Shown here: piece after piece, positions 1 through 47,206 of the stretch
How positions within the stretch are numbered: position 1 is the stretch's first letter
Layout of the letters: every line of letters begins with the position of its first letter
From: Candidatus Aenigmarchaeota archaeon LH_S7
GTDB lineage: Archaea > Aenigmatarchaeota > Aenigmatarchaeia > QMZS01
Assembly (NCBI GenBank): GCA_023659895.1
Contig: JAGXOL010000005.1
Coordinates: 1-47,206 of the forward strand
Length of the DNA stretch: 47,206 bases
Direction of reading: 5' to 3'
Position numbers and translations under genes: made by a program
Notes under the pieces: model-generated
Seen by the model: the letters and a program-made list of their open reading frames with translations, nothing else
What the model was told of the DNA's origin: nothing
Databases searched by the model: none

Positions 1-315
1 ATTTATGACAGAGGCAGAAAACCGAAAGAAAAATTCAAATACACAAACAAAAAAGAGGAAACAAAAACTTATACTTGCGATGGAATCCTATATGAATTAA
101 ATATTAGCAAAGGGAACATCAGCAAATTTATAGAAAAGATAGGTTTTATTGTGAATAAACATCAAGGAAAAATCCAAAAACTAAATAGAAGATATTATTC
201 AGACGAATTCGAAGATAAGATAAAAGAATTAAAATATATAGGTAAGAAAAAGGTTTATGATTTAACAGAGCCTTTATCTCATTCTATGATATCTCAAGGC
301 ATAATTACGCACAAT
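1..315 (+). mobile_element. Intein C-terminal part (LAGLIDADG-type endonuclease tail plus Hint C-terminus) in nrdJ
   Basis: Endonuclease-like segment ..LYELNISK..FIEKIGF, block F KVYDLTE, and terminal IITHN directly followed by the +1 Cys of CGEQP (AAT 313-315 | TGT 316-318). Confidence 0.9.
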
Positions 316-1338
316 TGTGGGGAACAACCTTTATTGCCTTATGAATCCTGCAACCTAGGATCAATAAACTTATCAAAAATGGTGAAAAAGAAGGAAAACA
401 AATATGAAGTTGATTGGAAAAAGTTGAAAGAAACAGTTGAAATTGCAACTCATTTCTTGGATAACGTTATTGATGTCAACCCTTACCCTATTAAAGAAAT
501 TGAAAAAGCTACCAAAGACAATAGGAAAATTGGTTTAGGTATAATGGGTCTCGCTGATTTATTAATATTGTTGGGAATACGCTATGATAGTGAGGATGCT
601 GTGGAAAAAGCAAAAGAAATCATGAAGTTTATTACTGATACTGCAAGAGAAAAATCACATGAAATAGCAAAGAAAAAAGGTAGTTTTCCTAACATAAAAA
701 AATCCATTTGGAAAGATGATAGAGAGATGAGAAACGCAACAGTTACAACAATCGCACCAACTGGAACAATAGGTATAATAGCAAACTGTTCTTCAGGTGT
801 AGAACCTATCTTCGCAATATCTTACATGAGAAATGTTGCTAATTCTCTAGGTGAAAATTTGGTTGAGACAAATCAATTATTTGAAAATATTTTGAAAGAA
901 AAAGAATTATACAATCAAGAAATCATAAAAAAGGTTGGTGGTCGCGCTTCAATTCAAGATATAGAAGATGTTCCTAAAGAAATAAGAAGGGTTTTTGTTT
1001 CAGCACATGATATCTCCCCTGAATGGCACTTAAAGTTACAGGCTGCCTTCCAGGAATATACTGACAATGCAGTTTCAAAAACAATTAACTTGCCAAGCAC
1101 AGCAACAATTCAGGATATAGAAAATATTTACTTAAAAGCATGGAAGATGAAATGCAAAGGGATAACCATTTATAGAGACAAGAGCAGGGATGAACAAGTG
1201 ATTAGCTTCTATTCAGAGGATAAAAAAGAGGAAAAGTCTCAGGAGGATGAAAATAAGTGCCCTAATTGTGGAGAAAAGATGGTGAATGAAGAAGGTTGCA
1301 AGGTCTGCAAGAGTTGTGGTTATTCGGTTTGTGGTTAA
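1..1338 (+). CDS. nrdJ: Class II (B12-dependent) ribonucleotide reductase, 3' part (5'-truncated by window), containing an intein
   Basis: Frame 1 is open from base 1. Motifs CGEQPLLPYESCNLGSINL, RKIGLGIMG, RNATVTTIAPTGT, NAVSKTINLP, KGITIYRDKSR and a C-terminal Zn-ribbon CPNC...EEGC..CKSCGYSVC. Confidence 0.93.
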   Translation: MYDRGRKPKEKFKYTNKKEETKTYTCDGILYELNISKGNISKFIEKIGFIVNKHQGKIQKLNRRYYSDEFEDKIKELKYIGKKKVYDLTEPLSHSMISQGIITHNCGEQPLLPYESCNLGSINLSKMVKKKENKYEVDWKKLKETVEIATHFLDNVIDVNPYPIKEIEKATKDNRKIGLGIMGLADLLILLGIRYDSEDAVEKAKEIMKFITDTAREKSHEIAKKKGSFPNIKKSIWKDDREMRNATVTTIAPTGTIGIIANCSSGVEPIFAISYMRNVANSLGENLVETNQLFENILKEKELYNQEIIKKVGGRASIQDIEDVPKEIRRVFVSAHDISPEWHLKLQAAFQEYTDNAVSKTINLPSTATIQDIENIYLKAWKMKCKGITIYRDKSRDEQVISFYSEDKKEEKSQEDENKCPNCGEKMVNEEGCKVCKSCGYSVCG

Positions 1339-1373
1339 TTTAAATAACCTAAATTTTCTTGAGAAACTATAAT

Positions 1374-1647
1374 TGTGGGGCTAGCCTGGGCTGTTAGGCG
1401 TAGCCTGTAACCTGAAACTGTCGAAATGCAGGAGGTGAAAACCCTTGGGCGGTAGCTAAAACATCAAGAGCCTCTCTAATTCAACTACGAAGTTCAGCCT
1501 TAGGAGGTGGTACTTTCTGTGAATCCCCCAGGCCCGGAAGGGAGCAAAGGTAAGCAGAAAATACTATGCTTCTAAGTTCACTGAATGGAGGCGAGTTAGG
1601 GAACAAGTTTTTGGTGTTCTGGCTATCCACTAGGGGAAAGCCCTACA
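1374..1647 (+). ncRNA. ffs: Archaeal SRP (7S) RNA
   Basis: GC-rich island in AT-rich DNA. Helix-8 signature CAGGCCCGGAAGGGAGCA at ~1529-1546. 5' TGTGGGGCT pairs with 3' AGCCCTACA. TATA-like TTTAAATA at 1339-1346. Confidence 0.92.
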
Positions 1648-1731
1648 CAAACCGTTTGATCCAAAAAAGTATTTTTGGTTAATAAAAGGATTTTTCCTTC
1701 AACTAAATTTAAAATATTTTATTGATGTTAT

Positions 1732-2061
1732 GGGCTCGTGGTGTAGCTAACCCTTTTTTGATGCAATCTTTTTAAGGTTGCTGAAAAACGGTCTATAATG
1801 GTTTAGCATCGGGGCTTAGGGTGGTACACTATAGGTGTTAAGCTCGCCAAATGGGTGAGGTATCAAAAAAAGCCTCAGACGGGAGTTCAAATGGAACTTT
1901 TAGAAAAAGTTCCATCAAAACAAGCTTTTAAAAAAGCTTGAGCAAAAAAGGGACTTTTAGAAACCTCGAAAAACAAAGTTTTTCGGGCCACATAAACCTT
2001 CGGTTTATGAGGAAGTTCCAGCAAAAAGCTCTTACATAATATGGAAATCTCCCCGAGCCCA
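1732..2061 (+). tRNA. tRNA-Pro with three introns: D-loop 1749-1798, anticodon loop ~1822-1870, T-loop 59/60 1892-2047. Anticodon reads AGG (UGG under an alternative two-intron parse)
   Basis: Acceptor GGGCTCG/CGAGCCC, anticodon stem GGGGC/GCCTC, T stem GGGAG/CTCCC. BHB central helices GTAG/CTAT (D loop) and TTCA/TGGA (T loop) with 3-nt bulges. The anticodon-intron BHB is relaxed. Confidence 0.85.
1893..2027 (+). repeat. Array of hairpin+CAAAA modules inside the tRNA-Pro T-loop intron
   Basis: GGAACTTTTAGAAAAAGTTCC-ATCAAAA; CAAGCTTTTAAAAAAGCTTG-AGCAAAAAA; GGGACTTTTAGAAA[49-nt insert]AAGTTCC-AGCAAAAA. Confidence 0.9.
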
Positions 2062-2164
2062 AAAACAAGTTTTTCGGAGCCCATAAATCTTTGGTTTATG
2101 AGGAAGTTCCATCAAAACAAGCTTTTAAAAAAGCTTGAGCAAAAAAGAAAGGTTTGATCCAAAA
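2061..2164 (+). repeat. Same hairpin-module array as the 3' trailer of tRNA-Pro
   Basis: AAAAACAAGTTTTTCGG..CATAAATCTTTGGTTTATGAGGAAGTTCCATCAAAACAAGCTTTTAAAAAAGCTTGAGCAAAAAAGAAAGGTTTGATCCAAAA matches the intron modules. Confidence 0.9.
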
Positions 2165-2184
2165 TAAAAACTTATTAAAATCTT

Positions 2185-3990
2185 TTAAAGTTCTTCTTTA
2201 ACACCTATCTTAGGATAAACACCCATTGCCATCATCTCATCTATAGCCAACTTGAAGGCATAAGACATCTTCACTCTAGTAATCTCTGAAGTATTACAAA
2301 TAGGACAATAACTCAATCCCTTTATTTTGTTTTCAATTGCTACAACACCACACTTCTTGCAAACAGGTACTTCTTCCTCATCTGAACTAAATCTTTCCTT
2401 CAAAGTCAAAGCTGCACCATGAGCTAACAAACAATCCTTTTCCATTTCACCAAAACGTAATCCTCCTTGCCTTGCCTTACCTTCTGTTGGCTGCCTTGTT
2501 AAAATTGTTGTAGGTCCACGAGCTCTCATGAAATATTTATCCCTTACCATATGATACAAAGCTTGGTAATAACAAGGTCCTATCAAGATGTTTGCTTTCA
2601 GTTTTTCCCCCGTTTCTCCATTATACATTTCTTCTACTCCAGATTCATCAAAACCCTGTTTTTTCAAAATATCTGAAATCTTGCTTTCAGAAGATTCATA
2701 AAAAGGGGTACTATCCATGATTTCCCCATTAATAGCTGCAGCTTTTCCATAAACTAATTCCATTAATTGACCAACAGTCATTCTTGATGGGATTCCTAAA
2801 GGATTAATAATTACATCAGGAGTTATCCCTTCTTCTGTAAAAGGCATGTCTTCTTCTGGTACTACAGATCCTATAACACCTTTCTGACCATAACGAGAAG
2901 CAAACTTATCACCTATCTCAGGTATTCTTGTTTCCCTTATAGTTGATTTAACAAGTTTGTCACCATTCTCTGTCTGAGTAATTACAACTTTATCAATTAT
3001 ACCACGCTCTCCAAACTTAACAGTCACAGAAGTGTCTCTCCTATTTTCTGCCTCAGACAAAAATTCTTCCATTGGACCATAGAATCTCAAAGGAGAAACC
3101 TTACCCAAAATAATGTCTCCTCCTTCAACTTCTGATTCTGGTGGGGCAACCCCCTCCTCATCCAAAAACCTGTAATCATATTTTGTCTTGTAATTTTTCA
3201 CACCTTCATCAGGTATGGTAATTTCATCACTCTCAATGGACCAGTACTTCTTTTCTTCTGCTTGGTAAGTTCTGAAAAAGGTTGACCTAAATAAACCTCT
3301 TTCAACAGAATTCTTGTTCATAACTATAGCATCTTCCATATTGTAACCCTTATAAGGCATTATAGCAATAACAATGTTCTGTCCTTGAGGATGTTCACTA
3401 AGAATATTTGACTTGTAGATAACAGTATCCACAATAGTATGTTGAGGATAAATTAAATTATAAGTTTTTGTATCAGGTCTCAAAAGATAATTTATAGCAT
3501 AAGTTCCTAAAGCCTGGCTCATCATTTTAGCACCATAGTTAACTCTGTCTGACCTGTTGTGAACTGCAAATGGAACCATGGAAGCAGATACACCTAATAT
3601 TACTGCAGGACTCAACTCAAGATGTGTATGTTCCTCATTCAATTCTTTAATATTCAAAGCTATATAAGCATTTTCTTCCTCTTCTGAATCCAAATATTCT
3701 ACTACTCCCTCTTCAACTAAACCTTGTAAACCTAATTCACCATTTGCTATTCTCTTTAAATGATCTTCTGTAAGTAAAGGGTTTCCGTTCTTGACAATAA
3801 TCAAAGGTCTTCTCAACCTGCTGTTGTCTGTGTTGATTCTTATTTCAGCAATTTCCTCAAGATAAGTAATATTTGTTTCTTGAGAAATCTCATTTTTTCT
3901 CCTTTTATCCTTTAGTGCATCCACAAAAGTTTTTGGTTTTGTTGTTCCCCCTACTAGAACCCCATCAAAAAATACTCTCACATTTACCAT
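2185..3990 (-). CDS. rpoB1: DNA-directed RNA polymerase subunit B' (C-terminal half of Rpo2)
   Basis: GYNMEDAIVMN, GDKFASRYGQKG, RQPTEGKARQGGLRFGEMEKDC, Zn finger, SYAFKL. Likely ATG at 3990, next to the rpoB'' stop. Confidence 0.96.
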   Translation of the reverse strand: MVNVRVFFDGVLVGGTTKPKTFVDALKDKRRKNEISQETNITYLEEIAEIRINTDNSRLRRPLIIVKNGNPLLTEDHLKRIANGELGLQGLVEEGVVEYLDSEEEENAYIALNIKELNEEHTHLELSPAVILGVSASMVPFAVHNRSDRVNYGAKMMSQALGTYAINYLLRPDTKTYNLIYPQHTIVDTVIYKSNILSEHPQGQNIVIAIMPYKGYNMEDAIVMNKNSVERGLFRSTFFRTYQAEEKKYWSIESDEITIPDEGVKNYKTKYDYRFLDEEGVAPPESEVEGGDIILGKVSPLRFYGPMEEFLSEAENRRDTSVTVKFGERGIIDKVVITQTENGDKLVKSTIRETRIPEIGDKFASRYGQKGVIGSVVPEEDMPFTEEGITPDVIINPLGIPSRMTVGQLMELVYGKAAAINGEIMDSTPFYESSESKISDILKKQGFDESGVEEMYNGETGEKLKANILIGPCYYQALYHMVRDKYFMRARGPTTILTRQPTEGKARQGGLRFGEMEKDCLLAHGAALTLKERFSSDEEEVPVCKKCGVVAIENKIKGLSYCPICNTSEITRVKMSYAFKLAIDEMMAMGVYPKIGVKEEL

Positions 3991-3991
3991 A

Positions 3992-5476
3992 TTATAATTT
4001 CTCTTTAACAAAATTTAAGATGTTTTCTCTTTCTTTATCAGACACCCCCTTTGATATAGAAGCTAAAGTTGCCAAATGTTTTCTCAAACCAATGTTAATA
4101 CCTTCTGGTGTTTCTTGGGAACAAAATTTTCCCCAATGAGTTCCATGTAATTCACGAGCTTCAGGATGTTCCTGAGAAGAAGATAAAACTGAAACAACAG
4201 CTCTCATATTTGAAAGTCTTCTAATATAGTTCACACGGTCCAATCTTTGAGTTATTCCAACTCTTCCTCCTACCCATTGACCTGTGGCAAGTGCTGAAGC
4301 AATTCTCTTTGTTATGTAATTAGACTCAAACAATGCTTGCAAAACAGGATTCTTCTTTCTTTTGGTTAATCTTTGGTAATTGTATTTTATTCTACTTGCA
4401 AGTCCGTTTTTACCTAAAAGCAAGGACCTAAATAAAATATCCAGATAATAGCCTGTTAGTCTTATTCTCTTATTTGCTAAATGGTCTATATCATCTCCCT
4501 TATGAATATCTAACCCAACTTTAATCAACCTATTTGCAACATGTGCAAGATAAATTGCTTTGGTCTTTTGATTTTCAGAGGTAACACCTAAGTGATGTAA
4601 TAAGAAATTGTTCAATAGATTTTGTACTCTTTCTTCAGGAGTTTCCTTACCCATCCCCCTAACAAATTTCTCAAGATATTGTAAGGCATCATTTTGACTT
4701 CTTACTTCTTCAAATTCGTAAATGTTTGTTAAAATTTCCTCATCCATCTTTGAGGTGTCTGAAATAGACTCAACTATTTCCTTGTCTGTTTTTAAACCTA
4801 AGGCACGTAAAACTACAATCAAAGGAACATTTCTTAAATTTGAGAAATTCATGTATAAAATTCTATCTCTTCTTTCAATCATGTGTCTCTGTATGTATTG
4901 ATTCTTCTCTGAGTTTATTCTTGCCATCTCAATACCTTTCTTTTCTTCTTTGGTTATCACCATCCTATTGTTTGCTACTTCCTCTACTCCAACAAGGATC
5001 TTCTCTGTTCCATTAACCAAAAAGTATCCTCCTGGGTCATAAGGATCCTCTCCAATGTTAATTAACTCTTCCTTGCTTAGATTGTGTGTAGGATCCAATG
5101 AAGAACGAACCATTATTGGAAAATCGCAAAGTTTTATCTTTGTTGGCTCTTGATGTACATCATTCACAATAGGTACAACATTAACATAAAGTGGGCAAGT
5201 ATAACTTAAGTTTCTTATCATAGCTTCCATTGGAGTGATAACTCTTTCACAAACATCTGCTTCCCTGAGAACAGGACTACCAAACTCAACTTTCCATAAA
5301 AGAACTTTAAAATTCTCCTCAAGAAGTATATATTCTATTTCATCAACAATCTTTTGTACACCCTCCTTAACAAATTTGTTAAATGATTCAATATGGTAAT
5401 TTATAATAATGCTGGAAAGGTCTTTCTCTATAATATTTTTAAATCCCTCAAACAGCTTATTGTCATTCACAGTCAT
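3992..5476 (-). CDS. rpoB2: DNA-directed RNA polymerase subunit B'' (N-terminal half of Rpo2)
   Basis: HIESFNKF, GEDPYDPGGYFLVNGTEK, DHLANKRIRL, ARELHGTHWG..ETPEG.NIGLRK. Confidence 0.96.
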   Translation of the reverse strand: MTVNDNKLFEGFKNIIEKDLSSIIINYHIESFNKFVKEGVQKIVDEIEYILLEENFKVLLWKVEFGSPVLREADVCERVITPMEAMIRNLSYTCPLYVNVVPIVNDVHQEPTKIKLCDFPIMVRSSLDPTHNLSKEELINIGEDPYDPGGYFLVNGTEKILVGVEEVANNRMVITKEEKKGIEMARINSEKNQYIQRHMIERRDRILYMNFSNLRNVPLIVVLRALGLKTDKEIVESISDTSKMDEEILTNIYEFEEVRSQNDALQYLEKFVRGMGKETPEERVQNLLNNFLLHHLGVTSENQKTKAIYLAHVANRLIKVGLDIHKGDDIDHLANKRIRLTGYYLDILFRSLLLGKNGLASRIKYNYQRLTKRKKNPVLQALFESNYITKRIASALATGQWVGGRVGITQRLDRVNYIRRLSNMRAVVSVLSSSQEHPEARELHGTHWGKFCSQETPEGINIGLRKHLATLASISKGVSDKERENILNFVKEKL

Positions 5477-5718
5477 GGTATAACCACCCTATAATATAAA
5501 TAAGTTTGATTTGTAGACACAGATTCTCTTTTTATCTCTATAATATCTCCTTCTTCAGGATTTAAGTTTTTTATAGCAGGGTCAGTTTTTTTTATCCTTG
5601 GGAACTTTTTTTCTCTGACATTGTATTTCTTCAGTATTTCTGTTTTTTCCTCTTCACTTAACTTTCTGTGTTCTGGAACCAAAACATGTTTTTCCACTTC
5701 AAGATCCTTCTTTGCCAT
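5473..5718 (-). CDS. rpoH: DNA-directed RNA polymerase subunit H (Rpo5)
   Basis: HVLVPEH..LS, FPRIKKTDPA, GDIIEIKRES...YYRVV. Overlaps the rpoB'' start (ATGA). Confidence 0.96.
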   Translation of the reverse strand: MAKKDLEVEKHVLVPEHRKLSEEEKTEILKKYNVREKKFPRIKKTDPAIKNLNPEEGDIIEIKRESVSTNQTYLYYRVVIP

Positions 5719-5744
5719 AATATTCTTTGTTAAAAACTTTCTTC

Positions 5745-5974
5745 TTTTGGATCAAACCTTCATTTTTTGCTCAAGCTTTTTTTAAAAGCTTGTTTTGATG
5801 GAACTTCCTCATAAACCTTAGGTTTATGGGGCCCCGAAAAACTTGTTTTTCGAGGTTTCTAAAAGTTCCTTTTTTGCTCAAGCTTTTTTTAAAAGCTTGT
5901 TTTGCTGGAACTTTTTTTAAAAGTTCCCCTCTTTTTTTGCTGGAACTTTTTTTAAAAGTTCCCCTAAAAGGTTT
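5745..5974 (-). repeat. Long hairpin-module array forming the 3' trailer of tRNA-Lys
   Basis: On the minus strand: AAACCTTTT-[GGAACTTTTAAAAAAAGTTCCAGCAAAA x2; CAAGCTTTTAAAAAAAGCTTGAGCAAAA; GGAACTTTTAGAAA[insert]AAGTTCCATCAAAA; CAAGCTTTT..AGCTTGAGCAAAA]-AAGGTTTGATCCAAAA. Confidence 0.9.
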
Positions 5975-5977
5975 GTA

Positions 5978-6137
5978 TGAGCCCGACGGGATCTTCTTTT
6001 TGCTTGAGCTTTTTTCTAAAAAGCTCATTCGAACCCGCGACTTTCAGGTGTCTTCTTTCATAGAGGCATATATTATTTACCCTCAAAACTTTTAATAATA
6101 AAAGCCTGACGCTCTAACCAGACTGAGCTACGGGCCC
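5978..6137 (-). tRNA. tRNA-Lys(UUU) with two introns (37/38: 6050-6098; 59/60: 5992-6027)
   Basis: GGGCCCG-TA-GCTCAGTCTGGTTAGAGC-G-TCAGG-CTTTTA|intron|A-CCTGA-AAGTC-GCGGG-TTCGAA|intron|T-CCCGT-CGGGCTC-A. BHB helices CTTT/GAAG and TTCG/AGAA. Confidence 0.92.
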
Positions 6138-6181
6138 ATAAATTAGGAAAAAAGTAATTTATTATTTACTTAATCAACAAA

Positions 6182-6238
6182 TTTTTTGCTTGTTTCTAAA
6201 AAGGTTTCTTGTTTGGATGAAACCTTTTCTAAAGGTTT
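6182..6238 (-). repeat. Short hairpin-module trailer of tRNA-Ser
   Basis: Minus strand AAACCTTTAGAAAAGGTTT-CATCCAAA plus a degenerate second module ending AGCAAAAAA. Confidence 0.7.
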
Positions 6239-6548
6239 CGCTGGGGAAGGGAATCTCAAACATTTTTCTTTTGGAGTTGGTAGATCTCTCTTTGGAACTT
6301 CCTCATAAACCTTGGGTTTATGGGGCCCCGAAAAACTTTGTTTTTCGAGGTTTCTAAAAGTCCCCTTTTTTGCTCAAGCTTTTTTAAAAGCTTGTTTTGA
6401 TGGAACTTTTTCTAAAAGTTCTATTTGAACCCTTGCCTCCAAAAAGGAGACCAGCTCTCCAGGCTGGCGCCTTATTCCGTAGCCATTTCTTTTTTGATAA
6501 GAGTTCTAAGGTCCAAGAAAAAGCTTGACCGGACTCGGCCACCCCAGC
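6239..6548 (-). tRNA. tRNA-Ser(GGA) with two introns (D loop 6475-6526; 59/60 6253-6423)
   Basis: Acceptor GCTGGGG/CCCCAGC with G73, anticodon arm CCAGC-CTGGAGA-GCTGG, long variable arm CTCC-TTTTT-GGAG, T stem AAGGG/CCCTT. BHB helices CCGG/ACGG and TTCA/TGAG. Confidence 0.92.
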
Positions 6549-6588
6549 ATAAATTAAAATTTAATTTAATTTAAATCTCAAAAAGATT

Positions 6589-6921
6589 ATGAAAGTTGAT
6601 AGTTATAAATTTGGGGAAATAGTTATTGATAGGGAAAAATACACAAATGATGTGATTGTTTTCAAAGACCATATAATGGAATGGTGGAGGAAAGAGGGCC
6701 ACCTTCTGCAAGTCGAGGATATCACAAAAGTTATTAAAGAAAAACCTGATGTTTTGATAATAGGTACTGGAGCTTATGGAGCAATGAAAGTTGATGATAA
6801 AGTTGAAGAAGAAATGAAAAATAAAGGAATTAAATTAATCAAAAAGAAGTCAAAAGAAGCTTGTGAAGAATTTAATAGAACAAAGGAGAACGCTATTCTT
6901 GCAATTCATCTGACTTGTTAA
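6589..6921 (+). CDS. Mth938/DUF498-like domain protein
   Basis: YKFGEIVID, WWRKEGH, PDVLIIGTGAYG, ACEEFN...AIHLTC. Confidence 0.88.
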   Translation: MKVDSYKFGEIVIDREKYTNDVIVFKDHIMEWWRKEGHLLQVEDITKVIKEKPDVLIIGTGAYGAMKVDDKVEEEMKNKGIKLIKKKSKEACEEFNRTKENAILAIHLTC

Positions 6922-6940
6922 ATAAAAATTTATTTATTAT

Positions 6941-7546
6941 ATGAAGAAATGGGAAATCATATCTTACATTGCAAACGCTTTAACATTTGCAGAGATTACT
7001 TTCTTAATATTAATTTATCTTAATGTTAGTTCATTAAGTTTATTTCAAATAATCTTGCTCCCAATTCTCTGTGTTTTTTTTGCAACAATAATTCCTATTG
7101 GATACATTTATTTCTTTGTTAATAAAGAGAGGAAATCCAATCACTACCATTTAAGCTATAACATCCCAATCAAAAATTTAAGATTCAAACCTTTCACAGT
7201 TTCTATAATCAGTTATGGCCTAGGACTACTAAGTTTATTTTTATTTGATGCTCCTGTTCTCATAAAAGGTTTGATGTTCTGTTACTTAATAAATGCAATA
7301 ATGGTGATGTTTATAACTTTTTACTGGAAAATCAGTGTTCATACTTCTGGAATCACAGGACCTCTTACAGTTTTGATATATAAGTTAGGAATATTTTATC
7401 TTCCTCTATATCTAATTGTTTTACTAGTAGGAATTGCAAGAATAAAACTAAAAGAGCATTCTCCTCTACAAGTTATTGTTGGAGCATTACTAATCATACT
7501 TACTACTTGGCTCCAATTAAATTTTATTATAGTACCTTATTTCTAA
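6941..7546 (+). CDS. PAP2-superfamily-like membrane protein
   Basis: Multiple TM helices; WKISVH and ARIKLKEHSPLQVIVG motifs. Confidence 0.7.
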   Translation: MKKWEIISYIANALTFAEITFLILIYLNVSSLSLFQIILLPILCVFFATIIPIGYIYFFVNKERKSNHYHLSYNIPIKNLRFKPFTVSIISYGLGLLSLFLFDAPVLIKGLMFCYLINAIMVMFITFYWKISVHTSGITGPLTVLIYKLGIFYLPLYLIVLLVGIARIKLKEHSPLQVIVGALLIILTTWLQLNFIIVPYF

Positions 7547-7557
7547 GGTTTTAGGTT

Positions 7558-7780
7558 ATGAAAGGAAAGATTTACGAGCCAAATGAGGACTCATATTTCA
7601 TGATTGATTGTTTAAATGATATTCTTGAAAATAGAAAAATTAAAATGTATTAGAGATTGGAACTGGTTCAGGAATTATAGTTTTCAAAATTGCAGATAAA
7701 GTTAAGAATACCCTAGCTGTGGATATAAATACTAAAACTATTAGAATTGCTTAGGGAAAGCAACTTATTCGAAAACATGG
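7558..7780 (+). pseudogene. HemK2/MTQ2-family methyltransferase remnant (frameshifted, truncated)
   Basis: MKGKIYEPNEDSYFM..., then after a frameshift VLEIGTGSGII...AVDIN, stop at 7752-7754, then an SNLFEN fragment. Confidence 0.82.
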
Positions 7781-7958
7781 GCTCAAAAAATTCAAAGAAA
7801 AAGTTGTGGTTTGAGAGTTTACATTGCTATAAATATATTCAAGAAGAAATTAACTTTGGTATTTTATTAACTAATTTTCCATTTTCACAAACTATTATAG
7901 TTTTTACTTTTTCTCCATGTTTGTTTGTGATATAAGTAAAATTTAAATATTGGTAATT

Positions 7959-8492
7959 ATGAAGGCTGAATTAATAAGATGTCTTAAGGCAGGAATTTTA
8001 TCTGGGATTATAATTGGGATTATTTTAGGTGTAGTTGGTGCATTATTTTTATATTCTTCTTTCCTTTCTACACAGTCTACCATACATGCTATTGGAGAAA
8101 TTTCTGGTGAAGGAGCTGGTATAATTGGTATAATGACACATGAAAATCTTGCAAAAGAAATGATTTTTAGTATTATTATAATTACATTAATTTCCGTGCC
8201 TATATCCTATCTCCTTGTAGCATTAATAATATCAGTTTTGTTATATTTATTAAACTCTAAACTAAAGTCTAAACTGACTTATACTAAAGTGATTATTGCT
8301 TACCTACTAATTTTTGGAATAATATCTTTTCCACTTTTTCAAAAAGAAGTTTTAGCTGCTATATTTATTATTTTAATATTTTCTTTACCTGGCTCTGTCT
8401 TATTTTATTATTTCTGGAAAAAATTTGAGACTAAAAAACCTAAAAACCATGACGAATCAAAAATTAAAGAACAGGAAGAAACATATGATTAA
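7959..8492 (+). CDS. Hypothetical membrane protein (about 4 TM)
   Basis: ORF with hydrophobic segments and a charged C-terminal tail. Confidence 0.7.
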   Translation: MKAELIRCLKAGILSGIIIGIILGVVGALFLYSSFLSTQSTIHAIGEISGEGAGIIGIMTHENLAKEMIFSIIIITLISVPISYLLVALIISVLLYLLNSKLKSKLTYTKVIIAYLLIFGIISFPLFQKEVLAAIFIILIFSLPGSVLFYYFWKKFETKKPKNHDESKIKEQEETYD

Positions 8493-8585
8493 ATATGGCC
8501 TCTACTATAACTTTATTTAAGAGAAAAAGAAACTTTGATTTAAATGTTTGTATTATTATATACTAATTTAAAATTTTATTAAATT

Positions 8586-9227
8586 ATGCAAGATGGAGAT
8601 TTCATTGAGATTGAATATACAGGAAAAATTAAGGAAAGTGGGGAGATTTTTGATGTAACAGATGAGAAAATAGCTAAGGAAAGGGGGATTCACAATGAAA
8701 AAGCAACATATGGTCCAATAAAGATTATTTTAGGTGAAAATTTCGTAGTTAAAGGCCTTGAAGAGGAACTAAAAAAAATGAATGCTGGAGAGCAAAAAGA
8801 AATCACAGTTAGCCCTGAGAAAAGTTTTGGGAACCGTGACCCTAAGTTTGTGAAAACTGTGCCTCAATCAGAATTCAAAAAACAGAACGTTACTCCTGCC
8901 CCTGGTCTTGTTGTTGATTTTGGGAACATGAAAGCAAAGATTCAATCTGTGAATTCAGGTCGTGTTAGATTAGATTTCAATCATCCTCTAGCAGGAAGAG
9001 ACCTTGTTTATGACGTGAAAATAAATAAAAAAATTGAGGATAAAAATGAAAAAATAAAATCAATCCTGGAATTCTTTGGTGCTGGAAAAGACAATTTTAA
9101 TATTAAAGAGAATGTTCTTGAAGTAGAGGAAAAAGAGACAATAAATGAAAAATCTAAGGAAAAAATCGCTGAAATGCTCAAGAAACATCTGAAATTTGAG
9201 AAAGTTAATTTTGTTAAGAGTTATTAA
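8586..9227 (+). CDS. slyD: FKBP-type peptidyl-prolyl isomerase (archaeal long-type, SlyD-like)
   Basis: GDFIEIEYTG, GEIFD, GLEEEL, PEKSFG.RDP, GRVRLDFNHPLAG. Confidence 0.92.
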   Translation: MQDGDFIEIEYTGKIKESGEIFDVTDEKIAKERGIHNEKATYGPIKIILGENFVVKGLEEELKKMNAGEQKEITVSPEKSFGNRDPKFVKTVPQSEFKKQNVTPAPGLVVDFGNMKAKIQSVNSGRVRLDFNHPLAGRDLVYDVKINKKIEDKNEKIKSILEFFGAGKDNFNIKENVLEVEEKETINEKSKEKIAEMLKKHLKFEKVNFVKSY

Positions 9228-9398
9228 TTTTCTAAGAAAAAATTCTTTATCATCCAGAATACAGTGTAAAGAACTTGTTAAGATTCATCCTGAAGGGATA
9301 TGGGAAGGAACAAAAGTTCCTCCTAAAGATAATGAAATATATGTGAAAGTTGAAATGAACAGACCAAAAAATAAAGTGGAATGAGTGTGAGAAACAAA

Positions 9399-10337
9399 TC
9401 AATCTCTTATCCCCTCATCTGTTACCTTGAAGACTGTTTCTGAATCTGGTAAGGATGGTGCATCTATCAATTTAGCAACTCTCTTCTGGTCCCTGCTCTT
9501 TCTCAAATATAATCTGAATGTTGCTGCATGTCCTAAAACGTGTCCTCCTATAGCTGATGTTGGGTCCCCGAACAAAACATCTGGACGAGCCATTACTTGA
9601 TTAGTTACATAAACAGCCAAATTATAAACCTCAGAGAATCTTTGTAGTTCATGCAAATGCCTGTTCAATTTTTGTTGTCTTGGAGCAAGCTCACCTCTAC
9701 CTGAATAATCTGACCTAAACAAAGAGGTTAATGAATCAACTATCAATAACTTAACATTCCCTTCCTTTACTTTTTCCTTTGCTTTCTCTATCAACAAAAG
9801 CTGATGGTCAGAGTTGTAAGCTCTTGCCACAAAAACATTCTTCAATGTTTTTTGAGGATCTAAACCCAAAGCTTTTGCTATTTGCTCTATCCTCTCAGGT
9901 CTGAAAGTGTTTTCTGTGTCTACAAACAAAGCTTTTCCTTCTAAACCTCCTTTATCTTTTGGGAGTTGCACATTAACTACTAGTTGGAAAGCTAACTGAG
10001 ATTTGGAACTTCCATATGCACCGTGAGTTTCTGTAATAGATCCTGTTTCCACACCACCTCCACCAATCAAATTATCTAGATTCTTACTTCCTGTAGTTAT
10101 TCTACCTATTTGCTTTCTTTTTTCATAAATCGTATCTGCAGTGTCGAAACCCATCTCCACAGTACTCCTCGCGCTTTCAATGATTTTTTCTGCGGTGCCT
10201 TCTCCAACACCCACAGCATCACAAATTTCTCCCACAGAAGATGCTGCAATAGACATTAAATCATTATACCCTGCTTCTGTCAACTTTTCCGCGGTTTTAT
10301 CTCCAATTCCAGGCAGGTTTTTTAGTTCTTTCACCAT
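9399..10337 (-). CDS. radA: DNA repair and recombination protein RadA
   Basis: N-terminal HhH LPGIG, Walker A region [47 protein letters not shown]. Confidence 0.95.
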
Positions 10338-10573
10338 AATTTGATGAAATTATAAATAAGAGGAAAATTTTTATCCTCACCATAAATGATTGGGTATTAT
10401 AGTAAATAAAAAGAAACCAAAACTGGCAAACTCATCATCTATGTTCCATTAACACAAATATTGACAATAATCATTGATAGCACTATCTTTAGAAGATGAA
10501 ACTTAGCTTTACAAAAACCCAACTATTTAATTATCTAATTTTACTTATGTTTATAATAATAATATAAAAAGTT

Positions 10574-10954
10574 ATGGATTTAAATAAAGTTAAAATAAAA
10601 GAAAGAGTTGCAGATGAAAATTATGATGAATTTTATAGAAATTATAAAAACAAAAATTTGAGAGAGGCTTCCAAATATTTATGGGTGTGTATAAAATCTC
10701 TTGTTTGTGCTTTAGGGTTATATGAAAATAAAGAGATAAAGTCTCAGGAGGAAGTTATATATTTCCTTAATGAATTAACAAGCAGTGGAGAAATCACAAA
10801 AGAGGAAGTTGATACCGTAAGAGCTATACATATTAATTTTCTTAGAAATACAATGGATGAACAAATTTTTGAAGTATATAGAGAAAGAACAGAAAGATTA
10901 ATAAATAAATTAAAAAATATATTGAAGGACAAGATAATGAGTTCTGGATTATGA
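10574..10954 (+). CDS. PaREP1/HEPN-like protein
   Basis: LREASKYLW...AIHINF pattern resembles the PaREP1 QASEKxW...LHxNF motifs. Confidence 0.6.
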   Translation: MDLNKVKIKERVADENYDEFYRNYKNKNLREASKYLWVCIKSLVCALGLYENKEIKSQEEVIYFLNELTSSGEITKEEVDTVRAIHINFLRNTMDEQIFEVYRERTERLINKLKNILKDKIMSSGL

Positions 10955-11490
10955 CAAAGGGTATAACAGGTTCTGTTTCTATATGGATGTGGATTGTTGG
11001 CGGAGTGATTGCAGGACTTATACTTTTTACAATCGCTTACTCACAGTTAACACAAACAACACAGTCTATGGTAAAACAAAGAAGTTTGGAGCAATACGAA
11101 GAACTATTTAACCAAATAAATGGATTATGTTGGAGTTTCTCTGAAAATGTTAGGGAATATTCATTAATTTTAGATGAAAGTGTAAGAGGAATCTATTTGA
11201 CTTCAGATAAATATATAGAAATTAATAATTCACAATTCATTGAATATATATCAGATGAGAACATATCTTCTGGATATTATTTATGTATTAAAGTAGAAGG
11301 AAAGAGAACTAATTGCAAAAAATTAGATTGTACAGCAAAGATGCCTTATCTTGGTGCTATACCAACAAAGTTCTCTTTAAGAGCATTACTGAATAAAATT
11401 AGGGGTAATTACGAAAAATTTGAATACACTTTAGAACTTGTGAAAGAAGGAGACTTAGTTAATATAACCAAAAAATATGGGCCTCAATGA
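10951..11490 (+). CDS. Secreted/membrane-anchored protein with possible class III (pilin-like) signal peptide
   Basis: MTKG|ITGSVSIWMWIVGGVIAGLILF N-terminus; small Cys-containing ectodomain. Confidence 0.55.
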   Translation: MTKGITGSVSIWMWIVGGVIAGLILFTIAYSQLTQTTQSMVKQRSLEQYEELFNQINGLCWSFSENVREYSLILDESVRGIYLTSDKYIEINNSQFIEYISDENISSGYYLCIKVEGKRTNCKKLDCTAKMPYLGAIPTKFSLRALLNKIRGNYEKFEYTLELVKEGDLVNITKKYGPQ

Positions 11491-12241
11491 ATACATTATT
11501 GTTGTCGGTATAATTATTGTTGGGGTAATCTTTTTTCTTGCTATACAAACCTATGTTATGAGTAGTACAAAAGAAACTTTTGAATATGGAATTCAGGGAA
11601 CTGCTGATAGAATTTGTTGTGTATTAGAAAGACTTTCTGCTGAATCATCTTATACTAGATATTGCTTGAATATATCTTTGAGTGATTTAAAAGTTGAACA
11701 AGGTTATTTAACCTTTAAGCAAAGAGAAGAAAGTTATATTTTACCGGTTCCAAAAGAGGTTAAGAATACAGATTTAAAAGAAATTGCAACTGTCTGTTTT
11801 GTACATTCTCCAAGTGGAGAAATAAGTATTTATGGAGAAACTCTTGCTTGTGATATGGATACAATCTGTACAATAGATGAATGCAAAGAAGACTGCCAAG
11901 ATTGTTATGGCCCAGATTCTATCTGTATTGGAGATGGTTTTTGCAATCCTTATATTAGAGAGAACTGTGATACCTCCCCAGAAGACTGTAACTGCTCAGA
12001 TAAAAACCCTACTTATATTTGTTGTCCCTCTGACCTAGTAGCAGATGATTTTGGTTGTGTCAATGAAACCAGGCAAAATTTATCAAAAAGTAAAGAATGT
12101 TTTTGTAATAATGAATGTAACTCAACAGCGAACTTAACTTGCAATCCTACTACACCAACTTTCACTGATTTTAACAATTCTAAAGCAATACTAACAATAA
12201 TGTTTGAAGATATAGGAAATAAAATAATTATCAAAAATTAA
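11477..12241 (+). CDS. Membrane-anchored Cys-rich protein, probably C-terminally truncated
   Basis: N-terminal TM; CxGDGFC..ENC..P.DC repeats; abrupt compositional change after CNPTTPTFTD. Confidence 0.6.
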   Translation: MGLNEYIIVVGIIIVGVIFFLAIQTYVMSSTKETFEYGIQGTADRICCVLERLSAESSYTRYCLNISLSDLKVEQGYLTFKQREESYILPVPKEVKNTDLKEIATVCFVHSPSGEISIYGETLACDMDTICTIDECKEDCQDCYGPDSICIGDGFCNPYIRENCDTSPEDCNCSDKNPTYICCPSDLVADDFGCVNETRQNLSKSKECFCNNECNSTANLTCNPTTPTFTDFNNSKAILTIMFEDIGNKIIIKN

Positions 12242-12304
12242 GAAACTGATTTGGTAGCAAGATTTTTTAGTTCTTTCATAATTCAACAAAATATTAATTT
12301 ATAG

Positions 12305-13258
12305 TTAGGGATTTTCAGTAGATTCTCTATTAAATTTACCAACTTTAAAAAATATATAGGAAAATATCCCTGAGATAGGTGCAAATAATATGCTCCTTAA
12401 AAATTCCAAGACAACCCATATACCAAAACTCATGAAAATAGGGAACCAGGTATATAAAGATTCCACAATTAAAGAATTTTCTATATTAGCTTCAACAACT
12501 CCACTCATGTTAATATCCTCTGTGGAAAAAGTACTATTAATAGAGTTCCTTAATTTTTTCTCTATTTCTGAGTATTGTTCCTCAGTTAAATTTGGGTACT
12601 GCTCTCTCACTTCTTTCATTCTTTTTTGAATTATATCATCTTTAACGTCTCCTTCTTGAATATTATTAACTTCAGAACTAATTATATTTCCCAAGCTTGA
12701 AGTTGTAGTATTCATAAAAGATTTTTGATAACTGTTATCCAAAGAGTAGGTTACAAAAGAACCCGCAAAAACTAACAAAAACAAAATGAAAAGCGCTTTA
12801 GAAACAGCATGACTACCTACCCTGAAGTGCTTCCACTTTTTTAATTCTCTCTCGTAGGTTTCTCCAAGAGGTATGACATAAACGCTTACTATATACAAAC
12901 CGAGACAAAAGAAGATGAATAATATTGAGAAATTAAACAAAAATCCAAAAGGCAAGAAAATCAAAATTAGGAAATATCTCAAATCTCCTAGTTTATTAAC
13001 AGAAAGGAAAGCTAGCCCACAAGAAAAAAATATTATTGCAAATAAAAAAATAAAGAAAGGTTCAAAATAAGTTAGTAAGAAATCTGTTATTGATAAATTT
13101 TGAATTTTTAAAATGAATAATTCTACTAGTCTTGATTGAAAAACTGTTATGTAACTTAAGCTAAGTTTACTAAAATACAAAATAAAAAATCCAATAGAAT
13201 ATAAAACCGATACAAACACAAATTTAAAAATCTCTAGATTAAAGAACTTATTTTCCAT
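12305..13258 (-). CDS. Hypothetical polytopic membrane protein
   Basis: About 6-7 TM helices; overlaps the upstream gene end. Confidence 0.75.
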   Translation of the reverse strand: MENKFFNLEIFKFVFVSVLYSIGFFILYFSKLSLSYITVFQSRLVELFILKIQNLSITDFLLTYFEPFFIFLFAIIFFSCGLAFLSVNKLGDLRYFLILIFLPFGFLFNFSILFIFFCLGLYIVSVYVIPLGETYERELKKWKHFRVGSHAVSKALFILFLLVFAGSFVTYSLDNSYQKSFMNTTTSSLGNIISSEVNNIQEGDVKDDIIQKRMKEVREQYPNLTEEQYSEIEKKLRNSINSTFSTEDINMSGVVEANIENSLIVESLYTWFPIFMSFGIWVVLEFLRSILFAPISGIFSYIFFKVGKFNRESTENP

Positions 13259-16200
13259 ATTTATTTTTCTTTAAATCATTGTAATACTTTCTCCATTCTT
13301 TTAGTTTCTTCTTCCTCAAAACTTCATCCTGGCTTTTCCCTTTTTTGAATTTCTTCATTAAAGGATTTAATACAGAATTGATAGTGGTTTTTATTTTATC
13401 AGCAAAACTACTTCCTCCTTCAAATTTGTAGATTTTCTTTATATAAGCTCTCTTTTTAGGGATAATATAAGTATAAGCTAAGATAACCCCTAACAAAACT
13501 ATTACTAATGTTATGATCACAATCAAAAAAAGATTTCCTTCCTCACTCTGTATGTCTTCTTCTTGCAACCCTGTACTCAAACTTGAATAAGTTGAGGTTG
13601 CGGATTTAATCTCACTCTTTGCTTCTATGTAATCCTCCCTCTCAATACAATCTTTTATCTTTTTTAAGCTATTGTTCAAACTGCTTGCTTGTTGTTCTAA
13701 TGAAGAGATATTCTTACCTTGATTTTTTGCATCCTCTAATCTTTTTGTTAAGTTTTCATATTTAGCTAAGAGTTCCAAATACTGATTATTTATATTCTCC
13801 TTTTCCTGTTCACAAGGTTTAATTGTAAGTTTCAAAGCTTTTGAGAAATCCTTCTCATCGGAAATTATTCTTAAAGTTTTTTCTTTTACTCCAATTTCCT
13901 CATTTTTAGAAATTGAAAAATTTATTTCATATTCTTTTTCTGTGTTTTTGGACAAATTAATCTTTGCTGAGGGGATTATGATTATACCAGATAATTCAGG
14001 GTATAAATTGTGTAACTTTCTTTCACCTGTATTTTTTATTTTGAATTTTTTTGTTAACTGCTCTCCTTGCGTAATTGTTACATTTGTTAGATTTATAAAT
14101 TCAATAGAGAGTTTATAAACAGTTAAAGTAATTGATTTTGTTTTGTTTTTCTCATCAGAAATTGCTTTTAAAGTTAAAGAATAATCTTTTGCTTCGAAAT
14201 CTTCCGGAATTGAAAAATTTACATCAAAATCAAGAGTGGAACCTACATCCAAATCTCTTTCAGTTGTTGGTGTAATTGAATAATAACTTGAATTTAACCC
14301 TATTAATTTTAAAGATAAATCGTGCAGTTTTGCATCTCCTGTATTTTTTATTTTTACATCCAAATCAGTACTTTCACCCTGATTAATTGTAAGTGTTGAA
14401 GAAGTTGGTTTCTCAAATGAAAGGTCATAGTTTGTTAAATTTCCGCCATCACCATCTTCACCATCTCCATCTGAAGGAGGACTTGTTATTGTTATGTCAC
14501 CAATTTTTCCACTTTTCCACCAAGCCCCACAATCTCCACCATTACAAGTAGAATTTCTGACACCTGTTAAATTGATATATATATTTTTATCTCCTGTAGA
14601 AGAAAAAGAAAAAGAATCTGATTCGCAAGTAATATGAGAGTTATCATTTATTGTTTTTGAGGAACAATCTGTCGATTTCTCTTCATTTGCTGCAATAACA
14701 TTGACATCAACATTGGAAGCGGGCCAAGTTCCGTCGTTTTCTATTTTTACATGAACTTTGAATGAAGAATTTACTTGTTTTGAATCTGGGGTATCTTCAC
14801 CTAAAGAAGCAACTAAGTTTCCATATTTAACTACAACATTCTGCTCTTTAGTTTTATTAAATCTTCCATCATCAGAGTAAGCAGTTATGTTTATTGTGTA
14901 ATCTCCTTTTATAGTCCCATTCAGATTCCAAGTTGTTGAGTTTAAACTTGTGTTATTTATATTTCCTATTGAGGTACAGTTGCTTGAATCTGTGTTTATT
15001 ATATTCTCAGGCAACTCCAAACAAACCGTAATATTATCTGCACTTAAGTTTCCTAGTTTAGAAACATTTACTTCAAAGTCAAAAGGATGGGTTTTGACAA
15101 TTGAACTTAAATCACTTGTTACATTTAAATTCAGATTGTTTAATAGCTTAAAAGTTAAATTTATATCTGCTGTGTTTTTTGCAGGGTCACTTAGATTTCC
15201 TAAAATTGTATAATTCTTTCCTTCGGTTAAATTTGTTGTATTTACTTGTCCAGAAAACAAACCCCCTGAAACATTAAAAGTTAAATTCTGCAAAACCTGT
15301 GAATTATTGGTTGAATTCACTAAACTTAAATTGTATTGTTTAGAAGAGTTCCAAAATTTACCAACAGTCTGGTTGTCATAGAAATAAACAGAAAAATTTA
15401 TCTGGGTTAAGTTATCTGATTCAAGATAATAAACTCTGTTTATTTTGTTTAATCTTGGCAGGGTTTGATTTGTTACATTAAGATTTAAAGTCAAATTTAA
15501 GTGAGTATAAGGCTGACCATTGGAAGAATTTAAATAAACCCAGCCCACAAAAGTCTTATTTGTATAAGATGAATTTTCTGGGGGTTCTATAGTTATATTT
15601 AAGTAGCCTGTTCCTCCAGCAGAAACATTTTCATCTAAAGAAATGTTTGTGAAGTTTAAGCTCAGTCCTCCTCCAGACAAATTTGTTGAATTTTCCTGGT
15701 TTAGATTTGTTAAACCTAAACCGCCTGTGTTGTTTATCAGGAAGCTAAAGGTTTTTTTCTGGTTTAAATTTATAAACAAATTTCTTGCTGTGTTGTAAGT
15801 TTCTGTTTCTCCAGATTCTAAAGATTGATTTCCAATATAATAGTTATCTGTCCACTTTGGTCTGAGTTTTAAAATTGGTGCTGAAAGGTTTATGTTTAGA
15901 TTTATAGACTGGTTATTGTTTGTTGCTGTGATATTTATAACACTGTTATAATTTCCATTCACAACCCGATTTTCAGGAGAACTCAGGTTAAAGTAAACAA
16001 GGGACCTGCTTTTATTTGTCAAATTTCCCAATTCTGTAATATTGTTTCCTGATAAATGAATTGTTAGATTATAAGTAAAATTTGCTGAAGTGTTTGTGTT
16101 ATCTACCGAAACATTCCAATACCACTCTGAAATATTTGTTGTGTATAAAGATGCTGTTCCGTTTGAAGTATTTGTTGAATTTATCAAATCTTTTGTTGAA

Positions 16201-16859
16201 TTATATAAAGACAAATTAATATAATCTTCTGCATTTGAAACTAAAGAGACATTTATTGAATTAACAGAATTGTTGTCAACATAGAAACTCCAGTTTTTTT
16301 CAGTATTGTTCCCAATTGTTTTGTTCTCAAATTTATGATTAATATCAATAAAATTTATTTTAAATCTATTATCCAAAAGCTTGATTGTTAGGTTGAATGT
16401 TTCATCACTAGTAGAAACATTTTCTCCGAAAATAGATGCTTTCCAAACTCCATAAGAGACATTATTTGCTCCTAGTCTTATTATCTGGCTTTCAGAACCT
16501 GAGCTATTAAAATAAGTCTGGCTCTGGTTTCTCAAATTTGTCAGGTTAATAGTCAAATTATTATAGGAGTTTGTCCAGCTCAAGTTCGCTGTTAGATTAC
16601 TGGAGCGAGGGATAATGAAAGTCAAGTTGCTGTAGCTTCTATTAGAAATAGTTTGGTTGTTCCAACCATAAACTAAATAATTATTTCCTGTGCTCAAAGA
16701 AACGTTTTCTGTGGTGTTGGTTGAGATATTAAATGAAGATGATGCTGGGGAACTCACGTTCAAAGAAATAGGGGATGAACTAGTAACATTTAAAGCTGAA
16801 AAAACTGGATTAATTAACAAAATAGCTAAAAAAAGCAATAGAAAAACTTCTTTCCTCAT
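13248..16859 (-). CDS. Large surface glycoprotein (Ig-like/CARDB/NEW3-type repeats, coiled coil, C-terminal TM)
   Basis: Signal peptide, many NxS/T sequons, KIKNTG..LH.L repeats, C-terminal TM followed by a basic tail. Confidence 0.8.
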   Translation of the reverse strand: MRKEVFLLLFLAILLINPVFSALNVTSSSPISLNVSSPASSSFNISTNTTENVSLSTGNNYLVYGWNNQTISNRSYSNLTFIIPRSSNLTANLSWTNSYNNLTINLTNLRNQSQTYFNSSGSESQIIRLGANNVSYGVWKASIFGENVSTSDETFNLTIKLLDNRFKINFIDINHKFENKTIGNNTEKNWSFYVDNNSVNSINVSLVSNAEDYINLSLYNSTKDLINSTNTSNGTASLYTTNISEWYWNVSVDNTNTSANFTYNLTIHLSGNNITELGNLTNKSRSLVYFNLSSPENRVVNGNYNSVINITATNNNQSINLNINLSAPILKLRPKWTDNYYIGNQSLESGETETYNTARNLFINLNQKKTFSFLINNTGGLGLTNLNQENSTNLSGGGLSLNFTNISLDENVSAGGTGYLNITIEPPENSSYTNKTFVGWVYLNSSNGQPYTHLNLTLNLNVTNQTLPRLNKINRVYYLESDNLTQINFSVYFYDNQTVGKFWNSSKQYNLSLVNSTNNSQVLQNLTFNVSGGLFSGQVNTTNLTEGKNYTILGNLSDPAKNTADINLTFKLLNNLNLNVTSDLSSIVKTHPFDFEVNVSKLGNLSADNITVCLELPENIINTDSSNCTSIGNINNTSLNSTTWNLNGTIKGDYTINITAYSDDGRFNKTKEQNVVVKYGNLVASLGEDTPDSKQVNSSFKVHVKIENDGTWPASNVDVNVIAANEEKSTDCSSKTINDNSHITCESDSFSFSSTGDKNIYINLTGVRNSTCNGGDCGAWWKSGKIGDITITSPPSDGDGEDGDGGNLTNYDLSFEKPTSSTLTINQGESTDLDVKIKNTGDAKLHDLSLKLIGLNSSYYSITPTTERDLDVGSTLDFDVNFSIPEDFEAKDYSLTLKAISDEKNKTKSITLTVYKLSIEFINLTNVTITQGEQLTKKFKIKNTGERKLHNLYPELSGIIIIPSAKINLSKNTEKEYEINFSISKNEEIGVKEKTLRIISDEKDFSKALKLTIKPCEQEKENINNQYLELLAKYENLTKRLEDAKNQGKNISSLEQQASSLNNSLKKIKDCIEREDYIEAKSEIKSATSTYSSLSTGLQEEDIQSEEGNLFLIVIITLVIVLLGVILAYTYIIPKKRAYIKKIYKFEGGSSFADKIKTTINSVLNPLMKKFKKGKSQDEVLRKKKLKEWRKYYNDLKKNKYGK

Positions 16860-16885
16860 ATAATAAATATTAAAAAATTAAAATA

Positions 16886-18412
16886 CTATTCTATTTCAAA
16901 ATCTAGAAAAATAGGCGCATTTATCTTTATTTTCTTGTTTTTGCTAGTGATATAATTCTCTATTTCTTTCCTTATTTTTAAATTTATTGAAGGCAAGGTC
17001 TCAGAATACTTTATAGTGTATTTTCCCTTCTTTTTTTGATCTACTAGCCATGCAAAATAGTTTGAGATTGCATCAATGAAAGAGCACACTCTTATCCCTT
17101 CTTTTTCTATTTTCTCAAATTTCTTCTCACCTGGTTTTATTGCAAGTATATTTCCCTCATAAACATAAAGTTCATTTAGTCCTCCTGGTCCTAATAATTT
17201 CTTTCCTTCCTCAGGCTCAATCACAGAAAGTTTCACCTTATTGCTGTAAATCTCCTTTTTTGTTTCTCCAATTAAATCCTGGTTATCCAAAATTCCTTTC
17301 TTTATAATATTTACTAGTTTTTTACCTTCCTTTGTAGTTGGCTTTTTAATAAATTCAATGCCTTCAGCAATTTCCTTGTTAGAGTACTCTGCCTCACTGT
17401 ATTCCTCAGGATAATAAAGTTCTCTTATGTCATCTATTCCTTCTCGTGCCATCACAATCCTACCCAAGCCAAGACCTATATTAAACACAGGATATTTTAT
17501 TTTGTAGTTCGCTAATGAAATTGGGGAATACATTCCCATCTCAGCAACCTCTATCTCCTCATCCTTAAATTTAACAAAGACCTCCAAATTCGTGTTCTTA
17601 GCATAATAAGCTGGCTCATTAGGTTTTTTTCTGAATTTAATCCCTTTAAAGCCAAGCTTTTTCAGAATTTTTTCTGTGATCTCCTTACCATTTTCTATCT
17701 TGAAATTCTCATCCAACACAACCAAAGTAAAGTTCATGTGTGCTTTCAAGTGGCTTTTGTCCTCCTTCTGCTCTCTCCTATATCTCCAAGGTAAAGCAAA
17801 CAACATTATTGGATGTTCCTTTTTCTCCTGTAATCTAGCTAACACAGGGAACCAAGCTGTTGTAGCATGGGAAATTAAGGATAATTTTGTGGGCTTTGGC
17901 TTGATATTCTTCATCTCAGGAAAAACCTCATTAATCATGTGTATTGCATCTGATGTGGAAATTTTTAGTTCTGTTACCAAGCTCTCAGTAAAGTCTTCTC
18001 CCCCTTCTATTTCCCCTCTTTTATATCTCATCAAAATGTCCTGTAATTTATCAAATTTGTTGAATTTTGGAATTCTCTTCTTAATTAAATTCTTCTTCTT
18101 ATCAGATAATCCAATATCTGGTCTTGGCAAGGTTGCCAAATAGTAAATCCTATCTAAGATTGCTCCTGATTCAGGACCATATTGCTTCGAGACTTCTTCA
18201 TAAGGTTGTATTTGCTGCAGGATTACCTCATCAAAACCTAGTTCAAGCAGGACCTTCCTTATCTTCATTATATGCTTGTACAACAAGTGCTCTTTACCTT
18301 TCTCTTTCTTTGGCTTGAATTTTCCTTTTCCCTCTAGCTGCTTAGAGGATTCTCTCCAAGTTTTTTCCCAGTCTTTTTCCCCTTTTTTCTTTAGATTTTC
18401 TGGTTGAAACAT
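16886..18412 (-). CDS. sepS: O-phosphoseryl-tRNA synthetase (SepRS), divergent
   Basis: GKEH..LLELGFDEV, KQYGPESGAILDRIYYLATLPRPDIGLS, SHATTAWF, YRREQKED.SHL, GMYSP..L..Y.I.YPV.NIGLG, EPEEGKKLLGP. Confidence 0.88.
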   Translation of the reverse strand: MFQPENLKKKGEKDWEKTWRESSKQLEGKGKFKPKKEKGKEHLLYKHIMKIRKVLLELGFDEVILQQIQPYEEVSKQYGPESGAILDRIYYLATLPRPDIGLSDKKKNLIKKRIPKFNKFDKLQDILMRYKRGEIEGGEDFTESLVTELKISTSDAIHMINEVFPEMKNIKPKPTKLSLISHATTAWFPVLARLQEKKEHPIMLFALPWRYRREQKEDKSHLKAHMNFTLVVLDENFKIENGKEITEKILKKLGFKGIKFRKKPNEPAYYAKNTNLEVFVKFKDEEIEVAEMGMYSPISLANYKIKYPVFNIGLGLGRIVMAREGIDDIRELYYPEEYSEAEYSNKEIAEGIEFIKKPTTKEGKKLVNIIKKGILDNQDLIGETKKEIYSNKVKLSVIEPEEGKKLLGPGGLNELYVYEGNILAIKPGEKKFEKIEKEGIRVCSFIDAISNYFAWLVDQKKKGKYTIKYSETLPSINLKIRKEIENYITSKNKKIKINAPIFLDFEIE

Positions 18413-18429
18413 AAAATTTTAATATTTAA

Positions 18430-19482
18430 ATGTTTATGTATGACATTGCCATTATAGGAGGAGGTGTTGCAGGCCTATACTTAGCTAATCTGCTGGAAAA
18501 CAAAAAAGTTTTGTTGCTGGAGGAGCACAAGAATCTAGGTCCTAAAAGATGCTCTGGAATTGTATCAAAAAGAATTCATGATTTAGCTGACTTCCCAAAA
18601 TATTGTATTGAGAAAGAAATTGATAATGCTATCTTGAACTGTGGTGAAACTTCTATAGAGATTAATATAAACTCAATTATCTTGAACAAAGAGAATTTTG
18701 AAAAATATTTGCTTAAGAAAGCTGACAAGAAAGTTGATGTAAAGTTTGAGCGGGTTGAGGAAATAATTAATGGAATAAGTGGGGTAAGAATAAGAACTAA
18801 AGGTAATGAGTATAAAACTAAGTATATTGTTGGTTGTGATGGACCAAACTCAATAGTGAGAAAAACTTTTGTTAGAGAAGACCCAAAAAGATTTTACTTT
18901 GGGAAGTTTGGTTATGCTAAAGAAAGGGGCGCTGATTATCATGAGGTATTTCTTGATTCAAAATATTCAGATTTGTTCGCATGGAGATCCCCTAAAAGAA
19001 ACAAGGTTGAGTATGGTATGATTTGTGAGAAAAATTTGAACAAACATTATAATTTATTGCTGCATAAAATGAGACCTGATATAAAAGAAGAGGGTTTTGG
19101 GGTTATCCCTGTGGATTTTTTCAAGTACTCATTTTCAAAAGGTCTATTGATTGGTAATTCAGCTGCTCAAACAAAACCCTTAACTGGAGGAGGAATCATA
19201 TATGGGATGAGCGCTGCACAGATTGCAGCTGAAGAGTTAAACAAAGAATCCCCTGATTTTTTGAGATATGAAAATAGGTGTAAGAATTTCTTTGAAAAGG
19301 AAATAAAAAGGCAGTTAATGTTCCGAAGAATGTACTCAAAATTAAGTGATAAGAGAAAAGAAAAATTATTACAATCCTTTGCTAAAGGAAATTTCAAGAT
19401 AGATATGGACTTTCCTATGAAAAGTATTTTGGGTAAAAAGAAACTTAAATTATTTAGGTCTGTTCTTCAGGCGTTTCCTTAG
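18430..19482 (+). CDS. Geranylgeranyl reductase family FAD-dependent oxidoreductase
   Basis: YDIAIIGGGVAG, P.RCSGIVS, VGCDGPNS.VR, LIGNSAAQTKPLTGGGI. Confidence 0.88.
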   Translation: MFMYDIAIIGGGVAGLYLANLLENKKVLLLEEHKNLGPKRCSGIVSKRIHDLADFPKYCIEKEIDNAILNCGETSIEININSIILNKENFEKYLLKKADKKVDVKFERVEEIINGISGVRIRTKGNEYKTKYIVGCDGPNSIVRKTFVREDPKRFYFGKFGYAKERGADYHEVFLDSKYSDLFAWRSPKRNKVEYGMICEKNLNKHYNLLLHKMRPDIKEEGFGVIPVDFFKYSFSKGLLIGNSAAQTKPLTGGGIIYGMSAAQIAAEELNKESPDFLRYENRCKNFFEKEIKRQLMFRRMYSKLSDKRKEKLLQSFAKGNFKIDMDFPMKSILGKKKLKLFRSVLQAFP

Positions 19483-19999
19483 TTTCCTCTTGGTTCTCCT
19501 CTGAATTATCTTCTCCATCGTTATCCTGCATAAATCTTTCCAAGTTTGTTTTCGCTGGCTCTTTTCCAAAATAATCAATGAAAAGTTGAGTGACCTTTAG
19601 GATTTTTGTTCTTCCGTGCTTCTTTGCTGAAATTAGACCCCTATTCTCTAACTCCTTTGCATACTCATAAGTTCTGTTTCCGATTGTATTCACGAGCACA
19701 CTTTGCTTTAAAGGACCTTTAAATGCAATGATTGAAAGAGCTTTTAGCAGTCCAGGAGAAAGATCCTTGTAAGGAGATATATCCCTAACTTTTGATAAAA
19801 TTTCTGGATTAACTATTAACTGACATGTGTTTCCATTTTCCACCAATTTAATTCCACTTTCCTCATCATACTTTTCTCTCAGTTCTTCCAGAGCTTTCTT
19901 TATCTCAGAAGAAGAAACCTGAGTTATTTCAACCAACTTTGACACGCTCATTGGCTTAGAATTCAAAAAAAGGGCTGCTTCAATGGTCTTCTTTATCAT
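19454..19999 (-). CDS. scpB: Segregation and condensation protein B
   Basis: IEAALF...PMS, LS...LKALSIIAFKGP..QS, GRT.....T..F.DYFG. Confidence 0.9.
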   Translation of the reverse strand: MIKKTIEAALFLNSKPMSVSKLVEITQVSSSEIKKALEELREKYDEESGIKLVENGNTCQLIVNPEILSKVRDISPYKDLSPGLLKALSIIAFKGPLKQSVLVNTIGNRTYEYAKELENRGLISAKKHGRTKILKVTQLFIDYFGKEPAKTNLERFMQDNDGEDNSEENQEETKETPEEQT

Positions 20000-20024
20000 A
20001 ATCTACTACAAAACTTAAATTAAA

Positions 20025-21785
20025 CTAATCAAAGTAGTGAGGATTATGGATTGTTAGTTCTTTACTTTCAATCATTTTAACTCTATAAGTTGCATCCGAT
20101 TTCACTCCAAAATTTATTTCTTTTATGTTTAAATTAGTTGGGAAACCTGTTAAAGATAGTTCCACACCTGAATATAAGAATTGTTTTTCCCCAGAACCTA
20201 ATTCATATCTACCTTTTTTCCTTTTCAATTCAACTTTATCTTCTTCATCGATATCTGAACAATCAACAAATTCACTTTCATCTTCACCACAAGCTAAATC
20301 AACAAATTCCTTCCCCTTTTCACCAACTATATAAATTGTGATTTTATCTGGATAGCCAGTATATTTACCTTTTACCTCATACATAGAATTCGCACTAGAC
20401 TCATTACATTGTGCTTGACCATCAACATCTATTTCTAAATCAGTTGATTTATTCAAACATGCTTCATAACCAACCGAATTATATATAGGTGTTCCATTCT
20501 CGGATTCATTACATTCAGTTTCATTTGAAACATCAATTGGCTCTCCAGCTTTACAATCAGAATAAGTTCCATCCTCCTTTTTAGTAAAACCTACTACAGC
20601 TTTATTACAAAATTCTTCTTCCTTATTAATTGTCTCTCCAATTGGAGTAATCTCACAATAAGAATAAATGGATTTTACTTTCTCCACATCATTTGTGCAA
20701 CCACTAGTATTCTCCTCATTACATCCTGGCTCTAAAACACCTTTACAGAATTCCTCGCACCACTTTTCTTTGTTCCATATCTCATTCATAATTACTATAG
20801 CTTTCTCACTTTCTCCCCTAAATATTACATCCCCATTAACTCTCTCATTTTTGAACCCTACTTGAATATTAGAATCTTGGAAACTTTCTTCAGACCATAT
20901 AAGAGGACCAAATGTAAGCATCAAAACATTTCCTGGTGCTGCTTTTTCTCTTGCTGAATTTATGTCAAAACGAGGATCTGTTTCCTCAGTATTTCTTATA
21001 GCTCTCAGCTTATCTATATAAGATTCTGTTTGATAATCATAAGCATATTCTAAATTAATCTTTCCTCCTATAGAAGCTTTGTTTTTCGCATACCCACAAT
21101 CCACATCCTTTGACCAGGGGTCATTTATTTTTCCTTTAAATCTAAAATTGTAAGTTTCTTCTGGCCCTATTGTATAAAGTTTTTTTATTTTCTCCCCAGT
21201 TAAATTAAAAACCTCTGTCTCACATTCTCTGTATTCCCCACCAGTAACCTTTATAAGAACATTCTCAGCATTATAATCTCCTTTATTCTCAAAGTTTGTT
21301 TGTGCTTGGAGAGGCATCGATGCATAAATATCTCCTGTTGAGGTTCTAAAATCTAGCATCTCAAAACCATAATCTTCAGGATTTTCCTCTTCTGCCCTAC
21401 GTTGGTCAGGAGCTACACACTCGGTTTGATAACTCATTGGGTCAGTCGTTAACAAAGACAAGCAATGTATTTGATGTTCTATTGTTCCAGGAGCAGTCTC
21501 CATCCCTTCACTTATATCATCCATTGGACCTCTTAAATATTCTGCATAAGGACCATACGCAGCGTATCCCAGAACAAGTAGAATAACCAACACAACTGAA
21601 GTGCCATATAACTTTCCTGGAACTCCAATGAAAAGTAATAAGATAAAGTTAACAACAAAAAGACCTGCAACAAAAGGTCCAAACTTCCCTAAATCCATCA
21701 CACCAAAATATTCAACAAACAAGAAAGAGCTCAGACTTATCAAAAATCCTGTGAGTATAGCCTCCAAAAAGCCTTGTCCTTTCAT
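20025..21785 (-). CDS. Hypothetical membrane-anchored protein with acidic Cys-rich ectodomain
   Basis: Three N-terminal TM segments; starts MKG|QGFLEAIL; translationally coupled to the upstream gene. Confidence 0.7.
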   Translation of the reverse strand: MKGQGFLEAILTGFLISLSSFLFVEYFGVMDLGKFGPFVAGLFVVNFILLLFIGVPGKLYGTSVVLVILLVLGYAAYGPYAEYLRGPMDDISEGMETAPGTIEHQIHCLSLLTTDPMSYQTECVAPDQRRAEEENPEDYGFEMLDFRTSTGDIYASMPLQAQTNFENKGDYNAENVLIKVTGGEYRECETEVFNLTGEKIKKLYTIGPEETYNFRFKGKINDPWSKDVDCGYAKNKASIGGKINLEYAYDYQTESYIDKLRAIRNTEETDPRFDINSAREKAAPGNVLMLTFGPLIWSEESFQDSNIQVGFKNERVNGDVIFRGESEKAIVIMNEIWNKEKWCEEFCKGVLEPGCNEENTSGCTNDVEKVKSIYSYCEITPIGETINKEEEFCNKAVVGFTKKEDGTYSDCKAGEPIDVSNETECNESENGTPIYNSVGYEACLNKSTDLEIDVDGQAQCNESSANSMYEVKGKYTGYPDKITIYIVGEKGKEFVDLACGEDESEFVDCSDIDEEDKVELKRKKGRYELGSGEKQFLYSGVELSLTGFPTNLNIKEINFGVKSDATYRVKMIESKELTIHNPHYFD

Positions 21786-23410
21786 GATTTATCTTCCTCA
21801 TCTGAAGTATCTTCCTCATCTGAAGCATATTCTTCGGCTTTAGTCTCAGCCTTGTTAGGTTCATTATCTTTTTTATTTCTTCCTTTAACATGTTTTAATT
21901 CTTCCTCAAAAAATTCTTTTTTGATTTCCTTCAAGTTTTTTCCTCCTGACATGTGCCACAATATATAAAGTACTACTGTGTTCAAACCTGTATAAAGTGT
22001 TAAATTCGCCAAATTCGCAAGGTCAACTTCTATTCCTGCCCACCCGAGGAAACGTGGTACTATTGCAACTAAAAGGGAAACTGTTAATACCATCTTGAAG
22101 CTTTGTGCTACAGGAGGACCTAGCTTTCCTAATGTTTTGTGAGTTGCAATCTTATCCCCAATCATGAGGAAAAAACCTAGTATTGCTATTCCTGCTCCAT
22201 ACCACAGATATAAATGGAAGGAAATAACAATACCTGCAATTATCATTATCAATCCTGCCTGGTGCACGAATTCCATCTTTCCCCAAGGAAGGAAAATCAA
22301 TCCAATAATCAACAAAGGTAATCCAAAAAACCAACCAAATGGAAATCCGGTAACCACAGAAAACAATCCTATGAATAGTGCAGCAAAGCCCATCCCTTCC
22401 CCAATGTCGTGAGGGAGATAAGCATGGTAAGGTTTTTCTTTTCTCTCTAAATCAGTCTCACCATATTTTAAATAATCTGAGATACGTTTTTTACATCCTT
22501 CCAAAAATTTAATTGCTTCTTCCAAATTACCTCCCTTCTTTTCTCTTTCTGCTAATTCTAAAGCATTACTAATATCCTTTTTTAAGTATTCAGGTATATC
22601 AGTTTGTTTTTCTAAATTACTCTCTATTTCTTTATATAATTTATCAAAATGTTCTTTTTGTCTTTTTTCTCTTTTAACCTTATCTCCTTTAGAAGGAGGT
22701 TGTTCAGATGTTCCAAATAATTTCTCTTCAAACTTTGGTTTGTTTTTTCCATATCTTAAAACATAATCAAGTTCCCTTCTAATTTCATTTAATCTTGCTT
22801 CCAAATTTTCAACTGGCCACTCATTATTTTCCTCATAACCCTTCTCTAAAACCTCTATTTTGGACTCAACATTTGAAAAATCTAATCCAGGATAATCTTT
22901 CTTCAGCCTATCTAATATATTCTTAAGTTCTTTTACTAATTCTTTAACTTCTTTTGCATATACTTTACCTGAAGACCCTAACAATTTATTCTTAGCACTT
23001 ATAAAAAAATTTCCAACTTTGGAACCACCTTTTCTTTCTTTTTCTTGGTTTACAGTATTTTCTATCCCTTTGATTATTTGTTGTAAATCCTCCTTAGTTA
23101 CATCTTCCTCCTTAGTTACATCCTCGTGTTCTGTAATAGCCCCTTTATGAGGTGTTCTTTTTCCTTCTCCTTCCATTTTTCTTCTACTTTCATCTCCCTC
23201 ATCTTTTTCAGTTCCTTTTCTCTCATCTCTTCCAATTCCTCCTCCTTGCTGTTCACTCTTTTCTTTTTCCCATTTGTCCAGTAATTTTTTACCTTCCTTT
23301 ATTATATACCCTCCTTCTCCTCTAAGTCTTTTTACAGCTTCTTTACGACTGATTTTTCCTTCCAAAAATTGTTTTTTAATCTCTTCTTCTAAATCATTAT
23401 TTTCAGCCAT
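21782..23410 (-). CDS. Hypothetical protein with charged helical N-terminus and C-terminal multi-TM domain
   Basis: Long ORF with E/K-rich N-terminal part and about 6 TM; short internal repeats EDVTKE x2 and SDEED x2. Confidence 0.7.
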   Translation of the reverse strand: MAENNDLEEEIKKQFLEGKISRKEAVKRLRGEGGYIIKEGKKLLDKWEKEKSEQQGGGIGRDERKGTEKDEGDESRRKMEGEGKRTPHKGAITEHEDVTKEEDVTKEDLQQIIKGIENTVNQEKERKGGSKVGNFFISAKNKLLGSSGKVYAKEVKELVKELKNILDRLKKDYPGLDFSNVESKIEVLEKGYEENNEWPVENLEARLNEIRRELDYVLRYGKNKPKFEEKLFGTSEQPPSKGDKVKREKRQKEHFDKLYKEIESNLEKQTDIPEYLKKDISNALELAEREKKGGNLEEAIKFLEGCKKRISDYLKYGETDLERKEKPYHAYLPHDIGEGMGFAALFIGLFSVVTGFPFGWFFGLPLLIIGLIFLPWGKMEFVHQAGLIMIIAGIVISFHLYLWYGAGIAILGFFLMIGDKIATHKTLGKLGPPVAQSFKMVLTVSLLVAIVPRFLGWAGIEVDLANLANLTLYTGLNTVVLYILWHMSGGKNLKEIKKEFFEEELKHVKGRNKKDNEPNKAETKAEEYASDEEDTSDEEDKS

Positions 23411-23417
23411 AATCTAA

Positions 23418-23717
23418 TTACTTTTTATATTCAAATTTGTTTAATTCTCTTTCAATATCTTCAAATAATTTTCTCTTTATTTCTTCTTTGTTCTGGTGTT
23501 TCTTCAGGCAAGGCTTTTACTTCTTCTATTAATTTCTCAAATTCTTCATATTCTCTTTACCTAATTTAGGTTTCTTTGTCTCTTTACTAATCTCCTTTTC
23601 TTTTTCTTCTTTAAGTTCTTCGGTGGGAGTTTCTTTTTTGGTTCTTTTTCTGGTCATTTCTTCTCCTCTTATCCATGCCCTATCTATTGAATCTAAGTCT
23701 TTGAGTTTCTTATCCAA
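23418..23717 (-). pseudogene. Frameshifted 3' fragment of a charged hypothetical gene, cut at the rpoB-relic repeat
   Basis: E/K-rich coding-like text continues through frame changes to a stop near 23418; no convincing ATG start. Confidence 0.4.
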
Positions 23718-23740
23718 AATTTCACCTTAAGGAGGAAATT
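23711..23740 (+). repeat. Direct-repeat copy 1: relic of an rpoB' 3' end
   Basis: TATCCAAAATTTCACCTTAAGGAGGAAATT encodes YPKFHLKEEI, nearly identical to 25991-26019. Confidence 0.75.
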
Positions 23741-23789
23741 AGCGAATCTTAAGCTTATCAAAAAATAAAAGATAAAATTCTAATTTTAT

Positions 23790-25757
23790 TTATGGCACTG
23801 ATGTGCTATTACATGTTTCCACGTTTGCTGATGAATTGTACTGCCAATCAGTTTTTTCCACATCAGTTACACAGAAAGTAAATGTTGTTCCACTCTCTGG
23901 TTTCCACACGCTATCTGATTGAAGTGTTACTTTCCCACTGGCATCTGTTGTTCCAGAATCACTGTCAGTAGTTGCATCACTCCAATTACCATATACTGTC
24001 GCATCTTCTACTGAACTGCCAGTATTGTCAACTATTGTTACAGTCGCAGTTACATAGTAGTTCCATCCTTGATATCGTGAAACTAATTCCATATCAATAC
24101 TTGCTACGTGCATTTCTGGTGTTGGTAGTGCCTCTTTAGTAGTGAAATTATATTCAAAGCTTTCAGCTAAGTTTCCACTCTTATCTGTGCTGTTCACAAC
24201 ATAATAGTATGTTGTCTCTGGTGCTAATTCAGTAAGGTCGATAGCATGAGAGGTAACATAGGCAGAATCGCTTACATTGTCTGTATAATTCCCTGATTCT
24301 GTTCCATACCTCACTAAGCTGTCTGCTGGTTCATCAGTATCCCATGTTATCTTTACTGATAAGTCCGTTATATCAGTTGCATTTACATTTGATATTACCG
24401 GTGGTGTTATATCTGGAGCTGCTGTCCATTGAAGAGCAGCATAGGCATCAACTATTCCCCAGCCATAGGTATCATCTCTGCCAGTATCACCTTTATCTTT
24501 TGCAGTCTCTTGAAGAGTAGTTCTTACTTCATCAGGAGTATTTGCATCTCCATTGGCAATTAACAAAGCTGAAACTCCAGAGACATGAGGAGTAGCCATT
24601 GAGGTTCCCTGGAAGAAATAGTAATCGAAGTCGCAAACCGGCGAGCTGTCGAAGGTCTGTTGTAAAACTCCATCAGCATAGCTATCGTTGTTTTGGTCTA
24701 AGTTATTGTTTCCACCTGGAGCTACTAAATCAAGAGAAGGTCCATAATTAGAATAAGGTGCCTTTGTCTCATCATACTGAGTAGCCCCTACAGCAATAAC
24801 ATAATCATCGTAAGCTGCTGGATAAAGAGCAGTTGATTCATTATCATTTCCAATTGCAGATATCATTGTTACGTTGTTTTTATAAGCATAAGCTACTGCC
24901 TCCTCCAAAGTAGTTGATGGGTAGCTACCACCCAAGCTTAGACTAATCACTTTTGCACCATTATCCACTGCAAAGCGAATACCATCAGCCACATCAGCAT
25001 AAGTCCCCTCTCCGTATCTATCTAAAACTTTAACTGGCATCAAACAAGTATCAAAAGCAACTCCGGCTACGCCAATGGAATTATTAGTGCTCTGAGCCAC
25101 TGTTCCTGCTACATGGGTTCCATGTCCGTTGTCATCATTAGGATGTTCATCATTATTGGCAAAGTCATAGCCTGAAACAAAACAGGTCTGAGCTAAATCT
25201 GGTGCCTGACAATATTTCCTATAATCTTCATAGGCTATTCCAGTATCAACAATTGCTACAGTTACTCCAGAACCAGTAGAGATATTCCAAGCTGGTTCTA
25301 CATTAATACCATCCATGTGCCACTGATAAGGATAGTATTCATCATTGGGAACTATCAAAGCATAGGCATAAAAGTTTGGCTCAGCATATTCAACATTTGG
25401 ATTTTCGCTGTAGATCTTAACCATCTTATAAACTGCTCTTCCCTCTGGAATCTTTAATCGCTTAAAACCTGCATACGGACTGGCATAGATTACAGAAGTT
25501 CCATGTCTTGAGTTTATCTTAGATATTACTTCATCTGAAACTCCTGATTTGAACTTAACGATAATCTCTCCTGGATCATATTCCTGTATTGGAAACGGTT
25601 TTTCATTATACTCAAATATTGCTGGATTCTCTGTTTGTGGATTTGTTTCTGCTCTGTCGCCCATCACTACTAAAACACTCGCAATCATTATCGTCGCAAC
25701 CAAAATCACCGTAATTGGCTTTAATACACCATTCGTGTTGTTTTTCATTTTTCTCAC
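23790..25757 (-). CDS. Secreted subtilisin-like S8 serine protease with propeptide, FN3-like and C-terminal Ig-like domains
   Basis: Catalytic motifs VAIVDTG, HGTHVAGT, GTSMATPHV; propeptide VEYAEPN; ITWDTDEPADSLVRYG (FN3/PAP-N-like); RBS GAGGTGA. Confidence 0.95.
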   Translation of the reverse strand: MRKMKNNTNGVLKPITVILVATIMIASVLVVMGDRAETNPQTENPAIFEYNEKPFPIQEYDPGEIIVKFKSGVSDEVISKINSRHGTSVIYASPYAGFKRLKIPEGRAVYKMVKIYSENPNVEYAEPNFYAYALIVPNDEYYPYQWHMDGINVEPAWNISTGSGVTVAIVDTGIAYEDYRKYCQAPDLAQTCFVSGYDFANNDEHPNDDNGHGTHVAGTVAQSTNNSIGVAGVAFDTCLMPVKVLDRYGEGTYADVADGIRFAVDNGAKVISLSLGGSYPSTTLEEAVAYAYKNNVTMISAIGNDNESTALYPAAYDDYVIAVGATQYDETKAPYSNYGPSLDLVAPGGNNNLDQNNDSYADGVLQQTFDSSPVCDFDYYFFQGTSMATPHVSGVSALLIANGDANTPDEVRTTLQETAKDKGDTGRDDTYGWGIVDAYAALQWTAAPDITPPVISNVNATDITDLSVKITWDTDEPADSLVRYGTESGNYTDNVSDSAYVTSHAIDLTELAPETTYYYVVNSTDKSGNLAESFEYNFTTKEALPTPEMHVASIDMELVSRYQGWNYYVTATVTIVDNTGSSVEDATVYGNWSDATTDSDSGTTDASGKVTLQSDSVWKPESGTTFTFCVTDVEKTDWQYNSSANVETCNSTSVP

Positions 25758-25957
25758 CTCATAAGTATGTATTTATATATATAAATAAGTTATATATATA
25801 GCTATGTATCTCTTTTAAATGATTTATATTTTTTATTTTGTGGAAAATTTTTATGTTCATCTCAAACAAAATTAACTACTTTGGAGCATCAATAACCTGC
25901 CTTCCATTACCAACTTCTGTAATTTTAAATACTAATTCCTTAACAAAATCTAAATAA

Positions 25958-26022
25958 TTAGCCTTAGACGAAATGATGGCAATGGGAATTTATCCAAAAT
26001 TCACCTTAAGGAGGAGATTTAA
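25958..26022 (+). pseudogene. Direct-repeat copy 2: relic of a divergent rpoB' 3' end
   Basis: Encodes LALDEMMAMGIYPK(F)HLKEEI* with a 1-nt deletion, versus the resident RpoB' end LAIDEMMAMGVYPKIGVKEEL*. Confidence 0.85.
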
Positions 26023-26050
26023 GTAAAAAATTAGATCCCGAATTTTGGAC

Positions 26051-27265
26051 TTATCTATATTTTAGTAAAACTATCAGTAATGCTATGATAACAATTATTA
26101 GGATATAAAGAAGGTTATCTTGAATATTTATCAATACAGGCTTTGCTTCAATGGGTTGAACATTAATTATTGATTCTTTTGGGAAGGTGATTTTTTTAGA
26201 ATAATAGACATTACCTTTTACAATATATCTCCCCTGCTCCTTTGGAGTAAAATATGTTGTTAAATTAATCGTCTCTCCAACAGGAACATCAAGTTCATCA
26301 CTTTCTAAAACACCAACAATTCTATCATCTAAATGAATTTCACCTTTAAATTTAGCACTTGTTGTCAACTCTCCTGTATTCTTGAAAACACAATCTATTT
26401 TAACAACCTCACCAGTGTTTACCCATACTTTATTCGCTATGCGTATTAATTCTCCTTTTTTCTTTAATGCACCCTTTGCTAATATATCAAAAGTTAGTAA
26501 TTTCTGTTTCAAAACTTTCCCTCCTATTGATACACTAACATTTGCCCAATACTGTCCCTCTGTTAGATTCTCAGAAGAAATATTAAATTTGTCTGTTCCT
26601 GTTGTAGTTGGTAAAACTTCACTACAATCAAAATCAGCAGATTTTAAAATCTTGGTTTCATCTCTATCTAAAATATCTATATGAACCTGTGGACTTACTC
26701 TTACATTTCCTTTATTGTTTCCTGAGATAAAAAATTCTATAGGATAACCTACTTCAGCATCATTAATTGAAATTGAACTAACTTCATATTCCAAAAGTTG
26801 TTCACCTGTTATTTCTAAAAAAGACAATAACTTAACACCTGTTCTTGTGGTTGTAGCAAACTGAGTTGCTACACTCTCATTTGTCTGAGGGTTTGAATGT
26901 AAGGTAATTGAGCCATTATAAATTCCAATTGGAATATCTCCCGGTGGTTTTATAATTGCTTTAAGTTCAAATGTAGAGTTAGCAGGTATTATAAAGTTTT
27001 TTCCAAATTCAAAAGCTATCCAATCTTTGAATGGACCCTCCAGTGTAATTGTAATCTCCACAGGGACATCGTACCCATTAGTAATTATAATTGTTTTTTC
27101 TGCATAACCTCCTCTGAGAACTTTTTCAAATCTTACCTCCCCAGGACCAGCTCCTATTCCTCCAGCATAGGTAGCATTTAATAAAAACAAAACAGATAGA
27201 AAAAATGTAAAGATTACTAATTTTTTGTTTATTAGAATTTTATTTTTATATTTAACAGGAAGCAT
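26051..27265 (-). CDS. Secreted, C-terminally anchored protein, DUF916/WxL-interacting (PapD-like) type
   Basis: Signal peptide, GAGPGEV..KTIIITN, N.GNVRV.P..LP...L.EGQY.A motif, C-terminal TM; paralogous to 35091-36464. Family assignment is by eye. Confidence 0.55.
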   Translation of the reverse strand: MLPVKYKNKILINKKLVIFTFFLSVLFLLNATYAGGIGAGPGEVRFEKVLRGGYAEKTIIITNGYDVPVEITITLEGPFKDWIAFEFGKNFIIPANSTFELKAIIKPPGDIPIGIYNGSITLHSNPQTNESVATQFATTTRTGVKLLSFLEITGEQLLEYEVSSISINDAEVGYPIEFFISGNNKGNVRVSPQVHIDILDRDETKILKSADFDCSEVLPTTTGTDKFNISSENLTEGQYWANVSVSIGGKVLKQKLLTFDILAKGALKKKGELIRIANKVWVNTGEVVKIDCVFKNTGELTTSAKFKGEIHLDDRIVGVLESDELDVPVGETINLTTYFTPKEQGRYIVKGNVYYSKKITFPKESIINVQPIEAKPVLINIQDNLLYILIIVIIALLIVLLKYR

Positions 27266-27304
27266 AAATTTATAAATAAAAGTTAATAAAAATAGAAAAA
27301 TATT

Positions 27305-28267
27305 TTATCCTGCTTCTGCAACGAATTCTGTTTTTCCTGAACAGGTTCCTCTAACTCCAGTATCTGGAATCTTTATTAACCAATAAAGGTTACTTGTTGA
27401 TTCACCATCCGTAGTTCCTGAAGCATCATAGTAGTCCAAGTCAAAACCTACAAAGGCAGTTGAAGTTCCTGTAAGTTCAGTTCCATTAACAAATGCAAAG
27501 CTTGAGGTTTCATTAAATCTTATTCCTGTTGACGCAGCATCTGTTGTAATATTTGCTGAACCTGTTGCTGGACAATACAATTGTCCTGAATACTCACTTT
27601 CCCGTAGATCAACATCTATCAGCTGATTGCACCAGTTCGTAACATTTGTTTTTTGCTCTGAAGAAGTCTCTCCTAAAGCCAAAGTTCCATATTCGATTGA
27701 AGTCTCTTTTACATCCAAACCCAACATTGAATCTACTGTGTAAGTTGTTTCATTATTTCCAGTTGCATCTGAACTATCATTTACCACAATTTTCACTGTC
27801 CATATATTTGGTGATACTGTTGGGTCTATGAAATATCTTGTTTTATACGTACAGTTTACAGTTATATCCGTTCCTGATGCATCGGTCCATGTACAGTCAG
27901 TTCCTGCATTAGAGGCTGAACCATTTGAATAATGGTCATTTAAATCATCTGCTGAAGTCTCTGTTTTTGTTTCATTAAACCAAAAATTTGTGATTAATTT
28001 TGACTGATTAATATCCCCATATCCATTGTCATCACTTAAAGTCGACCAACAACTTACTGTAGTATTACTTCCTGCTGCTGGTGTTAATGATGAAGGTTCA
28101 CAAGTTATTGCTCCAACTGTTGGAGCCACATTACTTACTGTAACATTTGTTGTAAGATTTTCGTCAGATTGTGATGCTGCTGCTGGTTCTGGAGAAATTA
28201 GCCCTAAAGCAACTATTATGGAAACGCTAATTATTGTAATGCTTATTTTACCACTTATCTCAACCAT
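27305..28267 (-). CDS. Secreted T/S/D-rich beta-protein with WxL/fimbrial-like C-terminal domain
   Basis: Signal peptide, no anchor; ends LYWLIKIPDTGVRGTCSGKTEFVAEAG. Confidence 0.55.
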   Translation of the reverse strand: MVEISGKISITIISVSIIVALGLISPEPAAASQSDENLTTNVTVSNVAPTVGAITCEPSSLTPAAGSNTTVSCWSTLSDDNGYGDINQSKLITNFWFNETKTETSADDLNDHYSNGSASNAGTDCTWTDASGTDITVNCTYKTRYFIDPTVSPNIWTVKIVVNDSSDATGNNETTYTVDSMLGLDVKETSIEYGTLALGETSSEQKTNVTNWCNQLIDVDLRESEYSGQLYCPATGSANITTDAASTGIRFNETSSFAFVNGTELTGTSTAFVGFDLDYYDASGTTDGESTSNLYWLIKIPDTGVRGTCSGKTEFVAEAG

Positions 28268-28365
28268 ATATATATATTGATTTACATATATATATTATTT
28301 TCGGTTGTAGAAAAGTCAATATACCTATAGAAATTAACTATAAATATATTGAAATATTAATAATT

Positions 28366-28923
28366 ATGATATCGAGGAGTGAGATTGATATTTTGGCAAG
28401 TTTGTTTCCTGAGAAAAATTTTAAGACCATAAGAGAAATTCAGAAAAATTGCAATTACTCTTATGAAAGAATTCATTCTGGTCTATATTCATTAAGGAAA
28501 AAAGGAATACTGAAATTGAATAGAATAGGCCAGACAATTGTGGTAACTTTAAATTACAATTCTGATCTCGCTTTTTTAGGTTTTGTTAATTATTCTATAA
28601 ATAAAAAAATAAAAAATACACAATCGATAAAAGATGCAGAAAATTTTACCAAATGTATAGATGAGATACAAAACATAGATTCTGATTTAATATCTATTAT
28701 TGAAATCTCAATAATGCCAAAGGACAAAATAAAATTTTTCTGCATAGGCAACAAGAATTTAGAAAATAAAGCTCTTGGGATTGAGTATAGGTATAATATT
28801 AGAGTTAAACCAGTAGTTTTAACAGAGAAATCATTAAGAGAAAAAAGAAATGAAACAGAATTCTTAAATAGTACTGTTCTAAAAGGATTTGAAAAGTTTT
28901 ATAATTTGTTTTACTTGGATTAA
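28366..28923 (+). CDS. Winged-helix protein, possible regulator (degenerate nucleotidyltransferase-like C-terminal domain)
   Basis: TIREIQK..NYSYERIHSGL..L.KKGIL....IG wHTH; ends LKGFEKFY; transcribed divergently from 28267. Confidence 0.6.
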   Translation: MISRSEIDILASLFPEKNFKTIREIQKNCNYSYERIHSGLYSLRKKGILKLNRIGQTIVVTLNYNSDLAFLGFVNYSINKKIKNTQSIKDAENFTKCIDEIQNIDSDLISIIEISIMPKDKIKFFCIGNKNLENKALGIEYRYNIRVKPVVLTEKSLREKRNETEFLNSTVLKGFEKFYNLFYLD

Positions 28924-28952
28924 TATAAACTCATCACTAGTTAAATACTATC

Positions 28953-31406
28953 TCAGTTTTTATTTCTCCTTTTTTTATTGCTTTTTTGAAATGAATATTT
29001 CCTTTCCTCTAAAGGAGAGTGTTCTTTTAGAATTTCATCTTTGATTTCTTTAATAATATTTACTGATGAAACTTTGTGTTTGTCCAAGTGTCCCTCTCTT
29101 TTACGTATTATTATTTTATATAAAATAACAAGGATTATCAAAAATAAGATTACTATAATATTCTGAGTAATGAGACTTGAAGTTGCTGTTACAAATCCCG
29201 TAATACCTGCTCCTATATTAATTGTGTTATTTGTTTCAACTTCCCCCTCACTTTCTTTGATATCTGGCTCAAGTCCTTTGATGTTTATTATAAAATTTTT
29301 TGTTGCATTTGCCTCACCATCTACTTTAATCCCAACACTATATTGATTTTTGCAATCAACACATTGCTCTTTTGATACAGAGATATTCACTTCAATCTCT
29401 CTTTGCTCACCCACGCCCAATTTATCAATACTTGATGGATTTAATGTATACCATGAAAATGGAATATTCTCAATTTTTATATCAATATCACTTAAAGATA
29501 CTTGGCCAGTATTTTCAACAATAATTTTTATAGTAGAAGAATTACAGAGTTCTGAATCAACATAATTCGGAACTGAAATTTTCAATTCCTTCTTTTTGTA
29601 TACATTAAATGAAATAATTTTTTTAGCAGACGCATACATCTTTCCTGCTTCAGTAACAATATCAGATATTCCTTTCTGTTCGGGAGAATTAAAACTTATT
29701 GTAAATTCACCATTATTGTTAGTGGTTGTACTACCAGAAATATTAGAATCAGAAATGCTGTAACTTATTTTAGAATCTCCAACAGAATTGTTTTTATTAT
29801 CAAAAACTCTTCCATGTAATGTAGCACTCTCCCCCATGAAATAACTCTCTTTATCCAGATTTATTTCCAATTGAAGTGATTTTTCCTCACTTACAGCAAA
29901 GGTAGATAGAGAAGAGACATCAAAACTTATTAAGTTTTTATTCTTATCTACCTCATAATTAATAATCCTTTTCCAATCACCATTACAATACCTCTTTCCA
30001 AAATTCCAATTTCTACACTGATAAACAATTATTTTGTCTTCATCAACCTCAGAATCCACATATGGAATTATAATGTGTGCCTTTTGAAATTGAGAAGCAA
30101 ACTCTAAAGCGATAACTTTTACAGCATCTATTTCAGTTCCTTCAAAGAAATCATACTTTATAGGATTATATAAATAAATATCTTCTGAATAATTTAAAAT
30201 AGCATCGTAGAATTTAGCACTCACATCATCAAATGTCAGTTCGACATCATAAATCCCAGGAACTATTGCAATAGAATACTTCCCACTATTATCAGTTTCC
30301 AATTTTTCTTCTATATCTTCACCTCTTAATTTTATTTCAGCATACACAGGAGAATTATCAGCATCTACTATTGTACCCTTAAATGGAATTACAAACTGAA
30401 TAGGAAGTGGTAGAGAGGATTTTTTTGTAGTATTTTCATATGTCACGAATATATCCAGGTTATAAGGTTCTTTTCTTGGTATTTGTTTTGGTATATTTGT
30501 ATATAATCTCCAAACACCTCCTTCTTTGTAGTTTATTTTCCTTATTGTTACTTCTTCATTGTTTAACTTTGCCTTAAACTTTAAAAATTTACTTGAATCA
30601 ACTGGTTTCGATTTGTAATCCACTTTAACACTCAAATTAATATCAGCAGTATCAATAAGTTTATAGGGATTTAAAATTGATGGTTCAAGTATATTAACAT
30701 CAAGTAAAGGTTTTACATTTAGGTTTTTATCAGAGGTTGCAGAAAAGGAATGATTTTTATAAACAGCATTAACTACGAGATTTTTATTGTTAACAGATTT
30801 AAAGTTTTCTGGTACTTTGACTTTCAGTTTCCATGGAGAGATAGCATTTTCTGGAGAAAAAGTTTTTATTAGATTAAGTTCTTTATTATCTATCGTAATA
30901 TTAAACTTAACACCAGAAGGTGATACTGTTGTTATTCCGTTCTCTATTAGATCCAACTTAACTTTGACAGTCATCGGATCTAGGAGATATATTGTTGTAG
31001 ATTTAGGATTTGTGGGTGGAATTACAACATCTGTGATAGAAGCACTAAATTTATTAACATAAAAATCTTTACTTTTATTCTCTATTGAACTACTATTCTC
31101 ACAGAAAACTGTAACTGTGTATTTATCAGCACTTTCCTTTATACCAGTTAAATGATATGTAATACTGTAAGTTTGTCCTTTTTGAATAAAATTATGTATT
31201 GAGACATTATAATTTGAACCTATTATATTTGCAGAGACATTAGCATTTTCTGAACAACTAAATGATATGTTGATTGCATTACCATCATTTAGCCATACAC
31301 TTTCTGGAGTTATATTAAAATTTGATACTTTTAAAGCCGATGTTGGAAACCCTAAACTAATTAAAAAAATAAAACCCAAAATTAAAATCTTATTCCTTCC
31401 TATCAT
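28953..31406 (-). CDS. Large membrane-anchored surface protein (carboxypeptidase-regulatory-like and NEW3/CARDB-like Ig domains)
   Basis: Signal peptide, TDNSGKYSI..PG.Y, VSSLSTFAV, ENTGQV.LSDI, GITGF preceding the C-terminal TM. Confidence 0.75.
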   Translation of the reverse strand: MIGRNKILILGFIFLISLGFPTSALKVSNFNITPESVWLNDGNAINISFSCSENANVSANIIGSNYNVSIHNFIQKGQTYSITYHLTGIKESADKYTVTVFCENSSSIENKSKDFYVNKFSASITDVVIPPTNPKSTTIYLLDPMTVKVKLDLIENGITTVSPSGVKFNITIDNKELNLIKTFSPENAISPWKLKVKVPENFKSVNNKNLVVNAVYKNHSFSATSDKNLNVKPLLDVNILEPSILNPYKLIDTADINLSVKVDYKSKPVDSSKFLKFKAKLNNEEVTIRKINYKEGGVWRLYTNIPKQIPRKEPYNLDIFVTYENTTKKSSLPLPIQFVIPFKGTIVDADNSPVYAEIKLRGEDIEEKLETDNSGKYSIAIVPGIYDVELTFDDVSAKFYDAILNYSEDIYLYNPIKYDFFEGTEIDAVKVIALEFASQFQKAHIIIPYVDSEVDEDKIIVYQCRNWNFGKRYCNGDWKRIINYEVDKNKNLISFDVSSLSTFAVSEEKSLQLEINLDKESYFMGESATLHGRVFDNKNNSVGDSKISYSISDSNISGSTTTNNNGEFTISFNSPEQKGISDIVTEAGKMYASAKKIISFNVYKKKELKISVPNYVDSELCNSSTIKIIVENTGQVSLSDIDIKIENIPFSWYTLNPSSIDKLGVGEQREIEVNISVSKEQCVDCKNQYSVGIKVDGEANATKNFIINIKGLEPDIKESEGEVETNNTINIGAGITGFVTATSSLITQNIIVILFLIILVILYKIIIRKREGHLDKHKVSSVNIIKEIKDEILKEHSPLEERKYSFQKSNKKRRNKN

Positions 31407-32281
31407 TTTTTGAACCTTCTTAAAAATCTTCTCATACTCAAAAAGTTTGGTGGTTGATAATCTTTGCTGAGTAATTTTGCAGCAAGTTTATGGAATTCTA
31501 TCGTTGCTTTTGAATAAATGTTGTAATTTATTATTGGTGACCTGACAAATAAACTTTTTCTCATCTCTGGATCTTCTGGAATTTTGCAAAGTGTTGGAAC
31601 TCCGCACAAAATTTCAATTTCATCTGGTGACAATTCATACCCATCATTGTTGTATCTGTTAACGACTATACCCAAAACATCTTTTTTCATTTTTTTTGCA
31701 ATTTGAATGGTTTTCATGGCGTTTGTCATAGCAGGCATATCAGGAGTTGCAACAACAATAATTTCATTACATGCACTTACTGTTTTAAGTGATTCTTTAT
31801 CCAAACCCGGTGGAGAATCAACCAAAACAATTCCACTCAATTTCTTTAGTGTATTTTTTAGTTTTGATACATTTGCATGAATAGAACCAACAGATATAGA
31901 GGATGGAATTACCATGAATCCTGTAGAGGTTACATAAGTAGCCTTACTTATTCTTGATTCCCTATTTAATACATCCTGAAGAGTAACAGGAAAAGAATAT
32001 GTACCGAGATGAAGCCCTAAATTTGAAGCAGTGATATCCGCATCAACTACTGTAACATCCCCCTCAAGTTTATTAAGTGCTAATCCAAGATTTGCTGTTA
32101 CCACAGTTTTTCCAACACCTCCTTTTCCAGACACAATTCCTATAGTTCTTCTTGTTTGCTCACCCTTAACTTTACTATTAAGTGTATTAATTTGATTTTT
32201 AAATAAAAATTTCTCTTTTTTTTGATACAAATCAGACATAATATTTAATATGTTTTTATCAAATAAAAAGGTTAATTGCAT
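31403..32281 (-). CDS. minD: MinD/ParA-family ATPase
   Basis: Deviant Walker A SGKGGVGKT, VVDADI..NL, DSPPGL, GIVVNR, IPEDP. The true start may lie downstream of 32281. Confidence 0.88.
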   Translation of the reverse strand: MQLTFLFDKNILNIMSDLYQKKEKFLFKNQINTLNSKVKGEQTRRTIGIVSGKGGVGKTVVTANLGLALNKLEGDVTVVDADITASNLGLHLGTYSFPVTLQDVLNRESRISKATYVTSTGFMVIPSSISVGSIHANVSKLKNTLKKLSGIVLVDSPPGLDKESLKTVSACNEIIVVATPDMPAMTNAMKTIQIAKKMKKDVLGIVVNRYNNDGYELSPDEIEILCGVPTLCKIPEDPEMRKSLFVRSPIINYNIYSKATIEFHKLAAKLLSKDYQPPNFLSMRRFLRRFKK

Positions 32282-32324
32282 ATTTAGAAGGTTTTAGTAT
32301 TCAGGATAACAAATAAAAACAATA

Positions 32325-33008
32325 TCAAATGCACCAATTTTTATTAAATAGTGTTGCTGTTGAGTTGAATATAAATGATTGTATATTTGAAGTGTAATCC
32401 TTTATATATTCGTTATTCCAATTTTTGTAAACGAAATAAAAATCTGAAGTTGATGGGTCTATTGGTAACCAAGTCTCATCTATTTTAGTAAAAACATATC
32501 TATGCTCATAACCATCAGCAACATAAGCATTTATATTTTTTGCTTCTAAGAGAGCTGCTAATAGAATGGATTTCTCTGAACAATCACCTTTTCCTTTAGA
32601 TAAAATTTGTTCTGGTGTTAAAAGATCATCTACTTCTTCATATTTAATATTATTGTATACAAACTGATGTAGAGTATAAACTATTTCTAATTCAGTTGTT
32701 AGATTAAAAGTTAGATTATCTGCAACTGCTTTAATTTTTTGATTTTGCTGTAATAACTCTCTTAATCCGTTATGGTCTATGCAATATATTTGATGAAATT
32801 CTTCAATGTAAGGGTTAAACATTGAGGTGATATTCTCTTTGTTCTCTATCCAGTAATCTTTATAATTAGAAGTAGTAGCTGGTAAAACAAAATAACCTGT
32901 AGAACCAATGCTAAAGATTGGGCTAATTAGCAGTAAGATTATTATAGTAAATGCTAAACATACAAAGATTAATATTAGCCTTCTATTATAGTATATATTT
33001 ACCACCAT
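32325..33008 (-). CDS. Membrane-anchored transglutaminase-like cysteine protein
   Basis: FVYNNIKY, PEQIL..GKGDCSEKS.LL.ALL (Cys), H-R-Y, W..IDPS (Cys-His-Asp triad). Confidence 0.85.
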   Translation of the reverse strand: MVVNIYYNRRLILIFVCLAFTIIILLLISPIFSIGSTGYFVLPATTSNYKDYWIENKENITSMFNPYIEEFHQIYCIDHNGLRELLQQNQKIKAVADNLTFNLTTELEIVYTLHQFVYNNIKYEEVDDLLTPEQILSKGKGDCSEKSILLAALLEAKNINAYVADGYEHRYVFTKIDETWLPIDPSTSDFYFVYKNWNNEYIKDYTSNIQSFIFNSTATLFNKNWCI

Positions 33009-33164
33009 AATATAATTAATAACTCTTTATTCTTATTTATTTCTTTTGTCGCCTTCCTTTTTTCTTTACAAAAACAGAGGATTTATTTCTAAATATTCTA
33101 CTTTTTTTGTTCTTTACCTACTTCTTTCAATTTATGGTATATGTCTTTTTTCTCTTTTATATAA

Positions 33165-34466
33165 TCACTTTTTCCTGATTAATTTTTCTTTAAAATTTTG
33201 CTCTAAAATCCTTAATTTTTTATTTAATTTATTCCGCTCTTTTTTGAGTTGTTTTACAGATTTTTGTTTTAGTAGAAATAATTTCTTATTCCTCCTATAA
33301 AACAAGAGGATAACCATTAGTCCTATTATTATAACTAAAGCAATAATAAAATAGATTTCTGGGGTAAGTATAGAATCTATTTTAATCACACTCTTTGATT
33401 GTCCTTCATCATAAATAGACATTATTTCATAATAATAAGTTCCTTTAGGTAATTCAACATCAATTGTTGTTGATAACTCTTTTTCTATAACATCAAAATG
33501 TTTTATAAAACCTATTCCTTCAATCATGACATTAACATTGTGCAAAGAGAAATTGCATAGATTTTTGATATTCAGATTAATTTGCGTCATTTTATTAGCC
33601 TCAATTGTAAAGTTTTGCGGAGTAGATACTATACAATCTGCTGGAATAGAAACTCTTGGAATTTCTGGAGCGTAAATGATGAATGCACTTTTCCACTGTC
33701 TAGTTAAATCAGAAGCAATTACTCTAACAAAATGATGAGGATTTGTATAATTACTAATTACTACCACAATATTCTTTTCCTCACTGGGAGAAAGAGACCC
33801 AATACTTTTGTTGTATTTTAAATCTAATTTAGGCTTAGAAGTTAAATTTATAGTTAAATTTTCTAAACCAACATCTCCAGTATTTTTAACCCTAATTGTA
33901 ACCGAAGTTACTTCAGTTGCTTCAACCAGCCAAGGTACTTTAATTTCAAGGTCTTTATACTTAACAGTGTATACATAGTGCGATGGACCTCTTACTTCAG
34001 TTACTTTTTCAACAATCCTGGTAGGTATTTCCCTGGTCGGTATCTCAAAGCTGATTGTGCCTGTCGCTGTCGGAACTATAATTCCTGCTACAGATCTGTC
34101 TGTATAGTTTATTTCTGGTTTTTCTACTTCTACTTTTGGCTTAAATATAAGTGTGTGATTTTCAGATTGTATATCTTCCGGATTTATTATAACCTCGAAA
34201 GGTACTTTTATATCTGCTGGTTCTAATATAAGGTTTTTGGGATTGAAACTTACATGGGGTTCTAGATCTTTTGTTAGTGTTTCAAAGGTAATGTTTAAAT
34301 TATAAGGATATGAATTTGTTAGTGTGAAAGAAAAATTATACATTTCATTAGTGTTTAGTGTGCCAACCTCCATATCGGATGGTAATATACCAACACCCAA
34401 TACAGGAGTAGTTAAACATATCAACACTATTAAAAAAATCATTTCAGTCTTCATTGTTCTCACCAA
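33165..34466 (-). CDS. Secreted, C-terminally anchored Ig-domain protein (DUF916-like N-terminus)
   Basis: GVGILPS...FTLTN N-terminus similar to 26051 and 35091; VKNTGDV; C-terminal TM and basic coiled tail. Confidence 0.6.
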   Translation of the reverse strand: MVRTMKTEMIFLIVLICLTTPVLGVGILPSDMEVGTLNTNEMYNFSFTLTNSYPYNLNITFETLTKDLEPHVSFNPKNLILEPADIKVPFEVIINPEDIQSENHTLIFKPKVEVEKPEINYTDRSVAGIIVPTATGTISFEIPTREIPTRIVEKVTEVRGPSHYVYTVKYKDLEIKVPWLVEATEVTSVTIRVKNTGDVGLENLTINLTSKPKLDLKYNKSIGSLSPSEEKNIVVVISNYTNPHHFVRVIASDLTRQWKSAFIIYAPEIPRVSIPADCIVSTPQNFTIEANKMTQINLNIKNLCNFSLHNVNVMIEGIGFIKHFDVIEKELSTTIDVELPKGTYYYEIMSIYDEGQSKSVIKIDSILTPEIYFIIALVIIIGLMVILLFYRRNKKLFLLKQKSVKQLKKERNKLNKKLRILEQNFKEKLIRKK

Positions 34467-35094
34467 TTTTTACATAAGTACCCTTTTCTTTGCAGGGATT
34501 GCTTGTCTCATTATTGTATGTTGTAATTGTTATTTGTGATGTATAATTACCAGAGATCCCATTTCTAATCCGAAAATCAAAACCTGTTGTTTTATGCCCC
34601 ACCAATAAAATATCTGCGATGCATAATTCTTTATCATCTTTTTTTCCATCTATATCCTTGTCATTGTTATCTGGTATATTTTTCCAGCCAATTCCCGGAA
34701 TATATATTTGAAAATCACCATTTACTCGGCTTACATCTATATAATCTTCATCTATACCAAAGTCCTCTGCTGCAATAAGAACATCAACATTTGTACTACC
34801 AATGTTTTCCAAAGTAAAAGTTTGGGTTATATTGTCAAAGCTATCATACCCCCCTTTTACCCCTCCATAACTTCCATTATAACTGTACCAATTTCTATCT
34901 GCCTTTAAATTAATTTCAAATATAACATCCTCTTTTTGTTCTTCATAGAATACAGCATCTACCTGGTCTGTAATACCAACAGAAGTAACAGAGCTAAATA
35001 ATCCTGTAGTACTAAATTTATCATAAAAAATTGTGCTAAAACTCAAAACCAATAAAATGGGTATTATAACCATAATTAAAAATCTGTAATTCAT
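34444..35094 (-). CDS. Small secreted protein homologous to the C-terminal domain of the giant protein
   Basis: FTLENIGSTNVDVLI..FQIY..GW.N..IAD.L...FDFRIRNGISGNYTSQITIT. Confidence 0.65.
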   Translation of the reverse strand: MNYRFLIMVIIPILLVLSFSTIFYDKFSTTGLFSSVTSVGITDQVDAVFYEEQKEDVIFEINLKADRNWYSYNGSYGGVKGGYDSFDNITQTFTLENIGSTNVDVLIAAEDFGIDEDYIDVSRVNGDFQIYIPGIGWKNIPDNNDKDIDGKKDDKELCIADILLVGHKTTGFDFRIRNGISGNYTSQITITTYNNETSNPCKEKGTYVKIGENNED

Positions 35095-36464
35095 TTTCGC
35101 TTACTATATTTTCTCTTTAAATAAATGGATTTATCCTTCTTCTTTGAAGTCCTGAAATAAATAAATATTAGACCTATTACCACAATTATTAAGATAATCC
35201 AACTATTTTCTGAAATTGAGTTAAATATTAAAAATCCTGTTGGAACTTTCTCAGGCTTCTCTGAAAGTTGTTTTTGAAGTGGTTTACTCCAACACTCTTT
35301 TTCTTCTTTTTTGTCTCCATATTTTAGTTCTACTCTGACTTTATGGTCTCCGGATTTTCCACCATACCAAGATTTTTTTATTTCTTTGATTCCCCTCCCC
35401 TCTATTTCTCCGGAATCCTCTATTTCATCCACTTTATTTCCAAATTCATCAAATATATTGAATACTATTTCGTAACTTATATTGTCCTTAAAAATATTTT
35501 CAATTCCCAAATTTATTATCAAATCTCCGGATTCTGCCTGTTCCACTTTTAAACTTGAAACTCTGAGTTCTGCTTTTTCTACTTCATGTTGTGTATCCTG
35601 TCTGGGTTCTGCTTTTTCTACTTCATGTTGTGTATCCTGTACTTTACCACTAATATTGATTGTATAATTTTCTTCTTCTCTCACAGAAATATTACTCTTA
35701 ATTTCTGCTTGTTCTTCTTCTGATTTCTTTATTTCAAATGTTTTAGAAATAGTGCTTGTCTCATTGTTATCATATTCAACTTTAGCAATTGCATTATATC
35801 TTCCTGTTTCAAGTGAGGCAGTATTATATCTGATATCCATTTGGGTTAAACTTCCTGGACTAATTAAATACTGTGTTCTTCCTTTTACACTAGAATAATA
35901 AACTGGAGATGATCCATAATATTTTTGTATTTCAACGAAAGGAAATGCTCCGACTCTGACATTTCCTATATTCTTAGTGAATAACTGAAAATTTATATTA
36001 TTCTCTTCTTGGATAACTTTAAAATCCTTTAATTCTAATTTTTTTATAACTTCTCCTGGAATACTAAATTTTATCTCTGCTACAGAGGTTGATGTAATTT
36101 TAACACCACTTCCGCCTACTGCAGAGACCTCAGGCAAAATAGTTAGAATATGAATTCCGGGACCTACTTCGGAGATAGTATTTAGTAAAGTAACTTTTAC
36201 TTCTTTTGTTTCGTAAGCACCAAGTTCAAAACTGCTTGAATTAAGTGTAACATAAGTGGATAAATACTTAGCTCTTGGAGTTAAAGACAGAATTATATTA
36301 TTATTTGTATTATCCTGATTTCTTATAGAGATAAAAAATTCATAACTTTTACCTGACTCTAATTCTCCAGCATCAATTGGGGGGGATACTTTGATTGCCA
36401 AAGTGGTCTGACTAAACAAAATTATGAAAAGTAGTAAGGTTAATATTCTTCTCAAATTATCCAT
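35091..36464 (-). CDS. Secreted, C-terminally anchored DUF916/WxL-interacting-like protein
   Basis: AIKVSPP..FFISIRN, KNIGNVRV..ISPG...LETGRY.A, PTGF preceding the TM. Confidence 0.55.
   Translation of the reverse strand: MDNLRRILTLLLFIILFSQTTLAIKVSPPIDAGELESGKSYEFFISIRNQDNTNNNIILSLTPRAKYLSTYVTLNSSSFELGAYETKEVKVTLLNTISEVGPGIHILTILPEVSAVGGSGVKITSTSVAEIKFSIPGEVIKKLELKDFKVIQEENNINFQLFTKNIGNVRVGAFPFVEIQKYYGSSPVYYSSVKGRTQYLISPGSLTQMDIRYNTASLETGRYNAIAKVEYDNNETSTISKTFEIKKSEEEQAEIKSNISVREEENYTINISGKVQDTQHEVEKAEPRQDTQHEVEKAELRVSSLKVEQAESGDLIINLGIENIFKDNISYEIVFNIFDEFGNKVDEIEDSGEIEGRGIKEIKKSWYGGKSGDHKVRVELKYGDKKEEKECWSKPLQKQLSEKPEKVPTGFLIFNSISENSWIILIIVVIGLIFIYFRTSKKKDKSIYLKRKYSKRK
35563..35640. repeat. 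39-bp in-frame tandem duplication
   Basis: GTTCTGCTTTTTCTACTTCATGTTGTGTATCCTGT occurs twice with period 39 (QDTQHEVEKAE x2). Confidence 0.9.
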
Positions 36465-36531
36465 AATTGTAACTACAATTATTTATTTCAATCTAACACT
36501 GCATCCAGATTATTTTCCCAATTTTTAAAAC

Positions 36532-39500
36532 TTAAGGTACAAAATAACTACCAACACTACAACCAGAAATATCTGAATAAGCAACAAACTGTAGAGTGGC
36601 GCTATAACTAGATGGTGCAACTCCATCAGGAACCCTAACCTGAAAATCTATATCACTCAGATTTGTATTAGCAGGAAGATCACAGGCTACCGCCATTCCA
36701 TATGCATCACCATCATGAATTTTACTTGATACATTGAACCAGGCAGAACTATTATAAATCTGTATATTATCAGCTCCATTAGCCCCAATAGCTGGTGGGT
36801 CCTGACATCCTGAATCATCTCCATCTGTAGTTGAATCAGAACTCGAGCAAATATAATAACTAGAAGAATAATCTCCTAAAGCATACATAAGAATATCTAC
36901 AGTATTGCTTCCATTATTTTCAATAGTGAAATTACAAGTACTGCCATCTCCATCATCTGCTAAACTCGAATTACAACTACCATCTACTCCAGCATAGCAA
37001 TAATATTGAAAATTTAAAGGAATGTCATTAATATTCCATGACTTATCACTAGAATTATCTGTTTCATGAACAGAAATAGTCAATGCTGTAATCTTTATTT
37101 CTCTTGTTTCTGTTTTGTTTTCATTTCCTGCTGTATCATTTGCTGTTGCGTTTAGGTAATAAGTATCTCTTGCTAAATCCGTGTAGTTAATGTAGATTTG
37201 TGTGTCTGAGGTTGTGTTTTCTTGGTATAGACCTGTTGAGTTGTAGAGATTAAGAGTTAGGGTATCTAGGTTAGTATCTGAGACTGTCACATTTGCTGAG
37301 ATCCAAGTCTCGGTTTGATTTCCTGTTTCTGTTGTAGGGGTTACAAATTGTATTTCCGGTGGAACAGCTATTGTTATATTTGTATTTGTTGTTGAGTTTG
37401 AATAACCTACTCCATCATAGGCTGTTGCAGTTATGTTATAAGTTCCATCTGGAGCATATAAATGGACTTCCCAATCTTCAGAAGAGTTGGTTGTTGAGTT
37501 TATGATTGTTCCTCCCTGTTTTATTGATATGTTTGTATAATTTAGGGTAAGGTCTGTTGATGTTCCATTTATGATATAATTGTTTGTAATGGAATTTGAA
37601 TCTGGGTAAATTATTGAAATTGTTGGTGGTGTTGTATCAACATTTAAATATCTTAGTTTATTGTTATCTGTCTGCCCTTCATTAGAAGCTGTATCATTTG
37701 CCCAGCCGTAATAAGTATAAGTTCCATCTGCTAAATCTGTTACATTATCATAAAACCTGTATTGAGTTGAATTGAACTTTGAGAATTCTGACTTATAGTG
37801 CATTTTTATTTCATCTGGTGAAAGAGCCCTATTGTAAATCCTGACTTCATCGATTGTGCCATTGAATAAATAATCCCCAATTAAAAGATTATTCGTATTT
37901 GTTGAGATTGATCCTGTTAATGCTTGAGATGTCTTCAATTCTCCGTTTACATAAAGTTTCTGCTCTGAGCTATTATAAGTTTGGGTGATATGGTTCCAGC
38001 CAGAAGAAATTGCTCCTGCTATTGTCTCGTTGTTTATTGAGGCAAAAGCAGTTGTTGTGTTTGCACCGATTCCATAACTTCCTGCCTTTGAAATTCCTGC
38101 TGCGGTTTCATTTCCAACTGTTGCATTTGGCTCAGTGGAGGTATATTTGCGGACGCGGATGTCATCTACATGTACAGTAATTGTATTACCAGCTCCTTTA
38201 CTACCGGCTACTATAAACATTGGATAAGGATCCTGAAACTCATCATCTTTGCCTTCAAGGGTTATATTATTATCCCAAATCGATCTCAAATTGCTTTCAT
38301 TGGCTAAGAGTTTTATACTATGCCAGTTTGAATCAGGATCATGAGTGTGGTTTTCAAAAGCAGTTGAGGTAGAACCCTTTATTTTTCTCAAGGCAATCCC
38401 GTCATAGTAATCCTGTTCTGTGAAATCATAATAATCACGATCATCACCACTATAGTCATGCCGCAAGATTCCAAATTGATACATATAATTTTGTTCATGT
38501 ATCTCAAATCGATAGTTTGTCTCATAAACTACTTTTCTAGGGAGCTTTGTAAATGTTTTCCATCCTTCGTATACCCACGAATCTGCAGTCGCAGTAACTG
38601 AAAGATTAAGCTCCCCATTTATTATTTCAGAACTCCCATCTGTCCAGCTATGGTTCCATTTAGAAGAATCTGGAAGGCTCCCGTCAGGTAGATTAAAATC
38701 ATCAAAAAATTCAAAGGTATTAGCTCCACCTTTTGTGTTGTTATAGGTTGCACTCGGATTTCCATAATACATATAAATCTTATCTGTGTTATTAGTTGCT
38801 ACTTTAACCCAGATTGTAGAATTTCCTGTTGTGTTCCATTTCTCGAGCCAGTAATTCAGCTTTGTTCCATTTGACTGATAGAATCTTAAATCATCACCAT
38901 CAGACTGAGCATGTGAATAATCGAAATTAGTTGTGTTTAATTCTACCTTAACCTGATAATCAGTTTCTGGAGTGGCTGGATCGAGAGTGATTGGCTTTTT
39001 ATATGCCCAAGCATCCAAAGGATTCATCCAGGATTCTACAGTAATCGCATCAGTAATATCCAAACTACTATCATTCCCGCAATCCACATAATCATCTAAG
39101 CCATCAAAAGAGAGAGCCTTGCCAAATTTGCCATCTACATACTGTGCCCTAATTACACTTTCTTCTCCTTTATCAACAGTTAGATCATAATTCTGTTCAG
39201 TAGTAATTCCACCAGTATTTGGAATTCCAGCCTCAGAATTTCCATAATAGACATAATAATCTGAGGTTAAGTCTCCATTTCCGATTGTATCCTGAGCATT
39301 GAACCAGATCATTGTATCTGAGGAATTAAATTCAGTTGAGTTTGTCCTGTTTATCTCTGTTGTTACATGGATAATTCTCAGATCATCTCCATTCGCCAAT
39401 AATTTTCCAGCAGAAACCAAACTCGCAGTATCTAAAGTGAAGTTTATTGGATCTCCTGCTGTAAGATTTGTTGCATTGTTATTTGTGATTGTTAGTTTCT

Positions 39501-41661
39501 TTCTGTATTTAAAACTGTCATTCCACCAATCACTTGGTTTTGCTATTGTCCCATTATTTCCATACTTTGAAATATCTACTGCTTTTGTTTCGTTTTCTCC
39601 AATAGCTGAATTATTGTTGAAATTCATTCCTAAGACTAAGGAATCATCATAGAATGTGTAATTTGTTGTGTTCCAGTTGAATTTGAAAGTATCAAGATTC
39701 AGTTCATCAATTGTGATGTTTGCTTCTGTCCAATTTCTTGATATTGTTGTTCCATTTGGCTCTGTTGGGGGAGTAAAGTTCAGAACTGGGTTGGTTGTGT
39801 CCAAGGTTATTGTCCTTATTTTTTGTCCTATGTTCCCTAAAGTGTCGTTTGCTGTTGCATTTAGGTAATAAGTATCTTCTGGTAAATCCGTGTAGTTAAT
39901 GTAAATTTGTGTGTCTGAGGTTGTGTTTTCTTGGTATAGTCCTGTTGAGTTGTAGAGAGTTAGGTTTATTGTGTCCAATCCTACTCCTGAGTCTGGAGCT
40001 GTTACATTTGCTGAAATCCAGTCCTGGAAGTGGTTTCCTGCTTCTGTTGTTGGGTCTGTGAAATTGATTTCTGGTGGTGTTGTGTCTAAATTAATTGTCC
40101 TCGTTTCTGTCTGATTTGTATTTCCTGCTGTATCATTAATATAAGCCTTAATTGTGTAAGTTCCATCTGATAAGGAAGTTTTATTCTCCCAATAAACATC
40201 TCCTGATTGATTGTCAAAAGTTTCATTAGTTCCATTCCATTCAAACAGAACTGTATCTTTGTTTGTGTCTGAAGCAGTTACATTAATGAAAATCCAGTTC
40301 TGAGAATAATTACCTTCTTGGGTTGTTGTTGGATTATAAGATATTGTTGGTGATGTAGTATCAACACCAATATCTATACTAGAACTCTGCCCTGTTTTTT
40401 GACTAGAATCAGTATCAGTACAATTAACATAAACTGTGTAGGTGCTATCTGACAAACTTGTATTAGATTCAAGATTTGTTAATGTGTTGTTCTGAACTGA
40501 TGAATTAGTTCCATAAGCAGTACCATTAAAATAAACAGTGCAGCTAAAAGTTTGGTTACTATCATCAGTTGCAGTAAAATTAACATCTGGTGTTGTATCA
40601 GTTGTGTCGTAACTTGTGGAGTTCATTGTAACATTTGGAGCTTGGTTTGGGGTATAAGTAACATTTATAATAAGTTGGTCGAGTAGTATATCAACATTTT
40701 GGTCACTATCTTCGTAAGCAGTAAAATTCATAACCATTTTGCTTGCTTTTGCTGCTGTGTTTATAACATCTTTTATGGATGTGCCATTAGCTAGAGTATC
40801 ATAGTAATAAGTGGTATAACTCGCTGGTGCTGTATTGGTATTATTCCACTCTTCTAGCAGGTACCAGTCAGGTGTTCCAGACTCATTATCACCTATCCAC
40901 AATTTTGCCCAGCTTCCTGCTTCATTAGTTAGAGCTTCATCTGTATCCCATACAAAAGTTGCATTTATTAAATCTATAGTTGAGCTGTTAGGTATAGTTT
41001 TGTTATCATAATCTGCTACCACAGTCCATGTCCCCGCTTTATCCAAATCATTAGATGTGCTAATAGTCGTATCATCTACATCGTGAAGTGCACTGACATC
41101 TACTGCACCATCCAAATCAGGGTTATCTGTATACCTTGTTGCATATTGTGTAATTGTAGTCGGGTCGCTCCACTCCACCTCAACAGAAGAACTCAATCCT
41201 TTAATATTTGTTGCAGTAATTGTTGTTATATAATCTCTTTGCTCAGTGTTGTGAACAAGCCAATCTCCTTGCCAGGTTCCTTGATATAAAGAGCCATTTA
41301 TCAATTCCAATTCAATTGTTTCTATACCACCAATATCTGCTATTACTGAAGAAATTCCATAATTGTCCTCAATTTCTGCTGTTATTATCATTGTATCCCC
41401 TGGTCTGACTTTTGATGGTTCTACTGAGGCTGATTTTATTTTTGGTGCAGAGATCTTTTGAGAGAGTTGATTTTCATTTCCTGCTGTATCATTAATATAA
41501 GCCCTAATTGTATGATTTCCATCTCCACCAGTAAAAATCACACCAGATAAAAATACAGAAGCTGCTAAAGATAATAACAATCCAATAATTAATCCAGTTT
41601 TAAGAGTTTTGTTTTTCACCTTTCCTATATTCTTACTCATCCCTAATAATTCTATACCCAT
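36532..41661 (-). CDS. Giant secreted glycoprotein/adhesin: Ig-like repeats, LamG domain, two DUF2341 domains, C-terminal WxL-like domain
   Basis: DxAGN Ig repeats; LamG motifs GKFGKALSFDG.DDYV and FNGTIDEVRIYNRALS; DUF2341 motifs DGDDLR...YxYYGN x2. Start probably 41661 or 41640. Confidence 0.85.
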   Translation of the reverse strand: MGIELLGMSKNIGKVKNKTLKTGLIIGLLLSLAASVFLSGVIFTGGDGNHTIRAYINDTAGNENQLSQKISAPKIKSASVEPSKVRPGDTMIITAEIEDNYGISSVIADIGGIETIELELINGSLYQGTWQGDWLVHNTEQRDYITTITATNIKGLSSSVEVEWSDPTTITQYATRYTDNPDLDGAVDVSALHDVDDTTISTSNDLDKAGTWTVVADYDNKTIPNSSTIDLINATFVWDTDEALTNEAGSWAKLWIGDNESGTPDWYLLEEWNNTNTAPASYTTYYYDTLANGTSIKDVINTAAKASKMVMNFTAYEDSDQNVDILLDQLIINVTYTPNQAPNVTMNSTSYDTTDTTPDVNFTATDDSNQTFSCTVYFNGTAYGTNSSVQNNTLTNLESNTSLSDSTYTVYVNCTDTDSSQKTGQSSSIDIGVDTTSPTISYNPTTTQEGNYSQNWIFINVTASDTNKDTVLFEWNGTNETFDNQSGDVYWENKTSLSDGTYTIKAYINDTAGNTNQTETRTINLDTTPPEINFTDPTTEAGNHFQDWISANVTAPDSGVGLDTINLTLYNSTGLYQENTTSDTQIYINYTDLPEDTYYLNATANDTLGNIGQKIRTITLDTTNPVLNFTPPTEPNGTTISRNWTEANITIDELNLDTFKFNWNTTNYTFYDDSLVLGMNFNNNSAIGENETKAVDISKYGNNGTIAKPSDWWNDSFKYRKKLTITNNNATNLTAGDPINFTLDTASLVSAGKLLANGDDLRIIHVTTEINRTNSTEFNSSDTMIWFNAQDTIGNGDLTSDYYVYYGNSEAGIPNTGGITTEQNYDLTVDKGEESVIRAQYVDGKFGKALSFDGLDDYVDCGNDSSLDITDAITVESWMNPLDAWAYKKPITLDPATPETDYQVKVELNTTNFDYSHAQSDGDDLRFYQSNGTKLNYWLEKWNTTGNSTIWVKVATNNTDKIYMYYGNPSATYNNTKGGANTFEFFDDFNLPDGSLPDSSKWNHSWTDGSSEIINGELNLSVTATADSWVYEGWKTFTKLPRKVVYETNYRFEIHEQNYMYQFGILRHDYSGDDRDYYDFTEQDYYDGIALRKIKGSTSTAFENHTHDPDSNWHSIKLLANESNLRSIWDNNITLEGKDDEFQDPYPMFIVAGSKGAGNTITVHVDDIRVRKYTSTEPNATVGNETAAGISKAGSYGIGANTTTAFASINNETIAGAISSGWNHITQTYNSSEQKLYVNGELKTSQALTGSISTNTNNLLIGDYLFNGTIDEVRIYNRALSPDEIKMHYKSEFSKFNSTQYRFYDNVTDLADGTYTYYGWANDTASNEGQTDNNKLRYLNVDTTPPTISIIYPDSNSITNNYIINGTSTDLTLNYTNISIKQGGTIINSTTNSSEDWEVHLYAPDGTYNITATAYDGVGYSNSTTNTNITIAVPPEIQFVTPTTETGNQTETWISANVTVSDTNLDTLTLNLYNSTGLYQENTTSDTQIYINYTDLARDTYYLNATANDTAGNENKTETREIKITALTISVHETDNSSDKSWNINDIPLNFQYYCYAGVDGSCNSSLADDGDGSTCNFTIENNGSNTVDILMYALGDYSSSYYICSSSDSTTDGDDSGCQDPPAIGANGADNIQIYNSSAWFNVSSKIHDGDAYGMAVACDLPANTNLSDIDFQVRVPDGVAPSSYSATLQFVAYSDISGCSVGSYFVP

Positions 41662-41732
41662 TTTCTTCACCTTTTTCAACAACATAATAAAACTCTGTTG
41701 CACCTTATTTATAGTTAATGTCACAATTTTTT

Positions 41733-41975
41733 ATACAATCCTGGTAGGAATGTCTTTACTCATTGTGACATAAATAATTTTCTTTTTGAGAATATGTAAA
41801 GGAGTGACCTTATAGTTTCTATGAACGAATGTTGAGATTTAACAAATATCTGTGATATCCTTCTTCTTATACTTCTCCATATTTGTTCTATTGGATTCAA
41901 ATCGGATGAATAAGGTGGAAGAAACACTAGGGTTATTCCAAACGATTGCATATTCTACTACTTCTCTTGTATATT
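41733..41975 (-). mobile_element. IS630-family transposase C-terminal remnant
   Basis: LVFLPPYSSDLNPIEQIWRSIRR (DDE_3 signature); 5' part missing; possible terminus near ..TTGTATA. Confidence 0.82.
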
Positions 41976-42033
41976 TTTTAAGATATTGTCCTTGAATTTT
42001 CCAAAAATCTTCCAAATTTATGTTTTTTGTGTT

Positions 42034-43215
42034 TTGACACTCTCCACAAAGTCGGGAGATTCTGATGTCATATTGCATCAGTTTCGGGCAAAGTCAAGGT
42101 TGCCCCGTCTTCCAAGATATACCCAGAAGACAATTTATTACCTATATTGAAAGCACCATTTATATCTGCATTAAAGTCTTTTAGTCCACAAACAGAACAA
42201 TTGAAAACTCCCTGCCTTGGTCTTGAGCCTTCAATACCACATTTGGAGCAGGTATGACTTGTTCCCCTTTCATTCAATTTAATTACCCTTATTCCATTCC
42301 AATTTGCTTTGTATTCAAGCATTTGGGTTAACTCCAGATAAGGCATATTTGAAACAATCTTATTGAAGTTTCTGCCTTTCACTGAACTTCTAATCCCTTT
42401 CAAATTCCCCAACACAATTACAGAGTTATTGGTCTGTGCAAACTCTATAATCCTATTAGAAATATTATGGAGACAATCAGTTACTTTTCTTTGTTCTTTC
42501 TGTCCAAATCTTTTTATTTCCTTTAACAGTTTCTTTTCACCAAGTTGCTTCCTAATATAGTCGTATTTTCTTCTTATTCCTCTGACTTCTTTGCCATAGA
42601 ATTTAGGAGTCATTAAAGCAGAGGGTTGCATCACTGATACTCCCATATACTTCTGTCCTAAATCAAGACCAAGAATAGAGTCATAAGTATTATTTAGTTC
42701 AACTTCTTTTTGAACTGTTAGATTTAAAAACCAATTATTTTTCTTTCTAAATAGTTTGGATTCACAAATCTCATAATCTTCAAAGAGAAAAGGTTGTGAT
42801 TTAATTGCTAACTTTAAACCACCTGCCCTCTGTTTAGTAGGTATTTTAACCCAATATTTAGATAGTTTGTTATCTGTTTTCCTAATCTCTAATAAATCTT
42901 TTCTAAAGGATATTGGATATTCTTTATTTGGTTTAATCTTTTTGTAAAATCTTAAGGCTTGTTGTATATTTGCAGAATAAATCTTCTTTTTAAGAGAATT
43001 GTAAATAGGTAGAGAACCTAATCCAAATTTTTCTAATTGTAGCAGTTCTTGTAAATTGTTATTTTCTTTGTTTAAATGTTTTAGTTTTAATTCTGTTGGC
43101 TTTATTATCTTGCATTTAACTGTTTTTCTGACCCTAACCATATTTAATTATTGTTTTTAAATTATTTTAAGGACAATTCATCTCCACAATTAAATTCGGG
43201 AGTTTTCTTGCCTTT
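42034..43215 (-). mobile_element. IS200/IS605-family (IS1341-type, tnpB-only) element
   Basis: Left-end hairpin CAAGAAAACTCCCGAATTTAATTGTGGAGATGAATTG (~43173-43211); right end AATCTCCCGACTTTGTGGAGAGTGTCAA ending at 42034. The exact left boundary is uncertain. Confidence 0.8.
42068..43141 (-). CDS. tnpB: RNA-guided endonuclease TnpB
   Basis: RuvC-I GLDLG; VLGNLKGIR; LEYKA..G; ERGTSHTCSKC; F.CSVCG; RuvC-III NADINGAFNI. Confidence 0.93.
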   Translation of the reverse strand: MVRVRKTVKCKIIKPTELKLKHLNKENNNLQELLQLEKFGLGSLPIYNSLKKKIYSANIQQALRFYKKIKPNKEYPISFRKDLLEIRKTDNKLSKYWVKIPTKQRAGGLKLAIKSQPFLFEDYEICESKLFRKKNNWFLNLTVQKEVELNNTYDSILGLDLGQKYMGVSVMQPSALMTPKFYGKEVRGIRRKYDYIRKQLGEKKLLKEIKRFGQKEQRKVTDCLHNISNRIIEFAQTNNSVIVLGNLKGIRSSVKGRNFNKIVSNMPYLELTQMLEYKANWNGIRVIKLNERGTSHTCSKCGIEGSRPRQGVFNCSVCGLKDFNADINGAFNIGNKLSSGYILEDGATLTLPETDAI

Positions 43216-43230
43216 GGTTAATTATAATCG

Positions 43231-43575
43231 TTAAAATTTTTTAACCCTAATACTCTGAATTATTCTATGGAATATATTAAACCTCCCCTTTTTCTCCTCC
43301 TCTTTCTTTCTTAGATTAGCGTTATAAATTATTTCAGCTAATGTTTTTGAGGTAATTTCCATGATCTTATTAAATTTAATATCAACTTCAGACATTTCTC
43401 CCTTATCTAAAAGCACCTTGCAATCATTTAACAAATCTTTTGCAGCTTTTATATTATAACTAAAAACATCATATTCTTCAGGGTAGTAATCCTTAACCAA
43501 TCTTTCTTGAGTTTCCTGTTTTTCTAATTTATCTCTTAATTGATTAATTGAATTTCTTATCTTACCTTCATCCAT
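43231..43575 (-). CDS. Hypothetical helical protein
   Basis: 114-aa ORF with normal composition. Confidence 0.6.
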   Translation of the reverse strand: MDEGKIRNSINQLRDKLEKQETQERLVKDYYPEEYDVFSYNIKAAKDLLNDCKVLLDKGEMSEVDIKFNKIMEITSKTLAEIIYNANLRKKEEEKKGRFNIFHRIIQSIRVKKF

Positions 43576-43630
43576 CTTAATTAAGTTTGTTTTCTCTGGG
43601 TAAAAAATAATTACCTGTCATTACCCAAAA

Positions 43631-44461
43631 CTACCAATCACTAAATCTATCTCTCCTACTATTTTCTTGCTTACTTTCTTCTTTATTGTCTTTACTTTCC
43701 CTGTTCTTTTTTTCCTCCTTTCTCTTCATATCATCAAAAGCCTCTACTCCCTTATCCTGCGATTTTCTTTCTCTTATCTTCGCGAATATATCTGGTAAGA
43801 ACTGTTTGAATGCTCTCTCAAAAGCATTGGAACGAACACTAAGATCCTCTACCTCTTCTTTGAGTTTTTTAATCTCTTCTTTTAAATTATCAATGCTCTT
43901 ATCTTCTTTTTGCGTAGAAGAACCTATCACTTTCTTTAGTTTCTCGTTTTCCTTTTTTAGTTTCTCGTGCTCATTGTGGATATATTCAAACTTTGAGTCA
44001 AGTTTTTCAAATTTTTCCTCAACCACTCCTTCAACAACTTCCTCTATCAGATCAGTTGGATCAAACTGAGCTTCTAAAGGTACTTGACCTGTAGCAGGTA
44101 CACTTAATTTAGACTTAGGAGCAAGTTCTCCCCTGGTTGGTAATTCACCTTGTCCCCCACCTTTCTGTGTTCCCTGTCTAGTTTGAGGGGGTTGAGATTC
44201 ATAAGTTTTTGGAGATCCTTGCTGTTGATAACGTTGTTGAGAACCATATTGTTGTTGGCTTTGCTGACTTTGATTTGGTTCAGTTCCTTCCTTCAAGGCT
44301 TGGAGCATTGCCTTCTCAATAACTTGAAAAGAATAACCATGACTCTTAAGTTGGTTGATAATCTCTTTATCATGTTTACCTTCATCTCTCAACTTTTTAA
44401 CTTCATTTATAGGGACAGTACCTTCCTCTTCCCCTTCCTTATGTTGGAACGGCAGTTTCAT
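43631..44461 (-). CDS. Hypothetical protein (N-terminal helical domain, Q-rich linker, coiled coil)
   Basis: Overlaps the upstream gene; IEEVVEGVVEEKF coiled segment; divergent from the secretion ATPase. Confidence 0.7.
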   Translation of the reverse strand: MKLPFQHKEGEEEGTVPINEVKKLRDEGKHDKEIINQLKSHGYSFQVIEKAMLQALKEGTEPNQSQQSQQQYGSQQRYQQQGSPKTYESQPPQTRQGTQKGGGQGELPTRGELAPKSKLSVPATGQVPLEAQFDPTDLIEEVVEGVVEEKFEKLDSKFEYIHNEHEKLKKENEKLKKVIGSSTQKEDKSIDNLKEEIKKLKEEVEDLSVRSNAFERAFKQFLPDIFAKIRERKSQDKGVEAFDDMKRKEEKKNRESKDNKEESKQENSRRDRFSDW

Positions 44462-44837
44462 CTTTCAATTTCCTCAATTCACGATTAAACTCAGTCCAAG
44501 TAACAAACTCGTGTTTGATTGGAGAGAGCATATCTAATAATTCAGAGAGTTCTTCCACATCTCTTTTTTTAGCAAAATTCTTATTTTTCTCATTAATCTT
44601 CATTATTTCTCCTTTTAGTTCATCAATACTCTTGTTTAATTCATCTATGTTGTTCATAATTTTCTCTATTTTCTCATTATATGCTTTCTGGTCTTTGAGT
44701 TTTTGTTCCTCCATGTTCTCAGTCTTGGAATTAATATGTCTTATTTGCTCATCCACCTTTCTAAGCCTTTGAGTGTGTTGATTAGCCCTCCTAACTAATT
44801 CCTGTAAAATTGCTTCGTTTTGCTTAGATTCAGCCAT
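44439..44837 (-). CDS. Hypothetical coiled-coil protein
   Basis: Heptad-rich; ends LDMLSPIKHEFVT. Confidence 0.7.
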   Translation of the reverse strand: MAESKQNEAILQELVRRANQHTQRLRKVDEQIRHINSKTENMEEQKLKDQKAYNEKIEKIMNNIDELNKSIDELKGEIMKINEKNKNFAKKRDVEELSELLDMLSPIKHEFVTWTEFNRELRKLKDETAVPT

Positions 44838-44893
44838 AATAATTTTATGTAAGTTATTATTAAAAAGACTAAAAATTAATTAGGGACTAAATT

Positions 44894-47131
44894 ATGCCTT
44901 GTGATTATACCCATGAGAACCATGTATTGAAAATAGATTGTCTTAAATGTATTTACGGTTCATCAGTGGAAGATTTCCCTCATTGTATGGCAGCAGTTAT
45001 AAACTACTTGATGGCTGTGAAGGATGCTAATTCCATAATACTCAGCAAGGAAAGAGAATACGAATATAATTATGAGCAGACCCAAATGTTATTGGAAATC
45101 GCAAAACTAATAGAAAAGATAACCCGTGATGTCAAACTTTTTTCTCCTAAAAATCTTGTAATACCTAAGTGCGATAGGTGTGTTTCAAGCAGGATGGATT
45201 TCCTACAAAATGTAATCTTAACAAAATTGAAAACAGACCCTGTTGGAGCTTATGTAATTTTAAGTAGGAGAATAAGGCACACAAAAGTCTTGATAGAAAG
45301 GATGAAAGGAATTTGTAAAGGATGTTATCAACATTACTTGGACAACACTTTAGAGCCACTCAAAGAAATGTTGGAAGAAACCACTTTGATAAAACAAAGC
45401 CAAGAATTTCTTCCTGGTTACAAGGTTGGGGAAAGATCTATCTACAGGCAATTTTTTATACCATCTGTAAGACCAAATTTCACTTACACAAAATATCAAT
45501 CAACACCTCCTGAAAAATCTGAACTTATAGAAAGCTATAGCTTAGAAAACGCGAAAGTGGAAATATACAAAGTCCCTGGTGAAGTACGTTTACTTTACCA
45601 TATAGTTCCAATAGAATTTAATCTTGAAGAGGAAGAGTATGAGTTGCTAGACCAAGCTAAGAGATACATGGCTAATCACCGCCCTTCGGAAAGACAAGAA
45701 CTGGCTACTGAAGAAGTGAGAAGAAGTTTTTATAATATAGGATTAGACCTACTAAGGGACTTGTCTGGAAGCCAAAATATTTCTGAAGATAGATTAAAGT
45801 TAATCGCGGGGATTTTAGTTAGGTACACAACAGGGATAGGGATTTTAGAATTGATTCTTTCTGATTCAAGAGTACAAGATGTTTATGTGAACACACCTCC
45901 TGGAAGTTCACCAATTTATATTATCCACGGAACTTATGGGGAATGTAAGACAAATATTGTTCAAACCAAAGAAGACGCAGAATTATTAGCCACTCGTTTA
46001 AGACTAACTTCTGGAAGGCCCCTTGATGAATCCAACCCTGTTTTAGATGCTGAAATAAATGTTCCAGGTGGCAGGGCAAGAGTTGCTTCAATAATGCAGA
46101 GTTTGTCCCCTGATGGTCTGGGGTTCGCTTTGAGGAGACACAGAGAAAAACCTTGGACTTTCCCTCTTTTCCTCAATGAAAACATGTTCAATCCTTTGGC
46201 CGCGGGTTTACTGTGGTTTGTTATTGATGGAGGGCGTTCCTTATTAATTGGGGGTACTAGGAGTTCTGGAAAGACTTCCTTGCTAGGTTCATTAATATCG
46301 CAAATAATGAAAAATAAAAGGATTATTACTTGTGAAGATACTTTAGAGCTTCCTGTTAACAATTTTAGAGATTTAGGATATAATATCTTGAGATTAAAAT
46401 CAAGAAGTGTTATCACAATGGTTGAAACTGAATTACCTGCTGAAGAAGCCTTGCGTGTTTCATTGCGTTTAGGAGATTCCTGTTTAATAGTAGGTGAGGT
46501 AAGAAGTAAGGAAGCTATTGCTTTGTATGAAGCTATGCGTATAGGTGCTATGGGTAATGTTGTGGCTGGAACTATACATGGAGAAAGTGCTTATGGGCTT
46601 TATGACCGTGTAGTCAATGATTTGGGTGTACAACCAACAAGCTTTAAAGCAACTGATTTAATAGTTATAAACAACAGTTTGAAAAGTGCGGATGGTTTGA
46701 GAAGTTTTCGTAGAACAACAGCATTCACAGAAATAAGAAAGCACTGGAAGGAGGATCCTTCTGAGGAAAAAGGTTTCGTGGATTTACTTGAATACAATGC
46801 TAAAGAAGACAAATTAAAACCAACTCCTACTTTACTCGCGGGTGAGAGTGAGATAATAAATTCTATTTCAAGAAATGTTCGTGAATGGAGGGGTGACTGG
46901 GATGCTGTATGGAACAATATAAATTTGAGAAGTAAAGTTCTCAATACAATTGTAGATATTGCAAACAAATCAAACAAAAAACAAGTTTTGGAAGCTTCTG
47001 TATCAATATTATCAAACTCTATGTTCCATTTGATTTCTGAACAAGTAAAAAAGGAGATGGGCGGGTTGGATTCAAAAGAAATTTACAACAGGTGGTTAAA
47101 GTGGTTCAAGAATTATGTGAATCAACTGTAA
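44894..47131 (+). CDS. Type II/IV secretion system ATPase (VirB11/TadA/ArlI superfamily) with Cys-rich N-terminal domain
   Basis: SGRPLDE.NPVLDA, Walker A GGTRSSGKT, Asp box EDTLEL, Walker B LIVGEVR, His box GTIHG. Confidence 0.92.
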   Translation: MPCDYTHENHVLKIDCLKCIYGSSVEDFPHCMAAVINYLMAVKDANSIILSKEREYEYNYEQTQMLLEIAKLIEKITRDVKLFSPKNLVIPKCDRCVSSRMDFLQNVILTKLKTDPVGAYVILSRRIRHTKVLIERMKGICKGCYQHYLDNTLEPLKEMLEETTLIKQSQEFLPGYKVGERSIYRQFFIPSVRPNFTYTKYQSTPPEKSELIESYSLENAKVEIYKVPGEVRLLYHIVPIEFNLEEEEYELLDQAKRYMANHRPSERQELATEEVRRSFYNIGLDLLRDLSGSQNISEDRLKLIAGILVRYTTGIGILELILSDSRVQDVYVNTPPGSSPIYIIHGTYGECKTNIVQTKEDAELLATRLRLTSGRPLDESNPVLDAEINVPGGRARVASIMQSLSPDGLGFALRRHREKPWTFPLFLNENMFNPLAAGLLWFVIDGGRSLLIGGTRSSGKTSLLGSLISQIMKNKRIITCEDTLELPVNNFRDLGYNILRLKSRSVITMVETELPAEEALRVSLRLGDSCLIVGEVRSKEAIALYEAMRIGAMGNVVAGTIHGESAYGLYDRVVNDLGVQPTSFKATDLIVINNSLKSADGLRSFRRTTAFTEIRKHWKEDPSEEKGFVDLLEYNAKEDKLKPTPTLLAGESEIINSISRNVREWRGDWDAVWNNINLRSKVLNTIVDIANKSNKKQVLEASVSILSNSMFHLISEQVKKEMGGLDSKEIYNRWLKWFKNYVNQL

Positions 47132-47206
47132 TCTACTCCACAACTAAAGTCGGGAGCTTTCCATAAGTTGGATAGAGCTACACCGTAGACTTTGTTAATC
47201 CAACAT
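47128..47206 (-). mobile_element. Right end of a second IS200/IS605-family element (continues beyond window)
   Basis: Minus strand GGAAAGCTCCCGACTTTAGTTGTGGAGTAGATTAC shares the CTCCCGA..TT..GTGGAG hairpin with both ends of the 42034-43215 element. Confidence 0.7.

Follow-up and report, generated by a model that had tools for sequence, protein, structure and literature searches.

Transposed tRNA introns, reported in 2010 and followed here through part of PMC4090602, depend on a bulge-helix-bulge (BHB) splice motif; their gain is thought to occur at the DNA level, by a mechanism that this account leaves unexplained. In the available passages of Kaneta et al. 2018 (PMC5829648), the ARMAN-2 pre-tRNA-Cys carries a relaxed (hBH) intron at position 59/60, DPANN alpha4 endonucleases have an L3 loop, and the tRNA sets of small archaeal genomes with many disrupted tRNA genes are not fully predictable. 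Here, we analyze a 47,206-nt stretch of DNA (hereafter, the window) from Candidatus Aenigmarchaeota archaeon LH_S7, in which tRNA introns and 3′ trailers contain a shared family of hairpin repeats.

As in the Thermoproteales, near-identical introns occur in non-homologous tRNA genes and at more than one position. Unlike the transposed introns in the available part of PMC4090602, however, those found here are modular arrays of a hairpin repeat, a single position (59/60) dominates, the same modules also make 3′ trailers, and the basic unit is common to distant archaea and to non-tRNA sites. The ARMAN-2 case is alike in intron position, in its one-unit endonuclease, and in its small genome with many disrupted tRNA genes, although the available passages of PMC5829648 mention neither a repeat family nor intron expansion. 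Like bacterial REP, BIME, and REPIN sequences, as portrayed in parts of PMC2817692, a 2023 bioRxiv preprint, and PMC12306157, the units are palindromes that are short, transcribed, and covarying, lie in non-coding DNA, often cluster, and have a conserved flanking motif. They differ from the REP/REPIN-RAYT systems of these accounts in coming without a RAYT or Y1 transposase, in having a conserved 3′ A(T/G)C(C)AAAA flank instead of a 5′ GTAG, in forming direct tandem arrays rather than inverted doublets, and in being confined to tRNA genes in this genome. The system described in 2012 (PMC3293823, in part) also has scattered tRNA fragments and introns gained by DNA-level events, with which a nested pseudo-3′-exon and a duplicated Lys 3′ half may be compared here; unlike that system, there is no recombinase-bearing insertion at these loci, and the inserts are short hairpin repeats.

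The features of the window are listed in the table below. The tRNA genes and 59/60 introns have the coordinates and lengths given in an initial annotation made from the sequence alone. Searched by pattern for a T-run/A-run enclosed by perfect 5-bp outer arms, the whole window yields 10 perfect hairpins (starting at 1893, 1921, 2118, 5772, 5879, 5907, 5942, 6005, 6220, and 6375), and an 11th unit, with one outer pair mismatched, lies at 6393-6422 on the minus strand. All 11 are confined to 1884-2146 and 5763-6422, each in the sense of the tRNA, and the search gives zero further matches over the rest of the 47 kb; the hairpins lie at the Pro, Lys, and Ser tRNA loci, as had been noticed. Stem variants described as compensatory are indeed so: three of nine pairs are changed on both sides, and 98.9% of cells are paired, compared with 37-70% in slid controls.

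Features of the window.
Feature	Position	Strand	Evidence
Archaeal SRP RNA	1374..1647	+	Rfam RF01857, 146.5 bits
Half unit behind SRP RNA, GTTTGATCCAAAAAA (3′ arm + tail)	1648..1662	+	Sequence reading
tRNA-Pro gene, anticodon reads AGG, three introns	1732..2061	+	Acceptor/T-stem pairing scan; exons by eye
tRNA-Pro D-loop intron (approximate boundaries)	1748..1793	+	By eye
tRNA-Pro 37/38 intron, 3′ end a hairpin + GTATCAAAAAA (approximate boundaries)	1822..1870	+	By eye
tRNA-Pro 59/60 intron, 156 nt	1892..2047	+	Splice-motif central helix, 4/4 pairs
Unit A, GGAAC arms, ATCAAAA tail	1893..1920	+	Hairpin pattern; model R1, 51.1 bits
Unit B, CAAGC arms, AGCAAAAAA tail	1921..1949	+	Hairpin pattern, module census
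Module C, A-type hairpin with nested two-hairpin insert	1953..2030	+	Module census, alignment
tRNA-Pro 3′ trailer	2062..2164	+	Module census, hairpin pattern
tRNA-Lys 3′ trailer	5745..5977	-	Module census, hairpin pattern, unit model
tRNA-Lys(TTT) gene	5978..6137	-	Rfam tRNA model, 26.9 bits; pairing scan
tRNA-Lys 59/60 intron, 36 nt	5992..6027	-	Hairpin pattern; central helix, 3/4 pairs
tRNA-Lys 37/38 intron (approximate boundaries)	6050..6098	-	By eye
tRNA-Ser 3′ trailer	6182..6238	-	Hairpin pattern, flank reading
tRNA-Ser gene	6239..6548	-	Acceptor/T-stem pairing scan
tRNA-Ser 59/60 intron, 171 nt	6253..6423	-	Module census; central helix, 4/4 pairs

The introns are assembled from these parts. 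In tRNA-Pro, a bulge nucleotide is followed by unit A, unit B, module C, and a 3′ part with TGGA+AA; in tRNA-Ser, units A and B and module C are followed by a 3′ module ending TGAG+AT. The two introns, said to share most of their length, are 95% identical over 136 aligned nt. The Lys intron is, as proposed, essentially one unit with TGAGC arms and a AGCAAAAAG tail, followed by AGAA+GA. Units also lie right after the 3′ ends of all three genes, in agreement with the earlier reading. The Pro trailer runs from the 3′ part of module C through unit B (2118-2146) to a degenerate unit ending GGTTTGATCCAAAA; the Lys trailer consists of units A, A, B, module C, B, and a degenerate unit; and the Ser trailer has a unit with AAACC arms and a CATCCAAAC tail, then a weaker second hairpin. 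The suspected trace behind the SRP RNA, GTTTGATCCAAAA, reads as a 3′ arm plus tail, with arm and tail identical to those of CAAAC-type units. SRP RNA positions 1388-1643 are covered by an RNA-run contig, with no other RNA contig in evidence.

We find that the 59/60 inserts have the features of archaeal endonuclease-type BHB tRNA introns and, as their sequence shows, are assembled from the hairpin-repeat family. In the proposed motif, the T-stem would serve as the outer exon-exon helix, and T-loop nucleotides 54-57 (TTCA or TTCG) would pair with an intron YGRR lying exactly two bases before T60 to form the central helix. The first 3-nt bulge would comprise A58, A59, and intron base 1, and the second would comprise two intron bases (mostly AA) and T60. 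The intron-side helix would be the 9-bp hairpin of the first unit, which begins at intron base 2, one base past the 5′ cut. All 23 scored inserts have at least three of the four central pairs at the exact register, with a mean of 3.65 of 4 and full pairing in 15; shifting the register to 12 other offsets lowers the mean to 2.39 or less and leaves none of the 23 fully paired. At position 57, G faces C in 4/5 inserts and A faces T in 11/18, and the second bulge is AA+T in 21/23 inserts. Once the insert is taken out, the T-loop is TTCRAAT (7 nt), the 5-bp T-stem is paired, and the acceptor stem has 7 bp in 23/23 cases, as in a canonical tRNA. The unit hairpin is separated from the central helix by 8 to >100 bases, unpaired or structured, and because the intron side is thus interrupted, the motif is classed as a relaxed BHB. 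The genome encodes one alpha-type splicing endonuclease EndA (223 aa, with both PF02778 and PF01974) and an RtcB ligase (564.6 bits). Since the pairing partner is the near-universal T-loop, a single intron cassette would fit any tRNA, and this can explain why 25 of the 35 tRNA genes found carry a 59/60 insert.

These 35 genes were recovered across the genome by a pairing scan and inspection. Apart from the 25, four are interrupted at 53/54 or 54/55, and six carry no insert; modules or units are present in 37/38 and D-loop introns too. A census of modules (blastn-short, copies covering ≥70% of a seed) places 66/66 copies at tRNA genes: 43 in tRNA introns, 17 in trailers (within 400 nt), and six in a contig-edge tRNA intron or a pseudogene copy of tRNA-Lys. 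Copies are related by descent, and the counts are therefore not independent. Among model-R1 matches, 32/32 of those listed (of 40) fall in the same loci. The family had been described as tied to stable-RNA genes and tolerated where RNA is removed. In this genome, the first statement holds, and repeats are found only in segments that splicing or 3′ processing would discard; in relatives, the basic unit is not confined to stable RNAs and also lies directly behind stop codons, ahead of start codons, and in rRNA spacers, in both orientations. Likewise, units were said always to lie in the sense orientation. This is true of the tails of the 10/10 perfect hairpins in the window, but genome-wide there are 55 sense and 5 antisense copies. 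Module C has 17 copies that are roughly 85-98% alike (alignment, by eye), which counts as a sign of recent spread. In this metagenome-assembled genome (MAG; 85% complete, 56 contigs), unit numbers in arrays could be misassembled.

The reading we favor, at roughly even chances, is that a REP/MITE-like palindromic repeat survives in discarded RNA and was recruited into a T-loop intron cassette that spreads by recombination. The repeats would be a selfish or neutral family that, in a gene-dense genome, persists only where processing discards RNA, namely, in introns, 3′ trailers, and rRNA/SRP spacers. Arrays would grow and shrink by slippage and unequal recombination, and shared units would let them move among tRNA loci through recombination or gene conversion at the DNA level. 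Short 59/60 introns shared across the family probably came first, with long modules a later addition in this lineage. Short 59/60-type inserts (10-40 nt) are found in 15/16 genomes of the same family (40 pattern matches versus 6 for a reversed control), and of 41 genomes searched for the long modules, only this one had them. In genome G009, the insert of a GGGCTCG-type tRNA is 14 nt long and shares the ...ATATGGAA|ATCTCC end. Here, two Leu-type genes have inserts of 215 and 72 nt but share the 24-nt 5′ start and the T-stem and acceptor 3′ strands, and Lys(TTT) has the 36-nt insert versus none in Lys(CTT). Two further loci are counted, from their sequence, as probable DNA-level exchange. An intron at C54:31757-32036 holds a decayed copy (about 80% identity over 72 columns) of the intron end, 3′ exon, and trailer of another tRNA, and C22:52895-53025 partially duplicates the Lys 3′ half, its trailer, and the rpoH start. 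Against this reading, no consistent target-site duplication was found in the flanks read by eye; about 30-nt direct repeats flank one locus (L016) on both sides. Archaeal RNA polymerase terminates at oligo-T runs such as T5-T7. The antisense strand carries such runs, which would terminate transcription within the pre-tRNA and could account for the dominant sense orientation. Five antisense T-run copies nevertheless lie within introns (e.g., C11:11569-11671), which weakens this argument.

A rival that we consider rather unlikely is that the 30-nt unit (hairpin + AUCAAAA) acts in cis as an RNA signal that a conserved archaeal factor recognizes. Such a signal may flag stretches of RNA that are to be removed or degraded, or set where stable RNAs and mRNAs end on the 3′ side. 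Introns, trailers, and spacers would then contain the unit because it is used there and not merely tolerated. This rival draws on the distribution of the unit beyond this genome, which includes many other archaeal lineages, some of them distant, and tRNA introns, tRNA trailers, rRNA spacers, and intergenic DNA. Species-representative genomes contain the exact pattern AACTTTTNNNAAAAGTTNNATCAAAA in >120 stretches (a lower bound), with archaeal labels from many lineages on 77 of the 80 records listed; among the matches listed, the unconstrained outer arms are complementary in 78/84, with 10 different arm dinucleotides. Within the class to which this genome belongs, 69 of 150 genomes give model matches. 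A cultured Methanobrevibacter genome has 89 unit matches, and four other distant archaea have 10-21. Units abut a tRNA 3′ end, follow a 16S 3′ end, precede a 23S 5′ end by 157 nt, and follow stop codons. In D-loop, 37/38, and 59/60 introns of other genomes, they begin 0-2 nt past the 5′ splice site. Even very distant archaea show almost no variation in the inner stem and ANCAAAA tail of the unit, which a conserved reader explains more easily than a passive repeat does.

Other observations speak against a signal. The unit model has no match in 81 of the 150 class genomes, and copy number within the class ranges from 0 to 47. Gene-adjacent units in one relative are of mixed orientation, with about 10 sense and at least 5 antisense (rough ORF calls), and identical tandem copies resemble repeat expansion. 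We know of no candidate reader protein. Units match no Rfam 15 family at the gathering threshold, which only the SRP RNA passes in the window, and permissive scans gave only far-sub-threshold, chance-like matches. A literature search found no published description of the hairpin-repeat family; together with the Rfam result, this bears out the suspicion that the repeat is unlike any described system. The more specific version, in which a conserved enzyme or RNA-binding protein recognizes a widely conserved cis-element that tags RNA for cutting, degradation, or 3′-end formation, we hold to be a little less probable again.

Improbable, in our assessment, is a transcriptional DNA element, either a BRE/TATA-like palindromic promoter module or an oligo-T terminator on the other strand. 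The core (CTTTTAGAAAAAG / CTTTTAAAAAAG) does read as TATA-like, an ATG lies roughly 28-35 nt past the T-run in one relative and some virus-labeled contigs, and antisense T5-T7 runs accompany a hairpin, with some antisense copies just past gene or tRNA ends. However, the unit is upstream of 0/35 tRNA genes in this genome, where upstream regions show a different A/T box and a conserved TAT stands just before +1 in 34/35; a promoter or terminator would also be harmful inside introns, where units sit. Free covariation of the outer arms points toward a hairpin and away from a fixed half-site that a protein would read.

Slightly more doubtful still is that the units are REP/PATE-type IS200/IS605 derivatives, mobilized by a Y1 (HUH) transposase or RAYT through the hairpin and TCAA / TTGAT. 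A hairpin next to a conserved tetra- or pentanucleotide is a layout like that of REP and IS200/IS605 ends, and archaeal MITEs/PATEs derived from IS200/IS605 are, like our units, small, non-autonomous, and hairpin-bearing. This genome also has 10 TnpB-like genes. By comparison of coordinates, however, units are not adjacent to them, and the unit-rich genomes G084, G046, and G023 have neither TnpB-like genes nor a match to PF01797 (Y1 transposase). An HUH transposase had been suggested as the spreader; PF01797 has zero candidates in this genome, and across the 150 genomes it is not associated with the unit (14 genomes have both, 55 the unit alone, 13 the transposase alone, and 68 neither). Unlike MITEs/PATEs, the units have no terminal repeats past the hairpin itself and no consistent target duplication in the flanks read by eye, and the REP GTAG and inverted doublets are missing. 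REP sequences also differ from species to species, whereas the unit keeps nearly the same sequence across distant lineages.

Very improbable is a retro-route, in which excised, perhaps circular, introns reverse-splice into BHB-like sites and are copied into DNA. The same cassette does recur at the same position in many tRNAs, the unit is always at the intron 5′ end at other positions too, and an endonuclease and RtcB are encoded. Yet a search for the reverse transcriptase invoked earlier found no RVT_1 in this genome (85% complete); trailer and intergenic units cannot arise by reverse splicing; and the pseudo-3′-exon and trailer nested in an intron are a DNA-level footprint. Searches for Y1, TnpB, and RVT_1 identified no mobilizing enzyme, which also counts against the favored reading. 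Least credible of all is that the arrays are assembly artifacts of a repeat-rich MAG, for although DNA-run contigs break and cross-join at repeats and one has one unit fewer (36 nt missing from the tRNA-Lys trailer, 5894->5931), acceptor and T-stem halves match across inserts in 35 tRNA genes on many contigs, the same architecture recurs in other assemblies, and short DNA-run contigs, which may stem from the same sample as the window, bridge the exon-intron and exon-trailer junctions of its loci.

These results have consequences for annotation and for the evolution of archaeal tRNA genes. Standard finders overlook nearly all tRNAs of this genome (ARAGORN detects zero in the window and 6 in the genome, and the Rfam tRNA model 11 genome-wide, versus at least 35 by our scan), and genomes like this one therefore seem tRNA-poor though they are not. 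Use of the invariant T-loop in the central splice helix provides a checkable rule for how one intron position could sweep through a tRNA set, and the loci capture introns at stages of growth between about 14 nt and >200 nt, as well as exon and trailer shuffling. If the unit is a conserved signal, it would have been co-opted here to supply a universal T-loop intron with its intron-side helix and would represent a new class of RNA-processing signals in archaea. With its invariant core and tail in many archaeal lineages, the 30-nt element is either a very successful repeat or an unrecognized RNA signal. Cultured carriers exist, and either answer, a selfish repeat without a known mobilizing enzyme or an unrecognized signal, would be new.

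We find that the three tRNA genes of the window are split by T-loop inserts, in and around which a ~30-nt unit recurs: a T-run/A-run hairpin followed by an A(T/G)C(C)AAAA tail. ARAGORN reported no tRNAs in the window; in bacterial or intron mode it is inadequate for these split genes, as is the Rfam tRNA model. The genes were instead recovered by searching for complementary acceptor halves accompanied by a T-arm; the result matched the insert coordinates and lengths of the initial annotation (Pro, 156 nt; Lys, 36 nt; Ser, 171 nt). With exon boundaries set by eye, the anticodon loop of the Pro gene (1816-1821) reads TTAGGG, so its anticodon is AGG, with A34. A34 anticodons are unusual in archaea. 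The assembly holding the window comprises 740 kb in 56 contigs (32.6% GC) and is rated 85% complete; the sole RNA-run contig maps to the SRP RNA only.

Features of the window, of other LH_S7 contigs (C11, C44) and of sequence loci (L) from other archaea
Feature	Position or locus	Strand	Basis or remark
Archaeal SRP RNA	1374-1647		Rfam search
tRNA-Pro	1732-2061	+	acceptor-half/T-arm scan; 156-nt insert after sixth T-loop base
tRNA-Lys(TTT)	5978-6137	-	acceptor-half/T-arm scan; 36-nt insert after sixth T-loop base
tRNA-Ser	6239-6548	-	acceptor-half/T-arm scan; 171-nt insert after sixth T-loop base
Eleventh unit	6393-6422	-	one outer pair mismatched
TAT before +1, window examples	1729-1731, 6138-6140, 6549-6551
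TnpB-like genes	window 42034-43221; C11:38149-39333; C11:50253-51417; C44:31359-32530
Unit + second motif	L109, L127, L135, L149, L152, L164, L166; L013, L041, L044 (G084, a unit-rich relative)
Unit in CCCGAAGGG-flanked block	L111, L119, L132, L133, L136, L139, L140, L167-L169

A regular expression for the hairpin with 5-bp perfect outer arms matches 10 sites in the whole 47-kb window. All 10 lie within 1884-2146 or 5763-6403 and have an A(T/G)C(C)AAA tail on the sense strand of the tRNA. The units are real, and within the window the matches to this expression are confined to these tRNA regions. A repeat search of the window also returned long matches shared among the Pro, Lys, and Ser regions, and the near identity claimed for the Pro and Ser introns extends over 136 aligned nt (95%).

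Most tRNA genes of the genome have an interrupted T-arm. We identified 35 tRNA genes in LH_S7 (candidates passing head and tail filters, then inspected), with inserts at 59/60 in 25, at 53/54 in two and at 54/55 in two; six have no T-arm insert. In many of these genes, introns also occur in the D-loop or at 37/38, in some cases with units inside. In the 23 inserts from the automatic scan that were scored for a splice motif, T-loop bases 54-57 pair with the four intron bases exactly two before T60 (mean 3.65 of 4 pairs), and 15 are fully paired in this predicted register. At 12 other offsets, the mean never exceeds 2.39 and full pairing occurs in none of the 23. The first base of the partner tends to follow the T-loop sequence: it is C for TTCG in four of five cases, and T for TTCA in 11 of 18. 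The first bulge consists of A58-A59 plus one variable intron base, the second of two intron bases (AA in 21 of 23) plus T60, and the first hairpin begins at intron base 2. As predicted from sequence, this layout is a bulge-helix-bulge motif, with the T-stem as exon-exon helix and the unit hairpin as intron helix. The motif counts as relaxed, since intervening sequence lies between the unit hairpin and the central helix.

LH_S7 encodes one splicing endonuclease (223 aa, both Pfam domains) and RtcB. The endonuclease (L061:1129-1797, contig C33) has a 47-aa Lys/Glu-rich N-terminal extension ahead of its two Pfam domains. Kaneta et al. 2018 (PMC5829648) report that ARMAN-2 has a relaxed intron at 59/60, and that DPANN lineages in which many tRNA genes are disrupted have one-unit endonucleases bearing an extra loop. 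The disrupted DPANN tRNAs are known relatives, with ARMAN-2 sharing the 59/60 position.

Copies of the family were counted across LH_S7 with blastn-short (at least 70% seed coverage), using four seeds taken by coordinate: A (GGAAC arms and ATCAAAA), B (CAAGC arms and AGCAAAAAA), C (77 nt), and D (the 43-nt 3' end of an intron). Single short seeds gave no matches with nhmmer. The 66 copies obtained (A, 30; B, 16; C, 17; D, 3) comprise 43 within tRNA genes, 17 no more than 400 nt past a tRNA 3' end, and six at two tRNA-derived loci: one is an intron at a contig edge that runs into the 3' exon of a tRNA, the other a partly duplicated 3' half of the window's Lys gene. The proposed tRNA association therefore extends to every counted copy. 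The claim that units always lie in the sense orientation is nearly, but not strictly, correct (55 sense versus 5 antisense genome-wide). In module C, a longer composite, an A-type hairpin carries an insert of two further hairpins nested within it; the 17 copies are ~85-98% similar, with most differences falling in loops. Beyond the 66, a partial module-C copy is intergenic (C11:44464-44511). A 14-mer map of the genome, left out of these counts, displays other repeat families. Overall, it is well supported at the sequence level that the 59/60 inserts are splice-motif introns built from a tRNA-linked hairpin repeat family.

The unit also occurs in relatives. A covariance model of the 30-nt unit found it in 69 of 150 same-class genomes (E <= 0.01), with 1 to 47 model copies per unit-bearing genome. 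Best-hit loci of 25 genomes were read by eye, with an Rfam check for part of them. In this sample, ~16 units lie in or beside tRNA genes, in D-loop, 37/38, or 59/60 introns or in trailers, and the unit starts 0-2 nt past the 5' splice site in those introns. One relative has a unit 157 nt upstream of a 23S rRNA. In the 47-copy genome, units are also found past tRNA ends, past stop codons, and past a 16S 3' end, as well as ahead of start codons, in both orientations.

An exact pattern with unconstrained outer arms, run on species-representative genomes, matched more than 120 stretches. Among the stretches listed, 77 of 80 have an archaeal label (including methanogens, ANME-1, halobacteria, Thermoplasmatales, and several small-genome lineages), and 78 of 84 matches have complementary arms. 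A cultured Methanobrevibacter genome (G150, L281-L290) has 89 model matches, many in AT-rich intergenic tandem arrays with periods of 39-40, 62, or 85 and an inter-unit spacer that is itself repeated; four other distant archaea have 10-21 each. A second conserved motif, (A)TGCTTCGCGGAAA / GCGNNNNCGGAAA, occurs 0-3 nt after the unit in several distant archaea, which hints that the two are part of a larger composite element. In Methanosarcinales- and Methanobacteriota-labelled MAGs, the unit is part of a longer repeated block in which CCCGAAGGG-type hairpins flank it on each side; like the LH_S7 arrays, the block is modular, but the partner modules differ. At another locus (L018, genome G088), a tRNA 5' fragment (AGCCCCGTAGCCGTAG) is repeated in tandem just upstream of the apparently intact start of the tRNA, and a unit follows each copy.

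The pattern also occurs in 68 virus-labelled IMG/VR contigs, with arms complementary in just 33 of 88 matches, a lower proportion than in archaeal genomes. Six contigs (L225, L230, L231, L249, L257, and L274) contain TAAAC/AAAAC-type motif arrays of period 29 or 38; some motif-bearing contigs are tagged as giant-virus MAGs, and arrays sometimes lie just upstream of an ATG. It may be that these arrays hold the same element, that they are archaeal DNA placed in the wrong bin, or that they only resemble the unit; we base no claim on the virus-labelled contigs. A blastn search of phage and plasmid collections gave no match, with a low-complexity filter that may hide some. An 18-nt piece of module C gave 31 single matches in a metagenome scan, extending just 18-24 nt and close to the estimated chance number.

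The HUH (Y1) transposase proposed as a mobilizing enzyme was not found in LH_S7 or in its three most unit-rich relatives. Nor does it track the unit: both occur in 14 class genomes, the unit only in 55, the transposase only in 13, and neither in 68, a table that assumes the same 150 genomes underlie both counts. A search for a reverse transcriptase in LH_S7 found none. TnpB-like (Cas12f1-like zinc-ribbon) genes form an unrelated repeat family, with 10 matches in LH_S7, none in the three relatives, and no Y1 transposase.

The reported compensatory stem changes were recovered in an alignment of 11 units (six from the window, five from other genomes), where three of nine pairs vary on both sides. 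Pairing holds in 98.9% of cells, versus 37-70% with the partner slid, counts that fit a hairpin in RNA or DNA alike, since a DNA palindrome would give equal values. We put at about even the chance that the unit is a selfish REP- or MITE-like repeat, surviving in discarded RNA and recruited as an intron helix. A conserved functional RNA signal seems less likely, at about half that chance, and other rivals share the remaining weight. Further ideas, none of which we claim, are a tRNA minihelix/CCA mimic, a 16S 3'-end mimic (h45 + GAUCA), and an exosome-loading A-tail. Bacterial REPs and the intron spread of Thermoproteales (review PMC4090602) are further known relatives. Our searches found no published description of the unit or intron family; the Kaneta 2018 tRNA tables and the complete Fujishima 2010 paper may bear on that result.

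Upstream of the tRNA genes, (T/A)TAT directly precedes +1 in 34 of 35, and every gene except one begins with G, a pattern suggestive of a promoter at fixed distance and of a transcription start at or near the mature tRNA 5' end. RNase P loss was considered because of this conserved TAT and set aside, given a full-length, sub-threshold RNase P RNA match (C30:1875-2164; 55 bits versus a cut-off of 84).

The arrays show signs of rearrangement. Within one intron (C54:31757-32036) lies a decayed copy of sequence from another tRNA, spanning the intron end, 3' exon, and trailer of that gene. The partial duplicate at C22:52895-53025 takes in the 3' half of the window's tRNA-Lys, the trailer, and the opening codons of the rpoH-like gene downstream, but is missing the tRNA 3' exon; its junction falls inside a unit hairpin. 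Insert length also differs between two Leu-type genes (215 versus 72 nt) and between Lys(TTT), with 36 nt, and Lys(CTT), with none. From the nested pseudo-exon, the Lys duplicate, and these length differences, we infer that arrays probably change through DNA-level events. The Lys trailer is one unit shorter (a 36-nt skip) in one DNA contig, which may be a k-mer or assembly collapse. Recombination among unit copies would need no dedicated enzyme and fits the nested pseudo-exon; it leaves the near-identical unit in distant lineages unexplained.

The central helix uses TTCR, which is present in almost every tRNA, so one intron cassette could work in any of them; a 37/38 intron, in contrast, would have to pair with the anticodon. 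Short 59/60-type inserts occur in 15 of 16 same-family genomes (40 pattern matches versus 6 with a reversed control), and one 14-nt insert has a 3' end identical to that of the Pro intron. Among 41 genomes searched, LH_S7 is the only one in which the long modules were found. Short 59/60 introns would thus be old, and the repeats would have filled them later.

Follow-up and report, generated by a model that had tools for sequence, protein, structure and literature searches.

A candidate locus for a chaperone-guided surface fibre in a DPANN archaeon, with anchored proteins related to Gram-positive pilus chaperones

What is built at the surface of an archaeon whose genome encodes three secreted proteins, each of them next to a membrane-anchored partner? 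The question is raised by a stretch of DNA from Candidatus Aenigmarchaeota archaeon LH_S7 (GCA_023659895.1, contig JAGXOL010000005.1, positions 1 to 47,206; the whole of these 47,206 nt is called the window below), in which genes for proteins of 1730, 457, 216, 433, 320 and 404 aa occur in this order on the minus strand. The 1730-, 216- and 320-aa proteins, the putative subunits, have an N-terminal hydrophobic segment only, while the 457-, 433- and 404-aa partners combine an N-terminal signal segment with a C-terminal membrane helix. An earlier note on this DNA, whose open reading frames and quoted motifs are all present where it placed them, had proposed a chaperone-plus-subunit system akin to the WxL clusters of bacteria. 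We favour, with a probability of roughly 0.55, the reading that this locus of a DPANN archaeon (Aenigmatarchaeota) encodes an usher-less, chaperone-guided, strand-exchange surface fibre or adhesin stalk carrying a giant lectin-type adhesin at its tip.

The partners are considered first. The 457-aa protein (35091..36464, minus strand), the proposed chaperone, runs from a signal peptide through domain 1 (residues 24-135) and domain 2 (143-245) and, past a linker modelled with low confidence, into a third Ig-like domain (300-393); a membrane helix (421-440) and a basic tail follow. A phmmer search at E <= 1e-3 recovered 100 proteins, each of them matching within the first ~250 residues, and in the resulting 100-row alignment WxLIP_HBD is matched by 21 sequences (best 6.1e-9) and WxLIP_PGBD by 18 (best 9.3e-15). 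When 55 of these proteins were scanned singly, six exceeded the Pfam cut-off for PF06030 and one that for PF11797. Moreover, an alignment of 16 archaeal sequences of the subfamily aligns with nine PF06030 matches (six above the cut-off and three just below) over 223 columns spanning both domains (hhalign 99.6%, E 1.1e-24). The proteins of the locus themselves fall below the Pfam cut-offs for both WxLIP domains (the 457-aa protein scores 20-23 bits against PF11797, whose cut-off is 28.9), and the archaeal subfamily profile did not recover the Enterococcus WxLIP from the PDB sequences at E <= 1.

The predicted structure supports the relationship to WxLIP. In the AF2 model of the 457-aa protein (pLDDT 84.3), the two-domain unit superposes on the solved Enterococcus faecium WxLIP 9i1y_A with Z 12.9 and rmsd 4.9 over 217 of 267 residues, and on 9i25_C, a WxLIP bound to a long WxL protein, with Z 12.2 and rmsd 4.5. 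Foldseek, the check that the earlier note had suggested for the partners, retrieves the solved WxLIP with E 1.4e-10 and also CfaA, the CFA/I chaperone (6k73_B), with E 7.2e-8. On the transitive profile links, the profile-profile comparison and the two-domain model, we regard as solid the remote homology of the three partners, which are paralogues, to the DUF916-DUF3324 "WxL-interacting" pilus chaperone of Bacillota (CscA/WxLIP/ElrE), as the earlier note had supposed.

The N-terminal domain claimed to be common to the three partners is indeed recovered when the family of the 457-aa protein serves as profile. The 404-aa protein (26051..27265, minus), partner of the 320-aa gene, aligns over both domains (hhalign 98.8%, E 4e-17, 237 columns) and adds a probable further Ig-like region and a membrane helix; it shares with the 457-aa protein alone the motifs N.GNVRV and L..G.Y.A, as stated for two of the three. 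The 433-aa protein (33165..34466, minus), a putative second chaperone or base anchor, aligns over domain 1 and the beginning of domain 2 (97.7%, E 1.4e-12, 155 columns); its remainder has diverged, residues 104-238 resembling the 817-aa protein described below (BLASTP 4.4e-6), and it ends in a long basic cytoplasmic tail.

With regard to the subunits, the giant secreted protein (36532..41724, minus), a putative adhesin, measures 1730 aa when counted from a GTG, although the ATG at 41661 is the likelier start. Behind its single N-terminal hydrophobic segment it carries bacterial Ig-like repeats (Big_13, 1.8e-12), DUF2341 (6.8e-21) and two laminin-G/concanavalin-like lectin stretches (Laminin_G_3, 2.6e-17, Pfam), together with 97 N-glycosylation sequons. 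The 216-aa protein (34444..35094, minus), the proposed major pilin, belongs to a family of 18-27 proteins of 202-239 aa and consists of an N-terminal hydrophobic helix, a flexible linker, an extra beta-strand (~35-42, TSVGITDQ) and an all-beta domain in which two cysteines (C158 and C201) are invariant. Although pairwise BLASTP between the two proteins is marginal (E 0.066), the profile of the 216-aa family aligns with the last 222 residues of the giant at 97.6% (E 4.5e-12, 152 columns), and both share the ending C..G.Y[VF].P. The giant thus ends in a homologous, pilin-like domain (residues ~1552-1730; 36535..37071, minus), and the logic of a small and a giant subunit, drawn in the earlier note from WxL loci, holds for this pair. 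In a joint alignment with four giants from related loci, the C-terminal domain begins directly after the last Ig repeat, and a counterpart of the N-terminal strand of the 216-aa protein is missing from the giants of all five loci.

The domain itself is not detectable as a WxL domain at the sequence level, contrary to what had been suggested: PF13731 matches nothing in the entire genome at E <= 10, and the 27 proteins collected with the 216-aa family profile are without any Pfam domain. Elr pilins have the donor-strand consensus [ST]-x-[GA]-x-[VI]-x-F, of which the family shows only S-V-G-I-[IT]; the Phe is lacking. The AF2 model of the 216-aa protein (pLDDT 80.5) predicts a helix (residues 3-26) followed by a pilin-like beta-sandwich. 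Foldseek ranks FimA chains first to seventh, the second being titled 'Self-complemented FimA subunit', followed by Csu pilins, by archaeal bundling pili and by the Sulfolobus thread. In strength the fold match is middling: pilins reach only Z 4.5-6.4, the best match is a glycosidase domain (Z 7.5) and no chain attains Z 8. The modelled fold could be a generic Ig-like sandwich. The FimA alignments start at model residue 27-34 and therefore include the N-terminal strand; those with most of the other listed pilin chains start at 42-46.

The 320-aa secreted protein (27305..28267, minus), a two-domain protein with 10 homologues, had been grouped with the other two by a common beta-domain. That grouping stands for the 1730- and 216-aa proteins and fails for this one: against the 216-aa family hhalign gives 0.6%, both as a single sequence and profile against profile, and the alignable part is a short 'N.GN..IDV.L' strand only. 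It belongs to a second family of subunit or attachment modules with the same small/giant logic. Of 371 genomes of the phylum, 27 contain the module, both free and at the C-terminal ends of ORFs of 837-2327 aa, adjoining chaperone-family genes; in at least 12 of the 27 genomes a chaperone-family match lies within ~1.2 kb of it.

Between the pairs lie three genes that the earlier note had passed over. They encode a 227-aa membrane-anchored transglutaminase-like protein, a papain-fold cysteine enzyme (32325..33008, minus; Pfam Transglut_core 2.1e-9); a 292-aa cytoplasmic P-loop ATPase of the archaeal MinD type (31403..32281, minus; NCBIfam TIGR01969 minD_arch 1.1e-66, above cut-off); and an 817-aa surface protein (28953..31406, minus; Pfam CarboxypepD_reg 5.4e-11) that has a signal peptide, contains domains of the carboxypeptidase-regulatory-like and Ig-like types and ends, behind a C-terminal membrane helix, in ~50 aa of cytoplasmic tail. 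A 185-aa ORF on the plus strand (28366..28923), a possible regulator, shows weak winged-helix matches below cut-off (TrmB E 0.031, Lrs14 E 0.015); no homologue was found in the close relative L020 (BLASTP E <= 1e-3), and its membership of the fibre system is doubtful.

Gene order is conserved beyond this genome. The succession giant, 457-type, 216-type and 433-type is kept in four related genomes, the 433-type gene lies directly downstream of the pilin gene in five of five related loci, and the MinD and 817-aa genes, adjoining one another, follow downstream in all three loci long enough to include them (L020, L022 and L024); the transglutaminase-like gene is present in L020 and L024 and absent from L022. 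In eight more distant loci, a set biased by having been picked for co-occurrence, small secreted Ig-like proteins are encoded between a chaperone-like gene and MinD/817-aa in every case, and MinD adjoins the 817-aa homologue in seven. Homologues of the 817-aa protein occur in 114 of 371 genomes; in at least 47 of 95 genomes the family is linked to that of the chaperones, and of 101 places listed 50 have a listed chaperone-family match no more than 6 kb away. Pairing of subunit and anchor genes is thus conserved, in the related loci as in genomes with the 320-aa-type module. The idea of three equivalent pairs is too simple, since the 433-aa protein has diverged past its first domain and, in the distant loci, its position between the small secreted protein and MinD/817-aa is taken by a shorter protein.

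From these elements, we infer that the products of this locus would form a polymer by strand complementation and exchange. All parts would be exported by Sec, and the WxLIP-like 457- and 404-aa proteins, perhaps also the 433-aa one, would be held in the membrane by their C-terminal helix. The extra N-terminal strand of the 216-aa protein would enter the preceding subunit's groove, displacing the chaperone; the C-terminal domain of the giant, devoid of a donor strand, could only accept one and would for this reason sit at the tip. The 320-aa protein and its own chaperone would form a second, parallel module. The 817-aa protein, with the MinD ATPase on the cytoplasmic side, might serve as a membrane base or positioning platform, and the transglutaminase-like protein may, speculatively, process or cross-link subunits. 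The likely use would be to attach the archaeon to a host cell or to a surface. We found no published description of such an archaeal chaperone-type fibre locus in the literature; if the reading is true, this would be a fibre assembly route new to archaea, with helpers related to Gram-positive pilus chaperones.

Other explanations deserve to be weighed. WxLIP-like proteins might simply tether the secreted adhesins to the membrane, whether through strand complementation or through mere binding, without any polymerisation, in line with the older view of Csc/WxL clusters as a static "cell-surface complex", as given in the accessible part of PMC10599100. The homology and fold of the anchors fit this equally well, and three anchors beside three secreted proteins, in adjacent gene pairs, suit a one-to-one tethering. 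Nevertheless, we consider it rather unlikely, given that an additional N-terminal strand is present in the 216-aa protein and missing from the giant's version of the domain, that the best structural analogues of the 216-aa protein are polymerising pilins, and that, in the homologous bacterial system, a pilus has replaced the static model, according to the available portion of a preprint (10.64898/2026.10.17.759780). It is improbable, too, that a widespread envelope or S-layer-related module of Aenigmatarchaeota is made up of the anchored Ig-like proteins, the 817-aa protein and MinD, in which case the secreted adhesins would be independent neighbours and no chaperoning would occur. The chaperone family, with matches in 327 of 371 genomes at E <= 1e-5 and in 101 of 274 at E <= 1e-25, and the 817-aa family are far commoner than the 216-aa family (9 of 371, the full-length small form in six), so the anchored proteins may have a more general role, and the match of the 216-aa protein to pilins is generic in strength. 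Against this stand the specific two-domain match to a demonstrated pilus chaperone, the small secreted gene in all eight distant loci (biased as their choice is), and the fact that, in each of two mutually unrelated module families, small and giant proteins bear the same terminal module.

A type IV pilus is strongly disfavoured, in agreement with the earlier note. The model of the 216-aa protein, a helix followed by a beta-sandwich, recalls an archaeal type IV pilin, and a T2SSE-family gene (44894-47131) lies 3 kb upstream that could provide a PilB/FlaI-type assembly ATPase; but the class III cleavage motif is not conserved ([KR]G precedes the hydrophobic stretch in only 2 of the family's 19 members), helix and domain are set apart by a linker of low confidence (residues 25-32), the giants carry the same domain C-terminally without an adjacent helix, and the ATPase gene is on the opposite strand, beyond a TnpB-like gene and three small ORFs.

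The proposed fibre finds parallels in several known systems. In chaperone-usher pili (Fim, Pap, Csu, CFA/I), the tip adhesin FimH ends in a C-terminal pilin domain, as proposed for the archaeal giant. The 216-aa model resembles FimA, CS17, CfaB and Csu pilins (Z 5.0-6.4) and the chaperone-like model resembles CfaA; unlike in those systems, the archaeal chaperone is membrane-anchored, there is no periplasm, and neither an usher nor a PapD_N domain was detected among the ORFs of the window.

The closest counterpart is bacterial. WxL clusters are described, in the accessible part of a preprint of October 2026, as chaperone-guided donor-strand-exchange pili (10.64898/2026.10.17.759780), so that the idea of a chaperone, a subunit and a donor strand has a worked precedent. 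In the Elr pilus of Enterococcus faecalis, as far as the available portions of the sources go, ElrE is the WxLIP (a DUF916-DUF3324-TM chaperone), ElrD and ElrC are WxL pilins, ElrA is the tip adhesin and ElrB an LPxTG terminator (10.64898/2026.10.17.759780; PMC10599100), WxL tip adhesins ending in the pilin's domain (10.64898/2026.10.17.759780, Fig. 4 legend). The archaeal locus shares the homologous and superposable two-domain chaperone (PDB 9i1y, 9i25), which has a signal peptide, two Ig-like domains and a C-terminal membrane helix as reported for ElrE/WxLIP, as well as a giant adhesin ending in the domain of a small subunit, an extra N-terminal strand on the latter, clustered genes and the absence of an usher. 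It differs in its archaeal origin, its non-WxL subunit domain, the lack of an LPxTG protein, three diverged chaperone paralogues, two of them with a third Ig-like region (in the 457-aa protein, and hinted at in the 404-aa one), and the addition of the MinD, 817-aa and transglutaminase-like proteins. A survey that applied Pfam cut-offs to 4,698 genera, as summarised in the accessible text, placed the WxL pilus system in Bacillota only (10.64898/2026.10.17.759780).

Membrane-anchored chaperones without an usher are common to the Elr/WxL pilus, on the same partial source (10.64898/2026.10.17.759780), and to the Pam pilus of the CPR bacterium Ca. Mycosynbacter amalyticus, which comprises the pilins PamA/B/E, the tip PamT, the membrane-anchored PapD-like chaperones PamC and PamD, and the membrane-anchored terminator PamR (PMC13278184). 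Here again an ultra-small episymbiont without an outer membrane has several chaperone paralogues with a C-terminal membrane helix, no usher, and a membrane-anchored protein proposed as base tether; in a comparison by description only, Pam pilins differ in being two-domain, in donating a linker strand and in being reported as CPR-only (PMC13278184).

Archaea also build donor-strand filaments, namely Sulfolobus threads (PMC9715654), Pyrobaculum bundling pili (PMC9245690), haloarchaeal tafi (PMC12337348, PMC11821415) and Pyrodictium cannulae (PMC12518558), which, in the accessible parts of these papers, consist of Sec- or Tat-exported beta-sandwich subunits with strand donation and are chaperone-free or have no chaperone assigned. 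The 216-aa model matches them weakly (7pnb Z 5.5, 9p0a 4.6, 7ueg 4.5, 9bac 4.4), and no relation between the 216-aa family and their pilins was found at the sequence level. Unlike them, the LH_S7 locus encodes a chaperone homologue beside each subunit.

The ten open reading frames (ORFs) that run from 41724 down to 26051 are best read as encoding an usher-less fibre assembled by chaperone-guided strand exchange, with the giant lectin/Ig protein at its tip, and we give this reading a probability of about 0.55. All are on the minus strand except a 185-aa ORF, on the plus strand. In order, they encode a 1730-aa giant protein, a 457-aa anchored protein, a 216-aa secreted protein (the proposed pilin), a 433-aa anchored protein, a 227-aa transglutaminase-like membrane protein, a 292-aa MinD ATPase, an 817-aa anchored protein, the 185-aa product, a 320-aa secreted protein and a 404-aa anchored protein. 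Adjacent genes nearly touch or overlap, by 4 nt for the 457- and 216-aa genes and, counted from a TTG start, by 23 nt for the 216- and 433-aa genes. The locus is flanked by archaeal housekeeping genes (split RNA polymerase subunit B, RadA and an archaeal-type MinD) in a 740-kb genome that is 85% complete and comprises 56 contigs, and the 216-aa gene has a 91%-identical copy on another Candidatus Aenigmarchaeota archaeon contig. The earlier note had distinguished three unanchored secreted subunits (giant, 216 and 320 aa) from membrane-anchored partners (457, 433 and 404 aa). A simple hydropathy scan matches this topology, with a single N-terminal hydrophobic segment in each subunit and an N-terminal segment plus a C-terminal membrane helix in the 457-, 433-, 404- and 817-aa proteins; the sequence motifs quoted at that time are likewise present in the locus proteins.

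Judging from profile comparisons, the three anchored partners are paralogues, in keeping with the N-terminal domain that they had been noted to share. Against the profile of the 457-aa family, the 404-aa protein aligned throughout both domains (hhalign 98.8%, E 4e-17, 237 columns) and the 433-aa protein chiefly in domain 1 (97.7%, E 1.4e-12, 155 columns). The 817-aa protein was rejected as a further member of this chaperone family, with a score of just 26.9% over 34 columns.

By profile and by predicted structure, the anchored proteins are relatives of WxLIP/ElrE, the membrane chaperone of the Bacillota WxL/Elr pilus that combines DUF916 (PF06030, WxLIP_PGBD) and DUF3324 (PF11797, WxLIP_HBD). 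Pfam models by themselves yielded for the 457-aa protein a sub-threshold match to PF11797 alone (E 6.4e-4, 20.1 bits, the cut-off being 28.9; 23.1 bits, still below it, in the genome scan), and PF06030 had no match on any locus protein. None of them, in consequence, carries PF06030 and PF11797 together above the gathering thresholds, as the preprint describing the bacterial system demands of its members (10.64898/2026.10.17.759780). An exhaustive phmmer search with the 457-aa query recovered 100 proteins at E <= 1e-3, aligned via residues ~5-260. WxLIP_HBD is present in 21 and WxLIP_PGBD in 18 of the 100 alignment rows (E <= 0.01), and single-protein Pfam scans of 55 of the 99 matches placed six above the cut-off for PF06030 and one for PF11797. 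When the 16 closest, archaeal-type sequences were compared with nine PF06030 matches (six above the cut-off and three just below), the two sets aligned over 223 columns covering both domains (hhalign 99.6%, E 1.1e-24), within which the motifs PG.H, PGE, N.GNV and G.Y.A fall. A search of PDB sequences with the profile of the archaeal chaperone subfamily gave chance-level matches only (CEP192, E 0.046).

The predicted structure points in the same direction. In the AF2 model of the 457-aa protein (pLDDT 84.3), domain 1 (24-135) and domain 2 (143-245), with a low-confidence linker, are succeeded in the C-terminal half by a third Ig-like domain (300-393) and a membrane helix at 417-440. The compact whole-target matches found by Foldseek are the solved Enterococcus faecium WxLIP structures (9i1y_A, E 1.4e-10, TM 0.56; 9i25_C, E 2.4e-10, TM 0.60), and the CFA/I chaperone CfaA was also found (7.2e-8). 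VIA-align superposed residues 22-258 of the model on 9i1y_A (Z 12.9, rmsd 4.9, 217 of 267 residues) and, similarly, the model on 9i25_C (Z 12.2, rmsd 4.5, 211 of 251 residues). All other rows with about 175 or more aligned residues have an rmsd of 11-19, so that there the two domains are not superposed as a unit. Taken by itself, the third domain is similar to Ig-like domains found in GH2 enzymes (Z 14.7). The predicted protein thus has the WxLIP architecture: a signal peptide, two Ig-like domains placed as in WxLIP, and a C-terminal membrane helix. The suggestion that the partners are DUF916-type proteins is therefore upheld by both the 99.6% profile alignment and the two structural superpositions. 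Among the control genomes, those of Sulfolobus acidocaldarius and Methanosarcina acetivorans also gave WxLIP_PGBD matches, mostly below the cut-off, a hint that more relatives exist among archaea.

The secreted subunits present a more divided picture. Pairwise BLASTP among the ten locus proteins was weak throughout, the best relevant pair being the giant and the 216-aa protein (E 0.066), and profile comparisons were used for this reason. For the 216-aa protein, 18 homologues were found, 207-239 aa long; a profile search with its family retrieved 27 proteins, all at E <= 4.2e-65 and nothing weaker up to E 0.1, and there are no precomputed Pfam domains among these 27. Its profile aligned with the last 222 residues of the giant (hhalign 97.6%, E 4.5e-12, 152 columns), both ending in C..G.Y[VF].P, and the pattern of a large adhesin terminating in the domain of the small pilin holds here and in four related loci. 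The 320-aa protein belongs to a separate family (n=10) and was rejected as a sharer of this domain, with an hhalign score of 0.6% both as a single sequence and profile against profile. From these profile comparisons, the similarity which had been claimed for the C-termini of all three subunits stands for two of them, just as that of the partners stands for all three.

The further suggestion that the subunits are WxL-like fails at the level of sequence, since PF13731 finds nothing at E <= 10 in a six-frame translation of the whole 740-kb genome. Fold searches place the 216-aa protein among beta-rich pilins in a looser manner. Its AF2 model (pLDDT 80.5, pTM 0.73) begins with a helix (3-26), from which a low-confidence linker (25-32) leads to a strand (35-42) and on to an all-beta domain. 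FimA chains occupy Foldseek ranks 1-7, the second being titled 'Self-complemented FimA subunit', followed by Csu pilins, Pyrobaculum bundling pili and a Sulfolobus thread, with one match only at E <= 0.001 (6.8e-4) and TM 0.3-0.45. Among 48,161 chains compared by VIA-align none reached Z 8; a glycosidase domain came first (7.5), pilins and PapD/MSP-like domains lay at Z 4.4-6.3, and TasA/camelysin- or thread-like pilins (8aur, 7ueg, 9p0a, 7pnb) at Z 4.5-5.5. The WxL chain of 9i25 was not among the best 50 matches listed for the pilin model in three fold searches, a result still compatible with a shared fold, and PDB sequences matched the family profile at chance level only (IpgB2, E 0.03). In the Atlas search both small proteins matched only unnamed archaeal clusters; the nearest named cluster for the 216-aa family, Peptidase_M73 (score 0.79), is so named on just 12% of its members.

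In a second fold comparison, FimA chains were aligned from residue 27-34 of the pilin model and therefore include its N-terminal strand, while most other listed pilin chains were aligned from 42-46; this suggests, short of proof, that the model tucks its own first strand in where a donor strand would lie. The strand (residues 35-42) is conserved in the 216-aa family and absent from the giants. In a joint alignment of the giants of five loci, the terminal domain begins right after the last Ig repeat with 'ISVHE', opposite the pilin's 'AVFYE', and the strand TSVGI.DQ has no counterpart. Measured against the consensus for donor strands of Elr pilins, [ST]-x-[GA]-x-[VI]-x-F, the S-V-G-I-[IT] part fits and the Phe is missing. 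When the 457-aa ectodomain (24-262) and the mature 216-aa protein (28-216) were predicted as a complex, in a control-free run and with the partner's own fold uncertain, the score was 0.02 against a mark of 0.32, a value that counts on neither side as to binding. In one related locus (L022, 8477-8986, minus strand), a 169-aa pilin paralogue shortened by ~50 mid-domain residues comes after the 817-aa gene, and it could be a cap or terminator variant.

Two bacterial systems provide the framework for interpretation. According to a preprint dated 17 October 2026, the product of the E. faecalis elr WxL operon is a pilus in which ElrE, a DUF916-DUF3324 membrane protein, acts as chaperone by donating a strand that completes the WxL fold of the subunits, ElrD polymerises through N-terminal donor-strand exchange, loss of the strand doing away with SDS-stable ladders while ElrE is still bound, and the WxL module lies at the C-terminus of large tip adhesins; the same text confines the WxL-type system to Bacillota, on Pfam cut-offs and one proteome per genus, across 4,698 genera and 81 phyla (10.64898/2026.10.17.759780). 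The Pam pili of CPR bacteria are reported to use membrane-anchored PapD-like chaperones, a single-domain tip and a membrane-anchored terminator, with no usher (PMC13278184). Like the WxL/Elr pilus, our locus combines a homologous membrane-anchored, chaperone-like protein with a large adhesin ending in the small pilin's domain; unlike it, the subunits are without PF13731 and there is no LPxTG terminator of the sortase-anchored Elr type, none of the motifs LP.TG, NP.TG, PGF and PEF being found in the ten proteins. Pam is likened to the locus by description only. Altogether, the chaperone is what the locus and the bacterial systems of 2026 have in common, whereas they differ in the domain of life, the subunit families, the multiplicity of chaperone paralogues and the module of MinD and the 817-aa protein. 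Neither the classical PapD chaperone (PF00345) nor an outer-membrane usher appeared when the window's 34 ORFs were scanned with Pfam (E <= 1 for the ten locus proteins, E <= 1e-3 for the other 24), the sole PapD-related match being a flagellar PapD-like domain (E 0.16) on the 404-aa protein. In the report on Sulfolobus threads, no chaperone or usher could be assigned (PMC9715654), and descriptions of the known archaeal strand-donation filaments (threads, bundling pili, tafi, cannulae) present them as chaperone-free or without an identified chaperone. Full-text searches of the literature turned up no account of a pilus chaperone in archaea, WxLIP-like or otherwise.

The reading as a chaperone-guided fibre rests on evidence for the homology and fold of the chaperone, the terminal domain shared by pilin and giant, the extra strand of the small subunit and the conserved gene order; binding, strand exchange and polymerisation we infer by analogy with Elr and Pam. 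It is at this last step that the chief rival departs, a display platform in which the same surface proteins would not polymerise at all. Next in order comes a general envelope module, in which the anchored proteins would have no chaperone function. A type IV pilus is unlikely: its pilins should have a class III signal peptide, whose [KR][GA] cleavage site is conserved and immediately precedes the hydrophobic helix. No such conservation is seen here, RG standing in this position in just two of the 19 aligned members of the 216-aa family, and the 216-aa protein was rejected as an archaeal type IV pilin.

Within the strand-exchange fibre, position and topology allow some guesses about the remaining proteins. 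The 817- and 433-aa proteins might serve as base anchor or terminator, MinD might place or cluster the base of the fibre through the cytoplasmic tail of the 817-aa protein, and the transglutaminase-like enzyme might process or cross-link subunits. A homologous anchored chaperone encoded beside pilin-like and giant adhesin genes would carry chaperone-guided strand exchange into Archaea, and the locus would supply a concrete candidate for host attachment by ultra-small episymbionts. Such a system would be open to testing by co-expression of the small pilin with the chaperone ectodomain.

Across the phylum Aenigmatarchaeota, the 216-aa family is rare (9 of 371 genomes at E <= 1e-3), with the full-length small form in six of the nine and weak matches within long ORFs alone in the other three. 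The adjacency of subunit and partner genes is conserved: the order giant, 457-type, 216-type, 433-type is kept in four related genomes. MinD and the 817-aa gene come next in all three loci extending so far, two of which also have the transglutaminase-like gene; in a fifth, the pilin and a 433-type gene are preceded by two proteins that bear the 320-aa-type module, of which one measures 836 aa. This second module is found in 27 of the 371 genomes, either as small proteins or as the C-terminus of ORFs of 837, 1287, 1495 and 2327 aa. Comparison of two match lists puts a chaperone-family match within ~1.2 kb of it in at least 12 of the 27, a lower bound because 150 of 889 chaperone-family matches were listed. 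From these occurrences, the two terminal modules, not detectably related, obey one rule: a free small form, a giant ending in the module, and a chaperone-family gene alongside.

The chaperone family itself is much more widespread. It has matches in 327 of 371 genomes at E <= 1e-5, a threshold that also lets in other Ig-like proteins, and at E <= 1e-25 in 101 of the 274 genomes with a completeness of 80% or more and in 39 of the 98 of high quality. Members of the 817-aa family are present in 114 of 371 genomes, and at least 50 of the 101 places listed at E <= 1e-30 (47 of 95 genomes) are within 6 kb of a listed chaperone-family match. Eight distant loci (L028-L035) were picked for having both matches on one contig and are to that extent a biased sample. 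All eight encode a 310-326-aa chaperone-like protein with signal peptide and membrane helix. After it come one or two exported proteins of small size (about 166-196 and 245-274 aa; in two of the eight loci the longer has a C-terminal hydrophobic segment) and then an 817-aa homologue, beside which MinD lies in seven, L031 being the exception. These homologues measure ~770-830 aa, the ~170-aa exported protein is missing in L031, a ~300-aa exported protein is encoded upstream (divergently in six loci, on the same strand in L029), and ORFs of 770-1950 aa are often adjacent.

From their occurrence across the phylum and in the distant loci, MinD and the 817-aa protein are parts of a module that is widespread, whose common form in Aenigmatarchaeota appears to be that of the distant loci and of which the present locus is a variant with a particular pilin and giant adhesin. 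More tentatively, the whole may be a widespread surface machine of these archaea, combining a conserved anchored chaperone, interchangeable pilin/tip modules from two or more unrelated families, and a base in which the large anchored protein is coupled to cytoplasmic MinD. If this were true, single-membrane prokaryotes of both domains would have membrane-tethered chaperone pili as a general solution, and these pili would be a main host-attachment device of DPANN episymbionts. The bacterial systems show no link with a MinD ATPase and a large anchored protein, and this link may reveal how a fibre is placed or anchored without a cell wall.

Some additional features of the region deserve mention. 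The stretch at 26051-28923 corresponds to 12873-15087 of L020, a close relative whose proteins are 81-96% identical. In L020 the 320/404 gene pair has the opposite orientation with respect to the core operon and lies against the 817-aa gene. BLASTP (E <= 1e-3) detected no counterpart of the 185-aa ORF in this relative, and a search for inverted repeats bordering this cassette in the window gave AT-rich matches only, the long ones of low complementarity. The gene that comes next after the 404-aa gene (23790-25757, minus strand) encodes a secreted S8 subtilase of 655 aa with a fervidolysin-type prodomain, which might process surface proteins. Large minus-strand ORFs without clear family at 12305-16859 and 20025-23410 (1203 aa with an NPCBM_assoc domain, then 317, 586 and 542 aa) may encode additional ones. 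On the other side, the giant gene is adjoined by a 357-aa ORF with a Cas12f1-like TNB domain (42068-43141, minus strand; TnpB-like, E 1.9e-20), beyond which a divergent gene (44894-47131) encodes a 745-aa T2SSE-family, PilB/FlaI-like ATPase. Finally, stretches of the giant's Ig-repeat region (37095-40205) reappear, with 68-93% nucleotide identity, on five other contigs of this genome (C28, C15, C44, C53 and C2), several of them at contig ends; the genome probably holds more giant adhesin genes that share Ig-repeat cassettes, with the repeats breaking the assembly.
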